DNA of 64,000 bases from an uncultured Gemmatimonadales bacterium. Its GTDB lineage: Bacteria; Gemmatimonadota; Gemmatimonadetes; Gemmatimonadales; Gemmatimonadaceae. The stretch spans positions 608,001 to 672,000 of the forward strand of contig CAWKNZ010000007.1 in assembly GCA_963851265.1 (NCBI GenBank), given 5' to 3'. Both the position numbers and the translations under genes were made by a program. Below the pieces are notes generated by a model. The model made no database searches, was not told the DNA's origin, and saw only the letters and a list, made by a program, of their open reading frames with translations. Positions 1-64,000 of the stretch are shown in pieces; positions within the stretch are counted from its first letter, which is position 1, and every line of letters begins with the position of its first letter.

Positions 1-136
1 CATCATGGTCGACCGCCGCCCCGCCCATCCACACCTCCGCGCCCGCCACCCCGGGCACGCCGGCGAACGCAGTCTCGACCGCGCGCACCGCGTGCACGGC
101 GGGCATGTCGGCAATGGTCAGGATCCAGCGTCTCAC
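1..136 (-). CDS. HMA-like (heavy-metal-associated fold) small protein, runs off window start
   Basis: Manual translation from GTG at 136: MRRWILTIADMPAVHAVRAVETAFAGVPGVAGAEVWMGGAAVDHD. The pattern fits the HMA fold but there is no CxxC. Not in the ORF track. Confidence 0.5.
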   Translation of the reverse strand, partial: MRRWILTIADMPAVHAVRAVETAFAGVPGVAGAEVWMGGAAVDHD

Positions 137-185
137 GCCGCTAAACTACCCCGGCGCCAAGCCGTCTCACCATCTCAGCCTCCGC

Positions 186-1160
186 ATGAACGTCGCATTC
201 CTCGGCCTCGGCGACATCGGCGCGCCGATGGCTCGCCACCTCGCCACGCCGCCCTTCTCGCTCGCCGTCTGGAACCGCACGCGCGAGCGCGCCGACCGGT
301 TCGCCGCGGCGCTCCCCGCGGGCGCGTCCGCGCGCGTCGCCGCCACGCCGGCCGACGCGGCGCGCGGCGCGAGCATCGTGATCACCTGCCTTCCCACCTC
401 GCGCGAGGTCGAGGCGCTGCTCGACGGCCCCGACGGGCTGCTTGCCGGGCTCGCGCCCGGCGCGGTGCTCGCCGACTGCACGTCGGGCGACCCGGACGGC
501 TCGCGCCGGATCGCCGCCCGGCTCGCCGACCGCGGCGTCGCCTTCGTCGACGCGCCGGTGAGCGGGGGAACGATCGGCGCCGAGAAGGGCACGCTCACGA
601 TCATGGTCGGCGGTGAGGCCGCCGCGCTCGAACAGGCGCGCCCCGCGCTCGCCGCGTTCGGGCAGAAGATCGTGCACGCGGGTCCCGTGGGGGCGGGCGA
701 CGCGCTCAAGGCGGTCAACAACGCGCTGCTCGCCGTCAACGTGTGGAGCACCGGCGAGGGGCTCGCCGCGCTCGAGAAGGCGGGGGTGCGCGCGGAGGTC
801 GCCCTCGACGTGATCAACGCGTCGAGCGGGCGCTCCAACGCGTCGATGAATCTCTTCCCCGAGCGCGTCCTGACGCGCGCCTTCCCGCGCAACTTCCGCC
901 TCGCGCTACTCGCGAAGGACGCGGGGATCGCGGCCGACTTCATCCGCGCGCAGGGCGTCGACGCCCCGCTCATCTCGCGCGCCGCCGAGCTGTTTCGCGG
1001 CGCGCGCGAAACGTTAGGCGAGTCGGCCGACCACGTCGAGGCCGTGCGCGTGATCGAAGCGCAGGCCGGCGTCGAGATCGGCGGCCCGGCCACCAGTGCG
1101 GGGGGCCACGAGGAGACGCCGGAGGAGCGGGCGACCGACGTGCTCGAGCAGCCCCTGTGA
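186..1160 (+). CDS. NAD(P)-dependent oxidoreductase, 3-hydroxyisobutyrate dehydrogenase family
   Basis: MNVAFLGLGDIGAPMA Rossmann motif, DAPVSGG, catalytic K in ALKAVNN, FRLALLAKD. Start at ATG 186. Confidence 0.9.
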   Translation: MNVAFLGLGDIGAPMARHLATPPFSLAVWNRTRERADRFAAALPAGASARVAATPADAARGASIVITCLPTSREVEALLDGPDGLLAGLAPGAVLADCTSGDPDGSRRIAARLADRGVAFVDAPVSGGTIGAEKGTLTIMVGGEAAALEQARPALAAFGQKIVHAGPVGAGDALKAVNNALLAVNVWSTGEGLAALEKAGVRAEVALDVINASSGRSNASMNLFPERVLTRAFPRNFRLALLAKDAGIAADFIRAQGVDAPLISRAAELFRGARETLGESADHVEAVRVIEAQAGVEIGGPATSAGGHEETPEERATDVLEQPL

Positions 1161-2488
1161 GTGCGGGGCTGGCGCGCGACGCCTTCCCGGCGCTCGCGCG
1201 CGTGCACAACGGCCACCCGGTCGCGTACTTCGACGGGCCCGGGGGCACGCAGGTGCCCCGCGCGGTGGCCGACGCCGTCGCCGACTACCTGCTGCACCAC
1301 AACGCCACCGCGCGCTGGGCCACGCCGACCAGTCGCGAGACGGACGACGTGATCGCCGCGGCGCGCGCGGCCGCGGCCGACCTGTTGGGCGCGCGCCCCG
1401 ACGAGGTCGCGTTCGGCCACAACATGACGACGCTCGCCTTCCACCTCTCGCGCGCGCTCGGCCGCGTGCTGCCCGCGGGCCCGGGCGAGGGCGCGCCGGT
1501 GCAGCCCGGCGACGAGATCGTCGTCACCGAGCTCGACCACCACGCCAACGTCGCCCCGTGGCAGGCGCTCGCCGACGAGCGGGGCGCGGTGATCCGCACG
1601 GCGCGCCTCGACGCCGCCACGGGCACGCTCGACTGGGCGCACTTCGCCTCGCTCCTCGGCCCGCGCACGCGCCTCGTCGCGGTGAACGCCGCGTGCAATG
1701 CGTTGGGCACGCTGACGGACGTCGCGCGGGCCGCCGGGCTCGCGCGCCACGTCGACGCGCTCGTCTTCGTCGACGCCGTGCACTGGGCGCCGCACGCGTC
1801 CATCGACGTCGCGGCACTCGCGAGGGCCGGCGTCGACTTCCTCGCGTGCTCGCCGTACAAGTTCTACGGCCCGCACGCCGGCATCCTCTGGGGCCGGGCC
1901 GAGCTGCTGGCCGCGCTCGACGTGCCGCGCGTCGCGCCGTCGCCGGACACCGTGCCCGAGCGGATCGAGACGGGCACGCGCAACCACGAGGCGCTCGCCG
2001 GCACCGCGGCCGCGGTCGACTTCCTCGCGTCGTTAGGCGACGCGCCGGAGGGCGGCGGGGCGCCGGGGCCCGCGGGACCGCGCCGCCCGCGCCTCGCCCG
2101 CGCCTACACGCGCATCCGCGCCGCCGAGCAGGCGCTCGTCGAGCGGATGTGGGAGGGGCTTACCGGCCTCGACGGCGTCACGGTGTACGGCCCGCCCCCC
2201 GACCTGCCGCGCACGCCGACGGTGAGCTTCACCGTGCGCGGCGTGCACCCGCGCGACGTCACGGCCGCGGCGTCGGAGGAGGGCGTCTTCCTCTCACACG
2301 GCAACTTCTACGCGGCCACGGTCGCCGAGCGCTACGGCGTGGAAGGGCGGGGCGGGTTCGTGCGCGCGGGGGCCGCATGCTACACGACCGCGGACGAGGT
2401 GGACCGGCTCGTGGCGGCCGTGCGCGACGCGGCGCGCGGCGCCCCGCGGCCCTCGCCCGGCGCCGCCGCCATCACGGGGCCGGCATGA
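1157..2488 (+). CDS. Cysteine desulfurase-like aminotransferase class V
   Basis: YFDGPGGTQVP, LDHHAN, VDAVH, PLP lysine in CSPYKF, IETGT. GTG start overlaps the upstream TGA. Confidence 0.88.
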   Translation: MSAGLARDAFPALARVHNGHPVAYFDGPGGTQVPRAVADAVADYLLHHNATARWATPTSRETDDVIAAARAAAADLLGARPDEVAFGHNMTTLAFHLSRALGRVLPAGPGEGAPVQPGDEIVVTELDHHANVAPWQALADERGAVIRTARLDAATGTLDWAHFASLLGPRTRLVAVNAACNALGTLTDVARAAGLARHVDALVFVDAVHWAPHASIDVAALARAGVDFLACSPYKFYGPHAGILWGRAELLAALDVPRVAPSPDTVPERIETGTRNHEALAGTAAAVDFLASLGDAPEGGGAPGPAGPRRPRLARAYTRIRAAEQALVERMWEGLTGLDGVTVYGPPPDLPRTPTVSFTVRGVHPRDVTAAASEEGVFLSHGNFYAATVAERYGVEGRGGFVRAGAACYTTADEVDRLVAAVRDAARGAPRPSPGAAAITGPA

Positions 2489-2539
2489 CCTGCACGAGCG
2501 CGACGCCGTCGTAAGCGGTCGCACCAGGGCTGTCGGGCG

Positions 2540-3910
2540 TCATCCGGCTCGCCGTGCGGCGGGGGCGGTCGGCGGCGCACCCAGCGGACCCGGGCCGGTG
2601 ACGCCCGGCACCATCGCCCCCGGCGCGGTCGCCACCTGCGCCGCGGCGGCCGCGTCCACGTCGGTGCGCACGACCTCCGCGGCCGGCCGGCGCGCGACGA
2701 CCAGCTCGCGCACGAGCACCATCACGGCCGCGAGCAGCGGGACCGCGACGAGCAGGCCTAACGGCCCGAAGAGCAGGGTCATCACCCCCTGCGCGAGCAG
2801 CGTGAGCGCCGGCGGCAGGTCGATCCGCTGCATCAGCACCGGCACCAGCAGGTGGTTCTCGAGAAACTGGAGCAGCACGAACGCGACCGCGACGAGCACC
2901 GCGGTGTGCGGGCTCGTGAGGAACGCCATCGCGACCGCGGGTACGCCGCTGAGGAACGCCCCGACGGTGGGGATGAACTTCGTCAGCGCCGTGAGGACCC
3001 CGAGCGCGAGCGCCGCGCGCACGTGCAGGCCGAGCAGGATCGCCGTCGTCGCGACGCCGAGCACCGCCATCGTCAGCAGCTGGGCGACGAGCCAGCGCCG
3101 GAGCGCGATCGCGACCTCCGAGAGTACGGTCGCGCCGCGCTCGCGGCGCAGCGCCGGCAGCAGGGCGAGCACGCCGCGCGCGTACTGCGAGGGGTCGACG
3201 GCGAAGTAGAGGGCGAGGAAGATCGCGAGCAGCAGCCCCGTCGCCGCGGCGACGGTCGCGCGCACCACGCGCAGAGGGTCGCTGTGGCCGGCGCCCGCCG
3301 TGCGAATCCGCTCGACGAGCCGCGCGCGGAGCGCCGCACCGACCACGGACGGCGCCCGGCCGCCGGCGCGTCCGTCGGGCGCGCCGGCAGCCGCGGCGGC
3401 CCCCGCGGGGGCTGGCGCCGCTGCGGCGGTCGTCGCGGGCGAGCCGAGCGAGTCGACCCGCTCACCCGATCCAGCGGGCGCCGCAGACGCCGCGGACGCT
3501 GCAGGTGCGCCGAGCACGAACCGGAGCGGCCCGGTGTCGTGCGACGCGAGCCACGAGTCCAGCTCGGACAGCGCGTCGGGCACGCGCGTCTCGATCTCGG
3601 CCGACTGCCGGCGCAGCGTCGGCGCGAGCCAGGCCCCCACGCCGCCGAGGACCGCGCAGGCGCCCACCACGATGAGCGCCGCGCCGACCGCGCGCGGCAC
3701 CCCGAAGCGCGCGAGCCGCTCCGCACCCGCGGCGGCCGGCAGGCCGAACAGCACGCCGAGGAACGCGATGAAGAGCAGGTCGCGCACCGCCCACAGGCCG
3801 AGCCCGAGGGCGACCACGCCGAGCGCGGCGGCCGTCGCGGCCGCGGCGAGCTTGGCGATGCGGAGTGTGCTCGTCGGCGCGTCGGGGGGCGTGAGGTCGC
3901 CCGCGCTCAC
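2540..3910 (-). CDS. AI-2E family transporter
   Basis: Many TM segments, FIPTVG, LQFLENHLLVPVL, FGPLGLLVAVPL. GTG start overlaps the stop of the upstream gene. Confidence 0.85.
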   Translation of the reverse strand: MSAGDLTPPDAPTSTLRIAKLAAAATAAALGVVALGLGLWAVRDLLFIAFLGVLFGLPAAAGAERLARFGVPRAVGAALIVVGACAVLGGVGAWLAPTLRRQSAEIETRVPDALSELDSWLASHDTGPLRFVLGAPAASAASAAPAGSGERVDSLGSPATTAAAAPAPAGAAAAAGAPDGRAGGRAPSVVGAALRARLVERIRTAGAGHSDPLRVVRATVAAATGLLLAIFLALYFAVDPSQYARGVLALLPALRRERGATVLSEVAIALRRWLVAQLLTMAVLGVATTAILLGLHVRAALALGVLTALTKFIPTVGAFLSGVPAVAMAFLTSPHTAVLVAVAFVLLQFLENHLLVPVLMQRIDLPPALTLLAQGVMTLLFGPLGLLVAVPLLAAVMVLVRELVVARRPAAEVVRTDVDAAAAAQVATAPGAMVPGVTGPGPLGAPPTAPAARRAG

Positions 3911-4638
3911 AGGATGTTGACGGCGCGCGCGGCGAGCACCGCGACGGTGGCGAACGAGATCAGCGATTGGATCATCATCAGCAGCTTCGCCCACCGCGAG
4001 AGGACGGGGGCGTCGGTTGGCGAGAACGCGGTGCTCGTGTTGAAGGCGAGGAACAGATAGTCGACGAACTCGGGTCGCCAGTGCAGCGCGTGCGCGCCGC
4101 CCCCGTCGTCGGAGTCGACCGTCTGTTGCGGGAAGAGGAACGCGCCCGTCCACGCCGCGTCGCGCGGGTGTGTACGCGAGCGCGCGTGCGGCCCGCCCGC
4201 GTCCACGCGCCAGTACCACGACGCGAACACGAGAATGTTCGTGAGCCACAGCGCCGCGGCCGAGCGCAGCAGTGTCTGGGGCGCCTCCGCCTTGGACGGT
4301 AACGCCGCGACGAGGCGGATCAGCCCGGCGACGAGCGCGGCCGTCATCACGCCGAGCAGCGCGACCCCGAACGCGTGGTTCAGCGTGTCGCGCCCGAGGC
4401 GGTGCGCCATGATGGTCGGCACGAGGAGCACCGACACCACCACGAGCAGCAGCCACGGCGGCCCGATCGTGAGCGAGCCGGGGAGCGCGAGCGAGAGCAG
4501 CCCGACGCCGAGCACGGCGAGAATCGCCGGCCACCGTGGCTCGTGCACGGTGACCGGCGGCTCCGGGTGTGTGATGCGCGATGCGGCGTGCATCGGCGAG
4601 TGCGGCGCCGCGTGTGGCGGGCGCGAGGACGCGGACAT
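3907..4638 (-). CDS. DUF1345-like membrane protein
   Basis: FLFPQ, WRPEFVDYLFLAFNTSTAFSPTD, LLMMIQS. Start uncertain. Confidence 0.75.
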   Translation of the reverse strand: MSASSRPPHAAPHSPMHAASRITHPEPPVTVHEPRWPAILAVLGVGLLSLALPGSLTIGPPWLLLVVVSVLLVPTIMAHRLGRDTLNHAFGVALLGVMTAALVAGLIRLVAALPSKAEAPQTLLRSAAALWLTNILVFASWYWRVDAGGPHARSRTHPRDAAWTGAFLFPQQTVDSDDGGGAHALHWRPEFVDYLFLAFNTSTAFSPTDAPVLSRWAKLLMMIQSLISFATVAVLAARAVNIL

Positions 4639-4705
4639 GGTGTTGGTCGCTGCGCAAGGATGACACCGTCGGGGCGCTCCCCGAGACGCCTATATTCACG
4701 CCCCT

Positions 4706-5851
4706 ATGTTCGCGTCTCGCCGCCGCCCGGCCCGTCGCGCCCGTGCGGGCGCCGCGGGCGCCGCCGTTCTCGGTGCGGTCGCCGCGCTGGCGTCGGCGTC
4801 CTGCGCGCGCGACCGGCCGGGGCGGGGGGGGCGGGGCGAGCCGTCGACCGAGTTCCTCGCGGTCGCGGGCGACTCGACGTACTGGGTGACGAGCGGGCCG
4901 GCCGGTGTCCACGTCCGGAGCGCGCCCCTGTTTCTCACGCGGTGGGACGGCCGCCTCGCCGACGTCTACGTGGTCGACGACGGCGTGCGGTTCGACGGGG
5001 CGGAGTTCTCGACCGTACGGGTGTACCGGCGCGACCTGCTGACCGGCGACAGCACGCTCGTCGCCGCCGACGACGAGGTGCCGCACCTCGCGGCGCGCTA
5101 CGCGGCCGCGCACCCCGACGCGCGTCCACTGGACGACGGGGACGACTCCGAAGCCGACCCGTCGTTCGTCGCCGAACACGGGGTCGGACTGGTGGCCGTC
5201 CACGGGCCGTACCTCACGCTCGACCTGCGCACCTTCGTCGACGGCTCCTATGCGGAGCACCTCGCGGCGCGGCGCGAGACGCTGCGGCGCCGCGTCGTCG
5301 ACCTGCGTACGGGCCGCGCCGCGTCGCTCGCCGTGCTCTTCGGTCCGACCGCGCCGGCCGCGCTCGCGGACGCCGGGCGGCGCGCCTTCGCGCGTGCGCG
5401 CGCGACGCTCGACACCCTTGCCGTGCCCGCCGCGGACGACAGCACGCGCGAGCGGGCCCGCGCCGCGCTCGCCACGCTCCGCTTCGATCCCGACAACTTC
5501 GGGCTCGCGATCGCTGCAGACGGCGGGCCCGCCGTGCAGTTCGTCGCCCTCGGTGGCGATGAGGACGGGGCCGTCACGCTCGCCCTGCCGCCGGTCGCGC
5601 TCTCGGAGGCTGGCGTGCAGGCGAGCCCCGAGCCCGCGTGGTGGACCGCCGAGGTGCGCCCGCTCTCGCCCGCGACCGCGCCCGACGCCGCGCGGCTGCT
5701 CGCCAATGTGCCGGGCCCGGCCGAGCAACTCGTCCGCCTCGACCGCCCGCCCGCCGACGCGGCACTCCGCCGGGCGCTTCGCCGCGCCTTCGACCAGAGC
5801 GCGCTCGACGACGCCGTCACGACGAGCGTCGCCTTCCGACACCGCCCGTAG
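4706..5851 (+). CDS. Hypothetical lipoprotein
   Basis: Basic N-terminus, hydrophobic stretch and ASASC lipobox-like site. Codon usage typical of the window. Confidence 0.65.
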   Translation: MFASRRRPARRARAGAAGAAVLGAVAALASASCARDRPGRGGRGEPSTEFLAVAGDSTYWVTSGPAGVHVRSAPLFLTRWDGRLADVYVVDDGVRFDGAEFSTVRVYRRDLLTGDSTLVAADDEVPHLAARYAAAHPDARPLDDGDDSEADPSFVAEHGVGLVAVHGPYLTLDLRTFVDGSYAEHLAARRETLRRRVVDLRTGRAASLAVLFGPTAPAALADAGRRAFARARATLDTLAVPAADDSTRERARAALATLRFDPDNFGLAIAADGGPAVQFVALGGDEDGAVTLALPPVALSEAGVQASPEPAWWTAEVRPLSPATAPDAARLLANVPGPAEQLVRLDRPPADAALRRALRRAFDQSALDDAVTTSVAFRHRP

Positions 5852-5885
5852 CCCGCGCCGCGCTCGGCCCCGTACCCCGCCCGTC

Positions 5886-6467
5886 ATGTCCCTGTACGCC
5901 GCGCGCACGCCGCGCGAAAGTCAGCACGAGACCTCCGAGCTCATGATGCCCCAGCACGCCAACAACCTGGGGCACGTGTTTGGGGGGGTCATCCTGTCGA
6001 TGATGGACAAGGCCGCCGCCGTCGCGGCCTTCCGGCACGCGCGCGCGGCGTGCGTGACCGTCAGCATCGACCGCGTCGACTTCCGCGAGCCGATCCACGT
6101 CGGCGACCTCGTCGTGATGAAGGCGAGCGTGAACCACGTCGGCCGCACCTCGGTCGAGGTGGGCGTGCGCGTGGAGGCCGAGGAGCTGACGAGCGGCCGC
6201 CGGCGTCACACGAACTCGTGCTATCTCACGTTCGTCGCCGTCGACCGCAACGGCCGGCCGATCGACGTGCCCCCGCTCGCGCCCGAGACGCCCGACGAAC
6301 GGCGTCGCGCCGAAGCCGCGGCCGCGCGCCGCCGCCGCCGGCTCGAAGAGCGCGACGCCGAAGCCCGCCGCCAGGGTGGCGACGCGGCGTCCGACGCGGA
6401 AGACGGGCATGCCGCCGGCGCGACGGACGCACCCGCCGGGCTCGACGCGCGGCCCACGCCCGCCTAA
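5886..6467 (+). CDS. Acyl-CoA thioesterase (hotdog fold, YciA-like)
   Basis: HANNLGHVFGG, MDKAA, VDFREPIHVGD, VGRTS, LTFVAVD. Confidence 0.9.
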   Translation: MSLYAARTPRESQHETSELMMPQHANNLGHVFGGVILSMMDKAAAVAAFRHARAACVTVSIDRVDFREPIHVGDLVVMKASVNHVGRTSVEVGVRVEAEELTSGRRRHTNSCYLTFVAVDRNGRPIDVPPLAPETPDERRRAEAAAARRRRRLEERDAEARRQGGDAASDAEDGHAAGATDAPAGLDARPTPA

Positions 6468-6482
6468 CGTTCCCGGACGCCC

Positions 6483-6935
6483 ATGCCCCCGACCTACACG
6501 CCCGCGTCGGCCAACGCCGCGCTCCCGTACGTCCGGCGGATCGTCGCCGACCTCGTCCGCGATCACGCCGACTGGCGCGCGAGTGTGGCCGCGCTCGCCA
6601 CCCTCGACGCGCCCGGCGCCACCCCGAGCAGTGCCGAACCGGCGTCCGGGCCGCACCCCGACACGCCCGCGCTCCGCCGCCGCGCCGCCGCGCTCGCCGA
6701 CGACGTGCGCGCCGCGCTCGCCGACCTCGCCACGCTCGGCGTCGAGTGCAAGGGCATCGACGTGGGGCTCGTCGACTTCCCGGCCGTGGTCGATGGCGTG
6801 CCCGCGTGCCTCTGCTGGAAACTCGGCGAGCCCACGGTGGCGTGGTGGCACCGGCGCGACGCCGGCTTCGCCGGGCGGCGGCTCATCGGCGGCGCGTCGG
6901 CCTCCGCATTGGCCGCTCCCGAGGTCCCGGCGTGA
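6483..6935 (+). CDS. DUF2203 family protein
   Basis: ANAALP, KGIDVGLVDFP, LCWKLGE, WH and GFAGR motifs. Confidence 0.85.
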   Translation: MPPTYTPASANAALPYVRRIVADLVRDHADWRASVAALATLDAPGATPSSAEPASGPHPDTPALRRRAAALADDVRAALADLATLGVECKGIDVGLVDFPAVVDGVPACLCWKLGEPTVAWWHRRDAGFAGRRLIGGASASALAAPEVPA

Positions 6936-7237
6936 TCCGCGGGGCGAAGCGGGTGCGATCTCGCGCGTTCCGGGCGACCGACGGGGTATCGTGGACCGTG
7001 ACCGCGCGGGCTCCGGGCGCGAGCAACGTGATGATCGTCTTTCTCCACCCCGACCGGTCGACGACCGCGCGTGACCGCTACGCGTGGTGGGTGAGCTCCG
7101 GTCCCGAGGCCCGCGACGTGACCGCCCGACTCGGCGCCGCGGAGGTCCTGGCCGCGCTCGGGGACGCCGACATCGGCGACCTCTTCCGGCGCTCGATGCC
7201 GATCGACAGCAACGTTCCGCGGTTCGAATCGGGCTGA
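6932..7237 (+). CDS. Hypothetical protein
   Basis: GTG overlaps the upstream TGA. Plausible globular sequence (VMIVFLHPD, RDRYAWW). Confidence 0.6.
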   Translation: MIRGAKRVRSRAFRATDGVSWTVTARAPGASNVMIVFLHPDRSTTARDRYAWWVSSGPEARDVTARLGAAEVLAALGDADIGDLFRRSMPIDSNVPRFESG

Positions 7238-7272
7238 CGGGACGCGGGTACGTCCAGCGCCTCAGGCGCGTC

Positions 7273-8223
7273 TCAGGCAGCTTCGCCGTCGATCTCGTCG
7301 GCGAATCGCACGTCGATCTCCGTGCCGTCGCGTGCCGCGGTCGTGGCCGGGAATACCGAGCGCGCCTCGCCTTCCAGCTCGCGCGCGTCGCGCGAGTAGC
7401 GGGCCGAGATGTGGGTGAGCACGAGCTGCCGGACGCCGGCCACGCGGGCGACCGTGGCCGCCTCGCGCGCAGTCGAGTGGCCGGTTTCGATCGCGCGTGG
7501 CCCTTCGTCGTCGGCGAAGGTCGCTTCGTGCACGAGTACGTCTGCGCCCTGGGCCGCGTCGACCGTCGCGGCCGACGGGCGCGTGTCGCCCGTGATCACC
7601 ACGGTGCGTCCTGGACGCGTCGGTCCGACGAGCGTGGCCGGGTCGATTGTCCGGCCATCGTCGAGCGTCACCGTCTCGCCGCGGTGGAGGCGCCCCCACG
7701 CCGGTCCTTCGGGGACGCCGAGTTCGCGCGCCAGGTCGGGATTGAAGCGGCCGCGGCGGATCTCCTCGACGATGGCGTAGCCGACGGCCGACGCGCCCGC
7801 ATGCTCGGCCGCGAACGGGACGATCGCGTAACCCTTACGCGCGACCGCCGTGCCGGGCTCGACCTCGAAGAACTCGATTGGAAAGCCCAGCCGGTCGACG
7901 CTGCCTCCGCCGAGCGCGACCACCTGGCGAAGCGTGCGGGCGGAGCCGCGGGGACCCCAGAGGCGGAGCGGCTCCGTGCGCCCGCCGAGTTGGAGCGTGC
8001 GGGTCAGGCCGATCACGCCGAGCAGGTGATCGGCGTGGGTGTGCGTGAAGAAGATGTCGCCGAGGCCGAAGGACGTGCCGTAGCGCATCATCTGGCGTTG
8101 TGTGCCCTCGCCGCAGTCGACGAGGAACGTCTCGCCCTCTCGCGTGACCGCGACCGAGGCGACGTTCCGCTCGACCGTTGGTCGACTCGCGGCGGTGCCG
8201 AGGAAACGGAGGGTGAGCGACAT
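7273..8223 (-). CDS. rnz: Ribonuclease Z
   Basis: FLGT, DCGEGTQ, HTHADH metallo-beta-lactamase motif, GP exosite, GDT, HEAT, THISARY. Confidence 0.95.
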   Translation of the reverse strand: MSLTLRFLGTAASRPTVERNVASVAVTREGETFLVDCGEGTQRQMMRYGTSFGLGDIFFTHTHADHLLGVIGLTRTLQLGGRTEPLRLWGPRGSARTLRQVVALGGGSVDRLGFPIEFFEVEPGTAVARKGYAIVPFAAEHAGASAVGYAIVEEIRRGRFNPDLARELGVPEGPAWGRLHRGETVTLDDGRTIDPATLVGPTRPGRTVVITGDTRPSAATVDAAQGADVLVHEATFADDEGPRAIETGHSTAREAATVARVAGVRQLVLTHISARYSRDARELEGEARSVFPATTAARDGTEIDVRFADEIDGEAA

Positions 8224-8299
8224 GGGCGGGCAATGTAGGCGCGCCGGCCCGGGCCCTGCACCGCGGACGGCCGACCTTCTCACCTACAAACATCCGGTT

Positions 8300-9205
8300 A
8301 TGGACGCTTCGTCTCATTCGCCGACTGACCCGCAGGCACACGTCGATCAATATCCGACCAGGATGCCCGCGCAGCACATGGCCGAGCCCGGGCAGGAGCG
8401 CGACTTGGCGCTCAAGCCGCAGTTCGAGGCGCCGACGTACAAGGCGGCGGGCAAGCTGGCCGACAAGGCCGCGCTCATCACCGGCGGCGACAGTGGGATC
8501 GGGCGGGCGGTCGCGGTGCTGTTCGCCCGCGAGGGGGCCGACGTCGCGATCGTCTACAAGCCCGAAGAGCAGGGCGACGCGGACGAGACCCGGCGGCACG
8601 TGGAGGGGGCGGGGCGGCGCTGCGTGCAGATCCCGGGCGACGTGACCGACGTGACGTTCGTGGACGCGGCCGTGGAGCGGACCGTGCGCGAGTTGGGCAA
8701 GCTGGACATCCTCGTGAACAACGCGGCGCACCAGAAGGACAAGAAGTCGCTGGAGGAGATCACGGACGAGGAGTGGGACAAGACGTTCCACACCAACATC
8801 TATGCGTACTTCCGCTTCGCGCGCGCCGCGCTCCGGCACATGCGGGAGGGTGCGGCGATCGTGAACACGGGGTCCGAAACGGGGCTGATGGGGAGCAAGG
8901 AGTTGCTCGACTATTCGGCAACCAAGGGCGCGATTCACGCGTTCACGAAGGCGCTCGCGCAGAACCTCGTGGAGCGGAAGATCCGGGTGAACTGCGTCGC
9001 GCCGGGCCCGGTGTGGACGCCGCTCAACCCCCAGAGCAGCGATGCGGAGAAGGTGGCCCAGTTCGGCCAGAAGACGCCGATGCAGCGTCCCGCGCAGCCC
9101 GAGGAGATGGCGCCGGCGTACGTGTATTTCGCGTCGACGGCCGACTCGAGCTACGTCACCGGCGAGGTGCTTGCGCTGATGGGAGGCCAGACGACCGCGG
9201 GCTGA
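8300..9205 (+). CDS. SDR oxidoreductase, general-stress YdaD/YhdF-like
   Basis: ITGGDSGIGRA, NNAA, YSATK, VAPGPVWTPL, QPEE. Confidence 0.9.
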   Translation: MDASSHSPTDPQAHVDQYPTRMPAQHMAEPGQERDLALKPQFEAPTYKAAGKLADKAALITGGDSGIGRAVAVLFAREGADVAIVYKPEEQGDADETRRHVEGAGRRCVQIPGDVTDVTFVDAAVERTVRELGKLDILVNNAAHQKDKKSLEEITDEEWDKTFHTNIYAYFRFARAALRHMREGAAIVNTGSETGLMGSKELLDYSATKGAIHAFTKALAQNLVERKIRVNCVAPGPVWTPLNPQSSDAEKVAQFGQKTPMQRPAQPEEMAPAYVYFASTADSSYVTGEVLALMGGQTTAG

Positions 9206-9375
9206 GGGCGGTGTTGGCGGATGTCAGTGGCCCGTGTGCCGGTCGAGACCGGCAACGGCCCATAGTTTGCTACGCAATCAATTGCGGCGGGCTTGCTACA
9301 TCCGTCGAGTCGGAGGTCGGTGGGGCGCTGACGGCCGGCTGTGCATCTCTCTCTTGGGCCCAGAGGATCACGACG

Positions 9376-9735
9376 ATGAGCGAATTGATGACGGTAGACG
9401 GGAGCGCGGAGCGGGGCGAGGCGAGCGGCGCCGGGAAGAGCCGGCGAGGGTTTGCCTCGATGGATCGGGCGCGTCAGCGCGAGATCGCGAGCAAGGGGGG
9501 CCGGGCAGCGCACGCCAAGGGCACCGCGCACGAGTGGAGCTCGGACGAGGCGCGTACGGCGGGGCAGAAGGGCGGCATCGTCGTGAGCCGCGACCGGACG
9601 CACATGGCGACCATCGGTCGCGAGGGCGGCGAGTCGCGGAGCCGGGCGAGCCGGGCGGCGCGCAACGGCGATCATCACGCCGGGAATGGAAGCGAGCGCG
9701 AGATGACGCGCGTGGTCGCGCGCGAGCAGGCGTGA
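9376..9735 (+). CDS. KGG-motif general stress protein
   Basis: RGFASMD, REIASKGG, GQKGG, HMATIGREGG repeats. Confidence 0.9.
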   Translation: MSELMTVDGSAERGEASGAGKSRRGFASMDRARQREIASKGGRAAHAKGTAHEWSSDEARTAGQKGGIVVSRDRTHMATIGREGGESRSRASRAARNGDHHAGNGSEREMTRVVAREQA

Positions 9736-9794
9736 CGTCGGCCTCGGCCCGTTGGCGCTGAGGCCGAGGGCCGGCGATCGGCGGCCCTCGGTGC

Positions 9795-9822
9795 TTGACG
9801 CGCGGGCCGAACGTGCTAAGTT
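9795..9822 (+). promoter_or_regulatory. Sigma70-type promoter for tRNA-Ala
   Basis: TTGACG-N16-TAAGTT with TG extended -10, about 60 nt upstream of the tRNA. Confidence 0.6.
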
Positions 9823-9831
9823 CATCCAGGT

Positions 9832-9875
9832 CACGACGGCTGCTCCGGCGCCAATCGGCCGGAGCAGCCGTCGTG
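9832..9875. repeat. Perfect 18-bp inverted repeat in the tRNA-Ala leader
   Basis: CACGACGGCTGCTCCGGC / GCCGGAGCAGCCGTCGTG with an 8-nt loop. Confidence 0.85.
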
Positions 9876-9880
9876 CTCGC

Positions 9881-9953
9881 GGGGCTGTAGCTCAGCTGGG
9901 AGAGCGCTGCAATCGCACTGCAGAGGTCAGGGGTTCGATCCCCCTCAGCTCCA
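9881..9953 (+). tRNA. tRNA-Ala(CGC), CCA not encoded
   Basis: GGGGCTGTAGCTCAG...GGTTCGATCC...CAGCTCCA. Anticodon stem CTGCA/TGCAG, loop ATCGCAC, G3:U70 pair. Confidence 0.95.
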
Positions 9954-10129
9954 TCCGCGCGTCTGGTTCGTCTGTGACGAACGCGGTCGATGATCGTTCT
10001 TGTTCGTTGCCCGCCGCCGTTCGGTAGGACGGAGAGTTCCAATGACGGCGCGCGCGGCACGAACGCACGCGGAAACGACGGCCCGCGCTCTTTCGAGAGC
10101 GCGGGCCGTCGCGCGTTGTGGGGGCGTGC

Positions 10130-11446
10130 TCAGCGCGTGTATGCGGCTTCGACGTCGGCCCGCAGGGCGCGGAAGATGTCGGCGAACGCCCGGTCCTCCT
10201 CGGTCTCGACCCGACTGTCGAGGTCGGACATCGCCCGCGCGCCGATGCCGCCGAACCAGCGGACGAGGGCGCTCTCCTGGACCGACACGTCGAACTGCCG
10301 CACGAGCAGCGTGCGCGCGCCCGCGTTTCCGCCCGTCGCGCCTCCCGACGGGTCGCGTAGCACGATCTCCGTGCGCATCCCGGCGCCAGTGAACGGCCGG
10401 TCGAGCGCGCCGGTAATGAGATGCCGCATGCCGAGCGGGATGTGCCAGTGCGGTGGCTGGCGCCAGCGGATCGACCAGCCACGCTCGGACGGCACCCGCA
10501 CGAACGTGAGATTCCCGACGAGTTGCTCGGCCCCCACGTCGAACATGAGGACGTGCGTGTACGTGTCCGTGCGCAAGAGCACGTTGTCGGGCAGCGGGCG
10601 CGCGACGCCTTCGAGCGTCTGCAGCTGCCCGTCGCGGAGCCGCAGCTGGAGCTGCATTTTGCCCCCGGCCGAGCGAAGGTCGGCCCAGCGCGCGCCGCGC
10701 CCGTCGTCGAGCGCCATGCTCCACCGGGTGCCACCGACATACTTGTCGACGTAGCCGGCGAACGCGGCGAGCCCGGCGGCGCGGAGTCGGTCGGGCCGCA
10801 CGGTCATCCGCAAGTCCACACGCGTGGTGCCGTCGCCCGCGGGCGCGGTCTGTACCTCGTCGAGCGAAACGAGCCGGCCGAGCGCGGCGCCGGTGCGCGG
10901 AAAGGTGCTCTGAAGCTCGGCGCGGACCGCGGGGGCGGGTTGCTCTAGTCTGGCGAGCGCGGCGGTCGTCAGTTCGGGCCCGGCTGCGGCGCGAAAGCGG
11001 CCGATATCCTGCTCGACGCTCGTGGCCCACTCGTAGGAGCCGTCGGCCGCGCGCGCGAGCCGGACGATGTGGCGGCCGTCGCCGAGGCGCTCGGGTGCCG
11101 GCGGGGCGGAGCGGGGGGTGAAGCGGTACGTGCCGTTCGGCGCCGCCGACGCGTCGACTTCGAGGGCGCGGGTACCGTCAGGAGCGATCGAGGTCCAGAC
11201 GGAGGCGTCGTCGAAGATGCCGGACGGAGAGAGGGCGTACCGGCTAAGCTTCTTGCGTGCGGCGTCGAACTTGGGCGCGCGGTCGACGTTGGTGAAGCGG
11301 GCGGCGAAGGCGGAGAAGAGGTCGGTGGTCGCGGCGCGCGCCGCGGGCGGGGTGGGGAGGCTCGGCGGGAGGGCTCCCGCGCACGCGGCCGCGGTGAGCG
11401 TGGCGGCGAAAAGGGCGAGGCGGCGCGCGGGCGACGGCAGGGGCAC
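10130..11446 (-). CDS. Hypothetical lipoprotein
   Basis: RRLALFAATLTAAAC lipobox-like signal. 438-aa ORF with typical codon usage. Confidence 0.7.
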   Translation of the reverse strand: MPLPSPARRLALFAATLTAAACAGALPPSLPTPPAARAATTDLFSAFAARFTNVDRAPKFDAARKKLSRYALSPSGIFDDASVWTSIAPDGTRALEVDASAAPNGTYRFTPRSAPPAPERLGDGRHIVRLARAADGSYEWATSVEQDIGRFRAAAGPELTTAALARLEQPAPAVRAELQSTFPRTGAALGRLVSLDEVQTAPAGDGTTRVDLRMTVRPDRLRAAGLAAFAGYVDKYVGGTRWSMALDDGRGARWADLRSAGGKMQLQLRLRDGQLQTLEGVARPLPDNVLLRTDTYTHVLMFDVGAEQLVGNLTFVRVPSERGWSIRWRQPPHWHIPLGMRHLITGALDRPFTGAGMRTEIVLRDPSGGATGGNAGARTLLVRQFDVSVQESALVRWFGGIGARAMSDLDSRVETEEDRAFADIFRALRADVEAAYTR

Positions 11447-11456
11447 GACCGAGGGG

Positions 11457-11485
11457 TTGCGAGGGCGGTGGGGCGCCGGTAGAAT
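11457..11485 (+). promoter_or_regulatory. Sigma70-type promoter for tRNA-Gln
   Basis: TTGCGA-N17-TAGAAT just upstream of the tRNA. Confidence 0.65.
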
Positions 11486-11518
11486 AATCGGCCGCGGCGG
11501 TTAGGCGTGCCGTGGTGA

Positions 11519-11591
11519 TGCCCCTTGGTGTAACTGGCAACACGTCTGACTCTGGATCAGAAGAGTCCTGGTTCGAGCCCAGGAGGGGCAA
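11519..11591 (+). tRNA. tRNA-Gln(CTG), CCA not encoded
   Basis: TGCCCCT/AGGGGCA acceptor stem, anticodon stem TCTGA/TCAGA with loop CTCTGGA, GGTTCGAGCC T-arm. Confidence 0.95.
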
Positions 11592-11592
11592 T

Positions 11593-11638
11593 GCGAAGGG
11601 CCGCAAGCACTTACGGTGCTGCGGCCCTTCGCCGTTTC
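11593..11638 (+). terminator. Intrinsic terminator-like hairpin after tRNA-Gln
   Basis: GCGAAGGGCCGC...GCGGCCCTTCGC stem followed by CGTTTC. Confidence 0.65.
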
Positions 11639-11934
11639 ACTACGATCCGTCCGGTTCTTGATTCGCTTCGGGCCGCAACCGCATGGGTCGAGGCGCGCTG
11701 AAGTTCCCGCACGGGCGCCCGCGTCCCCTCGTCCCTGTCCTCGCTCGCCACCGTCGCCGCCGACGTGGCCCGACCTCGATCGTAGCCGGTGGTGGCGTCA
11801 GCGCCGACAACTCCGATGCTCGTGCCGCACGTCGACCGTCGGCCCGACCTCGCGGACAACAATCGCGCGCAGGACGTAGACCGCGGAACACAGCACGGCG
11901 TATGTGGTCGCCGCCCCAGCATCGATTCCGCCGA

Positions 11935-13113
11935 TCAAGGTGCGTCGCCGAGCGCGTCAACTGGCACCGACTGCGGATGCATACGCGGCAGCGACGCCGA
12001 GCGACGCGCGTTCCACCACGCCATCAGCTTGGTCCGCACACTGAGCAACGGCTGTTCGACGCCGTAGTACGACGCCACCGCGAGCGCGAGCGCGAGCAGG
12101 TAGCATCCCGGCAAGGTTGCGAGAACGCGCGGGACGAAAGGGATGAACACGTCGGGTGCGTGCGCCGGCACCAAGCGCAAGGCGATCTGCTGCCAGAGGT
12201 AGAGCGAATAGCTCACGCGTCCGACGAAGCGAACCGGGGCAACGTTGAGCACTCGTCCCGCGGCCGTCTCGGGCCGGCGGATGGTCCAATCGACGAGAAG
12301 CGCGAGGGCGACGTTCGCGATCGGGATCCCGAGGAGCGCGTGTGGTTTCGCGTGCCACGTCCAGTTCCCCCAGAGAGCGAGATACGGCACGGGTACGAGG
12401 AGCCACGGTGCGGGCGACGCGAGCCAGCGCCGATACCACGCCTGCTCCGCGAGCCAGTCGCTCGTGTACGCGAGGAGCACGCCGGTCGCGAGCGCGTCCG
12501 CGACGTTCTCGAAGTGCGAGTCCAGGGGCCACGCATTGGCCCACCCGTAGTGATGGAGTTCCGCAACGCGGATCAGCGGGACGAGTGCGAGCGCCACCAA
12601 CGGCGCGCCCCACGCGCCCCGGCGGGCACGCGTCGCGAGCGCGAGGATGCCGGGCCAGAGCAAGTAGAACTGCTCTTCGACGGCGAGCGACCAGAGATGC
12701 CACGTATACCAGGACCCGTCCGCGTAGTCGCGGAGATACAGCGCGGACGTCAACAAATCGCGCCCCGACACCGGCACCCACCCCGCCCACGTCATCGCTC
12801 CCAGGACGGCCAGGAACACGAAGAGCGCGGGCGCGATGCGGAAGGTCCGCCGAAAGTAGAACGCACCGAGCGCGATGCGACCGGTCTTCGCGCGCTCAGC
12901 GAGCAGGAGTTTCGTGATCAGGAATCCCGACAGGACGAAGAAGACGCGCACGCCGAGCACGCCCACCCCGACCGGGTCGAACACCCACCCGCCCCAACCG
13001 TGCCCCGCGTCCCAGAGGTGGCCCGTTTCGCATTGACTTGCATGTGCGACGAGGACGAGGCCGACCGCGAGGGCGCGCCAGCCGTCCAGCGACGGGATCT
13101 CACGGCGAATCAC
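11935..13113 (-). CDS. Acyltransferase family 3 (OafA/YrhL-like O-acyltransferase)
   Basis: SLDGWRA, GVRVFFVLSGFLIT, FYFRR, HLWSLAVEEQFY, SYSLYLWQ, SYYGVEQP. Confidence 0.92.
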   Translation of the reverse strand: MIRREIPSLDGWRALAVGLVLVAHASQCETGHLWDAGHGWGGWVFDPVGVGVLGVRVFFVLSGFLITKLLLAERAKTGRIALGAFYFRRTFRIAPALFVFLAVLGAMTWAGWVPVSGRDLLTSALYLRDYADGSWYTWHLWSLAVEEQFYLLWPGILALATRARRGAWGAPLVALALVPLIRVAELHHYGWANAWPLDSHFENVADALATGVLLAYTSDWLAEQAWYRRWLASPAPWLLVPVPYLALWGNWTWHAKPHALLGIPIANVALALLVDWTIRRPETAAGRVLNVAPVRFVGRVSYSLYLWQQIALRLVPAHAPDVFIPFVPRVLATLPGCYLLALALAVASYYGVEQPLLSVRTKLMAWWNARRSASLPRMHPQSVPVDALGDAP

Positions 13114-14201
13114 GCGTCCTCAGCGCCGTAAGTCAGATTGGCCCAGAATGCGCGTTCGGGGGAAACATCGGACGGCATGAGGTCAGGGAGAGGAGATCAT
13201 GGAGGCCGTGCGGGACCGGCCGTATTCGCAATGCCTAACGGAGATGCTCTCGCAGCCGTGTGCGGCGTGACCGGCACGCGCGATCGCGCCGCGCCTGCGC
13301 AGGTGCGCGATGAGCGCGGCGAGATGGCAGCACGGGGTGAACGGATCGGCGCACTCCGCGAGACCTCGAATGCGCCTGAGTGCCGGGACGCACGAGGGTG
13401 CGACCGAGCACGTGACGAGCAAAGGGACCCCGCAGGCACAATCGCCGAGTCCCGGCTGCGCGGTGCGCGGGGGCAGGCGCCGCCCATGGGCCGGGACTCC
13501 GGCCCTGGCAACCGCGACCGCGCATTCCTACGCGCTGACAGCGCGCCTGAGCATTCACCGGCCTCGCCAAGGGATGAGAGTGGCGAAACGCTGCCGTCCC
13601 TGACGTCCCTCGATCGGCACCGTGGCCACCACCGGTCGCGTCGCACGGCCAGTGCGGGACACGCCGGCCCGCAGTGTTCGAATGCACTCGCGACGGCTAT
13701 ACGCTCCGCGCTGGCGCCGCCGGGCCCCACACGCCCCACACGGACAACGGGCTGCGCCGCCGGGCGTCATACACCCGCATCGACGCCGCCGGACGGCTCG
13801 GCGTCACATCGCGCGGTGGCGAGACGCAGATCGCGGTCGTCGAGCGCCCCGGGCTCACGCTGGTATTCGTCAGGCTCGACAAAACGGGGAAGGTCGAGGT
13901 GCGTCGGTAAGAGGACGCGTTCCTCGCGCCCGATCGCGTCCGTCGCAGAGCCAGAACCGCACGACACGCGCGCGCGACGTCCAGCAGAGCATCGCGCACA
14001 GCGCCAACTCGCGGCCGGCCGCGCCCCGGTTCATCTACGCGATCGCCATGCGTACGGGCTGGCCGGAGCCGCCGACGTACTGCGTGACGCTCGCATTCGA
14101 GCGGTGGGAGCGCGACGCGCGATCATCGGATGCCGGCGGCTCGCGGTACCGGTACCCGCGGCGCGATGGCCGCCGTCGCGGATTCCCAGCCGTGCGCCGC
14201 A

Positions 14202-15032
14202 CTATGATCGTCGCGTGTCGTCAGCTGACGCGCTCGCCCGACCACCCGTGAGCACGTACCGCGCGCGGAACGCCGTGATCACGGCGCCGAGTTCGTGCGG
14301 AACCCGGGCGAACACCTCGGCCACGACCGCGTCCGGCACACCCCATCGCGCCTCGGCGAGCGCACCGGCGATACAGGCCTGCGTGTCGGCGTCGCCGCCT
14401 AACGAAACGGCGAGGCGCGCCGCGTCTTCCCAGCCCTGTGCTTCGAGGAAACAGAGAATCGCCTCGGGCACGGAGCCCTGGCACGTCACGTCGAAGTGGT
14501 AGGCGGGCCGGATGTCGTCGACCGTGCGCGCGAGATCGTACCCGAATCGGCGCGAGAGCTCGCCCCGGATCGTGGCGTTGTCGGCGCCCGTGCGCGCGAG
14601 CAGCACGCCGAGCGCGACGGATTGGGCGCCCTTGATGCCCTCGGGGTGATCGTGCGAGACGGCGGCGGAGCGTTCCGCCTCCCGCAGCACGTCGTCCACA
14701 CGATCCCACGCCCACCCGATCGGGCTCGCGCGCATCGCGGAGCCGTTGCCGAAGCTGCCGTAAGGCCGCGGATCATCGCCGCGGAACCAGCGACCGAAGT
14801 TGCCGCCGTACCCCGCATGCGGCCAGCGACGCGCGAAGGTGAGGATCGCCGCCCCGTAGTCGGGGCGTTCACCGTCCGCCGTCGCCTGCAGTATCGCGGC
14901 GGCCACCGCGCAGGTCAGCACGCTGTCGTCCGTCACCCGCGACCCGGGCGAGAACAGCGGAAAGTCGACGGCCTTCGTCGGGTGGTGCTCGAACGGGGAG
15001 CCGATCAGGTCGCCCGCGATGGCGCCGAGCAT
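14202..15032 (-). CDS. ADP-ribosylglycohydrolase family protein
   Basis: MLGAIAGD, TDDS, SFGNGSAMR, SHDHP, GGDADT. Confidence 0.92.
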   Translation of the reverse strand: MLGAIAGDLIGSPFEHHPTKAVDFPLFSPGSRVTDDSVLTCAVAAAILQATADGERPDYGAAILTFARRWPHAGYGGNFGRWFRGDDPRPYGSFGNGSAMRASPIGWAWDRVDDVLREAERSAAVSHDHPEGIKGAQSVALGVLLARTGADNATIRGELSRRFGYDLARTVDDIRPAYHFDVTCQGSVPEAILCFLEAQGWEDAARLAVSLGGDADTQACIAGALAEARWGVPDAVVAEVFARVPHELGAVITAFRARYVLTGGRASASADDTRRS

Positions 15033-15091
15033 GGAGTCGTTGGGACGAGGTACGGCAGCGGCAGATGAGGTTCCCACTCGGAGCCGGCGGC

Positions 15092-16121
15092 TCAGAACAC
15101 GGCGTGCTCGCCGAGGTCCGCCGTCGCCGTGCCCTGCAACAGCGCGCGGTAGTGGTCCGCGAGCGTCTCGCGTCCGACCGACGGCGTAGCGTCCGCGTCG
15201 TAGCGCCCGGCGCGCTCGTCCCACACCAGCATCGACTCGGTCGCATAGTAGCGTCCAATGCGCGCCATCTCCGCCTTCGCCGCCAACGGTCGCGCCACCC
15301 GCCCCAACGCGCCGAACGTTCCTACGATCCCGTCGAGCAACCGTACCGGCACGTGCGTGAACCGCGGCGGCCGGCCGAGGAGCGCGAACAGCAGCTCCCC
15401 CTGCTGCCGGGGCGTGATCGCGTCCCCCGGCCCGCCGATCGGCAGCACCCGCTGCCACCGGTCCGCATGACCGAGACAGCCGACGAGATACTCGGCGACG
15501 TCGTTCGCGGAGATCGGTTTGCAAGCCGTCCCCGTACCGTCGCCGAACACGAGGAACGGTTTGCCCTGCCGCACACGCGCGACCTGCCCCGAGAGCGACT
15601 TGAAGAAGGCCGTCGGCCGGACGATCGAGTAGCGGAGGCCCGAGGCAACGAGCTGCCGCTCGAAGGCGAGCTTCGCGTGCTGGAAGGCGAGCCGGGGCTT
15701 CTGCACGCAGATTGCCGAGAGGAGCACGAACTGCCCAACGCCGGCCCGCTCGGCCGCCTCCAGCAGGTGGACGTGCGCGCGGTGGTCGACGGCCCACGCG
15801 TCCGCCGGCGCGCCGGTGCGTGAGGCGAGGCACGAGATCACCGCGTCGAACCGCTCGCCCCGAAAACCGTCCCGCGCGAGCGACCCGGGGTCGCCGAGGT
15901 CGCCCGCGCGCACGCTGACTCCGTCAGGAAAGCCGCTGAGGAGGAGCGACGCGTCCGCGCTCCGTTGACCGCCGGGCGAAGCACACGACCTCGTGGCCGT
16001 GGCGCGCGAGCGCGCGCACCGTCGCACCACCGATCGTGCCGGTCGCCCCGGTCACGAACACGCGGCGACGCGCCGACGGGGTGAGCATGAGGGTCGGGGC
16101 GGTCGGCAGCATGCTCGTCAT
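15092..16121 (-). pseudogene. bciA: BciA/DVR-like divinyl (proto)chlorophyllide a 8-vinyl reductase homolog, frameshifted near 15960-15975
   Basis: The N-terminal VFVTGATGTIGG...GHEVVCF is in ORF 15924..16220. The rest (SCLASRTG, LLSAICVQKP, QHAKLAFE, SIVRPTAFFKSLSGQV, CKPIS, IGRYYATESMLV, LGEHAVF) is in ORF 15092..16030, a different frame. Confidence 0.8.
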
Positions 16122-16572
16122 ACGAGGTGGTTGTACGGGACCCGTGCGCGCCAGCGACGCGCGTGCCGGAAGCGACGAGCGGACGCGCCGCCCGCAGGCA
16201 CGGTACGCCGGCCCTCGCACCGACTCGTCACCGGCGCAGCTGATCCGGGCGCATGTCCGCCCGAACGGGAGCGCCCGTCACATGACGGAGTCCACATGAA
16301 GCTACCGCGCGCGCGCGGCCGAAGCCCGAAGCGGTACCACGGGCGCACCGGCCGACCGTGTGGTCACCTCTCGCGACGGGCTACGTCGCCGTCCCGCCGG
16401 ACGACGGGGAGGTGGCTGCCGAGTGGCCGGATCAGACCGGCATGGCCGGCTTCGTAGTATTGAGCAATCCCGCGATCGGCCTTCGCGTCGACCTACTCGC
16501 GTGAGGCCGCGTCGCGCACGTACAGGACCGACGCGCGCACCCCAACGTCACCCCCGCGCATCATCCCAGCCT

Positions 16573-18729
16573 ATGCCGCGTTTCAACATGTTCCGCCGCC
16601 GCGCCGCCGCGCCACACGCCGCCCTCACCGTGTGGGCCGACGGCGCGATCGGCAAGGTCCACCGGCACGACCTGCGAAAGAGCCACGTCGGCGTCCCGGG
16701 CGCGCAGCCATTCGCCAACGTCGTGTGGAACGACGCTACCGGTCGCGTAACGACCCACGGCGCACGCAACGAATACGGCGCGCTATTCAGTCTGCACATC
16801 GAGAACGCGACGACCACGGACGTCGCAGGCGTGAGCGTGACGATGACGCCACTCGTCGGGCCGAACGGGGCGGCGTTGCGCGGTACACCGGCGACGATGT
16901 CGGGGTTAGGCACCGACCCCGCGTCACAGCGCGAGCGCGGGCGTCGGCTCATGTTCTATACCGACCGCGACGTCGAACTCTTCGTGGTGCGCTACCTGCC
17001 CGTGCGCGGGCTCTCGATGTTCGGAACGGGCGACGTCGGCAAGCCGCCCGAGATCGTCGGGAGCCGATTCCGCCGGCGTCCGCCCGGCAACGACTGGTTC
17101 TCGCGCCCCGACCACGACACGTGGTACCCGGAGCCGTGCATCCCGCACGAACTCGTCCCGACGTTCACGGTCGCCGCCGGCACGCAGCAGGAGGTCCTCG
17201 TCGCGGCCTACGTGGGCGCGGACCAACCGGCCGGCGTGTACAGCGGCGCGGCCGAGGTTCGCGTCAACGGTGCCGTCGTGCGCACGATCCCCGTGTCGCA
17301 CACCGTCCACGCGCTCACGCTTCCCGACACGCCGCACCTCGGCACGATGCTCTCGGTGTCGAGCGCGCAGATCTCGGGCCGCATCGGCGGCGCGTTCTAC
17401 GCGGGCGATCCGGGGGTCATCAGCGACACGCTTTTCCGCGCTGGCACGCTGCTCCACCGGCACAAACTCACCGCGACGCTCGACACCGGCGGCTACAACG
17501 ACACGCCCACCGGCGTCAATGGCGACGCGCAGTGGGGCCCGGCGCAGGCGCTACTCCTGTCCGGGAACGGCTGGCGGACCGGTGATCCCGTCCACGGCTA
17601 CCGGGGGCCCGGCGCGGGGTTAGGCACCGGTCTGTTCGTCGACGGACACTGGCACCAGTCCGCGGGCGTGTCGCAGACCGGCCCGTACTCGGCGGCCGAC
17701 CAGGCCAAGCTCCAGGCGTACGCGACGCGCACCGTGCACGCGGTCGAGCTGCACGCCGGGCGTACGCCGACCACGTGCGTGGCCTACATGTACGATGAAC
17801 CGCCGGACTCGGCGATCGCGGGCATCCAGGCCGCGAGCGCGGCGTTCCACGCCGTCACCGGGCCGGGACGGCGGTTCAAGACGTTCTGTACCACGTGGGT
17901 GTGGCGCGTCGGCGCGTTGCCCGACCTCGACGTGTTCGCGACGAGCGGCTTCTTCAACTGGTCGATGGACGGTAAGAACCCCTACACGAACCACGTCGCG
18001 TGGATGCGCGGGAACGGACACCAGGTCTGGACCTACGACGGCCCGCGCCCCGAAGGTGGCGACTGGCACCTCGAAAGCCCCGGCGTCGATCCGTTGGTCA
18101 TGATGTTGAACTGCGGGCGGATCGGCGTCGAGCGGCACTTCTTCTACGAGGCGACGTACTATTTCGACTTCCAGAACTACGGGTCGGGCCCGTACGCGGT
18201 GGGACGACCGCACCTCGCCATCACCCAGCTCTGGGACGACGCGCAAAACTTCCAGGGCGGCAACGTCAGGTTCAACAGGTCGGTCGGGATGTCGGCCAAC
18301 GCCGCGAACCCGGGGTTCGCGAACACGTCGAATCTGGACGGAATCCTGATCTGGCCGGGGATCGACGTGCACGCGCACGACCAGGCGCGCGACAACTACC
18401 AGGCCGCCACGGTGTTCCCGGGCAAGCGCCTGTTCGCGATCAGTCGGGGCGTGCAGCTCGTCGATTACTGGCAGGCCGCGCGCGCGGTCGACGCCCCTGC
18501 GGCCGATGCCGTGCTCGACACCGTCGCGCCGGGCGGCTGGTACCAGCACTGGGAGCACTTCCACCGGTGGGGCGCGCAGGCGTCCAACAACGACCCGTTC
18601 GCGTTCCCGGGCGCGTACGGCTTCGACCCCGTGACACACCAGAGCCCGTTCGCCGCCCGCTGGAGCGAGGACCCGGACGTCGCCGAAGCCGCGCGCCGCC
18701 GTTGGGCCGCGATTGCGACGCGACGGTAG
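16573..18729 (+). CDS. DUF4091/GH123-like glycoside hydrolase-like protein
   Basis: VWADG..KV, GARNE, YMYDEP, DGILIWPG, RLFAISRGVQLVDY. Rich in aromatic residues and Asn/Gly. Confidence 0.6.
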   Translation: MPRFNMFRRRAAAPHAALTVWADGAIGKVHRHDLRKSHVGVPGAQPFANVVWNDATGRVTTHGARNEYGALFSLHIENATTTDVAGVSVTMTPLVGPNGAALRGTPATMSGLGTDPASQRERGRRLMFYTDRDVELFVVRYLPVRGLSMFGTGDVGKPPEIVGSRFRRRPPGNDWFSRPDHDTWYPEPCIPHELVPTFTVAAGTQQEVLVAAYVGADQPAGVYSGAAEVRVNGAVVRTIPVSHTVHALTLPDTPHLGTMLSVSSAQISGRIGGAFYAGDPGVISDTLFRAGTLLHRHKLTATLDTGGYNDTPTGVNGDAQWGPAQALLLSGNGWRTGDPVHGYRGPGAGLGTGLFVDGHWHQSAGVSQTGPYSAADQAKLQAYATRTVHAVELHAGRTPTTCVAYMYDEPPDSAIAGIQAASAAFHAVTGPGRRFKTFCTTWVWRVGALPDLDVFATSGFFNWSMDGKNPYTNHVAWMRGNGHQVWTYDGPRPEGGDWHLESPGVDPLVMMLNCGRIGVERHFFYEATYYFDFQNYGSGPYAVGRPHLAITQLWDDAQNFQGGNVRFNRSVGMSANAANPGFANTSNLDGILIWPGIDVHAHDQARDNYQAATVFPGKRLFAISRGVQLVDYWQAARAVDAPAADAVLDTVAPGGWYQHWEHFHRWGAQASNNDPFAFPGAYGFDPVTHQSPFAARWSEDPDVAEAARRRWAAIATRR

Positions 18730-18823
18730 GCACCGCGCCCCGGTCGCCCGCCGCCTCGTCGCGTCCGCATGGTAGCTTCACTGCTCCCCTGGCATCCCCC
18801 GCCCTCACCCGACCGGCACCCGC

Positions 18824-20515
18824 ATGCGGCCCGCCCAGCTCGCGCGCCACTTCACCGCCTCGCTCGCGCTGTACGCGGGCGCTGCCGGCGCGCAGCGCCG
18901 CGACCACACCCAACACGAAGCCGTGGTGGCCGCGCAGGCGATTACCGGCGACGCCATGCTGCGCGACATCCGCGCGCTCGCCTCGGATGCGTTCGAAGGG
19001 CGCGCGCCCGGAACCCGCGGCGAGGATTCCGCGGTCGCCTACATCGCCGCGCGGTTCCGGGCGATCGGCCTCGAGCCCGGCGCCGCCGACGGCACCTTCT
19101 TCCAGGCCGTCCCGCTCGTCGGGACGACGTCGACCGTGCGCGCGTCGGCGAAGGTCGCCGGCCAGACGACGGTGCTCCGCCCGCTCGACGACGTCGTCGC
19201 CTGGTCCATGCGCCCAGACACGCTCGTCACCGTGCCCGCCTCGGATCTGGTCTTCGTCGGGTACGGCGTCGTCGCGCCCGAGTACAACTGGGACGACTTC
19301 AAGGGCGTCGACGTGCGCGGGAAGACGGTCGTGATGCTCGTCGGCGACCCGCCCGTGCCCGATCCGCGCGACAGCACGCGACTCGACCCGCGCGTCTTCC
19401 GCGGCGCGGCGATGACGTACTACGGGCGCTGGACCTACAAGTACGAGACCGCCGCCGCGCGCGGGGCTGCGGCCGTGCTGCTCGTTCACCAGACCGGACC
19501 GGCCGGCTACGGCTGGGGCGTCGTGCAGAGCAACGCACACGAGAAGTTCGAGGTCGAGGGGGGCCCGGCGCACGCCGCGGTCGAGGGGTGGTTGCAACTC
19601 GACGTCGCCCGCCGCCTGTTCGCTGCCGGCAGCCACGACTTTCGCGCCCTCGAGCGCCTCGCGCGCACCCGCGAGTTCCGCCCCGTCCCCCTCGGTGGCA
19701 CCGCCGAGTTCCGCGTGCAGAACGCGGTGCGGCGCGTGCGGTCGCGCAACGTCGTCGCGCGGCTCGACGGGGGCGACCCGGCGGTACGCGACCAGTACGT
19801 GCTGTACTCCGCGCACTGGGACGGCTACGGCGTCGGGCGCCCCGTCCGCGGCGACTCGATCTACAACGGCGCGCTCGACGACGCGTCGGGCGTCGCGTGG
19901 GCGCTCGCCACGGCGCGCGCCTTCCGCGCGCTCCCCCGCCCGCCGCGGCGCACGGTCGTCTTCGCGGCGTTCACCGCCGAAGAGCAGGGGTTGTTAGGCG
20001 CACGCTACTACGCGCAGCACCCGCCGTACCCGCTCGCGCGCACGCTCGCCGACGTGAACATGGACATCATGAACCCGTGGGGGCGCACGCACGCGCTCGT
20101 CAGCATCGGGTACGGCCTGAGCACGCTCGAAGACCTGCTCGCGCGCGAGGCCCGCGACGACGACCGTACGGTGCGCCCCGACCCCGAGCCCGAGAAGGGC
20201 TACTTCTACCGCGGCGACCACTTCGAGCTCGCCCGCCACGGCGTGCCGGCGCTCGCGTTCCTCTTTCCGGGGGCCGAGTACGTCGGGAAGACCACGGCGT
20301 ACGGGCCGCGCGTGCGCGCCGCCTACGTCGCCAACGACTACCACAAGCCGTCGGACGAGGTGAAGCCCGACTGGGACACCTCGGGCTTGGTCGACGACAC
20401 GCGGCTCCTCTTCCGCGTCGGGCTGGACGTGGCCGACGGAGAGGTATGGCCGAACTGGAAGCCCGGAACCGAATTTCGTGCGACGCGCGATGCGATGCTG
20501 CGCCGCCGACCATAG
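18824..20515 (+). CDS. M28 family metallopeptidase with PA domain, secreted
   Basis: EGRAPGT, VFVGYG, YYGRWTYK, SAHWD, NGALDDASG, AEEQG, YHKPSD. Confidence 0.92.
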   Translation: MRPAQLARHFTASLALYAGAAGAQRRDHTQHEAVVAAQAITGDAMLRDIRALASDAFEGRAPGTRGEDSAVAYIAARFRAIGLEPGAADGTFFQAVPLVGTTSTVRASAKVAGQTTVLRPLDDVVAWSMRPDTLVTVPASDLVFVGYGVVAPEYNWDDFKGVDVRGKTVVMLVGDPPVPDPRDSTRLDPRVFRGAAMTYYGRWTYKYETAAARGAAAVLLVHQTGPAGYGWGVVQSNAHEKFEVEGGPAHAAVEGWLQLDVARRLFAAGSHDFRALERLARTREFRPVPLGGTAEFRVQNAVRRVRSRNVVARLDGGDPAVRDQYVLYSAHWDGYGVGRPVRGDSIYNGALDDASGVAWALATARAFRALPRPPRRTVVFAAFTAEEQGLLGARYYAQHPPYPLARTLADVNMDIMNPWGRTHALVSIGYGLSTLEDLLAREARDDDRTVRPDPEPEKGYFYRGDHFELARHGVPALAFLFPGAEYVGKTTAYGPRVRAAYVANDYHKPSDEVKPDWDTSGLVDDTRLLFRVGLDVADGEVWPNWKPGTEFRATRDAMLRRRP

Positions 20516-20858
20516 GCACGTGGTCACACGCCGCGGCCGACGCGCTCGCGACCGTTCCGGCCGCGTGTGGCGCGTGTGGCGCGCGCGCCACGGAGTGGCA
20601 ATCCTGCTCGCCGTCCGCTCGGCGGCCGGTGACGCCCAGACCGGCCGAGGCGTCTGCTGCCGGACGCCGGGCACTCGCGCGACGCACGTCGGGCCGACAC
20701 GAACGACGTCGCCGACGTCGCGTAAACATATGATGCGGCCGGCGCGGAACGTCGCGGCAACCGTCCGCTCGGTGGCCTCCCGCACCCGGGCGCGGGAGCG
20801 CGCGGAGTGCCGGACGGGGCACGCGGCGCGGTCTCGCGGCGAGCATCGGGCCCCTCGT

Positions 20859-20891
20859 TTGGCAGACAAAATGCGCACGTTGCCGTATAAT
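20859..20891 (+). promoter_or_regulatory. Sigma54-like -24/-12 element with an adjacent TATAAT, upstream of the PEP-CTERM gene
   Basis: TTGGCAGACAAAATGC (GG-N10-GC) at 20859-20874 and TATAAT at 20886-20891. Confidence 0.45.
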
Positions 20892-20994
20892 CGTCCTCGG
20901 GCCTCACGCGAGCCGGACGGCTCCCCGGACGCGCGGCGCCTCGGCGCAGGTGGCGACGCCTGCGCTGGCATCTTCCTTGACTGAGTTAGCTGAC

Positions 20995-21867
20995 ATGAAG
21001 CAGGTGCTAACGTGGCTTGCTGGGGTCGGCGTGTTGGTCGGTGCGGCGCCCGCACCCGCGCAGCCGGGCGCGCGCCCGGTCGCGCGCCCGGTCGGCACGC
21101 CCGCGCCGCAAGCCGTCGCGCAAACGACGCCGCAGGCGTGCGACTCGCTCGGCGCCGCGCGCGTCCTGGCGCACCCGTTCACCGCGGCGCGCCACCAGGT
21201 GCTCGCGCCTCGAGACTCCTCGCTGGGCCGTCCGCGCCTCACGACGCGTCGCGTGCGCCTCGCCGACGGCAGCATCCACGTCAGCAAGTACACGACGTCT
21301 GGCGTGCACGTCACGAAGGGCGGCCCGCCGGTCGCGACCACGCAGCCGGTCGCCTGTCCCGCGATTGCCGAGACGCCCGCCCCCGCGTCCGGCACATCGG
21401 TCGGCGACGTCACCCCCGCGCCGGTCACGGCACCCGGCGAAGTCGTGCCACCGCTCGTCCCGACCGTCGGCAGCCGCATCGGCCTGCCACTCCTCGGCGG
21501 GCTCCTCCTTGGTGGGACCGCCTTCGCCGTCGGCTCGCACCACCCAGGGACGCCCGCGGCCGTAGCGACCGCTGACTCCCTCCCCACCACACCCGGCAGT
21601 GGCGGCGGCACCGGTGGGGGTGGCACCGGTGGGGGTGGCACCGGTGGGGGTGGCACCGGCGGTGGGGGCACCAGCGGTGGGGGCACCGGCGGTGGGGGCA
21701 CCGGCGGTGGGGGCACCGGCGGTGGAGGCGGCGGCGGTGGAGGCGGCGGGACAGGAGGTGGCCCGACCGGGGCCCCGGGCACGGTGGTGCCGGAACCGAC
21801 GACCATCGCGCTCACCGCGGTCGGCGTGTTGATGCTGACCGGGTACACGCGCCGGCGTCGGCGCTGA
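20995..21867 (+). CDS. PEP-CTERM sorting domain protein
   Basis: Signal peptide, Pro/Thr-rich body, GGGGT linker, VPEPTTIALTAVGVLMLTGYTRRRRR C-terminus. Confidence 0.92.
   Translation: MKQVLTWLAGVGVLVGAAPAPAQPGARPVARPVGTPAPQAVAQTTPQACDSLGAARVLAHPFTAARHQVLAPRDSSLGRPRLTTRRVRLADGSIHVSKYTTSGVHVTKGGPPVATTQPVACPAIAETPAPASGTSVGDVTPAPVTAPGEVVPPLVPTVGSRIGLPLLGGLLLGGTAFAVGSHHPGTPAAVATADSLPTTPGSGGGTGGGGTGGGGTGGGGTGGGGTSGGGTGGGGTGGGGTGGGGGGGGGGGTGGGPTGAPGTVVPEPTTIALTAVGVLMLTGYTRRRRR
21601..21762 (+). repeat. Tandem 15-bp coding repeat (GGGGT)n
   Basis: Repeated GGCACCGGYGGKGGK-like units. Confidence 0.9.
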
Positions 21868-21880
21868 CCGCGGAAGGCAT

Positions 21881-21922
21881 AGCGAGGGGGGCGGCATCGG
21901 TGCCGATGCCGCCCCCCTCGCT
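21881..21922. terminator. Perfect 20-bp hairpin downstream of the PEP-CTERM gene
   Basis: AGCGAGGGGGGCGGCATCGG-TG-CCGATGCCGCCCCCCTCGCT. No U-tract. Confidence 0.6.
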
Positions 21923-22082
21923 CACGCCGCACACCGGCGGGCGACGCCGACCAGGCGCTCGCCTACCCGCTGAGAGCTGATCAGGGACCCACGGTCACGA
22001 ATCCGGGTCGGGCGACGGTCCGTAGAACACCGGGACGGCGCGACGCGCCTCCCCGTCTCCTCACACGGCATCTCTCCGCCCG

Positions 22083-22439
22083 ATGACGAACCCTTCGATC
22101 GAATCCCGTGCCGACGAGCCGGCCGCGATGTGGCTTGCGCTCGCCGACGCCGGCGACGGCACCGGCAGTTGGGCCGCTGCCGGCACGGTGTTCCGCACGG
22201 CCATTACCGCCGAAGACTGGACCGCCCAACTGCGGGCCGCCCGCTCTCCACTCGGCCCACTCACGTCTCGCGTCCTCGCGGTCGCGCAGGCCTTCGACGG
22301 GCTCCCGAGCGCCCCGCCGGGTGAGTACGTCGTTCGGCAGTACCACAGCGTCTACGACGCGCGGAAGGCCGTGGTCGAGACCCTGACACTGCGGCGCGAG
22401 GACGGCGAGTGGCGCGTCGTCGGGTACTTCATTCGCTGA
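22083..22439 (+). CDS. DUF4019 domain protein
   Basis: WLALAD, RSPLG, PPGEYVV, ETLTL, WRVVGYFIR. Confidence 0.85.
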   Translation: MTNPSIESRADEPAAMWLALADAGDGTGSWAAAGTVFRTAITAEDWTAQLRAARSPLGPLTSRVLAVAQAFDGLPSAPPGEYVVRQYHSVYDARKAVVETLTLRREDGEWRVVGYFIR

Positions 22440-22468
22440 CGACGGACCGCCGCCCGCCGCGCTCGGCG

Positions 22469-23551
22469 TCAGAGCGCGTGCGCCCGGAACAGCGCCACGC
22501 GCAGCGCGCCGCGGTCGGCCGCGCGCGCCGCGTCCCAGTCGCCGGCGATCGCCGCCCCGTGGCGCGCCGCGTCCGCCGCGAGCGCGTGCCAGCCGAGCCG
22601 GCCGCGGCGCCGCGCGTCGCTGAGCTGCCAGAAGGGGACGAGATCGGCGAGTGCGACGAGGTCGGCGAGCCGGGCCGGCGCGTCGGGCGCGGGGGAGGGA
22701 AGGGGCGCGCCTTCGCCCGCGTGCCCGGCGAGCAGGTGTGCGAGCGCGACGCGCGTCGTGAGGCGCCGCTGGTCTTCGGTCGCGCCGCCCGCGCGCAACA
22801 GCCGGTGGCGACCGACGAGCGGCGGCGTGAGCATCATGCGCGTGCCCGCCGGCACACCGGGCACCGCATGGACCGCGACGCCGTGGCGGCGCAGAAGGTC
22901 GTCGGCGCCCGCGTCGTCGAGCGGGGCGAACAGGCCGTCGTAGCGGGGCGCGGCCGTCTGCAGCTCGCGCACGAGCTCGGCGGCGTGCGCGACCAGCGCC
23001 GCGTCGTCCGTGGCGTGCGCCGGGACGTCGGACGGCACGTCGGGGGCGCCCACGGCAATCGGCCTGTCGAACTCGCCGCGGGCGGCGCGCGCACGGAGAT
23101 CGTGCGCGCCCGGGGGGAGCACGCGCCCGCCCTCGCGCGCGGCGGCGGCCGCGACGTCGAGCACCGCGCGGCGGAGCGCCGCGGCCGTGGCGTCATCGCC
23201 CGCGACGGCGCGCATCGTCGCTTCGAGCAGGGCGACGACGGTCGGCGCGGGGTCGGCGGCCGACTCGGTGCGCGCTGGCGAGGGCCCGCCTGCGGCCCCG
23301 GCCGCCGACGTGCGTCGGAGCGCCCGCACCGTTCCCGCGTCGAGCCCGAGCGCGGCCGCGAGCACGGGCACGTGCTCCGCGGCGAGCAGGGCGGGGCGCG
23401 CGAGCGCGGCCCGGAGGCCGGCGACCGTTAGGCCGAGCGCGTCGGCGAGCTGGCGCGCGTCGAGGTCGCCGAGCTCGGCCGCGGCGTCCAGCCGTTCGAC
23501 GAGCGACGGGGCGGCGGGGAAGGAGCGGCTGGCGGCTGAAGGCGCGGACAC
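22469..23551 (-). CDS. Hypothetical protein: N-terminal HTH-like region plus degenerate ImmA/IrrE-like domain
   Basis: ARQLADALGLT...LAAALGLD resembles an XRE HTH. QRRLTTRVALAHLLAGH resembles RFTxAHELxH. Start uncertain. Confidence 0.5.
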   Translation of the reverse strand: MSAPSAASRSFPAAPSLVERLDAAAELGDLDARQLADALGLTVAGLRAALARPALLAAEHVPVLAAALGLDAGTVRALRRTSAAGAAGGPSPARTESAADPAPTVVALLEATMRAVAGDDATAAALRRAVLDVAAAAAREGGRVLPPGAHDLRARAARGEFDRPIAVGAPDVPSDVPAHATDDAALVAHAAELVRELQTAAPRYDGLFAPLDDAGADDLLRRHGVAVHAVPGVPAGTRMMLTPPLVGRHRLLRAGGATEDQRRLTTRVALAHLLAGHAGEGAPLPSPAPDAPARLADLVALADLVPFWQLSDARRRGRLGWHALAADAARHGAAIAGDWDAARAADRGALRVALFRAHAL

Positions 23552-23663
23552 GGCGGCTGCAGAATGTAGCGCGCGCGGCCGGGCTTTGTTCGGGAGCGGC
23601 GGGGCCGGGGCCGCGCGGAACCGCGCGTCCGAACGAACACGCGGCCCGCCGCTCGCCCGCCCG

Positions 23664-24467
23664 TCAGGCGCGCGTCCGCTCCGCGACGGCCGCGCCCATC
23701 CGCGGCACCACCGCACCCGCCCCGGCGCCGTCGGCGTCCTCGACCCCGCGCTGGCCTAACGCACGGATCGCCTCGCGGTACCCGCCCAGCGTGCCCACGT
23801 CGACGTACGTCTCACCGGCGCGCACCCCGACCGCGCTCCCGCCGCGCGCGAGCCAGGCGTTGACGAGAGTCCCGAAGTACTCGTCCGCCTGCTCGCGCGC
23901 GAGCCACAGGTCGTGCAGCTCGCGCAGGATCGCGCCCGTGAGCTTGAACGCCCCCCACACCCACGGCGTGCTCGCCCCGGGCTGCTTGACCTGGATTTCG
24001 ACCACGGCGCCACCCGCGTCGGTGACCACGGCGTCGAACACCTCGGGGCGTTCGACGGGGAAGAGCAGGAATGAGAGCCGGTCGTCGGGGAGCGCGCGGA
24101 AGCCGTCGACCGGGAACCACACCGTGTCGGGGAGCCCCACGAGCACCTGGTCCTCGGGCGGGATCATCGGCAGCGCGCGGAAGAGCGCGTCGCAGAGCCC
24201 GGCCGGCTGCGGCTGCACGGTGAACGACACGTGCGCCTGGCACGCAGACCCGCCGTAATACGCGAGGATGTCGGCCTTGCCCGGCGAGACGACGAAGCAG
24301 ATGCGCGTGGCCCCGCCGCGCACCATCCGTTCGACGAGGTACTCGCTCACCGCGCGCGGCCGCTCGACGCCGTGGTCGACGCGGCTGCCCACGGGGAGCA
24401 GTTCCTTGGAAAAGGCGAGCGGCTGGATGCGCGTCCCCGCACCGGCCGCGGGAATGATGCCCCACAC
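23664..24467 (-). CDS. Sugar-phosphate nucleotidyltransferase (RmlA-like NTP_transferase)
   Basis: GIIPAAGAGTRIQPLAFSKELLPVG, QPQPAGL, LPDT, YVDVGT. Confidence 0.9.
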   Translation of the reverse strand: MWGIIPAAGAGTRIQPLAFSKELLPVGSRVDHGVERPRAVSEYLVERMVRGGATRICFVVSPGKADILAYYGGSACQAHVSFTVQPQPAGLCDALFRALPMIPPEDQVLVGLPDTVWFPVDGFRALPDDRLSFLLFPVERPEVFDAVVTDAGGAVVEIQVKQPGASTPWVWGAFKLTGAILRELHDLWLAREQADEYFGTLVNAWLARGGSAVGVRAGETYVDVGTLGGYREAIRALGQRGVEDADGAGAGAVVPRMGAAVAERTRA

Positions 24468-24471
24468 GGGG

Positions 24472-25614
24472 TCAGCCCCCCCCGGCGACCGCCGCGGCGA
24501 GCGCGCCCGCGGGCGGGTCGCCTAACGGAACGCCGCCGGCCGCGGACTCGATCGCCGCCACGAGCTCTCGCGCGCGCCGGTCGGCGGTGTGCTCGTCGAG
24601 GGTGCGCTCGCGGGCGCGCCGCGCGATCTCGCGCAATTCGGCGTCGGGCCGGGCGAGCGCGGCCATCGCGTCGTCGGCCGTGCGGGCGAGGAGGATTTCG
24701 TCACCGGGGGTGAAGAAGGCGTCGAGCCCGTCCCACGTGTCGGTGAGGATCGGCACGCCGCACGCCGCCGCCTCGAACAGCCGCCCCGACGGGCACCAGC
24801 CCATCGCCGCCATCGCGCCGCGCGTGGTGTTGAGCGTGAGGCGGCTGGAGGCGTAGAACGCGGGGTGGTCGGCGGGCGGCAGGTGCGCCAGGTACCACGT
24901 GTTGGGCGTCCACGCGAAGTCGGCCGGGTACTGCGAGCCCGCGAGCATGAACCGCGTGTCGGGGCGCCGGCGCGCGGGCTCCAGAAAGAGCGCGTCGACC
25001 GCGGCCTGGCGGTCGGCCGCGTAGGTACCGATGTACGACAGGTCGCACCGCCACGCGTCGCGCGGCGCGGCGGGACGGTGCACCGCCGGATCGACCGACC
25101 CGTACAGCGGGGCCACGCGCCGCGCGCCGAGTCGCGTGCGGAGTGCGTCGAGCGCGCGGCCACCGGTGTAGCTGAGCACGAGGTCGAACGCGCCCAGTCC
25201 GTCGGTCGGCAGATAGGGCACGCGCTCGCCCGCGTCGAGCCGCGCGAAGGTGACCGGCGTGTCGAGGTCGTAGAAGGTGGCCAGCGGAGCGCCGCGGTTC
25301 GCCTCGCGCGCGTGAAGCATGAGCGCCGCGGCCTCGGTCGCGTCGGGGCAGTACGACGTGGTCATCGCCACGTCCGCGTCGTCGAGCGCGCGGCGCGCGC
25401 GATCGCGCACCGCCTCCCACGACGGATACAGCACGAGTTCGCCGCGCGGAAGTTCGGTGACGTCGCGGTGGGCCGCGTAGTACGACACGTCGCGTTCGAA
25501 GAACGTGACCGAATGTCCCTGACGGGCGAGCGCGTGGATCAGCGCGCGCCAGAGCGTGGCGTGCCCGTTGCCCCACGACGAACTGACCGTGAGTCCAAAG
25601 ACTACGAGTCGCAT
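24472..25614 (-). CDS. CgeB-like glycosyltransferase
   Basis: SSSWGNGHAT, FYDLDTP, SYTGG, YGSVDP, GTYAADR, PSGRLFEAAACG, EHT. Confidence 0.88.
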   Translation of the reverse strand: MRLVVFGLTVSSSWGNGHATLWRALIHALARQGHSVTFFERDVSYYAAHRDVTELPRGELVLYPSWEAVRDRARRALDDADVAMTTSYCPDATEAAALMLHAREANRGAPLATFYDLDTPVTFARLDAGERVPYLPTDGLGAFDLVLSYTGGRALDALRTRLGARRVAPLYGSVDPAVHRPAAPRDAWRCDLSYIGTYAADRQAAVDALFLEPARRRPDTRFMLAGSQYPADFAWTPNTWYLAHLPPADHPAFYASSRLTLNTTRGAMAAMGWCPSGRLFEAAACGVPILTDTWDGLDAFFTPGDEILLARTADDAMAALARPDAELREIARRARERTLDEHTADRRARELVAAIESAAGGVPLGDPPAGALAAAVAGGG

Positions 25615-25693
25615 GGCGGGGGAAAGTGCAAGGTTTGTACGCGCCACGCACCCCCCGCGCGCGCTCCCACATGGCGAAAGTGCCTCGATTAGG

Positions 25694-25727
25694 CTACTTA
25701 CCAAAGCATCTACAAAGCTGTAAGTAG
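25694..25727. promoter_or_regulatory. Candidate operator in the divergent promoter region of the glycan cluster
   Basis: AT-rich inverted repeat CTACTTAC-N18-GTAAGTAG enclosing a CAAAGC direct repeat. Confidence 0.5.
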
Positions 25728-25797
25728 GGAACGGTCTCGCGTCGCCGCGGCGCGTCGGGATCCGGGCGGCTCCTTCTCACCCTCAACACCCACGTTC

Positions 25798-26937
25798 ATG
25801 GGGCAATCGATCCTGATCACGGGGGGGGCGGGCTTCATCGGCTCGCACCTCGCCGACGAGTTGTTGCGTGCGGGGCATCACGTCCGCGCCCTCGACAACC
25901 TCGCGCCCCAGGTGCACGGTGCGGCCGCGGCCGCGGAAGGACGCCGCCCCGACTACCTCGACGCCGACGTCGAACTCGTCGTCGGCGACGTGCGTGACGC
26001 CGGCGCTGTGCGCCGCGCGCTCGACGGGATCGACGCGGTCTACCACCTCGCGGCCGCCGTCGGGGTGGGGCAGAGCATGTACGAGATCGCCCACTACACG
26101 GGCGTCAACAACATGGGCACCGCCGTGCTGCTCGAAGGCATGGTCGCGCGGCAGTCGGCGCGCCCGTTCACGCGCCTCGTCGTCGCGTCCAGCATGTCGC
26201 TCTACGGCGAGGGGCTGTACGCGGGCCCCGACGGGCGGCACGCCGAGCCGGTGGAGCGCACGCGCGAGCAGATGGCCGCCGGCGACTTCGCCACGCGCGA
26301 CGCGGACGGCCACGTGCTCACGCCGCTGCCCACCCCCGAGACCAAGGCGCCGTCGCTCGCCTCGGTGTACGCGCTCTCCAAGTACGACCAGGAGCGCCTC
26401 TGCCTCATCACGGGGCGCGCCTACGGCATCCCGACCGCCGCGATGCGCTTCTTCAACGTGTACGGCACGCGCCAGGCGCTCTCCAACCCGTACACGGGCG
26501 TGCTCGCGATCTTCGCCTCGCGCCTGCTCAACGACCGCGCGCCGATGATCTTCGAGGACGGCCGGCAGCAGCGCGATTTCGTCTCGGTCTACGACGTCGC
26601 GCGCGCGTGCCGCCTCGCGCTCGAGGCGCCGGTCGACGGCGAGACGATCAACGTCGGGTCGGGCCACCGCTACACGGTGCGCGAGATCGCCGAGCGCCTG
26701 GCCGAGGTGATGGGCAAGGCCTACCTCGCCCCGGAAGTGACGGGCAAGTACCGCGTCGGCGACATCCGCCACTGCGTCGCCGACGTCACGCGCGCCCGCG
26801 ACCTGCTCGGCTACGCGCCGCAGGTCGACTTCGACGACGGGCTGCGCGAGCTCGCACAGTGGCTCGACGGCCAGACCGCGGAGGACAAGGTCGCGGAGGC
26901 GAGCGCGGAACTCGCGGCGCGGGGGCTCACGGTATGA
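25798..26937 (+). CDS. NAD-dependent epimerase/dehydratase
   Basis: ITGGAGFIGSH, ASSMSLYG, YALSK, RFFNVYG, RDFV, GDIRHC. Confidence 0.92.
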   Translation: MGQSILITGGAGFIGSHLADELLRAGHHVRALDNLAPQVHGAAAAAEGRRPDYLDADVELVVGDVRDAGAVRRALDGIDAVYHLAAAVGVGQSMYEIAHYTGVNNMGTAVLLEGMVARQSARPFTRLVVASSMSLYGEGLYAGPDGRHAEPVERTREQMAAGDFATRDADGHVLTPLPTPETKAPSLASVYALSKYDQERLCLITGRAYGIPTAAMRFFNVYGTRQALSNPYTGVLAIFASRLLNDRAPMIFEDGRQQRDFVSVYDVARACRLALEAPVDGETINVGSGHRYTVREIAERLAEVMGKAYLAPEVTGKYRVGDIRHCVADVTRARDLLGYAPQVDFDDGLRELAQWLDGQTAEDKVAEASAELAARGLTV

Positions 26938-28052
26938 GCGCGCGCAGCGCGGACCGCCCAACGCTCATCACCGGCGGCGCCGGCTTCGTCGGCTGCAACC
27001 TCGCCGACCGACTGCTGCGCGACGGACGGCGGGTGGTGGTCTTCGACAACCTCTCGCGCGCCGGCGTCGAGCGGAACCTCGCCTGGCTGCGCGCCACGCA
27101 CGGCGAGCGCGTGGGCTTCATCGACGGGGACGTGCGCGACCGCGCGGCCGTCGCGCGCGCGGTGCGCGCACCGCACGGCGGCGCGCCCGCGGCCGACGTC
27201 TTCCACTTCGCCGCGCAGGTGGCCGTGACCACGTCGCTGGTCGACCCGGTCGCCGACTTCGAGGTAAACGCCCGCGGCACGCTCAACCTGCTCGAGGCCG
27301 TGCGCGCCGCGGGCGACGCGGCCGGCGCGCCGATCCCGGTGCTGTTCACCAGCACCAACAAGGTCTACGGCGAGCTGGCCGACGTCGCCGCGGCGACGGG
27401 CGCGGACGGCGCGCCGCGATATGCGCCGGCCGACGCCGGGCTGGCCGCGCATGGCATCGGCGAGGGGCGCCCGCTCGACTTCCACTCGCCCTACGGCTGC
27501 TCCAAGGGCACGGCCGACCAGTACGTGTGCGACTATTCGCGCTCGTTCGGGATTCCGGCCGTGGTCTTCCGCATGAGCTGCATCTACGGCCCGCGGCAGT
27601 TCGGCACCGAGGATCAGGGGTGGGTCGCGCACTTCCTCATCCGCGCGCTCCGCGGCGAGCCGATCACGCTCTACGGCGACGGCCTGCAGGTGCGCGACGT
27701 CCTGTTCGTCGGCGACCTCGTGGAGGCGTTCCTGCTGGCACGCGCCAACGTCGAGCGGCTCGCGGGGCGCGCGTTCAACATCGGCGGAGGCCCCACGAAC
27801 ACGACGTCGCTGCTCGAACTCGTCGAGCGGTTGGGCACGCTCGCCGGCCGCAAGCCCGCGGTGTCGTTCGAGGGGTGGCGCACGGGCGACCAGAAGTGGT
27901 ACGTGAGCGACGTGCGCGCGTTCGGCGCGGCCACGGGGTGGGCCCCGCGCACCTCGCTCGACGCGGGGCTCGCGCGGCTGCACGCGTGGCTCGGCAGCGC
28001 CGAGTCGGGCGTCGCGGAGCCCGAGGCCGAACTCGCGGGAGTGCAGGCGTGA
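26934..28052 (+). CDS. NAD-dependent epimerase/dehydratase (CDP-paratose 2-epimerase-like)
   Basis: ITGGAGFVG, AAQVAVTTS, STNKVYG, YGCSK, RMSCIYG, EDQGWVAHF. Confidence 0.9.
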   Translation: MSARSADRPTLITGGAGFVGCNLADRLLRDGRRVVVFDNLSRAGVERNLAWLRATHGERVGFIDGDVRDRAAVARAVRAPHGGAPAADVFHFAAQVAVTTSLVDPVADFEVNARGTLNLLEAVRAAGDAAGAPIPVLFTSTNKVYGELADVAAATGADGAPRYAPADAGLAAHGIGEGRPLDFHSPYGCSKGTADQYVCDYSRSFGIPAVVFRMSCIYGPRQFGTEDQGWVAHFLIRALRGEPITLYGDGLQVRDVLFVGDLVEAFLLARANVERLAGRAFNIGGGPTNTTSLLELVERLGTLAGRKPAVSFEGWRTGDQKWYVSDVRAFGAATGWAPRTSLDAGLARLHAWLGSAESGVAEPEAELAGVQA

Positions 28053-29035
28053 CGGCAGGCGGGCGCGCGGCGGCCGCGACCGAGGCCGCCGTCCTCGCCG
28101 CGCCCGGCGTGGTGCGCGTCGAGGCGCAGGCGCTCCGCGAGCCCGGGCCGGGCGAGGTGCGCCTGCGCCTCGAAGGGAGCGGCGTGTGCGCGTCCAACCT
28201 GCCGATGTGGGAAGGGCGCGAGTGGTTCACCTACCCCGCGCCTCCGGGGAACCCCGGACACGAGGGGTGGGGCACGGTCGACGCGTTAGGCGATGGCGTC
28301 GCGGGCGTGGCGCCGGGGCAGCGCGTCGCGGCGCTCTCGTACGCGGCGTACGCCACGCACGACGTCGCGAAGGCCGACGCGGTCGTGCCGCTCCCCGCCG
28401 CCCTCGACGGACACGCCTTCCCCGGCGAGCCGCTCGGCTGCGCGCTCAACATCTTCGCGCGGGCCGACGTGCGCCCCGGGCAGGACGTCGCCGTGGTCGG
28501 CGTCGGCTTCCTCGGCGCCCTCCTCTGCCGCCTCGCGGCCAACGCGGGCGCGCGCGTGATCGCGGTGTCGCGGCGCGCGTTCTCGCTCGACGTGGCCCGC
28601 CAGTTCGGCGCGCACGACGTGGTGCCGATGGACGACCACGGCCGCATCGTCGGGCGCGTCAAGCAGCTGACGGGCGGGAAGTTCTGCGAGCGCGCGTTCG
28701 AGTGCGTCGGCCTGCAGTGGCCGCTCGACCTCGCCGGCGAGCTCACGGCGGAGCGCGGGCGGCTCGTCGTCGCGGGCTTCCACCAGGACGGGCCGCGGCA
28801 GGTGAACATGTTCCTCTGGAACTGGCGCGGGCTCGACGTGATCAACGCGCACGAGCGCGACCCGGCGGTCTACGTCGCGGGCATCCGCGCCGCGGTCGAG
28901 GCGGTGGCGTCGGGCGCGCTCGACCCCGCGCCGCTCTACACGCACCGGTTCCCGCTCGACCGGTTAGGCGAGGCGCTGGAGGCGACGCGCACGCGGCCCG
29001 ACGGGTTCCTCAAGGCGCTGGTGACGACGGGGTGA
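28049..29035 (+). CDS. Zinc-binding (MDR) dehydrogenase
   Basis: GVCASN, GHEGWG, GVGFLG. No structural-zinc lobe. Confidence 0.85.
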   Translation: MTAGGRAAAATEAAVLAAPGVVRVEAQALREPGPGEVRLRLEGSGVCASNLPMWEGREWFTYPAPPGNPGHEGWGTVDALGDGVAGVAPGQRVAALSYAAYATHDVAKADAVVPLPAALDGHAFPGEPLGCALNIFARADVRPGQDVAVVGVGFLGALLCRLAANAGARVIAVSRRAFSLDVARQFGAHDVVPMDDHGRIVGRVKQLTGGKFCERAFECVGLQWPLDLAGELTAERGRLVVAGFHQDGPRQVNMFLWNWRGLDVINAHERDPAVYVAGIRAAVEAVASGALDPAPLYTHRFPLDRLGEALEATRTRPDGFLKALVTTG

Positions 29036-30633
29036 GGCTGCGCGCGGCGCTGTGCGCTGCGGCGTGCGCCGCGGTGGGGGCGACGGCGAGCGCGCCGGCG
29101 CGGGCACAGGCGCCGGCCGCCAGCACGGCGGTCACGGTCGCCCGCGTGCGCGCCTGGCGCGCCGGGCACGACCACGAGGTGCTGCGCGAGTTCGCCGACC
29201 TGCTCGCGATCCCCGACCTCGCCAGCGACTCGGTCGGGATCCGCCGCAACGCGGCCGCGATCGTCGCCGCGCTCGGGCGGCGCGGTGTCGCGGCCCGCCT
29301 GCTCGAGAGTCCGACCGGCGGCCCGCCCGCGATCCTCGGCGAGCTCCGCACGCCCGGCGCGCGCCGCACGGTGGTGCTCTACGCGCACTACGACGGACAG
29401 CCCGTCACCCCGGCCGACTGGGCCACCCCGCCGTGGACGCCGACGCTGCGCGACGGCCCGCTCGACCAGGGCGGGCGCGTCGTGCCGCTCCCCGACCGCG
29501 CGGGCGCGACGGGCCCCGAGTGGCGCCTGTACGCGCGCGGCGCGGGCGACGACAAGGCGCCGATCGTGGCCGCGCTCGCGGCGCTCGACGCGCTGCGCGC
29601 GTCGGGCGTGCGCCCGTCCGTCAACCTCAAGTTCTACTTCGACGGCGAGGAGGAGGCGGGTTCGCCGCACCTCGCGCCGCTGCTCGCCCGGTACCACGAC
29701 GCGCTCGCGGCCGACGCGTGGCTGTTCGCCGACGGGCCCGTACACCAGTCGCGTCGCCAGCAGGTGCTGTTCGGCGCGCGCGGCGTGACAGGGTTCGAGC
29801 TGACCACCTACGGGCCGCTCCGCGCGCTGCACTCGGGGCATTACGGCAACTGGGCGCCCAACCCGATCGCCGAGCTGGTGGCGCTGCTGGCCGGCATGCG
29901 CGACGCCGACGGACGCATCCTCATCGCGGGGTTCGCCGAGGCGACGCGGCCCGCGACGGCCGCCGAACGCGCCGCGCTGGCCGCGGCGCCGAGCCCGGAC
30001 TCGGCCCTGCGCGACCAACTCGCGCTCGGGCGCACCGAAGGCGGCGAGACGTTAGGCGAGTCGCTCCTCCGGCCGGCGTTCAACCTCCGCGGCATCCGCG
30101 GCGGGGCGGTGGGCGCGGCGGCCGCCAACGTGGTGCCGACCGAGGCGACCGCGAGCGTGGACCTGCGGCTGGTCCCCGACCTCACCCCCGCGCGCGCGGA
30201 GAGCCTCGTCGTCGCGCACCTGCGGACGAAGGGGTACCGGGTGGTGCGCGAGGCGCCCGACGCCGCGACGCGCCGCCGCGAGCCGCATCTCGTGCGCCTC
30301 GCCTGGGAGCGGAGCGGCTACGCGGCCTACCGCACGGCGATGGACGCGCCGGCGGGGCGCGCCGTGCTCCGCGTGCTCGCCGACGCGCAGGGGCGCCCCC
30401 CGATCGCCGTGCCCTCGTTAGGCGGGAGCCTCCCGCTCGCGGTCTTCGGCGACGCGTTCGGGGCGCCGGTGGTGGTGCTGCCGATCGCGAACCACGACGA
30501 CAACCAGCACGCGGCCAACGAGAACCTGCGCCTGCAGAACCTCTGGGACGGGATCGACGCGCTCGCCGCCCTGTTCGCGGGGCTCGGGACGGCGTGGCCG
30601 TCGACGGTCGAGCCGTCCGCGGTCCGGCCATGA
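29032..30633 (+). CDS. M20/M25/M40 family metallohydrolase, signal peptide
   Basis: YAHYDGQP, ARGAGDDK, GEEEAGS, LHSGHYG, NQHAANEN. Confidence 0.9.
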   Translation: MRLRAALCAAACAAVGATASAPARAQAPAASTAVTVARVRAWRAGHDHEVLREFADLLAIPDLASDSVGIRRNAAAIVAALGRRGVAARLLESPTGGPPAILGELRTPGARRTVVLYAHYDGQPVTPADWATPPWTPTLRDGPLDQGGRVVPLPDRAGATGPEWRLYARGAGDDKAPIVAALAALDALRASGVRPSVNLKFYFDGEEEAGSPHLAPLLARYHDALAADAWLFADGPVHQSRRQQVLFGARGVTGFELTTYGPLRALHSGHYGNWAPNPIAELVALLAGMRDADGRILIAGFAEATRPATAAERAALAAAPSPDSALRDQLALGRTEGGETLGESLLRPAFNLRGIRGGAVGAAAANVVPTEATASVDLRLVPDLTPARAESLVVAHLRTKGYRVVREAPDAATRRREPHLVRLAWERSGYAAYRTAMDAPAGRAVLRVLADAQGRPPIAVPSLGGSLPLAVFGDAFGAPVVVLPIANHDDNQHAANENLRLQNLWDGIDALAALFAGLGTAWPSTVEPSAVRP

Positions 30634-31721
30634 GCCGCACCCCCGGCGATCTCACGACCGGCGCCGCGAACGGGTCGCGGCCGCGCCTCGGCTTCCTCGG
30701 CACGGGGTGGATCGGGCGCAACCGGCTGGAGGCGATCGCGGGCGACGGCGCGGCAGTGATCGCCGCGGTGAGCGACCCATCGGCCGAGGCCGCCGCGCAG
30801 GCCGCCGCCGTCGCGCCGGGCGCGGTGGTGGTGGATTCGCTCGACGCGCTGCTCGACGCGGGGATCGACGGGCTCGTGATCGCGACGCCGAGCGCGCTGC
30901 ACGCGCAGCAGGCCGTGGCCGCGCTCGAGCGCGGCGTGGCGGTGTTCTGCCAGAAGCCGCTCGCCCGCACCGCGGCCGAAACGCGGCGCGTCGTGCGCGC
31001 GGCGCGGGCGGCGGACCGGCTGCTCGGCGTCGACCTCTCGTACCGCGAGACGGCCGCGATGCGGGCGGTGCGCGGGGTGATCGACGGCGGCGAGATCGGG
31101 CGGGTCTACGCGGTCGACCTCACCTTCCACAACGCGTACGGGCCCGACAAGGGGTGGTTCTACGACCCGCGGCTCTCGGGCGGCGGGTGCGTGATCGACC
31201 TCGGCATCCACCTCGTCGACCTCGCGCTGTGGACGTTGGGCTGGCCGGCCGTGCGCGGCGCGTCGGCGCGGCTCTTCAGCAAGGGGGCGCCGCTCGCGGA
31301 CGCTTCGCGGGCAGTCGAAGACTACGCGGTGGCGACGCTCGACCTCGCGGGGCCGGACGGTGCGCCCGTCGCGGTTCGGCTCGCCTGCTCGTGGCACCTG
31401 AGCGCGGGGCGGGACGCGGTGATCGAGGCCGCGTTCTACGGCGAGCGCGGCGGCGCGGCGATGCGGAACGTGGGCGGGAGCTTCTACGATTTCATCGCCG
31501 AGCGTTACGAAGGCACGCGCCGCGACGTGCTCGCGGAGCCGCCGGACGCGTGGGGCGGGCGGGCGGCGGTGCTGTGGGCGCGGCGGCTCGCGGAAGGCGC
31601 GCGCTTCGACCCGGAGGCCGAGCGCCTCGTGGAGGTCGCGGCGGCGTTGGACGCGGTGTACGGGCGGGCCCCCGAGGCGGAGGGCGGCGCTGAAGTTGGC
31701 GCGGCGGTGGGGATTCACTGA
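30630..31721 (+). CDS. Gfo/Idh/MocA family oxidoreductase
   Basis: GTGWIG, IATPSALH, CQKPL, GGGCVIDLGIH. Confidence 0.9.
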   Translation: MSRTPGDLTTGAANGSRPRLGFLGTGWIGRNRLEAIAGDGAAVIAAVSDPSAEAAAQAAAVAPGAVVVDSLDALLDAGIDGLVIATPSALHAQQAVAALERGVAVFCQKPLARTAAETRRVVRAARAADRLLGVDLSYRETAAMRAVRGVIDGGEIGRVYAVDLTFHNAYGPDKGWFYDPRLSGGGCVIDLGIHLVDLALWTLGWPAVRGASARLFSKGAPLADASRAVEDYAVATLDLAGPDGAPVAVRLACSWHLSAGRDAVIEAAFYGERGGAAMRNVGGSFYDFIAERYEGTRRDVLAEPPDAWGGRAAVLWARRLAEGARFDPEAERLVEVAAALDAVYGRAPEAEGGAEVGAAVGIH

Positions 31722-31808
31722 TGGGCGCCGCGGGTCAGCGCGTCGCAGCATGCCGGGCGCCCGCGAAGCGGTCGCGCGCGGCCGCACCACGCCGGATCGC
31801 GTAACCCC

Positions 31809-32906
31809 GTGCGCCTCCTCCTCACCGCCGACGCCGTGGGCGGCGTGTGGCCCTACGCGCTCGAACTCGCCCGCGCGCTCGCCCCGCGCGGGGTCGAGGC
31901 GCACGTGGCCGTGATGGGGCCGCCGCCTAACGCCGAGCGGCGGGCGGACGCCGCGCAAGCTGGCGTCGCGCTGCACGCGGGCGAGTTCGCGCTGGAGTGG
32001 ATGGACGCGCCGTGGGACGACGTGGGGCGCGCGGGCGAGTGGCTGCTCGGTCTGGAGCGCGCGCTCGCTCCGGACGTGGTGCAGGTGAACGGCTACGCGC
32101 ACGGCGCCGTGCCGTGGCGCGCACCGTCCGTGGTGGTGGCGCACTCGGACGTGTGCTCGTGGTGGGCGGCGGTGCGGGGGGAGGCCGCGCCCGCGTCGTG
32201 GGACCGGTACCGCGCGGCCGTCACGGCGGGGCTGGCCGGGGCGGGGGCGGTGGTCGCGCCGACGCGCGCCGTCGCCCGGGACCTCGCGCGGCATTACGGC
32301 TTCGCGGTGGATCGGGTGCGGGTGGTCCCCAACGCGCGCCGCGCGGACGCGTACCCGCCGGTGGCCGCGAAGGAGCCGTTCGTGCTCGCCGCGGGGCGGC
32401 TGTGGGACGAGGCGAAGAACGTGGCCGCCCTCGCCCGCGTCGCCGCCGGGCTGCCCTGGCCGGTCTACCTGGCCGGCGACGCGGCGAGCCCGGACGGGCG
32501 CGCGGCGGGCTGGGACGCCGCGGCCGTGCGGCCGTTAGGCACGCTCGCGCCGGGCGCGCTGGCGGCGTGGATGGGTCGTGCGGCCGTCTACGCGCTGCCG
32601 GCGCGCTACGAGCCGTTCGGGCTCTCGGCGCTCGAGGCCGGGCTGGCGGGGTGCGCCCTCGTGTTGGGCGACGTTCCGAGCCTGCGCGAGGTGTGGGGCG
32701 ACGCGGCGACCTACGTCGCGCCGGACGACGACGCGGGGCTCGTCGCCGCGCTGCGCACGCTCGCTGCGGACGACGCGGGCCGCGCCGCGCGCGGGGCGCG
32801 CGCGCGACGCCGCGCCCTCACCTTCCCCCCGGAACGCATGGCCGACGGGTACCTCGCCGCGTACGCCGCGGCCGCCCGCGCGGGGACGGCCGTCGAGGCG
32901 GCGTGA
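31809..32906 (+). CDS. Glycosyltransferase family 4
   Basis: DAVGGVW, GRLWDEAKN, EPFGLSALEA. Confidence 0.9.
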   Translation: MRLLLTADAVGGVWPYALELARALAPRGVEAHVAVMGPPPNAERRADAAQAGVALHAGEFALEWMDAPWDDVGRAGEWLLGLERALAPDVVQVNGYAHGAVPWRAPSVVVAHSDVCSWWAAVRGEAAPASWDRYRAAVTAGLAGAGAVVAPTRAVARDLARHYGFAVDRVRVVPNARRADAYPPVAAKEPFVLAAGRLWDEAKNVAALARVAAGLPWPVYLAGDAASPDGRAAGWDAAAVRPLGTLAPGALAAWMGRAAVYALPARYEPFGLSALEAGLAGCALVLGDVPSLREVWGDAATYVAPDDDAGLVAALRTLAADDAGRAARGARARRRALTFPPERMADGYLAAYAAAARAGTAVEAA

Positions 32907-34018
32907 TGCGGATCGTCATCTTCTGCCACTCGCTCGCCTCCGACTGGAACCACGGGAACGCGCACTTCCTGCGCGGCACCGCGCGCGAGCTGCAGGCGCG
33001 CGGCCACGACGTGCGCGTGTGGGAGCCGGCCGGCGCGTGGAGCGCGAGCAACCTCGCCGCCGAGTACGGCGCGGCCGCGCTCGAGGGGTGGCTCGCCGCG
33101 TACCCGGCGCTCGCGCGCGTGCGGCACGTGTACGACCCTGCGCGCCTCGACGCGGCGCTCGACGAGGCGCTCGACGGCGCGGACCTCGTGCTGGTGCACG
33201 AGTGGAGCGAGCACGCGCTCGTCGCCGCGGTCGGCGCGCGGCGCGCGGCGGGCAGCGGGCGATTCCGCCTTCTCTTCCACGACACGCACCACCGCTCGGT
33301 GACCGAGCCGGAGTCGATGCGCGCGTACGACCTGCGCGCGTACGACGGCGTGCTCGCCTTCGGCGAGGCGGTGCGGCAGGTCTACCTGACCAACGGCTGG
33401 GCCGCGCGCGCGTGGACGTGGCACGAGGCGGCGGACGTCGAGGTGTTCCGCCCGCGCCCGGGCGAGCGGCGCGCCGGCGACCTCGTGTGGGTCGGCAACT
33501 GGGGGGACGAGGAGCGCACCGAGGAGTTGCGCGAGTTCCTGTTAGGCCCGGTGCACGACCTGGGGCTCAGGGCGCGCGTGCACGGCGTGCGATACCCCGA
33601 GTACGCGCGGCGGGAGCTCGCAGCCGCGGGAATCGACTACGAGGGCTGGCTCCCCAACTACGAGGCGCCGCGCGTCTTCGCGCGCTACGGCGTGACGGTG
33701 CACGTGCCGCGGCGCCCGTACGTGCGCGCGCTCCCGGGCGTCCCGACCATCCGCGTGTTCGAGGCGCTCGCGTGCGGCATTCCGCTCGTGAGCGCGCCGT
33801 GGGACGACACCGAGGGGCTGTTCACGCCCGGCGAGGACTTCCTCGTTGCGCGCGACGGCGCCGAGATGCGCGGGCGGCTCCGCGACGTGCTCGGCGACCC
33901 GGCGCTCGCGCGGGCGCTGGCCGAGCGCGGCCGGGCGACGATCCTCGCGCGCCACACCTGCGGCCACCGCGCGGAGGAGTTGCTCGCCGTCGCCCGCGCG
34001 TTAGGAATCTCGCCATGA
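32906..34018 (+). CDS. CgeB-like glycosyltransferase
   Basis: SDWNHGNAHFLRG, HDTHHR, WHEAAD, GNWGD, TIRVFEALACG, RHT. Confidence 0.88.
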   Translation: MRIVIFCHSLASDWNHGNAHFLRGTARELQARGHDVRVWEPAGAWSASNLAAEYGAAALEGWLAAYPALARVRHVYDPARLDAALDEALDGADLVLVHEWSEHALVAAVGARRAAGSGRFRLLFHDTHHRSVTEPESMRAYDLRAYDGVLAFGEAVRQVYLTNGWAARAWTWHEAADVEVFRPRPGERRAGDLVWVGNWGDEERTEELREFLLGPVHDLGLRARVHGVRYPEYARRELAAAGIDYEGWLPNYEAPRVFARYGVTVHVPRRPYVRALPGVPTIRVFEALACGIPLVSAPWDDTEGLFTPGEDFLVARDGAEMRGRLRDVLGDPALARALAERGRATILARHTCGHRAEELLAVARALGISP

Positions 34019-35091
34019 ACATCGCCTTCTTCGGCTCGTCGATCGTCTCCGCGTACTGGAACGGCGCGGCCACCTACTACCGCGGCATCGTGCGCGCGCT
34101 GCACGACCGCGGACACCGGGTCACGTTCTACGAGCCCGACGCGTACCAGCGGCAGCAGCACCGCGACATCGCCGACCCCGACTACGCGACCGTGGTCGTC
34201 TACCCGGGCGAGGGCGAGGACGGCGTGCACGGAGTGCTCGAACGCGCGCGGTCGGCCGACCTCGTGGTCAAGGCGAGCGGCGTGGGCGTGTTCGACGCGC
34301 TGCTGGAGCGCGAGGTGGCGCGGCTCCGTGCGCCCGGACGGCTCGTCGCCTTCTGGGACGTCGACGCGCCCGCGACGCTGCAGCGCGTGCACGAGGCGGG
34401 CGCCGGCCCCGGCGCGGACCCGTTCCGCGCGCTCGTGCCAGACTACGACCTCGTGCTGACGTACGGCGGCGGCGACCCGGTCGTCGCCGCGTACGCGGCG
34501 TTGGGCGCGCGGCGCTGCGTCCCGATCTACAACGCGCTCGACCCCGAAACGCACCACCCCGTGCCGCCCGAGGAGCGGTTCCGCTCCGACTGCGTGCTGC
34601 TCGCCAACCGGCTGCCCGACCGCGAGGCGCGCATCGACGAGTTCTTCTTCCGCGCGGCGGAATCCGCGCGGGGGCGCCGCTTCCTGCTCGGCGGCAACGG
34701 CTGGCACGACCGCGCGCTGCCGCCCAACGTCGCGGCACTCGGCCACGTCTACACCGGCGACCACAACGCGGTCAACTGCTCCACGCTCGCCGTGCTCAAC
34801 GTGCACCGCGACAGCATGGTCGCCAACGGCTGGTCGCCGGCGACGCGGCTGTTCGAGGCGGCGGGGGCGGGGGCCTGCCAGATCACCGACGCGTGGCGCG
34901 GGATCGAGGAGTTCCTCGAGCCCGGGCGCGAGGTGCTCGTGGCGGACGACGGCGCGGCGGTGGCGGCGCACGTCGACGCGCTCACCCCCGATCGGGCGCG
35001 CACGATCGGCGAGGCGGCGCTCCGCCGCGTGCTGGCGCACCACACGTACGCGCACCGCGCCGCGCAGGTCGAGGCCGTACTCTGCGGATGA
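34015..35091 (+). CDS. CgeB-like glycosyltransferase
   Basis: SAYWNGAATYYRG, FWDVDAP, YNALDP, NRLPDRE, ATRLFEAAG, HHTY. Confidence 0.88.
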   Translation: MNIAFFGSSIVSAYWNGAATYYRGIVRALHDRGHRVTFYEPDAYQRQQHRDIADPDYATVVVYPGEGEDGVHGVLERARSADLVVKASGVGVFDALLEREVARLRAPGRLVAFWDVDAPATLQRVHEAGAGPGADPFRALVPDYDLVLTYGGGDPVVAAYAALGARRCVPIYNALDPETHHPVPPEERFRSDCVLLANRLPDREARIDEFFFRAAESARGRRFLLGGNGWHDRALPPNVAALGHVYTGDHNAVNCSTLAVLNVHRDSMVANGWSPATRLFEAAGAGACQITDAWRGIEEFLEPGREVLVADDGAAVAAHVDALTPDRARTIGEAALRRVLAHHTYAHRAAQVEAVLCG

Positions 35092-35101
35092 GTGGTCGCA
35101 C

Positions 35102-36178
35102 ATGAACGTGGTCTTCCTCGGCCTGTCGATCACGTCGTCGTGGGGCAACGGCCACGCGACGACGTACCGCGGCCTCGTGCGCGAGCTGGCCGCGCGCGGG
35201 CACCGCGTCACGTTCCTCGAGCGGGACGTGCTGTGGTACCGCGACAACCGCGACATGCCCAACCCGGCCGGGTGCACCACGCTGCTTTACGCCTCGCTCG
35301 ACGAGCTGCGCGCGGAGCACGCCGAGCGCGTGCGCGACGCGGACGTGGTGGTCGTCGGCTCGTACGTACCCGAGGGGGTCGCGGTGGGCGAGTGGGCGGT
35401 GGCCACCGCGCGCGGGCTCGTCGGGTTCTACGACATCGACACGCCGGTCACGCTCGCCAAGCTCGCGCGCGGCGACCACGAGTACCTCACGCCCGCGCTC
35501 GTCGCACGCTACGGGCTCTACCTGTCGTTCACCGGCGGGCCCACGCTGCGGCGGATCGAGCGCGAGTTCGGCTCGCCGATGGCGCGCGCACTCTACTGCT
35601 CGGTCGACCCTGCGCTCTACTTCCCCGACCCGGGCGCCGAGCTGCGCTACGACCTCGGCTATATGGGTACCTACAGCGACGACCGGCAGCCAACGCTCGA
35701 CCGGCTGCTCGTGGAGCCCGCGCGCGCGTGGGGCGGCGGGCGATTCGTCGTCGCGGGACCGCAGTACCCCGCGTCGATCGCGTGGCCGCCCAACGTCGAG
35801 CGGACGACGCACCTCGCCCCGCGCGAGCACCGCGCGTTCTACTGCGCGCAGCGGTTCACGCTCAACGTGACGCGCGCGGACATGATCGCCGCGGGGTGGA
35901 GCCCCAGCGTGCGCCTGTTCGAGGCCGCCGCGTGCGCGACGCCGATCGTGAGCGACGCGTGGGCGGGGCTCGACGAGGTGCTCGCGCCGGGGCGGGAGAT
36001 CGTCGTCGCCGACGGGACCGACGACGTGCTCCGCGTGCTGCGCGGGATGGGCGACGCCGAGCGGCGAGCGCTGGGCGAGGCGGCCCGGGCGCGCGTGCTC
36101 GCGTCGCACACGGCGGCGCACCGAGCGGCGGAGTTCGAAGGGTACGCGCGCGAGGCGATGGCCGTGCTAGGTTCGTAG
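35102..36178 (+). CDS. CgeB-like glycosyltransferase
   Basis: SSWGNGHATTYR, FYDIDTP, YCSVDP, GTYSDDR, SVRLFEAAAC, SHT. Paralog of 24472..25614. Confidence 0.88.
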   Translation: MNVVFLGLSITSSWGNGHATTYRGLVRELAARGHRVTFLERDVLWYRDNRDMPNPAGCTTLLYASLDELRAEHAERVRDADVVVVGSYVPEGVAVGEWAVATARGLVGFYDIDTPVTLAKLARGDHEYLTPALVARYGLYLSFTGGPTLRRIEREFGSPMARALYCSVDPALYFPDPGAELRYDLGYMGTYSDDRQPTLDRLLVEPARAWGGGRFVVAGPQYPASIAWPPNVERTTHLAPREHRAFYCAQRFTLNVTRADMIAAGWSPSVRLFEAAACATPIVSDAWAGLDEVLAPGREIVVADGTDDVLRVLRGMGDAERRALGEAARARVLASHTAAHRAAEFEGYAREAMAVLGS

Positions 36179-36180
36179 CG

Positions 36181-37026
36181 ATGACCCGCCTTCTCCAGCA
36201 GCACGCGTCCGCCGGTTCTGCGGAGCGCGAGGCCGAGATCCTCGCGCTCGGGCCGTGGTTCCACAACCTGCACCTGCCCGACGGCGCGCAGACCGCGCCC
36301 GGCCACGCGTTAGGCGACTTCCCGCGCTTCAAGTGGCTGGAGCTCGCGCCGCACCTGCCCGACGACCTGACGGGCTGGACCGCGCTCGACATCGGCTGCA
36401 ACGCGGGCTTCTACGCCTTCGAGCTGGCCAAGCGCGGCGCGCGCGTCACCGGGATCGACGTCGAGCCGCTCTTCCTCCGCCAGGCCGAATGGGCGGCGCG
36501 CGAGTACGGGCTCACCGACCGCGTCGAGTTCCGGCGGCAGGCCGTCTACGACCTCGCGCAGACCGACGGGCAGTTCGACCTCGTCCTGTTCATGGGGGTG
36601 CTCTACCATCTGCGCTACCCGATGCTCGGCCTGGACCTCGTGACCGAGAAGGTGCGGCGCCTGATGGTGTTCCAGACGCTCACCGCGCCGGGAATGGAGG
36701 TGCACCCCGACACGGCGCGCGACCGCGACGTGCTGGAGCGCGACGACTTCTCCGCGGCGGGGTGGCCCAAGCTGTCGTTCATCGAGCACCCCTTCGCGGG
36801 CGACGAGACCAACTGGTGGGCGCCGAACCACGCGGGCGTGGAGGCCATGCTGCGCGCGAGCGGCATGCGCGTGACCGCGCGCCCCGGGCACGAGATTTAC
36901 TTCTGCGAGCCGGACGCCCGGGCCGACGCGTGGCCGCGCGGCCGCGGGCGCGCGGAGCTACTCTCAGCGACGGGGCGCGCGTGGCAGGCGGAGGCCGACC
37001 GGCGCGACGCCGGGACCGACAGCTGA
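36181..37026 (+). CDS. Class I SAM-dependent methyltransferase (TIGR04290-like)
   Basis: PWFHNLHL, LDIGCNAG, FMGVLYHLRYP, TNWWAPN. Confidence 0.85.
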   Translation: MTRLLQQHASAGSAEREAEILALGPWFHNLHLPDGAQTAPGHALGDFPRFKWLELAPHLPDDLTGWTALDIGCNAGFYAFELAKRGARVTGIDVEPLFLRQAEWAAREYGLTDRVEFRRQAVYDLAQTDGQFDLVLFMGVLYHLRYPMLGLDLVTEKVRRLMVFQTLTAPGMEVHPDTARDRDVLERDDFSAAGWPKLSFIEHPFAGDETNWWAPNHAGVEAMLRASGMRVTARPGHEIYFCEPDARADAWPRGRGRAELLSATGRAWQAEADRRDAGTDS

Positions 37027-37066
37027 CCGCGGCCACGCCGCGTTCGACAGGCATGCAGGGGAGGGG

Positions 37067-38965
37067 ATGACGATGATCGTGTACCGTTCCGCAACGCGTC
37101 GCGAGGCGCCGGAAGAGATGACCGAAGCGCTCGTCGACGCGGCCGCCGCCGTCGCGCGAGCGGCCGACGCGCCGGGCCCGGAGGCGCCGGGCCGGGAGGC
37201 GCCGGAGCCGGACGCGACGGGCCCGACCGCGACCGGCCCGACCGCGACGGCCCGGCGCGATCCGGTGGACTGGTGGACCGAGCGCCTCATCGAGGCCGGC
37301 GAGTTGGAGGCCGCGGTGCTCGACGCGCTGCATGCGGACGAGGACGCCGCGACGCCCGCCGCCGCGCCGCTCCGGCGGCTGACCCGCGCCGCCGCGCGCG
37401 GGCTGGCCGTCGCGCACGCCGCCGAGCGCGCCCCGGCGCGCGGCGTCGACGCGGGCCCGTCGCTCGCCCGCGCGCACGCCGCCCTCGCGGCCGCGGCGCA
37501 CGTGGCGGCCGTCGCGGTGCGCGACGCGGCCGCGGCGCTGCCGGGCGACGTGAGCGTCGGCGTGCCCGAGGGCTACGCCTACTACGGTCTCTACCCCGAG
37601 ACGTACGCGGCCGCGGCGCGGGAGTTCGCCACGCGCGTGGGGCCGCCGCGCGCGCTCGTCGTCGGGATCCGCGGCATCGGCACCGGGCTCGCCGCCGTCG
37701 TCGCCGACACGCTCGGCCGGCGCGGCGTCGACGTGCAGAGCGTGTCGGTCCGCCCGCGCGGCCACCCGTTCGACCGCACGCTCGCCCTCGACGCCGCGCT
37801 CGACGCGCTCCTGCGCGAGTACGCGACGCGCCCCGGCGCGTGGGTCGCGGTCGTCGACGAGGGGCCGGGCCTCAGCGGGTCGTCGCTCGCCGGCACCGCC
37901 GCGGCGCTCGCGGCGCGCGGGTTCGACGACGCGCGCATCGTGCTCTTCCCGAGCTGGGACACCGACGGCACCGGTCTGGTCAGCGACGCGGCGCGCGCGC
38001 GGTGGCCCCGCCACCGCCGGTTCGTCGCGAGCTTCGACGACGTGGTGATGGGGCGCGGCGGCCCGCGCTGGCCAGAGCACGGCGACGGTCCGCTCGAGAA
38101 CGTGGGCGGCGGGGCGTGGCGCGACCGGCACTGGGCGGCCGACCACCCCGACCGCCCCGCGATCCACCCGCATCACGAGTCGCGCAAGTACCGGCATGCG
38201 GCGCCCGACGGCGAGGACGCGCCGGTGTGGCACACGTTCGCCGGCCTCGGGCGGTACGGCCGCGCGCGAATGGCGATGGCCGAGCGGCTGGCCGCGGCCG
38301 GCTTCGGACCGCGCGTGCTCGGGTTGCGGCGCGGCTTCCTCGCCACCGCCGAGCACGCGGGGCGGCCGCTCGGGAGGCAGGACGCGTCGCCCGAGGTGCT
38401 CGACGCAATGGCGCGCTACCTCGCCTGGCGCCGGCGCGAGCTGCCGGGCACGCGCACGGTCTCGCTCGACGCGCTGCGCGAGATGGTCGGCCACAACGTG
38501 CGCCTCGCGCTCGGCGACGCGCTGGCCGACCGCGCGCTCGGCGTCGCGCGCGTCACGCCGGCGATCGAAGCGGCGCCGGTGGTGGCGATCGACGGCCGCA
38601 TGCAGCCGCACGAGTGGGTGCGCGGGCCTGCGGGACTCGTCAAGACCGACGGTCACGCGCACGGCGACGACCACTTCCTCCCCGGCGCGCAGGACGTGGC
38701 GTGGGACGTGGCCGGCGCGTGCGTCGAGTGGGAGCTCGCGCCCGAGGCGCGCGCGCGCTTCGTCGACGCGTACGCGGGGGCGGCGGACGACGCGGGCATC
38801 CGCGACCGGCTGCCGTTCCACGAGGTGGCCTACCTCGCCTTCCGGCTCGGCTACGCGACGCTCGGCGCGCAGGGACTCGGCGACCACGCCGACGCGGCGG
38901 GGCTGCGCGCGGCGGGCGGCCGCTACGCGGAGCGCCTGCGCGCGCTCCTGGCCGACCCCGCCTAA
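37067..38965 (+). CDS. Conserved-looking hypothetical: PRTase-like middle region plus APH/kinase-like C-terminus
   Basis: PEGYAYYGLYPE, GIRGIGT, VAVVDEGPGLSGSS, AIDGRMQPHEW, LVKTD, QDVAWDVAG. Confidence 0.7.
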   Translation: MTMIVYRSATRREAPEEMTEALVDAAAAVARAADAPGPEAPGREAPEPDATGPTATGPTATARRDPVDWWTERLIEAGELEAAVLDALHADEDAATPAAAPLRRLTRAAARGLAVAHAAERAPARGVDAGPSLARAHAALAAAAHVAAVAVRDAAAALPGDVSVGVPEGYAYYGLYPETYAAAAREFATRVGPPRALVVGIRGIGTGLAAVVADTLGRRGVDVQSVSVRPRGHPFDRTLALDAALDALLREYATRPGAWVAVVDEGPGLSGSSLAGTAAALAARGFDDARIVLFPSWDTDGTGLVSDAARARWPRHRRFVASFDDVVMGRGGPRWPEHGDGPLENVGGGAWRDRHWAADHPDRPAIHPHHESRKYRHAAPDGEDAPVWHTFAGLGRYGRARMAMAERLAAAGFGPRVLGLRRGFLATAEHAGRPLGRQDASPEVLDAMARYLAWRRRELPGTRTVSLDALREMVGHNVRLALGDALADRALGVARVTPAIEAAPVVAIDGRMQPHEWVRGPAGLVKTDGHAHGDDHFLPGAQDVAWDVAGACVEWELAPEARARFVDAYAGAADDAGIRDRLPFHEVAYLAFRLGYATLGAQGLGDHADAAGLRAAGGRYAERLRALLADPA

Positions 38966-38974
38966 CACGCCGCC

Positions 38975-39580
38975 GTGCGCGGACGGGGGCGCCCGGTCGA
39001 CTGGCGCGCGTGGCGGCTCGTGGTCTTCGACGCCGACGACACGCTGCGCACGACGCTCGTCGCCGGACAGCCGTGCCCGCGCGCGCCGGGCGAGTGGGCG
39101 CTGCTGCCGGGCGTGCGGGAGGCCCTCGGCGGCGTCCCGTGGGGAGCGTCCGGCGCGCCCGCGCTCGCGGTCGCGTCCAACCAGGACCAGGTCGCGTACG
39201 GGCACCTCACCGAGGGCGCGTCGCGGCGCCTGCTGGGCGACGCGGCCGAGGCGGCGAGCGGGTACCGGCCGCCCGACGCGCTCCTGCTGCTCTGTCCGCA
39301 CGCCCTCGGCGTGCGGTGCGACTGCCGCAAGCCCGCCCCCGGGATGCTGCACGCGGCGATGCGGTACGCCGGCGCGGCCCCGCACGAAACGCTGTTCGTC
39401 GGCAACGCCGAGAGCGACGCCGCGGCCGCGCGTGCCGCCGGGACGGCGTTCGCGTGGGCGTGGGACGCGTTCGGGTGGGGCGATCCCATCACCGCCGGGC
39501 TCTCGACCGACAGGCCCCTCGCTCCGCTCGGGACGACATCGTCGCCAGCTCCCGCCCACCACCCCGCTCCGCCACGATGA
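38975..39580 (+). CDS. HAD-IIIA phosphatase (GmhB-like)
   Basis: FDADDTL, ASNQ, CPH...CDCRKPAPGML, VGNAESD. Confidence 0.82.
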   Translation: MRGRGRPVDWRAWRLVVFDADDTLRTTLVAGQPCPRAPGEWALLPGVREALGGVPWGASGAPALAVASNQDQVAYGHLTEGASRRLLGDAAEAASGYRPPDALLLLCPHALGVRCDCRKPAPGMLHAAMRYAGAAPHETLFVGNAESDAAAARAAGTAFAWAWDAFGWGDPITAGLSTDRPLAPLGTTSSPAPAHHPAPPR

Positions 39581-40563
39581 TCGAAGCCGTCAAGCTCTGG
39601 AACGAGCCCAACAATCAGTCCCACTGGGACTTCCACATCGACCCGCGCTGGGAGCGCTTCTCCGAGATGGCCGGCGGTGCGGCGCGGCGCATCAAGGCGC
39701 TCGCCCCGGAGCTGCCGATCGTGTTGGGCGGCATGTCGCCCATCGACGCGAGCTGGCTGCGCCTCGTGGGGAGCCACGGTCTGCTCGACCTCGTCGACGT
39801 CGTCGCCGTTCACGGCTTCCCGCTCGACTGGAACCACTGGAACATCAATCAGTGGCCCGACAAGATCGCCGAGATCGAGCGCGAGACGTCGAAGCCGGTG
39901 TGGGTGACCGAGGTGGGGGTGTCGACGTTCGGCGCCGACGAGGTGCAGGAGTTCGGGCTTCGGCGCACCACCGAGCTGCTGGCCGACCGCGTGCCGCGCG
40001 CGTTCTGGTACTCGCTGCTCGACCTGCCGCCGACGTGGGAGGCCACCACGCGCCACCGCGAGAGCGAGGGGAGCGCGTACTACCGGCACTTCTACATGGG
40101 GCTCATCCGCGACGACCGAACCTTCAAGCCGTCGGCGGCGCACTTCGACCCGCGGTTAGGCATCTGCCAGTGGTTCCACTACGAGGACCACCGGCTCGAC
40201 TTCGCCGTCGGCGCGCTCAAGCAGCTCGGCGTGAAGAAGCTGCGCACCGGCCTGTCCTGGGCCGACTGGCACCGCCCCAACGCCCTCGCCTGGTTCGACC
40301 GGCAGATGGAGGCACTCGCCGACTTCGACGTCACGGTCACGCTCTGCTTCACGCCGCCGTCGCGCGGCATCAAGGAGCACCACACGAGCCCCCCGCGCGA
40401 GCCCGCCGAGTTCGGCGACTTCGCCGAGGCCATGGTGCGGCGCTACGTGCTCGGCCAGCGCGACGCCGGGGCGGTCGGCGCGCCCGTCGTGGCGGACGCG
40501 GAGGGCCCGGCGGGGGCGGAGACGCTGCTCGTGAGTCGCGACGTGGTGGAGGCGGCGCCGTGA
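39577..40563 (+). CDS. Clan GH-A glycoside hydrolase (beta-xylosidase-like), circularly permuted
   Basis: WNEP at residues 8-11, VAVHGF, WVTEVG. The LGVKKLRTGLSW strand is near the C-terminus. Confidence 0.8.
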   Translation: MIEAVKLWNEPNNQSHWDFHIDPRWERFSEMAGGAARRIKALAPELPIVLGGMSPIDASWLRLVGSHGLLDLVDVVAVHGFPLDWNHWNINQWPDKIAEIERETSKPVWVTEVGVSTFGADEVQEFGLRRTTELLADRVPRAFWYSLLDLPPTWEATTRHRESEGSAYYRHFYMGLIRDDRTFKPSAAHFDPRLGICQWFHYEDHRLDFAVGALKQLGVKKLRTGLSWADWHRPNALAWFDRQMEALADFDVTVTLCFTPPSRGIKEHHTSPPREPAEFGDFAEAMVRRYVLGQRDAGAVGAPVVADAEGPAGAETLLVSRDVVEAAP

Positions 40564-40573
40564 GCGGGGGAGC

Positions 40574-41592
40574 ATGATCATGGCGCCGCGGAGCGGCGTG
40601 TTCGCCGTGTCGGCGCTCGCGCTCTGGGCACGGGCGCTCGCCGGGCAGGCGGCACGTCCCACCGCGGCCTCCGTTGCGGCGACCGTCGATTCGCTCGTCG
40701 CCGACTTTCAGCGCGCCACCGGGGTGCCGGGCGTCTCGGTCGCGGTCATCCGCGCGGGACGCGACACCCTGGCGTACAAGGGGTACGGCCTCGCCGACGT
40801 CGAGAACGACGTGCCGGCCACGCCTCGCACGGTGTACCGCATCGGCTCGATCACGAAGCAGTTCACGTCGGCCGCGGTGCTGCAACTCGCCGAGCAGGGA
40901 CGGCTCTCGCTCGACGCCGCCCTGGGCACGGTATTGCCGCAGGTGCCGGCGGCGTGGCGCGGCGTGACCATCCGCCAGCTACTCAGCCACACGTCGGGCA
41001 TCCGGAGCTACACCGACATCGGACCGCGCTGGCAGCGCCGGTGGGGCGAGGACATGGTCCCCGACACGATCCTTTCACTCGTCCGTGACGACACGCTCGA
41101 CTTCGCCCCGGGCACCCGGTGGCATTACGACAACACAGGCTACGTGGTGCTCGGAATGGTCGTCGAGAAGGTCGCGGGCCAGCCATACGCCGAGTACCTG
41201 CGGGAGCACCTCTGGCAACCGCTCGGTCTGACGAGCACGTACTACTGCGACGCCGCGCCGATCGTTCCGCACCGCGCGCGGGGCTACGACGCGGCACGCG
41301 GCGCGCTCGTGAACGCGGCTTATCTCCGCGTGACGCAGCCGTTCGCGGCGGGCGCGCTCTGCTCCACCGTGGGCGACCTCGCGGCGTGGAACCGCGCGCT
41401 CGCGACGGGCCGTGTCGTCCGGGCGGCCTCGTGGACGCGCATGACCACGCCCGAGGGGGCCGCCGCGCACACGCGTTCGGTGCGGCGTTCGACGCGGCGT
41501 TCCGTGTCACGTTCACGGTGGAGGGCGACGCCGCGACCGCGATCGACGTGCGCCAGGGCGGCGGCCGCTTCGGCGGCCGGCGCGTGCCGTGA
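40574..41592 (+). pseudogene. Serine hydrolase (beta-lactamase/AmpC family) with internal deletion and frameshift
   Basis: SITK (SxxK), LLSHTSG and YDN are present, but the family signature stops at about 41465. A plausible C-terminal domain (HAFGAAFDAAFRVTFTVEGD...) is in another frame ending at 41592. No HxG motif. Confidence 0.75.
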
Positions 41593-41638
41593 GCGTCGGT
41601 TGACCAACGTCGGTCGCGCCGCGCGGTAGCCGCCGGCC

Positions 41639-42238
41639 GTGCGTCTGTTCCTCGTCCGCCACGCGCTGGTCGACCCGGTCGGGGTCTCGCTCCCGGGCCG
41701 CACGCCGGGCGTCTCGCTCAACGCGGCCGGGCGCGCGCAGCTCGCGCCGTTAGGCGCGCGCGTCGCCCGCCGGCTCGCCGGCGCGCCGCTCGACGCGGTG
41801 CTCGCCAGCCCTCTCGCGCGCGCGCAGGAGACGGCGGCCGCGATCGCCGGGCGGTACGGGCTGCCGGTCACCGTCGAACCCGCGCTCCACGAACTCGACC
41901 TCGGCCGCTGGACGGGGCGCGCCCTCGCGGGCCTGGGCGACGACCCGGATTGGGTGCCGTTCAACACGTACCGGAGCGGCACGCCGGCCGGTGGCGGCGA
42001 GCTCGCGGCGGTGGCGCAGGCGCGCGCCGTAGCGGCACTGCTCGCGCGCGCGCGTGCGACGCCCGACGCCGCCGTCGCGGCGGTGAGTCACGGCGACGTC
42101 GTGCGGGCCGTGCTCGCGTACGTGCTGGGCGTCCCCATCGACCTGCAGCTGCGGATCGAGGTCGCGCCGGCCTCGGTGAGCGAGATCGAACTGCGACCCT
42201 GGGGACCGCGCGTCCTGGCTCTGAACGACGTATCCTAG
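41639..42238 (+). CDS. Histidine phosphatase family protein
   Basis: FLVRHA, SPLARAQETA, ELDLGRWTG, VSHGD. Confidence 0.9.
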   Translation: MRLFLVRHALVDPVGVSLPGRTPGVSLNAAGRAQLAPLGARVARRLAGAPLDAVLASPLARAQETAAAIAGRYGLPVTVEPALHELDLGRWTGRALAGLGDDPDWVPFNTYRSGTPAGGGELAAVAQARAVAALLARARATPDAAVAAVSHGDVVRAVLAYVLGVPIDLQLRIEVAPASVSEIELRPWGPRVLALNDVS

Positions 42239-42278
42239 AGGCGTAGCGTCCCCGACCATCCCCCGTGCCTAGACCCCC

Positions 42279-43346
<1,068 letters not shown>

Positions 43347-43361
43347 TCGGCGGCGACGTCG

Positions 43362-44249
43362 TCAGCGCGCGAGGGAAAAGGAGAACGGCAACTGCACGAG
43401 CTGTTTCACCTTGCACCCGGCAATCTCGGCCGGGTAAAACCGCGCGCGCCGGATGCCGTCGACTGAGGCCTCGAGGAAGGCGTCGTAGTGCCGCCGCAGC
43501 TCGCCGGTCAGGCGGGGCCGATCGGCCGGCCACACGTCGTGCACCGTGGTCACGTCCGCGCGCCCGCTCGTGTCGACCACGAACTGCAGGGCAAGGAGTC
43601 CCTCCGCGTGGCCCATTCGTGCACCCTCCGGGTACGTCGCGCGCAACGTCCCCGGCACCGCAGCCGCCTGCTTCTCGACGGCGGTGCGGAGCGTGAACGC
43701 GACGAGCGTCGCGGGCCCCGCAGGGCGCGCGACGACGCGGCCGCGGACCACGTCGGACTTGCGGACGTAGCCGAGCGTGAACGGCATCGAGTCCGCCGTG
43801 AAGCTCTCCGGCATGATGAACGTCTCGTCGTGCTGCTGCGCCTCGGCCAGCGCGCGCCCGAGGACCGCCGCGGCCGGCGACTCCGGCGAATGGACCGGCG
43901 TCCAGTGCAGCGTTCCGTCCCGCCTGGCGACCACGCGCACCCCCGCACTGTCGATCCCGCCAACCCACAGCGCGGCCGTCGCGCCGTCGCGCCGTGGTCT
44001 AACGACGAGCGAGTCGCCGCGCGGCAGGACGTCCGGCGAGCCGGCCAGCGCCGTGCGGATCCGGGCCGCCACGGCCTCCCCGATCAGGAGCAGGCTCGTC
44101 GCGGCGGCCGTATCGGCACGGTTCACGACCGTGACGCGGACGTAGACCGGAACGGGGGTAAAGAGGCTGTCGGCGCCGCACGCGCGTGGGGCAGCGCCCG
44201 ACACCGCGCCCGTATCAGCGAGCGCGGCAGTAAGGGCAAGCAGGAACAT
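43362..44249 (-). CDS. Secreted protein with TonB C-terminal-like domain
   Basis: Signal peptide, then YPEGARMGHAEG, QFVVDTSG, RFYPA, VQLPFSF. Confidence 0.72.
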   Translation of the reverse strand: MFLLALTAALADTGAVSGAAPRACGADSLFTPVPVYVRVTVVNRADTAAATSLLLIGEAVAARIRTALAGSPDVLPRGDSLVVRPRRDGATAALWVGGIDSAGVRVVARRDGTLHWTPVHSPESPAAAVLGRALAEAQQHDETFIMPESFTADSMPFTLGYVRKSDVVRGRVVARPAGPATLVAFTLRTAVEKQAAAVPGTLRATYPEGARMGHAEGLLALQFVVDTSGRADVTTVHDVWPADRPRLTGELRRHYDAFLEASVDGIRRARFYPAEIAGCKVKQLVQLPFSFSLAR

Positions 44250-44292
44250 GCGTCAGCTTGCTACGAGGTTCGGCCACGGTCAAGCTTCGCCC

Positions 44293-45213
44293 ATGCCTAC
44301 GCGCACGCGCCTCGACCCGCGACTCGGTCTCCTGCTGGCCGCCGTCCTCTTCTCGACCGGCGGTGCGGCCATCAAGTCGGCCGCGCTCACCAGCTGGCAG
44401 ATCGCGAGCTTCCGCTCGGGGATCGCGGCCGTGGTCGTGTGGCTACTCGTTCCCCGCGCGCGCGCCCGCTGGACCCCGCGCATCCTGCTGGTCGCCGCCG
44501 TGTACGCGGCCACGATGGTGCTCTTCGTGGCCGCCAACAAGCTCACCACGTCGGCCAACACCATCTTCCTGCAGTCGACGGCGCCGCTCTACGTGCTGCT
44601 CGCCGGCCCGCTGTTGCTGCACGAACGCGTGACGCGCGCCGACCTCGCACTCGTCGCGGCCGTGGCGCTCGGCATGGCGCTCTTCTTCGTCGCCCCCGGA
44701 CCGCCGCAGGCCACCGCCCCCGACCCGGCGCGCGGGAACCTGCTCGCGGCGGTGAGCGGCGTCGCCTGGGGTGGCACGGTGCTCGGCCTGCGCTGGATCG
44801 GACGGGCCGACCCGACCGCGGCCGCAGCGACCGGCGACGCGGCTGCAGGCGGCGCGCCCGCGCTCGTCACCGTCGTCGCGGGAAACGCGCTCGCCTGCCT
44901 CGCGTGCCTCCCCGCCGCGCTGCCCGTGGTGCACCCGTCGGCCGCGAGCGTCGGCGTCGTGCTGTACCTCGGGATCGTCCAGATCGGGATCGCCTACCTC
45001 TCGCTTGCCGCGGCGATGCCGCACGTACCCGCGCTCGAAGCGAGCACGCTCCTCCTGGTCGAGCCCGCCCTCAACCCCGCGTGGGCCTATCTCGTTCACG
45101 GCGAACGGCCGTCGGTCCTCGCGTGGCTCGGCGGCGGGGTGATCCTGCTCTCCGCGCTCGCCAAGACGTGGTGGGACGTCCGCCATCCGTCGCGCGTCTA
45201 CTCCACGAGTTGA
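44293..45213 (+). CDS. DMT/EamA family transporter
   Basis: About 10 TM segments, FSTGGAAIK, LQSTAPLYV, EPALNP, HGE. Confidence 0.88.
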   Translation: MPTRTRLDPRLGLLLAAVLFSTGGAAIKSAALTSWQIASFRSGIAAVVVWLLVPRARARWTPRILLVAAVYAATMVLFVAANKLTTSANTIFLQSTAPLYVLLAGPLLLHERVTRADLALVAAVALGMALFFVAPGPPQATAPDPARGNLLAAVSGVAWGGTVLGLRWIGRADPTAAAATGDAAAGGAPALVTVVAGNALACLACLPAALPVVHPSAASVGVVLYLGIVQIGIAYLSLAAAMPHVPALEASTLLLVEPALNPAWAYLVHGERPSVLAWLGGGVILLSALAKTWWDVRHPSRVYSTS

Positions 45214-45236
45214 TTCAGCCGCCACGACGCCCACCC

Positions 45237-45719
45237 ATGACGCCCCGCATGCTGCTCGCGCTCGCGAGCCTCGTCAACGCGCTCGTCGCGTTCTACCTGC
45301 ACCTCTGGAAGCTCGGCCTCGTCGGCTCGCTCGCCTGCACGTCGAGCGGCGGGTGCGAGTACGTCCAGGGCAGTCGCTACGGCTGGTTCCTCGGCACCGA
45401 CGTCGCGCTCATCGGCGCGGTGGGGTGGGCGATCGTCTTCGTCATCGCGTTCGTCGGTACCCTGCCGCGTTGGACCGACGACGCCCGCGTCACCCGCGCG
45501 CTCACGGCGCTCGTCGGGTTCGCGCTGCTGTTCACGCTCCGCCTCAAATACGGCGAGTTCGTGGTCCTGCGCTCGTTCTGCCCATGGTGCGCCGTGAACG
45601 CGATCGTCGTCGTGCTGTCGAGCATCCTCGTCTGGCGCGACTGGGTACGTCTGCGTACCGAGCGGCGGGACGCGGACGACTACGCGTTCAACCAGGACGC
45701 CCGAAGCACGACGGCATGA
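45237..45719 (+). CDS. Vitamin K epoxide reductase (VKOR) family protein
   Basis: Loop cysteines (ACTSSGGC), S in VQGSRY, CPWC motif, four TM segments. Confidence 0.9.
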   Translation: MTPRMLLALASLVNALVAFYLHLWKLGLVGSLACTSSGGCEYVQGSRYGWFLGTDVALIGAVGWAIVFVIAFVGTLPRWTDDARVTRALTALVGFALLFTLRLKYGEFVVLRSFCPWCAVNAIVVVLSSILVWRDWVRLRTERRDADDYAFNQDARSTTA

Positions 45720-45924
45720 AGTACCAGAGCGCCGCCATCTGCAGCGTGGCCATGATGACGCCGAACACGAGCGGATGGCAGCCGCGGGGCAGGGGACGCT
45801 CGGCCGCCGACGGCGTGTGAAACGGGGCTAACGGCGGCAGAGCCTCGGGCGGGGCGCCCGAGGCAGCGTCGGGGAGCGGATCGGGCGCGTCGTTCGACGC
45901 GTGGGGCGGCTCGTCGGGCGGCAT
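45688..45924 (-). CDS. Small hypothetical membrane protein
   Basis: Pro-rich N-terminus and one TM segment (LVFGVIMATLQMAALWYF). 3' end overlaps VKOR. Confidence 0.5.
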   Translation of the reverse strand: MPPDEPPHASNDAPDPLPDAASGAPPEALPPLAPFHTPSAAERPLPRGCHPLVFGVIMATLQMAALWYFMPSCFGRPG

Positions 45925-46169
45925 GCGCGCAATCTGTGTGGGCGTACGTCACGGACGCACCGCGCCCGAATCCCGTACTCGGTGACGCTCGCACCACTCG
46001 CAGGGTGCCTCATATGACCCGGCGCGTGTAACATGACAGGGTAAGGTTGTTCGCCGCCGGTCGCTGTCGCCTTGGGCGCACGTTGCCCGCATGGCGTAGG
46101 ACCCGGCTCCGCGGCCCCGCGCGCCGGAATGTCCGTCTGCGCGGGGCCGTTCCGTTTCTACCCCACTGC

Positions 46170-47615
46170 ATGTCGTTTTCGACTTTCGAGCTCACCCCCG
46201 ACCTGCTTCGCGGCGTCGAGGCGATGGGCTTCACGGCCCCGACGCCCATCCAGGCCCAGGCCATTCCGCCGGCGGTCGCCGGCCGCGACCTCCTCGCGTG
46301 CGCGATGACCGGGAGCGGGAAGACCGCGGCGTTCGTGCTGCCGCTGCTCAACCGGCTGCTCGCCACGCGCGCCACGGCCGACGCGGGTCGCCGCGGTCCA
46401 CGCGCCCTCGTCCTCACGCCCACGCGTGAGCTGGCCGCGCAGGTGCTCGAGCACCTCTCGGCCCTCGCGCGGTTCACCCCGCTCACCTCCGCCGCGGTGT
46501 TCGGCGGCGTCGCGATGGGGCCGCAGGAGCAGGCGTTCCGCCGCAACGTCGACGTGATCGTCGCCACGCCGGGCCGGCTGCTCGACCACCTGAAGCAGCC
46601 CTACGCGAAGCTGGAGCGGGTCGAGGTGCTCGTGCTCGACGAGGCCGACCGGATGCTCGACATGGGCTTCCTCCCCGACATCCGCCGCGTGCTCTCGCAC
46701 CTGCCGCGCCAGCGGCAGACGCTGTTCTTCTCGGCGACGATGCCCGGCCCCATCGCGGAGCTCTCGCGCGAGCTGCTGCAGAACCCCGTGTTCCTCAACC
46801 AGGAGCGCACGGCCAAGCCCGCCGTCGGGGTCACGCAGGCGCTGTACCCGGTGCGCGAGGAGCTCAAGGCCGCGCTCTTTCTCGAGCTGCTCAAGCGCGG
46901 CACGCTCAAGGACGTGATCGTCTTCACGCGCACCAAGCACCGTTCCAACCGCCTCGCCGAGTACCTGACGAAGCAGGGCGTCGCGTGCGAGCGCATCCAC
47001 GGCAACCGGTCGCAGGCGCAGCGCACGCAGGCGCTCGCGGGCTTCAAGGACGGCCGGGTGCAGGTGCTGGTCGCGACCGACATCGTCGCGCGCGGCATCG
47101 ACGTCGAGGAGCTGAGCCACGTGGTCAACTTCGACGTGCCGCACCTCCCGGAGGATTACATCCACCGCGTGGGCCGCACGGCGCGCGCGGAGGCCACCGG
47201 CGACGCGTTCACGTTCGTCGCGCCGGAGGAGGAGACCGACCTGCGCGCCATCGAGAAGGCGATCGGCCGCAAGCTGCCGCGCCTCACGGTCGAGAACTTC
47301 GACTACGCGTCGAGGCCGGCCGAGCGCTTCGAGGTGCCCATCGCCGAGCGCATCGCGGAGATCCGCAAGCGCAAGGCGGAGGAGCGCGCGCGCGCCAAGG
47401 AGAAGGCGGACCGCCGAGCGCAGCACTCGGCCGCCGAGGAGGCGCGCCGCGGCACGCGTCCCGCGGCCGCGGGCCGGCCCAACGGCGGCGGGTATTCGCC
47501 TAACGCCTCGTCGGGCGCCGGCGGCACCGCGCTGGCCGAGGCGCCCGCGCGCCGCCGGAGCGGCGGGCGTGGGGGCCGCGGCCGCGGCGGGAACGGCGGC
47601 GGCCGACACGGCTGA
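46170..47615 (+). CDS. DEAD-box RNA helicase (RhlE-like)
   Basis: Q motif, TGSGKT, PTRELA, DEAD, SAT, ARGID, HRVGRTAR, RGG tail. Confidence 0.95.
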   Translation: MSFSTFELTPDLLRGVEAMGFTAPTPIQAQAIPPAVAGRDLLACAMTGSGKTAAFVLPLLNRLLATRATADAGRRGPRALVLTPTRELAAQVLEHLSALARFTPLTSAAVFGGVAMGPQEQAFRRNVDVIVATPGRLLDHLKQPYAKLERVEVLVLDEADRMLDMGFLPDIRRVLSHLPRQRQTLFFSATMPGPIAELSRELLQNPVFLNQERTAKPAVGVTQALYPVREELKAALFLELLKRGTLKDVIVFTRTKHRSNRLAEYLTKQGVACERIHGNRSQAQRTQALAGFKDGRVQVLVATDIVARGIDVEELSHVVNFDVPHLPEDYIHRVGRTARAEATGDAFTFVAPEEETDLRAIEKAIGRKLPRLTVENFDYASRPAERFEVPIAERIAEIRKRKAEERARAKEKADRRAQHSAAEEARRGTRPAAAGRPNGGGYSPNASSGAGGTALAEAPARRRSGGRGGRGRGGNGGGRHG

Positions 47616-47634
47616 CGCGGTCGCGCCGCGGCCG

Positions 47635-47698
47635 CGGGTGACACAGACGAGGGGGCGCCGGACCAGATGGTCCGGCGCCCCCTCGTCTGTGTCACCCG
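47635..47698. terminator. Perfect 31-bp palindrome between convergent genes
   Basis: CGGGTGACACAGACGAGGGGGCGCCGGACCA-GA-TGGTCCGGCGCCCCCTCGTCTGTGTCACCCG. Confidence 0.7.
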
Positions 47699-47706
47699 GC
47701 CTGACG

Positions 47707-48711
47707 TTAGGCCAGGTTCCCCGTCGCGATGAGTTTCGTGACGTCCTGGACGACGAACGGCTGCACGATCGCCGCGACCTGGCCGGCCGCGAGCGGCTCG
47801 TCGAAGGCGAGCGTGACGTCCGTGCCCGTCGCGAGCCCGGCCAGCCCGGACGCGTCGATCACCACGTCGGACGTACCGTTGTTGACGGTGTGCTTCGTGT
47901 TGCCCTCGCCCGCGTAGATGAGGGCGAACGCCGACACGACCGCGGCCGGCAGCGTCACGCCGCTCGGTGCGCCCGCGGCCGCGGCGCCGTCACCCTTCAC
48001 GGTGCCGCTGTACCGGACCTGCGTATTGGCGCTGTCGAGCGTGCGGCGGAGGCGGCGGATGCGCGAGGCGTGGCGCGCCTCGAGGGCGTGGATCTGCAGC
48101 GCGGGCTTGAGCGCGGCCGTTCCGAGCAGCTTGCCGGCCTGGCCCTTGTACGCGCGGACGCCGGTGTCCTCGAAGCCCTGCGTCGCGGCGAGCAGGAACA
48201 CCGGGTCGGTCGTCGCCGGGGCGAACGGGCCGTTGCCGGCGCCGCGACCGCCGGTGAAGTCGAACGTCGCGGCCGGGTCGTACACCCCAGCCGTCCCGCC
48301 GAGCGCCTTGATCGTCGTCTGCAGGAAGGCGACGTGCGCCGTCTCGTGCTGGCTGAGGAGCTGCAGCGTCGGGACGATCGTGGCGTTCGTCGCGGGCAGC
48401 TTGCCGCGGACGGTGGCGAACGCCGTGTTGAACGCGGCGACCGTGCTGGTGCCGAGTACCGCCTTGTAGAACTCGCTCTCGAGGTTCTCGAGGAGGAGGG
48501 CGTAGTTGAGCACGTCGAGCACGGTCTGCGAAGTGGTCTGCGCGACGGCGGTCGAGGCGAGCGCGCCCAACATGATCGGCACGGAGCCGAGGGCGATGGC
48601 GGCCTTGACGAGGTCGTTCGGCTTGTCGCCATCGGCGATCGCTTCGGCGCGCTCGACGATCGCGTCCATCACCTTCGGCTCGATCGCGTCGAGAATTGAC
48701 TGGTTTTCCAT
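47707..48711 (-). CDS. Ferritin-like domain protein (Ferritin_2)
   Basis: LNYALLLENLE, HETAHV, FEDTGVRAYKG, EARHA. Confidence 0.9.
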   Translation of the reverse strand: MENQSILDAIEPKVMDAIVERAEAIADGDKPNDLVKAAIALGSVPIMLGALASTAVAQTTSQTVLDVLNYALLLENLESEFYKAVLGTSTVAAFNTAFATVRGKLPATNATIVPTLQLLSQHETAHVAFLQTTIKALGGTAGVYDPAATFDFTGGRGAGNGPFAPATTDPVFLLAATQGFEDTGVRAYKGQAGKLLGTAALKPALQIHALEARHASRIRRLRRTLDSANTQVRYSGTVKGDGAAAAGAPSGVTLPAAVVSAFALIYAGEGNTKHTVNNGTSDVVIDASGLAGLATGTDVTLAFDEPLAAGQVAAIVQPFVVQDVTKLIATGNLA

Positions 48712-48730
48712 GGGTTGGGTTCTCGGACGG

Positions 48731-49483
48731 TCAGGCCGTGAGGGTGATCGTGTTCTTGATGAACGGCTGCGCGTTGCCGGCCACCGTCGACTCGGACGCC
48801 ACCGCGGCGTCGAGCGCGTTCGTCGGGTCGGCGCCGAGCCCGTTGAGGACGCCCGCGGTGAGGTCGGCGTAGGCCTTGCCGGTGGCGTCGAGCGAGTCGG
48901 CGATGGCGGCGGTGTGGCGCGCCTCGATCGACACGATCTTGCCGGCGACGAGCAGGTTGTTGGCGTTCTTGATCGCCGGGCCCGCGCCGTTGTAGGCGGC
49001 GATGCCGTTGGTCTCGAGCGTGAGTGCCGTCGTGAGCAGCGGCCCGCGGCTCGGGTTGGTCAGCACCGACGAGAAGTCGAACGTCAGGTTCGGGTACGCC
49101 GAGCCGAGCGCGGCCTTGAAGAAGGCGCGGTGCGTGACCTCGTCGTTCCGGATGTCGGTCAGCATCTCCTGCTCGGGCGCGCTGAACAGCGTCGAGAACG
49201 ACGGGAGCGCGACGACCTGCTCGTAGAAGCTCGACTCGAGCCCTTCGAGCGCCGCCGCGAAGGTGAAGATCCCGATGTCGCTCCCGAGGCTGATCGTAAC
49301 GCCGCTGGTCAGCGCCGGGTCGGTCGTGATGATGCGGCCCGTGTCGTCCGTGCAGGCCGCGAACAGCGCCGGCATGAGGACGAGCGAGCCGCCTAGGCCG
49401 AGCGCCTTCAGAAAGTTGCGACGTGTCGGCAGCGCGAGAAGCTCCGCCGTATTGTGGACGACGACCGTCCGTTCGTCTTGCAT
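48731..49483 (-). CDS. Ferritin-like domain protein with Tat/lipoprotein signal
   Basis: TRRNFLK and FAAC signal, LEGLE, DEVTH, LETNGIAAYNG, EARH. Confidence 0.88.
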   Translation of the reverse strand: MQDERTVVVHNTAELLALPTRRNFLKALGLGGSLVLMPALFAACTDDTGRIITTDPALTSGVTISLGSDIGIFTFAAALEGLESSFYEQVVALPSFSTLFSAPEQEMLTDIRNDEVTHRAFFKAALGSAYPNLTFDFSSVLTNPSRGPLLTTALTLETNGIAAYNGAGPAIKNANNLLVAGKIVSIEARHTAAIADSLDATGKAYADLTAGVLNGLGADPTNALDAAVASESTVAGNAQPFIKNTITLTA

Positions 49484-49968
49484 GATTCCGCCCCTCACCA
49501 CGTGAATGTCCAGAACGGCGCAGACATCCGTCGACACCGCTGTCGGTACTGCCCGCCACCGTGCCCCGGGCAACCGGCATCCCCTAAGCTAAACGCGTGC
49601 CGTGAGAACTGCTTGGTGTCGTATGAGGCAGTTCATGACGAGTCATGACGGGAACTGCCGAGCGCCCGTGATGGTTAGGCAAAACTGCTACGCCGCGTTT
49701 CGGCAGCTGATGCGTTGCGCGAGCCCGGCGGACGCGCGAGCCGGCAGGCGCCGGGCGCCGCGACGGCGGCCCCAGGTACGACTCCGGCGCGGCGCGTGGA
49801 TGGCGGCCGCGCGGACACGGCGCGGATTGACGCGGTCCGCGACGACGCCCTGTTCTGTGGCGCTTTCCGCGATCCAGTGGTGGTGTGAATGGGTTCGCGG
49901 CAGTAAACCTTTGTCGCCGGACGCGCAACCCTCTTGGCCGTTCGTGCACCACGTCACACTGTAGCGCC

Positions 49969-50892
49969 ATGGAACTCGCCCCCCGCCGACGCCGCCTCGA
50001 ACTCGCCGATGCACTGCGTAGGCGCGTCGTCGGCGCGCTGGCGTCGGGCTCCATCCGGCGCGGTGAGCGACTGCCCAGCGCGCGAGAGGTGGCCGCGGAG
50101 GTCGACGCGGATCCGCGGCTCGTGCTGGCCGCGTACCGCATCCTCGCCAAGGAGGGTGTGGTCGAGATTCGGCGCCGGTCGGGGATCTACGTCGCGCGCT
50201 CGCCCGAGGTCTCGGGCGGCCCCGCGGTCGTCGCCGACGGTTGGGTGGTCGACGTGCTCGCCGAGGGGATCGAGCACGGCATCGCCGCCCCGCGGCTCGG
50301 CGAATGGCTCAAGCGCTGCGCCGCCACGCGCCGTGTGCGCGCCGCCGTGGTCGCCGACACGATCGACCAACTCGAGGCGTTCTGCGCCGAGCTGCGCGAG
50401 GACTACGGCGTCGACGCCGTCCCGTTCGCGCCCGAGGCGGTCCGCGGCTCCGCGCTGCCGCCCGAGATGTATTCGGCCGACTTCATCCTCACGGCCGACG
50501 GCTACGCCGAGCGGCTGCGCGGGATGGTGGGCACGACGGGCCGCCCGGTGATCGCCGTCCAGGTGCGCCCGGTCCTCCCTACCGCGTGGCGGCGCATCCT
50601 GACGCGCACGTCGATCCACGCCGTCGTGGCGGACGCGCGCTCGATGCAGGGGCTCGACGGCGCGCTCGGCGAACTCGCGCCGCGCCTCAAGGTGTACGTC
50701 GTGGGCCGCGACGACGTTCGCCAGATCCCGCCGGCGAGCCACGTGTACGTCTCCCGCAGCGCGCGGCGGCGGCTGGGCTCGACCGCGATCGCCGGGCGGC
50801 TGCTGCCGACGGAGCGCGCGTTCTCGGGCGAGACCGTCCGCGAGGTGTTGGGCGTCGTGGTCGAGTTGAACCTGCGGGCGATGGTGAGCTGA
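49969..50892 (+). CDS. GntR family transcriptional regulator
   Basis: GERLPSAREVA, AYRILAKEG, RRSGIYV winged HTH. Atypical C-terminal domain. Confidence 0.85.
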   Translation: MELAPRRRRLELADALRRRVVGALASGSIRRGERLPSAREVAAEVDADPRLVLAAYRILAKEGVVEIRRRSGIYVARSPEVSGGPAVVADGWVVDVLAEGIEHGIAAPRLGEWLKRCAATRRVRAAVVADTIDQLEAFCAELREDYGVDAVPFAPEAVRGSALPPEMYSADFILTADGYAERLRGMVGTTGRPVIAVQVRPVLPTAWRRILTRTSIHAVVADARSMQGLDGALGELAPRLKVYVVGRDDVRQIPPASHVYVSRSARRRLGSTAIAGRLLPTERAFSGETVREVLGVVVELNLRAMVS

Positions 50893-50933
50893 GGCGTCAG
50901 GCGCGCGACCGCCGCGCGCCTAACGCCTCCCGG

Positions 50934-52337
50934 TCAGCAGCCCCGCTTCGCCTGGTACGTCAACTCGTCGTCGACGTCGCCCAGCACCACCCGGTTCACC
51001 CACTCGACCCCCTGCGCGACCGAGTGGTCCATGTTCCCCACCTCGTAGCGCCACGCCCCGAACCGCCCGCGCGAGTAGACCCCCCGCTCGTGCAGCCACG
51101 GGTGCACCGTGCGCAGCACCCCGTCGCGCTCGAGCGACGGCGTCGGGTACGTGTAGTCGCGCTCGATCACGAACGTGTCCGCGATGCGCGACTCGACGTC
51201 CTCCTCGGTGAGCAGGCGCGTGCTCACCATCCCGTCGAGCGTCTGCTGCACGATCGTGTTCCGGTCCTCGGGCTTGAACTCCGAGTGCGAGATCTCGGCG
51301 AGCAGCGAGTGCTGGCGCGTGTGGTCGGGTACGACCTCGGGCGAGTAGTTGGACAGGTACGTGACGCGGTAGAACGGCGCGTCCTCCTCGGGGAAGTACA
51401 TCCAGCACTTGCTCGTCTCGGCCGGTCGGTCGACGCCGACCCCGACGATGAACGAGCCCGAGTGGCGGAGCCGCTTCGTCTCGGCGCGGATGTGGTCCGG
51501 CGCGTCGGTGGTGAGGGCGACGAACTTGTCCATCGGGAGCGTCGACATGAGCACGTCGTACGACTCCTCACGCCCGTCGGCGAAGCGCACCGTCTTGCGC
51601 CCGGTGTCGACCGCGACCGCCGCCGCCTCCAGTGCGAGGTGCTCCTTGATGTAGGGCACGATGCGCTCGAACAGCCCGCCGGTGCCGCCGAAGCGCGGGT
51701 ACTTGAACGTGTTGTTGGGCCCCCAGCCGGCGTCGTCGCGGTTGAGGATCACGTTGCCCAGCACCCGCTCGAGTGACGGCAGCGCGACGCGCTCGCCGAT
51801 CCACTCCTTGTTCATCATGCGCGGCGGGTGCGCCCACACCTTGAAGTTGTACGGCATCATGAAGTACTTGGCCAACCCCGCGCCGAACTGCTTCATGATT
51901 AGTTGCTCGAAATTCTCGATCTTGTCCAACTCCAGCGGCGTCCGCTGCGCCTCGACGAGCCCGAGCACGCACTCCAGCACGACCTCCTTCGGGAGGTTGC
52001 GGATGTTGTTCTGCAGCGGGTACGGCAGGAAGCGCCCGCACATCCACACCCAGGCCTCGCGCACGAGCTCCTGGTACTCGTCGCCCATCAGCTTGTCGAA
52101 GAGCGCGTCGAAATACTTGTAGTGCGAGAAGAGGACGTGCCCGCCGATGTCGTACGTGAAGCCGTTGGGACTCCGCTCGCTCGAGGCGAGGCCGCCCACC
52201 TTGTCGCGCGCCTCGTACACCCGAAAGTTGCGGTAGCCGAGTTCCTGCAGTCGGTACGCGGCGGCGAGACCGGTGGGGCCGGCGCCGAGGATGACGATCT
52301 TCTGCTCGGACTGCGGAACGGACGTCGAATCGGACAC
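50934..52337 (-). CDS. FAD-dependent UDP-galactopyranose mutase-like protein (eukaryote-type)
   Basis: GAGPTG, GGHVLFSHYKYF, PYNFKVW, GERVA, WGPN, PFYRVT, SNYSP, YPTP, RGRFGAWRYEVGNMDHS. Confidence 0.85.
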   Translation of the reverse strand: MSDSTSVPQSEQKIVILGAGPTGLAAAYRLQELGYRNFRVYEARDKVGGLASSERSPNGFTYDIGGHVLFSHYKYFDALFDKLMGDEYQELVREAWVWMCGRFLPYPLQNNIRNLPKEVVLECVLGLVEAQRTPLELDKIENFEQLIMKQFGAGLAKYFMMPYNFKVWAHPPRMMNKEWIGERVALPSLERVLGNVILNRDDAGWGPNNTFKYPRFGGTGGLFERIVPYIKEHLALEAAAVAVDTGRKTVRFADGREESYDVLMSTLPMDKFVALTTDAPDHIRAETKRLRHSGSFIVGVGVDRPAETSKCWMYFPEEDAPFYRVTYLSNYSPEVVPDHTRQHSLLAEISHSEFKPEDRNTIVQQTLDGMVSTRLLTEEDVESRIADTFVIERDYTYPTPSLERDGVLRTVHPWLHERGVYSRGRFGAWRYEVGNMDHSVAQGVEWVNRVVLGDVDDELTYQAKRGC

Positions 52338-52373
52338 GAATAGGGCTCAGTCAGAGATTTAAACAAGCGAGCC

Positions 52374-54626
52374 CTACGGTCTTTCTGCGGGCTGCGCGGC
52401 GACGTATTCGCAAATTGCGTTCTCAATCGGGCCGAGGAGCAGCCCGCGCGAGGTGCCGAGGACCGCGCGCCGCGGGCGCGCCGCGGCGAGGCCGAAGTGG
52501 TCGAGCGGCACGCTCTCGACCAGCGCGCCGTCCAGGCCCGCGGCCTCGGCGACTCGGCGCGCGAACTCCGCCCAGGTGAACGCGCCCTGGTTCGCCAGGT
52601 GCCACACGCCCGACGCCCCGTCCACGACGAGGTCGAGCACGGCGTGGGCGAGCGCGGGCACGTACGTCGGACTCACGACGACGTCCGCGAGCGCCCGGAA
52701 CGGGCGCCCCGCGGCCAGCTCGCGCCGCGCGACGGTGGCGAAATTCCACGCGTCCCACGGCCCGAAGAACGCGCTCGTGCGCACGACGAGCGCCGACGGC
52801 AACGCGTCCAACACCCGCGCCTCGGCCTCGGCCTTCGTCGCGCCATACACGTTCAGCGGCACCGGCGCGTCGTCCTCGATGTAGTCCCGGTCGAGCGAGC
52901 CGTCGAAGACGAGGTCGCTCGAGAAGGTGGAGAGCTGCACGCCGCGACGCGCGCACGCGGCGGCGAGGACCGACGGGCCGCACACGTTCTCCCGATAGCA
53001 GGCGTCCCGCTCCCGCTCGGCGTCGTCGACGCGCACGTAGCCGGCGGCGTTCACGACGGCCCACGGGCGCCACGCGACCATCGCGTCGTCCACCGCACGC
53101 GCGTCGGCGACGTCGAGCTCGGCACGCGTCGTCAAGCGGTACGCGAGCCCGCGCTCCTCGCACAGCCGCGCGACCGCGCGGGCGAGCGTGCCTGCACCGC
53201 CCGTGATGAGCAGCGGCCGCGCGTTGCGGTAGCGCGCGTCACGCCGTCGCGCGGCGACCCCCGCGGGACGCAGCGCACGCCGCAGCGCGGGGGCGAGCGG
53301 CGAGCGCGGCTCCCACCCCCGCGCCTGCCGGTGCGCGAAACGCCGCGGCTCCTGCCACCAACCGGGGCCGTCGAGCGCGGGATGGTCGTGCGTTCCGTGC
53401 TCGGCGAGGGCGCGCACCATCGCGGCGAGCGCGGTGGGGCGGGGCGCGGGGCCGCGCGTATCGAACAACCCCGTCTCGTACACGCCGTCCTCGCGCGTCA
53501 GCAGACTCGCCCAGTCGTGCGCGCCGAACGCGGACCACGCGGTGACGGCGCGAACGTCCACCCCCGCGTCGCGCACACGGCAGGCCGCGTCCCAGACGTC
53601 CGCGAGCCAGCGCAGCTGCTGCTCGCGCGTGCAGCCGAGGTGCGCCTCGGTGATGGCGAGCGGGCGCCCGAAGCGCGTCCACGCCTCGGCGAGCAGGGTC
53701 GCGGGGCCGTCGCAGCCACGCGCGCGCACGCGGACCGCCTCGACGTCCGCGTAGCGCGCCCACGTGGTGCCACCGTGCGTGTGCGGCGGATAACGCCCCA
53801 GACGCCGGTCGAGGAACCGCTCGCTCGTGACGTAGTAGTTGAGGCCGATCACGTCGGGCGGGCACGGATCGTCGCGCAGGTCGTGTAGCACTCGCTCGTC
53901 GATGCCGGCCGCCGACAGGAACGTCCACATCGGGTCGCCCGGGGCGAGCTGGCCGGTGAGCAGGTCGTACGTCACCCACCGCCGCTCGTTGTCGAACCAG
54001 ACCTGCTGCGCGAGCGTGGCCGTGCCGTGCGTCTTGCCGAGGTCTTCGGTCTGCACGAGCTGAGCGGCCGGGTTCACCGCGCGGATGGCGCGCATCGCCG
54101 CGCGCACGCCGAGCACCTGGGCGACGAGGGCGGTCGCGAACGTCGCGTCGTCGCGCCCGTGCGGGTACCAGTGGCCGTACAGCCCGGCGAAGCGCGCCGT
54201 GGTGAGTGGCTCGTTCACCGGCGTCCACCGGTCGATCCACGGGAACCGCTCGGCGACCGCGCCCGCGTAGCGTCCGAGGCGTTCGGGAAAGCGCGGGTCG
54301 ACGAGGCTCGTGCCCATCGGCCCGCTGCCGTGGTGTAAGAGTCCGACGATCGGGTGCACGCCGAGTTCGCGCAGGCGGGCCAGGCGCCGGTCGGCCCAAC
54401 GCCAGTCCGTGTGCCGGACGTCCACGTCGGCCGTGCGCTCCCAGAGGATGGGGTAGCGCAGTGCCGAGATGCCGAGGGCGGCCAGCCGGTCGAGGTCATC
54501 CTCGCGCGCGGCGTGTCCGCCGCGTTCGAGCTGGTCGGAGAAGGTGTCGCCGACGCGGTTGACCGTACACTCGACGCCGGCCCACACCTCGGGGCGCGCG
54601 TTGGGGGTGGGGGCGGTACGCATCAT
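52374..54626 (-). CDS. GH1-like glycoside hydrolase fused to dTDP-4-dehydrorhamnose reductase (RmlD)-like domain
   Basis: N-terminal VNEP, GLNYY, ITE. C-terminal ITGGAGTL, SSDLVFDG, YGATK, SPTYV. Confidence 0.85.
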   Translation of the reverse strand: MMRTAPTPNARPEVWAGVECTVNRVGDTFSDQLERGGHAAREDDLDRLAALGISALRYPILWERTADVDVRHTDWRWADRRLARLRELGVHPIVGLLHHGSGPMGTSLVDPRFPERLGRYAGAVAERFPWIDRWTPVNEPLTTARFAGLYGHWYPHGRDDATFATALVAQVLGVRAAMRAIRAVNPAAQLVQTEDLGKTHGTATLAQQVWFDNERRWVTYDLLTGQLAPGDPMWTFLSAAGIDERVLHDLRDDPCPPDVIGLNYYVTSERFLDRRLGRYPPHTHGGTTWARYADVEAVRVRARGCDGPATLLAEAWTRFGRPLAITEAHLGCTREQQLRWLADVWDAACRVRDAGVDVRAVTAWSAFGAHDWASLLTREDGVYETGLFDTRGPAPRPTALAAMVRALAEHGTHDHPALDGPGWWQEPRRFAHRQARGWEPRSPLAPALRRALRPAGVAARRRDARYRNARPLLITGGAGTLARAVARLCEERGLAYRLTTRAELDVADARAVDDAMVAWRPWAVVNAAGYVRVDDAERERDACYRENVCGPSVLAAACARRGVQLSTFSSDLVFDGSLDRDYIEDDAPVPLNVYGATKAEAEARVLDALPSALVVRTSAFFGPWDAWNFATVARRELAAGRPFRALADVVVSPTYVPALAHAVLDLVVDGASGVWHLANQGAFTWAEFARRVAEAAGLDGALVESVPLDHFGLAAARPRRAVLGTSRGLLLGPIENAICEYVAAQPAERP

Positions 54627-54770
54627 CGAGCTCCGGGGTGTCGAGAGGACCATGCCGGCGCAACGCGACAGCGTCGATCGTTTGGTCACAAGACACGCGC
54701 CGCGTGATCGACGAGGATCACGCGGCGCGTGTGGCGCACCGGGCAGGTGCGGCGGCCCTGGTGGGGCCGG

Positions 54771-56045
54771 TCAGGCGGTGAGTTCTTCGCCGACGCTGCG
54801 GTTGCTGCGCCCGCCGGCCACCGCGAGGCGACTCGTCCCGGTAGAGGCGACCGTCGGACTGACGGTGGGCGTATTGCTCTCGACGGCCTCGCCGACGAGG
54901 CGGCGCATCTTGGTGACGATCGATTCCCACGAGGCGTCGGCGGCCATGCCAATGCCGCGCGCGACGAGCGCGGGGTCGGGCGTGTTGACCGCGGCGCGTA
55001 CCGCCGCCGCGAACCCGTCATAGCTCCGCGCGACCTTGACCACGGGGGTGAAGTTGCGGACGACGTCGGCCACGGCGGTCGAGACGATCGGCTTGCCGGC
55101 GGCCATGTACTCGAGGGTCTTCGTCGGGTTGATGTACTCCGTCGCCTCGTTGAGCGCGAACGGCATCAGGCAGACGTCGAACGCCTTGGCGTACATCGGC
55201 AGCTCGGCGTACTGCTTCTGGCCGAGCCAGACGATGTTGGGCGCCTTGGGCAGGTCCTTCGGATCGACCTTGACCACAGGGCCGGCCATCGCGACGGTCG
55301 CGCGGGGGAACGCCGCGGCGAGGTGCGCGATGAGCGCGTAGTCGAGCCGCTCGTCGATCACGCCGTAGAAGCCGAAGATCGGCGCGTCCTGCTCGGGGAG
55401 GTCGGCGGGGCGGGGCGTGCTGTCGAGGCGGGCCTTCGCGAAGTGGGCCGAGTCGACGCCGCAGCCGAAGAAGTGCACGTTGGGGTGCAGCTTCGACTTG
55501 CTCTGCCAGAGCTTGTAGCCGCCGGTGAACACGAGGTCGGCGCGCGACATGAGCAGCTGCTCGCGCGCGACGAGCTCGGGCGGGGCGAACTTGAACTGCG
55601 CGAGCTCGTCCATGCAGTCGTAGACGACCGCGCGCTCGCCGAAGGCGCCGAGCATCGCCGGGGCCGGCATCGGCGTGTAGAACCACTGCACCGGCGCGGC
55701 GAACTGGCCGTTGCCGAGCGCCCCGCCACGGGCGAGCGCCTGCTGCAACGTCTTGCGCACGACCGCCAGCGCACCGTCGGCGTCATGGAACAGCGTGCTC
55801 GGCAGGCGCGGGATCACCCGGGTCACGCCGCGCACCGGCTGCGTGATGTCGAGCGAGGGAGTCGTGAGGTCGTCGACGAACACGGCCTCTTCGACGAAGA
55901 GGACGGGCGCGTGCTGGGCGAAGCGCGACAGAAGTTGCTGCGGACGTTGCCAGACGAAGTCCCAGCGCAGGTGGCTGTGGACGAGGAGTGGCGCGTCCGA
56001 GAGGACGGCGAGCGGAGCGGCGCGGTCGTGACGGATCATGGGCAC
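54771..56045 (-). CDS. Glycosyltransferase (GT-B, UGM-associated type)
   Basis: SHLRWDFVWQRPQ, YDCMDEL, GVIDERLD, INPTKTLEYMAAGKP. Confidence 0.88.
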   Translation of the reverse strand: MPMIRHDRAAPLAVLSDAPLLVHSHLRWDFVWQRPQQLLSRFAQHAPVLFVEEAVFVDDLTTPSLDITQPVRGVTRVIPRLPSTLFHDADGALAVVRKTLQQALARGGALGNGQFAAPVQWFYTPMPAPAMLGAFGERAVVYDCMDELAQFKFAPPELVAREQLLMSRADLVFTGGYKLWQSKSKLHPNVHFFGCGVDSAHFAKARLDSTPRPADLPEQDAPIFGFYGVIDERLDYALIAHLAAAFPRATVAMAGPVVKVDPKDLPKAPNIVWLGQKQYAELPMYAKAFDVCLMPFALNEATEYINPTKTLEYMAAGKPIVSTAVADVVRNFTPVVKVARSYDGFAAAVRAAVNTPDPALVARGIGMAADASWESIVTKMRRLVGEAVESNTPTVSPTVASTGTSRLAVAGGRSNRSVGEELTA

Positions 56046-56126
56046 GGCGTCGTGGGCGCGCAGACCGACACCAGACAGGCCACGGCAGCGCGGGGGCGGA
56101 AACAGGCGGGCACAAGGCCCGACGCG

Positions 56127-56193
56127 CGTCGAGCCGGATGCACGACGTCAGACGGAGGGAATTCCCTCCGGACGTCGCGCATCCGGCTCGACG
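56127..56193. repeat. Long imperfect palindrome, intergenic
   Basis: CGTCGAGCCGGATGC...CGGAGGGA-AT-TCCCTCCG...GCATCCGGCTCGACG. Confidence 0.75.
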
Positions 56194-56279
56194 AGGACGT
56201 CTTCGTGCCAACCCTTAACGCAAGCCTTGTTCCCGAATAGCGCTGTCGAGGCCGCTGTTGATTGGATTACAAACTAATC

Positions 56280-57293
56280 TCAGCCGCCCGCCGTGCCCGA
56301 ATCACCGGCCGAATCACCCGCCGCAGCGAGCAGTCGGCGGGCACCCAGCCACCGCCGGAAGAGCGAACGGTTGCGGTCGATCGTCGTCTCGATGACCTGG
56401 CCGTGGCTCACGCTGGCGTGGATGAAGCGCCCCTCGCCGAGGTAAATGCCGACGTGCGACACGTGGCTCCGGCTGCCGAACGTGAGCAGGTCGCCCGGGC
56501 GCAGCATGTTGGGGTCGCGCGGGATCGCGCGCCCGATCTGCGCCTGCTGGTTGGCGGTTCGCGGCAGGCGGATGCCGAGGGCCTCCATCGTGTAGCGCGC
56601 GAAGCTGCTGCAATCGAGGCCCGCACCCGGCTGGGAGCCGCCAAACACGTAGCGCGTGCCGACCTGGCTGCGCGCGCGGCTCACGAGGGCGTCCAGGAGC
56701 GACGCCGCGGAGTGCGTGATCGCGGCGAGCGTGCGCGCGGCGGCCGCCGGGGGCACCATCGCCGTCTCGGGCGGCCCGCCGAAGCCGGCGAGCGAGCGGC
56801 CGGCCGGGTAGCTCGTGGCCGCCAAGGCGAGGTCGGGCAGCGCAAACTGTGGAATCGCGAGGGCTGGGGGCGCCTGCTGGGCGACCTCGGCGGCCTCCTC
56901 GTGCCGCACGCCGCCGTGGTGACGGGTCTTGTGCGCGTGGGCTCGCTCGTGCTCGGCGTGCCGACCGCCGGCGTGCTTCGCACGTGACGTCTTCCGACTG
57001 GCTACGCCCCCGTGTGTGACGTGGGCCGCGTGGGCCCCCTTGTGCCGCGGGTGGGACGCCGCCGCGGGCGCCGCATCGATCGCGAGCGCTACCCCGGCCA
57101 TCGTCACCGCGAGCAGTGCCGAGCGGGCCACCGAGCGCGCCGCCGACCGCGACGACACGCGCTTCGCGGAGGCGTGCCTCGCAGATGGGCGCGACGGGAA
57201 CGCGCGCAGAAGGGGGAGGAAGACCACGAGGAGGATGGGACGGAGGGAGGACTGCGTGGCGGGCCGTGTGACGGCGGGGAACCGTCGCCCCAC
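56280..57293 (-). CDS. NlpC/P60 (C40) peptidoglycan endopeptidase; start uncertain, probably internal
   Basis: GTRYVFGG, DCSSF, LPRTA, PGDLL, HVGIY, FIHAS. His-rich linker. Confidence 0.88.
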   Translation of the reverse strand: MGRRFPAVTRPATQSSLRPILLVVFLPLLRAFPSRPSARHASAKRVSSRSAARSVARSALLAVTMAGVALAIDAAPAAASHPRHKGAHAAHVTHGGVASRKTSRAKHAGGRHAEHERAHAHKTRHHGGVRHEEAAEVAQQAPPALAIPQFALPDLALAATSYPAGRSLAGFGGPPETAMVPPAAAARTLAAITHSAASLLDALVSRARSQVGTRYVFGGSQPGAGLDCSSFARYTMEALGIRLPRTANQQAQIGRAIPRDPNMLRPGDLLTFGSRSHVSHVGIYLGEGRFIHASVSHGQVIETTIDRNRSLFRRWLGARRLLAAAGDSAGDSGTAGG

Positions 57294-57385
57294 CAGAGGA
57301 CACGATCGAACCTAGACCACGTATCAGATCCGTCGTGCCTGCGTAGCAGTCGAACTACTCGAGATCCTGGCCACCCGGTCAGGCG

Positions 57386-58060
57386 TTAGCGAATTCCGGT
57401 GACCTTGTGGGTCTGGACGGAGAGGCGCCACCGCGGATTTGCCAGGCAATAGTCCACGGCCGCGGCGGTGTTCGCCGCGACCACCGCACGGTCGGCGCCG
57501 TCCATCGGCTGGAGCCAGAAGTGCCGGAATCGCAACCCCTCGAAGCGCGCCGGCTGCGCCGCGGCCTCGCTCTGCGGGTAGACGAGCTTCAACTCGTCGC
57601 CCGACTCGAGCCGGAGCGGCGCGCCGGCCTTCGGACTCACGCAGACCCAGTCGAGGCCGGGGGGTGCCGGCTGCGTGCCGTTCGTCTCGACGGCAACCTC
57701 GAAGCCGGCCGCGTGCAGGGCGTCGACGCACGCCGCGTCCAGTTGGAGGAGCGGCTCGCCGCCGGTACACACCACGAGCGGCACCACGCCGTCCGCGCGG
57801 GCGTCCGAGGGGACGCGACCCGTGCCGCCCTCCCAGCGGTCCGCGACGGCCGCGGCGAGCGCAGGTGCGTCGGCGAAGCGTCCGCCGTCAGGGCCGACGC
57901 CGACGAAATCCGTGTCGCAGAATCGGCAGACCGCGCGGTCTCGGTCGGCCTCGCGCCCCGTCCACAGATTGCACCCGGAGAAGCGGCAGAACACGGCCGC
58001 GCGCCCGGCGTTGGCGCCCTCGCCCTGCAGCGTGTAGAAGATCTCCTTGACGGTATACAT
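57386..58060 (-). CDS. queE: 7-carboxy-7-deazaguanine synthase (Cx14CxxC type)
   Basis: EIFYTLQGEG, CNLWTGREADRDRAVCRFC, TGGEP, ETNGT, VSPK, QTHK. Confidence 0.95.
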   Translation of the reverse strand: MYTVKEIFYTLQGEGANAGRAAVFCRFSGCNLWTGREADRDRAVCRFCDTDFVGVGPDGGRFADAPALAAAVADRWEGGTGRVPSDARADGVVPLVVCTGGEPLLQLDAACVDALHAAGFEVAVETNGTQPAPPGLDWVCVSPKAGAPLRLESGDELKLVYPQSEAAAQPARFEGLRFRHFWLQPMDGADRAVVAANTAAAVDYCLANPRWRLSVQTHKVTGIR

Positions 58061-58069
58061 CGCCGGCTG

Positions 58070-58843
58070 CTACCCCGCCGCGGCCGCCGCGTAGCGCGTC
58101 GGGTCGGGAATGCCGGCCTCCTCGAATCCCTTGCGGCGCAGGATGCACGCGTCGCAGTGGCCGCACGCGCCGCCCGTCGCGTCGGGGTCGTAGCAGCTCG
58201 TGGTCGCGCCGTAGTCGACGCCGAGCGAGGCGCCGAGCCGGATCGTCGCGGCCTTCGAGAGGTGAAGGAGGGGGGTGCGGACGCGGAGCGCGACCTCTCC
58301 GCGGGCGGCCGCCTCGACGCCGGCGCGCGTGGCGAGGTTCGCCATGCGTTCGAACGCCTCGACGTACTCGGGGCGGCAATCCGGGTACCCGGAGTAGTCG
58401 ACGGCCGACACGCCGAGGAAGATGTCGCCCGCGCCGCTCGTCTCGGCGAGGGCGAGGGCGTACGACAGGAAGATCGTGTTCCGCGCCGGCACGTAGGTGA
58501 TCGGCACCTCGTGCTCGGCCATCGCCTCCGGGGCGCGGTCCTTGGGCACGGGAAGATCGCCGGTGAGCGCGGAGCCGCCGAACGTGCGAAGGTCGATGTC
58601 GACGACGACGTGGCGCGCGACGCCTGCCGCGGCGGCGATTCGGCGCGCGGCCTCCACCTCGTGCGCGTGCCGCTGGCCGTAGCGGAAGCTGAGCGCCTGC
58701 ACCGCGAACCCCTCGCGCCGGGCCAGGGCCAGGCAGGTGGTCGAATCGAGCCCGCCCGAGAGCAGGACGACGGCGGGCGCGGGGGCGGCCGGCGTAGGAG
58801 CTGACGGTGCGGCGGGTGGGGCGGCGGGTGGCGCGGCAGACAT
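58070..58843 (-). CDS. queC: 7-cyano-7-deazaguanine synthase
   Basis: SGGLDS, YGQRH, YVPARN, YPDCR, SCY...CGHCDAC. Confidence 0.95.
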
Positions 58844-58895
58844 GCGCGGAAGGTACGCCGTTCCGGTGGCCCTGTCGTTGCCACGAGGACCGGGC

Positions 58896-59696
58896 ATGAA
58901 CGCGCTCACCGACCCGTCGGTCTGGCTCGGGCTCCTGACGCTCACGGCGCTGGAGATCGTGCTCGGCATCGACAACGTGATCTTCCTGTCGATCCTCGCC
59001 GGCAAGTTACCGCCCGAGGAGCAGGCGACCGGCCGGCGTCTGGGTCTCGCGATGGCGTTCGTCACGCGCGTCCTGCTCCTGCTGAGCATCAGCTGGCTCG
59101 CGCGGCTCACGGCTCCACTCTTCACGGTGAGCGCCCTGTCGTTCCTCGAACTCGAGGCGCGCGAGATCACGGGGCGCGACCTGATCCTGATCGTCGGCGG
59201 ACTCTTCCTGATCGGGAAGTCGACCTACGAGATCCACCACAAGCTCGACGCGCGCGACGAGGCGACGGCCGCCGGGTCGGCGCGGCGTACGGCGTCGCTC
59301 GCCGCGGTGGTCGCGCAGATCGCGGTGGTCGACATCGTCTTCTCGCTCGACTCGGTGATCACCGCGGTCGGGATGGTCAACAACATCCCGGTGATGATCG
59401 CGGCCAACGTCCTCGCGCTCGTGTTCATGCTCGGCGCCTCGGGCCCGATCGCGGCGTTCGTCGATCGCCACCCGACCGTGAAGATGCTGGCGCTCAGCTT
59501 TTTGGTCCTCATCGGAACGAATCTCGTGGCCGAGGGCTTCGGGCAGCACATCCCCAAGGGGTACACATACTTCGCGATGTTCTTCTCGGTCGCGGTCGAG
59601 CTGCTGAACCTGCGGCTGCGCGGGCGGGACGCGGCGGCCGAGCGGCCGCTGCGAGCCGGCGGCACGGTGGAGCAGGCGCTCGTGGGGGAGGAGTAG
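58896..59696 (+). CDS. TerC family membrane protein
   Basis: [36 protein letters not shown]. Confidence 0.92.
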
Positions 59697-59698
59697 CG

Positions 59699-61279
59699 GT
59701 GCGCGTACTCGTCACGGGCGGCACCGGCGTGGTGGGCCACGCCGCGGTACACGCGCTGCTCGCGCGCGGGCACCGCGTGCGGCTGCTGGCGCGGCACGCG
59801 CGCGACGACGCGCGCGCGTGGCCGGCGCCGGGGGACGCGGACGCGCCGGGCGGCCCGCGCTCGGGCGCGGGCGTCGAGGCGCACGACGGCGACGTCACCG
59901 ACCCGGCGTCGCTCGGCGGCGCGGCCCGCGGGTGCGACGTGGTCCTGCACCTCGTCGGCACCGTGGCCGAACGGCCGCCGGAGGTGACGTACGAGCGGGT
60001 GAACGTGGAGGGGACGCGGCACGTGGTGGACGAGGCGGCGCGGGCGGGGGTGCCGCGCCTCGTCTACGTGTCGTCGTTAGGCGCGGACCGCGGGTCGTCG
60101 CCGTACCATCGCAGCAAGTTCGCCGGAGAGCAGGAGGCGGCGCGGTTCCCGGGCGCGTGGACGGTGGTGCGCCTCGCCAACGTGTACGGGCCGGGCGACG
60201 CGGTGGTCTCGCTGCTGCTGCGCATGGTCCGCGCGCTGCCGGTGATGCCGATGCTCGGCGGGGGTGACATTCCGTTCCAGCCGCTCTGGGCCGACGACTG
60301 CGGCGAGGTGCTCGCGCGCGCGTGCGAGCGCGACGACCTCGCGGGCGCGGCGTTCGACGTGGCCGGCGACGAGCGCACGTCCATGCGAGACCTGCTCGAC
60401 CGCTTCGCCGGACTCACCGGGCGCGAGCCGCTGCGGGCGCCGATGCCGCTCCCGCTGGCCCGGGTCGGCGTGGCGCTCGCCGACGCGGCCGGGCTGGACC
60501 TCGGCATCAACGACAGTCAGCTGACGATGCTGGCCGAGGGCAACGTGATCGACCCGCCGCGGGAGAACGCGCTGACGGCGGTGTTCGGGGTGGCCGCGAC
60601 GCCGCTCGACGAGGGGCTACGCCGGCTGGTCGACGAACTCCCGGAACAGCTGCCCGACGCGGGGCTCGGCGCGCTGCACCACAAGCGGTACTGGGCCGAC
60701 GTGGCCGCGCCGCGCGAGGCGGCGCCCGAGCTGTTCCGACGGTTCTGCGCGCGCTTTCACGCCCTGACGCCCGCGGCGATGGACCTCACGGCGGAGCCGG
60801 ACACGCCCACCGCGGTACTCACGCTTCACCAGACGGTCACGATGGCGCTGCCGCTCCGGGGGAACGTGCAGGTGAGGGTCGCGGAGCTCGGGCCGCTGTC
60901 GCTCACGCTCCAGACGGTGGAGGGGCACCCACTCGCGGGCGCGGTGCGGTTCACCTTCACCGAGCGGGGCGGCGACGCGGTCGCGCCGTTCGGCTTCGAG
61001 GTGGAGGTGTTCGAGCGTGCGGCGGACCCGTTCGACTGGGCGGCGATGGCGCTGTTAGGCAGCGTGCTGCAGCGGGCGAACTGGAAGGAGATGGTGAGGA
61101 CGGTGGTCGAGGAGAGCGGGGGGGAGGGGACGCTGGAGAGCGAGGAGGGGACGTTGGAGGGGGACGACGTTCGGCGCGTGGAAGCGTGGCTTCGCGAGCT
61201 GGCCCTGCAGAGGGCGCGCAGGGAGGAGGGGGAACGTCTGGCGGAGCCGACCGGGGACCCGCCGCCGCGCGCTGCCTAA
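59699..61279 (+). CDS. NDUFA9-like atypical SDR with extra C-terminal (DUF1990/SRPBCC-like) domain
   Basis: TGGTGVVG, VSSLGA, YHRSK, VYGPGD, FQP. C-terminal TVEGHPLAGAVRF. Confidence 0.8.
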   Translation: MRVLVTGGTGVVGHAAVHALLARGHRVRLLARHARDDARAWPAPGDADAPGGPRSGAGVEAHDGDVTDPASLGGAARGCDVVLHLVGTVAERPPEVTYERVNVEGTRHVVDEAARAGVPRLVYVSSLGADRGSSPYHRSKFAGEQEAARFPGAWTVVRLANVYGPGDAVVSLLLRMVRALPVMPMLGGGDIPFQPLWADDCGEVLARACERDDLAGAAFDVAGDERTSMRDLLDRFAGLTGREPLRAPMPLPLARVGVALADAAGLDLGINDSQLTMLAEGNVIDPPRENALTAVFGVAATPLDEGLRRLVDELPEQLPDAGLGALHHKRYWADVAAPREAAPELFRRFCARFHALTPAAMDLTAEPDTPTAVLTLHQTVTMALPLRGNVQVRVAELGPLSLTLQTVEGHPLAGAVRFTFTERGGDAVAPFGFEVEVFERAADPFDWAAMALLGSVLQRANWKEMVRTVVEESGGEGTLESEEGTLEGDDVRRVEAWLRELALQRARREEGERLAEPTGDPPPRAA

Positions 61280-61307
61280 CGGCGCCCCTCGGGTGCAGGG
61301 GGTCGGG

Positions 61308-61808
61308 CTACTCCGGGTGGTACGCGCAGTGCTCGCCGCACCCGAGACGGTAGCGGTTGCGCGCGAACCACCGGTAGAACCGATCCGCACCCGCTCGCAC
61401 ACCCGGCAGCGTGAACATCCACCCCAGCAGCCCCCCGCGCGGTAGCACGTCGATCAGACGCTCGACCGCGGCCGCGCGCTCCCAGGTCTGCCCGCCCGGC
61501 CCGATCACCTGCAACGACTCGAGGTAGTGGCTCGGCGGGATCCACGGAAAGCGCTCGGCCAACCCCGGCATCTGGGACGGCACGATCTCCAGCATGCGCG
61601 ACCGCCGGTCCCACCAGCGGAGCACTCCGACCATCCGCCCGCACACCTTGCAGTGCCCGTCGTACACCACCGTGTACCGCCGACCCTCGCCGACGCCCGA
61701 GTAGCCGGCAGTCGAGTAGAAACCTCCGCCCTCGACCCCGTCCGTCGGAGAGCGCGGCACCCCCTGCACGGTGAAGCGCACCACCGGGTAGCTCGGGGCG
61801 GCACTCAC
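61308..61808 (-). CDS. DCC1-like thiol-disulfide oxidoreductase (DUF393)
   Basis: YDGHCKVC, YRWFARNRY. GTG start overlaps the OsmC stop. Confidence 0.85.
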   Translation of the reverse strand: MSAAPSYPVVRFTVQGVPRSPTDGVEGGGFYSTAGYSGVGEGRRYTVVYDGHCKVCGRMVGVLRWWDRRSRMLEIVPSQMPGLAERFPWIPPSHYLESLQVIGPGGQTWERAAAVERLIDVLPRGGLLGWMFTLPGVRAGADRFYRWFARNRYRLGCGEHCAYHPE

Positions 61809-62230
61809 GCGGCCACCGCGGTCGACGGCGGGGTCGCTGGCGCTCTGCTGCCGGCCGGGCCAGCCGTGCCCGCGATCGTCATCGCCGGCGGACGTTCGAG
61901 CGTCACGTGTACGGGGCACATCGCGGCCACCCGCTTCGCCGCTTCGAGGCGCTCGGCTGGCAGGCTCGGCCATGCGAACGTCAGGTCGAAGCGTCCGACC
62001 CGATGCGGCTTCTCCTCGAACGTCCACTCCACCTCGAGCGTGAGATCGTCCGCGCGCAGGTCGACGTGCTCGCCCCAGGAGGCCAGGATCGAGTACGTGC
62101 ACGCCGCGAGTCCGCTCGCGACCATCTGGAAGGGCGTGAACGGCCGATCCGCCGCCGGCGCGTCCACGGTCAGCGGGCCCGCGCTGGGCTCGTAGCGAAT
62201 GCGGGTCTCGTCGAGCAGGGAGATCTTCAC
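61805..62230 (-). CDS. OsmC family protein
   Basis: TPFQMVASGLAAC and CPVHVTL, the two-cysteine pattern of the family. Confidence 0.85.
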   Translation of the reverse strand: MKISLLDETRIRYEPSAGPLTVDAPAADRPFTPFQMVASGLAACTYSILASWGEHVDLRADDLTLEVEWTFEEKPHRVGRFDLTFAWPSLPAERLEAAKRVAAMCPVHVTLERPPAMTIAGTAGPAGSRAPATPPSTAVAA

Positions 62231-62338
62231 GGGCGCTTCAGTGGCGCTTCACGGGCGCTTCGGGGAAGAGGGCGGCGCGGCGCGCGAGGCCGACGGCCGA
62301 CCGTGCAAGAGGAGGGCCCCGCACATAGGGTTCTGCGC

Positions 62339-62899
62339 ATGCATCCTCCTCTGCAGGAAATCGCGGACCGGCTCGCCCGCTCGCGGGCCGCGGTGCTCGC
62401 CACGTGGGAGTCGATTCCCGGCGACCGCAGGGAACGGCGGCCGGCGCCCGGACGATGGACGCCGGCCGAGGTGCTCGAGCACCTGCGCCTCGTCGAGACG
62501 GGCTCGGCCGCGCTGCTGGCCAAGCGGCTGCAGCGCGCGCGTGAGGCCGGGCTCGGGCCCGAGACCGACCACCGGTCCCGGCTCGACAGCTTCGACGTGC
62601 CCGCGCTCGTGAACCTGCAGCCGTTCGACGCGCCCGAAGCGATGCTGCCCACGCCGGACGTCCGCGCCGCCGACGCGGAGACGGGGCTCCGCGCCTCGCG
62701 CGAAGCGCTCGACCGCGTCATGGCCGACGCGTCGGGGCTGGCGCTCGGCGAGGTCAGGGCGCGGCACCTGCGATTCGGCGAGATCGACTTCTACCAGTGG
62801 CTGCTCTTCATCGCCGGGCACGAGGAGCGGCACCTTCGCCAACTCACCGCGTTGCGCGACGACCTCGCCGCACCCGCGACCCCGACCACCCCCGCATGA
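62339..62899 (+). CDS. DinB family protein
   Basis: WTPAEVLEHL, HLRFG, HEERHLRQL. Confidence 0.88.
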   Translation: MHPPLQEIADRLARSRAAVLATWESIPGDRRERRPAPGRWTPAEVLEHLRLVETGSAALLAKRLQRAREAGLGPETDHRSRLDSFDVPALVNLQPFDAPEAMLPTPDVRAADAETGLRASREALDRVMADASGLALGEVRARHLRFGEIDFYQWLLFIAGHEERHLRQLTALRDDLAAPATPTTPA

Positions 62900-63450
62900 C
62901 GCCCCCAACTCCGTTCGCCACGCTGCCGCCGCGTCCCGATGGGGCCGCGCCCGAGCGCGTGCACGTCGTCGTCGAAACGCCCAAGGGCAGCCGCAACAAG
63001 TTCGACTACGAGCCGCGCCTCGGAGTGTTCGCGCTCAAGAAGGAGATGCCTGCCGGCCACGTGTTCCCGTTCGACTTCGGCTTCATTCCTGGCACGCTGG
63101 GCGGCGACGGCGACCCGCTCGACGTGCTCGTGCTGATGGACGACGCGACGTATCCGGGGGTGCTCGTCGACGCGCGCCTGATCGGCGTATTCGAGGCCGA
63201 CCAGACGGAGCGCGACGGCGCGCGCACGGAGAACGACCGGCTCGTGGCGGTGGCGGCGTGCTCGCGCCGGCACGCGGAGGTCCGGACCCTCGACGACGTG
63301 GGGCGTGCGGCGCTCGACGAGATCGAGCATTTCTTCCGATCGTACAACGAGGAGACGGGCAAGCGGTTCGCGGTCCGCGCGCGCACCGGGCCCGAGCGGG
63401 CCGCCGCGATCCTGGACGAGGGGATCGCGCGGGCGAAGCCCGCGACCTGA
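62896..63450 (+). CDS. ppa: Inorganic pyrophosphatase (family I)
   Basis: ETPKGSRNK, FGFIPGT, DGDPLD, NDRL, HFFRSY. Confidence 0.9.
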   Translation: MTPPTPFATLPPRPDGAAPERVHVVVETPKGSRNKFDYEPRLGVFALKKEMPAGHVFPFDFGFIPGTLGGDGDPLDVLVLMDDATYPGVLVDARLIGVFEADQTERDGARTENDRLVAVAACSRRHAEVRTLDDVGRAALDEIEHFFRSYNEETGKRFAVRARTGPERAAAILDEGIARAKPAT

Positions 63451-63474
63451 CACGCGGCGCGTTCCGCCGGACTG

Positions 63475-64000
63475 CTACGCCGCCGCGTCGAACAGCTCGA
63501 GCTGTGACGGCGCACGCGGGGCGGCGCGGGGCGCCGCGAGGGTGCGCGCGCCGGCGCGACCTGGGACGTGCTCCGGCGTGACCACGAACGGCAGCACGCG
63601 CGCGACCGACACGCGTAGTTTCGCGAGCAGCTCCAGCCGCACGGCGTGCCACGGCCGGAGCGCGAGGATTCGCTCCACCGTGCGGTGGCCGAGTCCGGGC
63701 ACGCGCAGGAGGAGCTCGCGAGGCGCCGTGTTGAGGTCGACCGGGAACCACTCCGGATGGCGGAGAGCCCAGGCGAGCTTCGGGTCGACGTCGGGTGCGA
63801 GGTTCGGCGCGTCGGGCGGCGCGAGCTCGTCGACGCGGAACCCGTACAGCCGCACGAGCCAGTCCGCCTCGTACAGCCGGCGCTCACGCACGGCGGGCGA
63901 CGGAGCGTCGACGAGCAGGCCGCTCGCGCCGTCGACCGGCTGGTAGCTGCCGAAGTAGACGCGCCGCAGCCCCTGCCGCTGGTAGAGCGACGCGGCCGTG
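63475..64000 (-). CDS. Putative DNA modification/repair radical SAM protein, C-terminal part only
   Basis: LRRVYFGSY, RERRLYEADWLVRLYGF, DPKLAWAL, HhH motif LLRVPGLG. The ORF runs off the window end. Confidence 0.82.
   Translation of the reverse strand, partial: TAASLYQRQGLRRVYFGSYQPVDGASGLLVDAPSPAVRERRLYEADWLVRLYGFRVDELAPPDAPNLAPDVDPKLAWALRHPEWFPVDLNTAPRELLLRVPGLGHRTVERILALRPWHAVRLELLAKLRVSVARVLPFVVTPEHVPGRAGARTLAAPRAAPRAPSQLELFDAAA

Follow-up and report, generated by a model that had tools for sequence, protein, structure and literature searches.

Among the closest described systems are the uptake sequences of the Pasteurellaceae (USS) and Neisseriaceae (DUS), which, according to PMC2817400, occur in thousands of copies, in both orientations and at a 200-1000x excess, and whose mismatched forms are also enriched (PMC1939737). 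For HIP1 of cyanobacteria (GCGATCGC) a structural role has been argued (PMC5861425) and a role in transformation or uptake is now proposed (PMC5861425, PMC13756078, 10.1101/2024.09.10.611283). The properties listed for USS and DUS (PMC2817400) and for HIP1 (PMC5861425, PMC13756078) match those observed for a word in a soil bacterium of the Gemmatimonadaceae and in numerous relatives, which carry exact (C)GTTAGGC in thousands of copies across genes, stop codons and spacers and against their own codon habits. A literature search found no published description of the GTTAGGC word.

In the window, the whole 64-kb stretch of DNA that was analysed, all 32 sites listed in the preliminary description are exact (21 GTTAGGC and 11 GCCTAAC on the + strand; Table 1), and none of 100 dinucleotide-preserving shuffles reached that count (mean 2.47, sd 1.41, maximum 7). 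The frames it had assigned were reproduced, with 21 x-TTA-GGC, two CCT-AAC, one CTA-AC, four GCC-TAA and four intergenic copies. Gene coordinates are codon-model calls, with Pfam support for 46 of the 54 window proteins.

Table 1. Copies of GTTAGGC in the window, with reading context and the state of the orthologous position in relatives.
Position	Strand	Context	Relatives
1013..1019	+	x-TTA-GGC, + gene 114-1160 (NAD-binding dehydrogenase, Pfam)	
2032..2038	+	x-TTA-GGC, + gene 1157-2488 (class V aminotransferase, Pfam)	
2756..2762	-	x-TTA-GGC, - gene 2540-3910 (AI-2E transporter, Pfam)	
6462..6468	-	GCC-TAA stop of + gene 5886-6467 (thioesterase, Pfam)	
11500..11506	+	intergenic	
13233..13239	-	intergenic by codon-model gene calls	
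14397..14403	-	x-TTA-GGC, - gene 14202-15032 (ADP-ribosylglycohydrolase, Pfam)	
16905..16911	+	x-TTA-GGC, + gene 16573-18729	
17619..17625	+	x-TTA-GGC, + gene 16573-18729	
19993..19999	+	x-TTA-GGC, + gene 18824-20515 (M28 peptidase, Pfam)	
23427..23433	+	antisense, xGC-CTA-ACx in - gene 22469-23551	
23754..23760	-	x-TTA-GGC, - gene 23664-24467 (nucleotidyl transferase, Pfam)	
24520..24526	-	x-TTA-GGC, - gene 24472-25614 (glycosyltransferase, Pfam)	
28285..28291	+	x-TTA-GGC, + gene 28049-29035	kept G004; G001 GTTGGGC
28963..28969	+	x-TTA-GGC, + gene 28049-29035	kept G001, G004
30051..30057	+	x-TTA-GGC, + gene 29074-30633	G001 GCTCGCC (Leu-Ala)
30417..30423	+	x-TTA-GGC, + gene 29074-30633	kept G001
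31925..31931	-	antisense G-CCT-AAC, + gene 31809-32906 (GT4 glycosyltransferase; strand confirmed by Pfam)	
32534..32540	+	x-TTA-GGC, + gene 31809-32906	G001 GTTGGGC; G004 GCTCGGC
33541..33547	+	x-TTA-GGC, + gene 32903-34018	kept G001, G004
36309..36315	+	x-TTA-GGC, + gene 36181-37026	kept G001, G004
38960..38966	-	GCC-TAA stop of + gene 37067-38965	
40155..40161	+	x-TTA-GGC, + gene 39577-40563	G001 GCTCGGC; G004 CCTCGGC
41749..41755	+	x-TTA-GGC, + gene 41639-42238	G001, G004 non-synonymous alternatives
43211..43217	+	x-TTA-GGC, + gene 42279-43346	kept G004; G001 GTTGGGC
47498..47504	-	antisense G-CCT-AAC, + gene 46170-47615 (DEAD-box helicase; strand confirmed by Pfam)	
47706..47712	+	GCC-TAA stop of - gene 47707-48711	
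49674..49680	+	intergenic	
50918..50924	-	intergenic, between convergent genes 50089-50892 (+) and 50934-52337 (-)	
60076..60082	+	x-TTA-GGC, + gene 59699-61279	
61054..61060	+	x-TTA-GGC, + gene 59699-61279	
61274..61280	-	GCC-TAA stop of + gene 59699-61279	

The word is real and sharp. It occurs 1762 times in the 4.6-Mb source genome (G000; 885 forward, 877 reverse), where it is the top 7-mer at 18x over an order-2 Markov model. The predicted enrichment over a codon-preserving null holds genome-wide, in that within-gene shuffling of synonymous codons gave 68.7 +/- 8.9 copies (20 shuffles) against 1292 observed (19x), and, for the window coding sequence, 1.1 +/- 1.1 (maximum 6; 200 shuffles) against 24. 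One-mismatch variants are not enriched, with the exception of GTTGGGC (2.2x), whose excess is confined to the motif-rich genome when compared with the motif-poor G006. An exact, short, non-palindromic word that occurs thousands of times, in either orientation, is what USS and DUS would lead one to expect, whereas the core is shorter here (7-9 bp vs 9-12 bp), the excess is far below theirs (18x vs 200-1000x) and mismatched forms do not share in it; the last two differences count against an uptake reading.

Copies lie in each of the four stop-free frames, in two stop-codon registers and in the spacers: 997 read TTA-GGC, 199 CCT-AAC (plus one overlapping a gene end), 71 CTA-AC and 24 GTT-AGG, 184 lie at stop codons (109 GCC-TAA, 75 GT-TAG-GC) and 286 are intergenic, a preponderance in genes and a strong frame bias that recall USS. 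About 10% of synonymous opportunities are filled in either orientation (8% of 12605 Leu-Gly dipeptides, sense; 11% of 1864 Pro-Asn, antisense). Every frame class, spacers included, follows one flank rule, with C>>T at -1 (C in 74-92% of copies) and G>A>C>>T at +7, and the rule is identical in the relatives G001 and G004 and in G012, which represents a genus of 59.5% GC. Because frames, stops and spacers are occupied, in both orientations, and the flank rule is independent of class, the signal acts at the DNA level, as had been proposed in favouring a force on DNA over one on protein. TTA is the rarest codon, yet it is written by the word, and the tie seen in the window extends through the genome, where 997 of 1281 TTA codons (78%) lie within G-TTA-GGC. 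A translational signal, with the TTA-GGC codon pair serving pausing or regulation, could draw on that figure, on the 57% of all copies in this frame and on the encoded tRNA-Leu(UAA), but it is contradicted by the 270 antisense in-frame copies, by those at stops and in spacers, and by antisense occupancy equal to sense under a frame-independent flank rule, which leave it a practically negligible probability.

Copies are gained and lost by substitution: as the proposed ortholog alignments bear out, relatives carry GTTGGGC or GCTCGGC at these positions and no indels. Congeners differ at half of the sites, and retention is above the neutral rate, with 24/54 sites kept in G001 and 18/37 in G004, about 1.7x the value for control words (28% for in-register 7-mers, 24-32% for non-motif G-Leu-Gly words). 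USS and DUS are likewise mutation- rather than insertion-born and lineage-restricted, and HIP1 is likewise conserved between genomes above expectation. A neutral mutational or repair bias that regenerates the word, through very-short-patch repair or methylase-linked deamination, would fit the C-to-T and G-to-A transitions that lead to it and the GTTGGGC excess found solely in the motif-rich genome. It is nonetheless quite improbable, since a bias at one position cannot yield 18x at seven fixed positions and two flanks, and neither above-neutral retention nor short-range repulsion between copies would be expected from it. Searches for Vsr turned up none in G000 and none in the g1 and g9 genomes; it is present in 3/16 rich vs 6/16 poor genomes. 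G000 yielded neither C5 nor N4/N6 methylase domains, and its only intact Eco57I/MmeI-like methylase is common to 32/32 genomes. HIP1, unlike the asymmetric GTTAGGC, is palindromic and has cognate orphan methylases.

The word is also non-polar and evenly spaced. Gaps of 50-300 bp between copies number 59, whereas two nulls predict about 159; this is a spacing more even than random, as in USS and DUS, and reminiscent of HIP1, which is likewise hyper-abundant, in all frames and quasi-regularly spaced. Three tests in G000, which rest on proxies for replication direction, found no strand polarity: in 133 of 274 cases neighbouring intergenic copies are in like orientation, genic pairs are oriented as expected from gene orientation, and the dnaA-bearing contig C1 carries 36+/46- copies. 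Known Chi sites are skewed, and neither 18x enrichment nor use of the rarest codon is known from them. GTTAGGC does resemble the Chi words of RecBCD/AddAB in being short, asymmetric, lineage-specific and over-represented, and two neighbouring PDDEXK_1 ORFs (C3:244523-248949) resemble an AddA/AddB pair, an identification at domain level; RecC was not found. An AddAB-type helicase-nuclease or other nuclease might recognise the word, such that incoming or broken DNA bearing it is protected or recombined and survives, and the shielding of incoming linear DNA would also yield a transmission bias. This is unlikely, however, given the lack of polarity, the far stronger excess and the rare-codon composition; the motif-poor G006 has no alternative word, and short-range repulsion is not predicted. 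The preliminary description had named HIP1, uptake sequences, Chi and nucleoid sites as analogues, and the non-polar result favours the HIP1 and uptake-sequence side over Chi and KOPS.

Retention above neutral and regular spacing would also suit a binding site for a nucleoid or chromosome-organising protein, maintained by ordinary within-cell selection as in the structural model for HIP1, and so would a 45-kb word desert around gidA-parAB-mnmE in G000, a region partly motif-poor in G001 (6 sites in 42 kb). G004 and G012 do not share the desert, however, turnover of half of the sites between congeners would be odd for positional structural sites, and sister lineages have lost the trait with no replacement word, such that we assign this account a low probability.

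The trait is present or absent by lineage. The suggested survey of related genomes shows the word enriched, patchily, in 39 of 151 Gemmatimonadaceae genomes, with at least 6-8 state changes on a tree of 30 genomes. Patchiness among genera of one family is unlike USS and DUS, as is the absence of a 'dialect', no replacement word having been found in G006, the one motif-poor genome sampled. Repeated state changes call for an accessory reader gene, and none was found: the trait is not tracked by ComP, Vsr, DNA methylases, T4SS, the integron integrase, PilT or ComEC. Import machinery is encoded (ComEC, two secretins, PilT), but ComEC and PilT, each in 32/32 genomes, are equally common in rich and poor genomes and explain nothing of the trait. 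A ComP_DUS-type receptor was not found in G000 (0/8 candidates at E<=0.01), and VirB4 occurs in just 2/32 genomes, whereas HIP1 correlates with T4SS proteins.

The identity of the heptamer with the integron attC/attI core GTTRRRY, pointed out at the start, is real, and the word equals the canonical core and inverse core as given in PMC12901181. Cassette arrays of G021 and G023, from the same order, contain exactly GCCTAAC...GTTAGGC, and their attC arms share the flank rule (pyrimidine at -1 in 35/36 and T at +7 in 1/36 arm readings, from 18 attC sites read on both strands). Integrases are frequent in the order, with 18/31 genomes over the cut-off. Reading by an integron integrase or related tyrosine recombinase is nevertheless highly improbable. 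The integrase is over the cut-off in 9/16 rich vs 12/16 poor genomes, was not found at E<=1e-40 in either word-rich g52 genome, and in G000, G001 and G012 exists as a split or partial gene; the window has none, as first noted, the split G000 copy lying outside its contig. Over 99% of copies stand alone with no inverse-core partner, sit in frame within conserved genes and are integrase-independent; solitary copies have no excess of RYYYAAC partners nearby, and substitution rather than insertion gave rise to them. Integrons were rejected as the source of the core identity on the absence of an integrase correlation and on the mere nine attC-like pairs (intergenic inverted pairs) in G000; terminator-like inverted pairs, in contrast to USS and DUS, are almost absent.

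The pattern points to a putative protein that reads DNA itself, the word most likely being a self-tag for DNA exchange, and we tentatively favour an uptake-sequence or HIP1-like self-tag as the best reading. Y-GTTAGGC-V (mostly CGTTAGGCG) would be a solitary, non-palindromic word that a sequence-specific protein recognises in double- or single-stranded DNA. Point mutation would create copies, typically by CTS-GGC -> TTG-GGC -> TTA-GGC, and a transmission bias for DNA with the exact word would then keep or spread them, most plausibly because kin DNA is preferred for uptake or incorporation in natural transformation, as for USS, DUS and, under the current proposal, HIP1. A single copy every few hundred bases would be enough, which would explain the short-range avoidance between sites. 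That this bias operates when DNA is taken up or recombined, and that there is a dedicated reader protein, are inferences. Against the self-tag reading, in addition to the smaller excess and unenriched mismatched words, stand the missing ComP_DUS-type receptor, the uninformative ComEC and PilT, the few inverted pairs, and the repeated state changes with no accessory reader gene found. Compared with USS and DUS, the word belongs to another phylum, one for which no account of competence is known to us; none was among the 12 matches listed.

Both g52 genomes hold more than 3000 copies, and the cultured Gemmatirosa kalamazoonensis carries the trait. Word density in G000 is higher where local GC is higher, ranging from 0.24 to 0.66 per kb. 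The word also reshapes the proteome, the forward/reverse ratio of [APTS]-L-G being 1.31 in G000 vs 1.02 in the motif-poor G006, and peptides encoded by the word are enriched, as they are for USS and DUS.

It is clear that the heptamer GTTAGGC (GCCTAAC on the other strand) is present in the source genome far in excess of compositional expectation. The genome, G000 (4.60 Mb in 12 contigs, 73% GC), holds the word 1762 times, on the forward strand in 885 cases and on the reverse strand in 877; it is its top over-represented 7-mer, at 18.3 times the order-2 Markov expectation of 96, and 71% of all TTAG tetramers (1762/2470) lie within it. The 32 sites that a preliminary description had picked out by eye in the window (C7:608001-672000) are all exact and there are none further, and dinucleotide-preserving shuffles of the window contain 2.47 +/- 1.41 copies, with a maximum of 7 (n = 100). 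That description had also set an amino-acid- and codon-preserving null as a test that could refute the signal, and the excess withstands it: synonymous shuffling within genes, which keeps the protein and its codon usage, including the TTA codons supplied by the word, leads to an expectation of 68.7 +/- 8.9 copies in the coding sequence of G000 against 1292 seen (19-fold, genome-wide), and of 1.1 +/- 1.1 against 24 in the coding sequence of the window. Genes were called with our own codon-model gene finder (3608 genes, about 87% coverage of G000), and Pfam supports 46 of the 54 proteins it predicts in the window; the best relatives of one window protein are found in Gemmatimonadales, Gemmatimonadaceae and Longimicrobium MAGs (62-73% identity). 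A maximum-order Markov model returns an observed-to-expected ratio of 1.02 for the word, a value that was rejected as a refutation because the two overlapping 6-mers already hold the signal.

The excess is confined almost entirely to the exact word. Among its 21 one-mismatch neighbours the sole form in excess is GTTGGGC, the synonymous TTG-GGC (1393 copies vs 631 expected, 2.2-fold), while most are at or under expectation in G000 and two, GCTAGGC and CTTAGGC, fall to about 0.15 of it. A motif-poor relative, G006, shares the deficit of GCTAGGC but not the excess of GTTGGGC. In that genome the word itself occurs at Markov expectation (7 vs 7.4), without any alternative word being conspicuous; the poor genomes therefore lack the phenomenon rather than using another dialect of it.

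The word acts at the level of DNA and not of protein, as the preliminary description had proposed, and copies in sense and antisense frames, in stop codons and between genes all obey one flank rule.

Reading frames and locations of GTTAGGC/GCCTAAC copies, genome-wide in G000
Frame or location	Copies	Remark
x-TTA-GGC	997	sense
G-CCT-AAC	199	antisense; 1 further copy, overlapping a gene end, completes 1762
CTA-AC	71	
GTT-AGG	24	
GCC-TAA	109	stops
GT-TAG-GC	75	stops
intergenic	286	

In every class, spacers included, the base at -1 is C in 74-92% of copies, with T second and purines rare, and the base at +7 follows the order G>A>C>>T; the same rule holds in the genus-mates G001 and G004 and in the 59.5%-GC genus of G012. 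Flanks further out display codon periodicity alone, and the real unit is therefore close to Y-GTTAGGC-V. An origin of the copies in a REP- or MITE-type repeat or mobile element was rejected, as there is no longer conserved unit or hairpin around the core. The sense frame x-TTA-GGC accounts for 57% of all copies, and the impression that the word supplies most TTA codons held up genome-wide (997 of 1281, 78%); tRNA-Leu(UAA) is present in G000. This bias is a matter of opportunity, since Leu-Gly dipeptides number 12605 and Pro-Asn dipeptides 1864, with similar occupancy by the word (1006, or 8%, and 205, or 11%, respectively). Stop codons are likewise affected: the word contains 109 of 416 TAA and 75 of 721 TAG stops and thus inflates use of the two rarer stop codons.

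Copies avoid one another at short range. Gaps of 50-300 bp number 59 where about 159 are expected, under uniform placement as well as under placement on the 15231 GYTNGGC-type sites of the genome; gaps of 0.5-3 kb are over-represented. Copies are denser where local GC is higher: 0.24 per kb in regions of 68% GC and 0.66 per kb in those of 78%. The mean gap is 2.6 kb and the longest 45 kb (C1:182876-227962), at a normal 73.8% GC; this stretch is not foreign DNA, because the genes inside it are housekeeping ones, gidA, parA, parB and mnmE among them. The gap is not conserved: the corresponding region of G001 has 6 sites in 42 kb and is motif-poor in part, whereas those of G004 and G012 are not.

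Individual sites turn over quickly. A 20-kb region is syntenic in G001 and G004 (82-88% identity); all three genomes have 3 of the 12 sites that G000 carries there, and each also has private sites. At the remaining G000 sites the relatives carry GTTGGGC, GCTCGGC or, less often, non-synonymous words, and the orthologous positions align free of indels, so that copies arise by point mutation and not by insertion; the alignment of orthologues that the preliminary description had proposed, to look for gains at Leu-Gly positions, thus shows gain and loss by substitution. Along 97-125 kb of alignment from one chromosomal neighbourhood, exact retention of G000 sites is 24 of 54 for G001 and 18 of 37 for G004 (44-49%), compared with 28% for in-register control 7-mers and 24-32% for G-Leu-Gly words outside the motif. 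Turnover is therefore fast, yet retention exceeds the neutral level despite GC pressure. The proteome bears a corresponding footprint: [APTS]-Leu-Gly occurs 3.49 times per 1000 residues in G000, with a forward/reverse ratio of 1.31, against 2.64 per 1000 and a ratio of 1.02 over 400 kb of motif-poor G006.

The trait is patchily distributed in the Gemmatimonadaceae. Among 31 relatives of G000 the word is enriched in all five genus-mates and in one other genus, and most others are poor. In a wider set, tallied by hand and including the unpublished genomes G011, G047 and G093, CGTTAGGC is at least 3-fold over its reversed-word control, an imperfect one, in 39 of 151 family genomes, which belong to 18 of the 68 genera; ratios of 2-3x are seen in a further six genera and ratios under 0.5x in about 40. 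Two genera are split internally, g53 with about 4000 copies each in G061 and G151 and 66 in G114, and g23 with G094 and G139 rich and G031 not. Mapped on a single-gene tree of 30 genomes picked by trait, built on a conserved core protein of 1140 aa, the rich/poor label requires 8 changes, 6 of these forced by well-supported branches; shuffled labels require a mean of 10.2 changes, and 51 of 500 shuffles are as low as 8. The rich/poor sister pairings on it are G045 with genus g1, G059 and G064 with g9, G031 with G126, G006 with G067 and G120, G036 with G076, and G114 with G061 and G151. Gains and losses of the word are easy to see, as it is written against strong GC and codon bias, and an on/off trait that separates sister genera, and in places members of one genus, offers at least six independent contrasts for phylogenetic profiling of a reader. 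The cultured Gemmatirosa kalamazoonensis KBS708 has the word (42 copies in 50 kb), and its 1.1-Mb plasmid has 892 copies vs 50 of the control. Along this plasmid (plasmid 1, NZ_CP007129.1) word positions recur after a fixed distance of 53,060 bp, e.g. 1490/54550 and 3668/56728, a pattern which indicates that about 1.5-48 kb and 54.5-101 kb are directly duplicated copies of some 50 kb in the sequence as deposited.

Chi sites, which are also short over-represented words, are skewed in orientation and much less strongly enriched. In G000 the GC skew is flat and no replichores can be defined, GC3 skew split by gene strand has no replication component, and the most skewed 7-mers merely track gene orientation; polarity was therefore examined by proxies that do without replichores, and in these the word differs from Chi in having no orientation skew. 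Genes oriented like the local majority have 7.5% of Leu-Gly and 9.5% of Pro-Asn occupied vs 6.1% and 9.0% in those oriented against it, 133 of 274 pairs of consecutive intergenic copies share an orientation, and consecutive genic copies follow the prediction from gene orientation (68.4% vs 66.9%, and 31.7% vs 33.1%). On the contig with dnaA, 36 copies are forward and 46 reverse. Spacers between divergent genes hold 44 copies on the - strand and 20 on the +, whereas other spacer types are balanced; the imbalance may be an artefact of start-codon calls.

The word may tentatively be taken for a self-tag that would be kept in place by biased DNA exchange, an analogy favoured because its properties match those listed for the uptake sequences of Pasteurellaceae (USS) and Neisseriaceae (DUS) and for cyanobacterial HIP1. 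The properties in question are occurrence as an exact word on both strands, a frame bias set by opportunity, descent of copies from point substitutions, regular spacing, above-neutral retention, a peptide footprint and restriction to lineages; they are given for USS/DUS in PMC2817400 and for HIP1 in PMC5861425 and PMC13756078. The G000 word resembles USS/DUS in its exact excess in both orientations, point-mutation origin, even spacing, frame bias and peptide footprint, and resembles HIP1 in the conservation of its sites between genomes beyond neutral. HIP1 is palindromic and has cognate orphan methylases, whereas the word is asymmetric. The self-tag reading has its weak points: the excess is just 18-fold, no receptor was found, the import machinery is universal, and singly mismatched forms other than GTTGGGC are not enriched, unlike those of USS/DUS according to PMC1939737. 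The ComP minor pilin, receptor of the Neisseriaceae, has no counterpart in G000, where ComP_DUS (PF16732) gave 0 matches with 8 candidates scored; weak matches in 13 of 31 relatives are unrelated to the trait.

Most other candidate readers fared no better. PilT and ComEC occur in 32 of 32 genomes each and were dismissed as determinants, being therefore uninformative on the trait; G000 has ComEC and two secretins. The T4SS protein VirB4 is present in only 2 of 32 genomes, and Vsr, found in 3 of 16 rich and 6 of 16 poor genomes, is absent from the genera g1 and g9. Two adjacent PDDEXK_1 ORFs in G000 may be an AddAB pair, a candidate for a Chi-type enzyme recognized at the level of domains, and RecC was not found there. 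Co-occurring methylases, suggested in the preliminary description, did not materialize: G000 contains no C5 (PF00145) or N4/N6 (PF01555) methylase domain, and an Eco57I/MmeI-like methylase of 1140 aa is a core gene in 32 of 32 genomes, rich and poor alike. This last enzyme, encoded about 23 kb upstream of the window with an adjoining 758-aa SNF2-type helicase (C7:579717-585511), is 44-82% identical across all 32 family genomes tested, a degree of sequence conservation seldom seen in restriction-modification-type enzymes and one that points to a core function. The N6_Mtase matches were set aside as being otherwise frame-broken fragments at two G000 contig ends (C7:767831-772495 and C9:923-1858, 67-68% GC); they lie beside a GmrSD/Schlafen-like 753-aa protein, and these ends are probably a defence island, decayed or poorly assembled.

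The word is also the core or inverse core of the integron attC site, as described in PMC12901181. Cassette arrays in G021 and G023, genomes of the same order, use it exactly, and their attC arms follow its -1/+7 rule, 35 of 36 arm readings (18 attC sites, both strands of each counted) having a pyrimidine at -1. The idea that genomic copies are attC halves was rejected, as solitary copies have no excess of RYYYAAC inverse-core partners nearby; exact inverse core/core pairs 50-150 bp apart number 9 among the 1762 G000 copies. An integron integrase is unlikely as the reader of the word: matches over cut-off occur in 9 of 16 rich vs 12 of 16 poor genomes, and both g52 genomes lack one. The identity of the word with the integron core nevertheless extends to the flanks. 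In G000 the integrase match is split between C6:3005-6044 and C6:1592-1702 (model positions 2-265 and 260-313, about 2 kb apart), with one attC-like pair beside it, and four such pairs within 15 kb at C10:188936-203786 form a small cassette array or CALIN. It is conceivable, as a long shot, that Y-GTTAGGC-V would be a new specificity tag for DNA exchange, copied from or co-evolved with the attC core, its reader an accessory gene with six or more gains or losses within the family. Reading cells would then favour import of kin DNA and of integron cassettes, joining natural transformation to the cassette pool.

To our knowledge, genome-wide iterated words of such kind come from three lineages only, Pasteurellaceae, Neisseriaceae and cyanobacteria, and their function is still debated. 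A literature search, supplements excluded, returned no paper on this word or on any uptake sequence in Gemmatimonadota. The word is a fourth such case, in an abundant and little-studied soil phylum, and the cultured G. kalamazoonensis makes it tractable. Were it an uptake or self tag, it would point to sequence-biased DNA exchange in soil bacteria and provide a handle for transforming them.

Two further observations concern other features of these genomes. AT-containing words of the CTACTAC, TCTACAA and GTAGTAGA type reach 8-11 times the order-2 Markov expectation in both G000 and motif-poor G006, and are a family-wide signal of their own that may represent promoters or other elements. Positions 23664-45213 of the window hold a long sugar-nucleotide/glycosyltransferase cluster with four paralogous Glyco_trans_1_2 genes, several epimerases/dehydratases, a methyltransferase, a HAD hydrolase and an EamA transporter, which probably serves surface polysaccharide synthesis.
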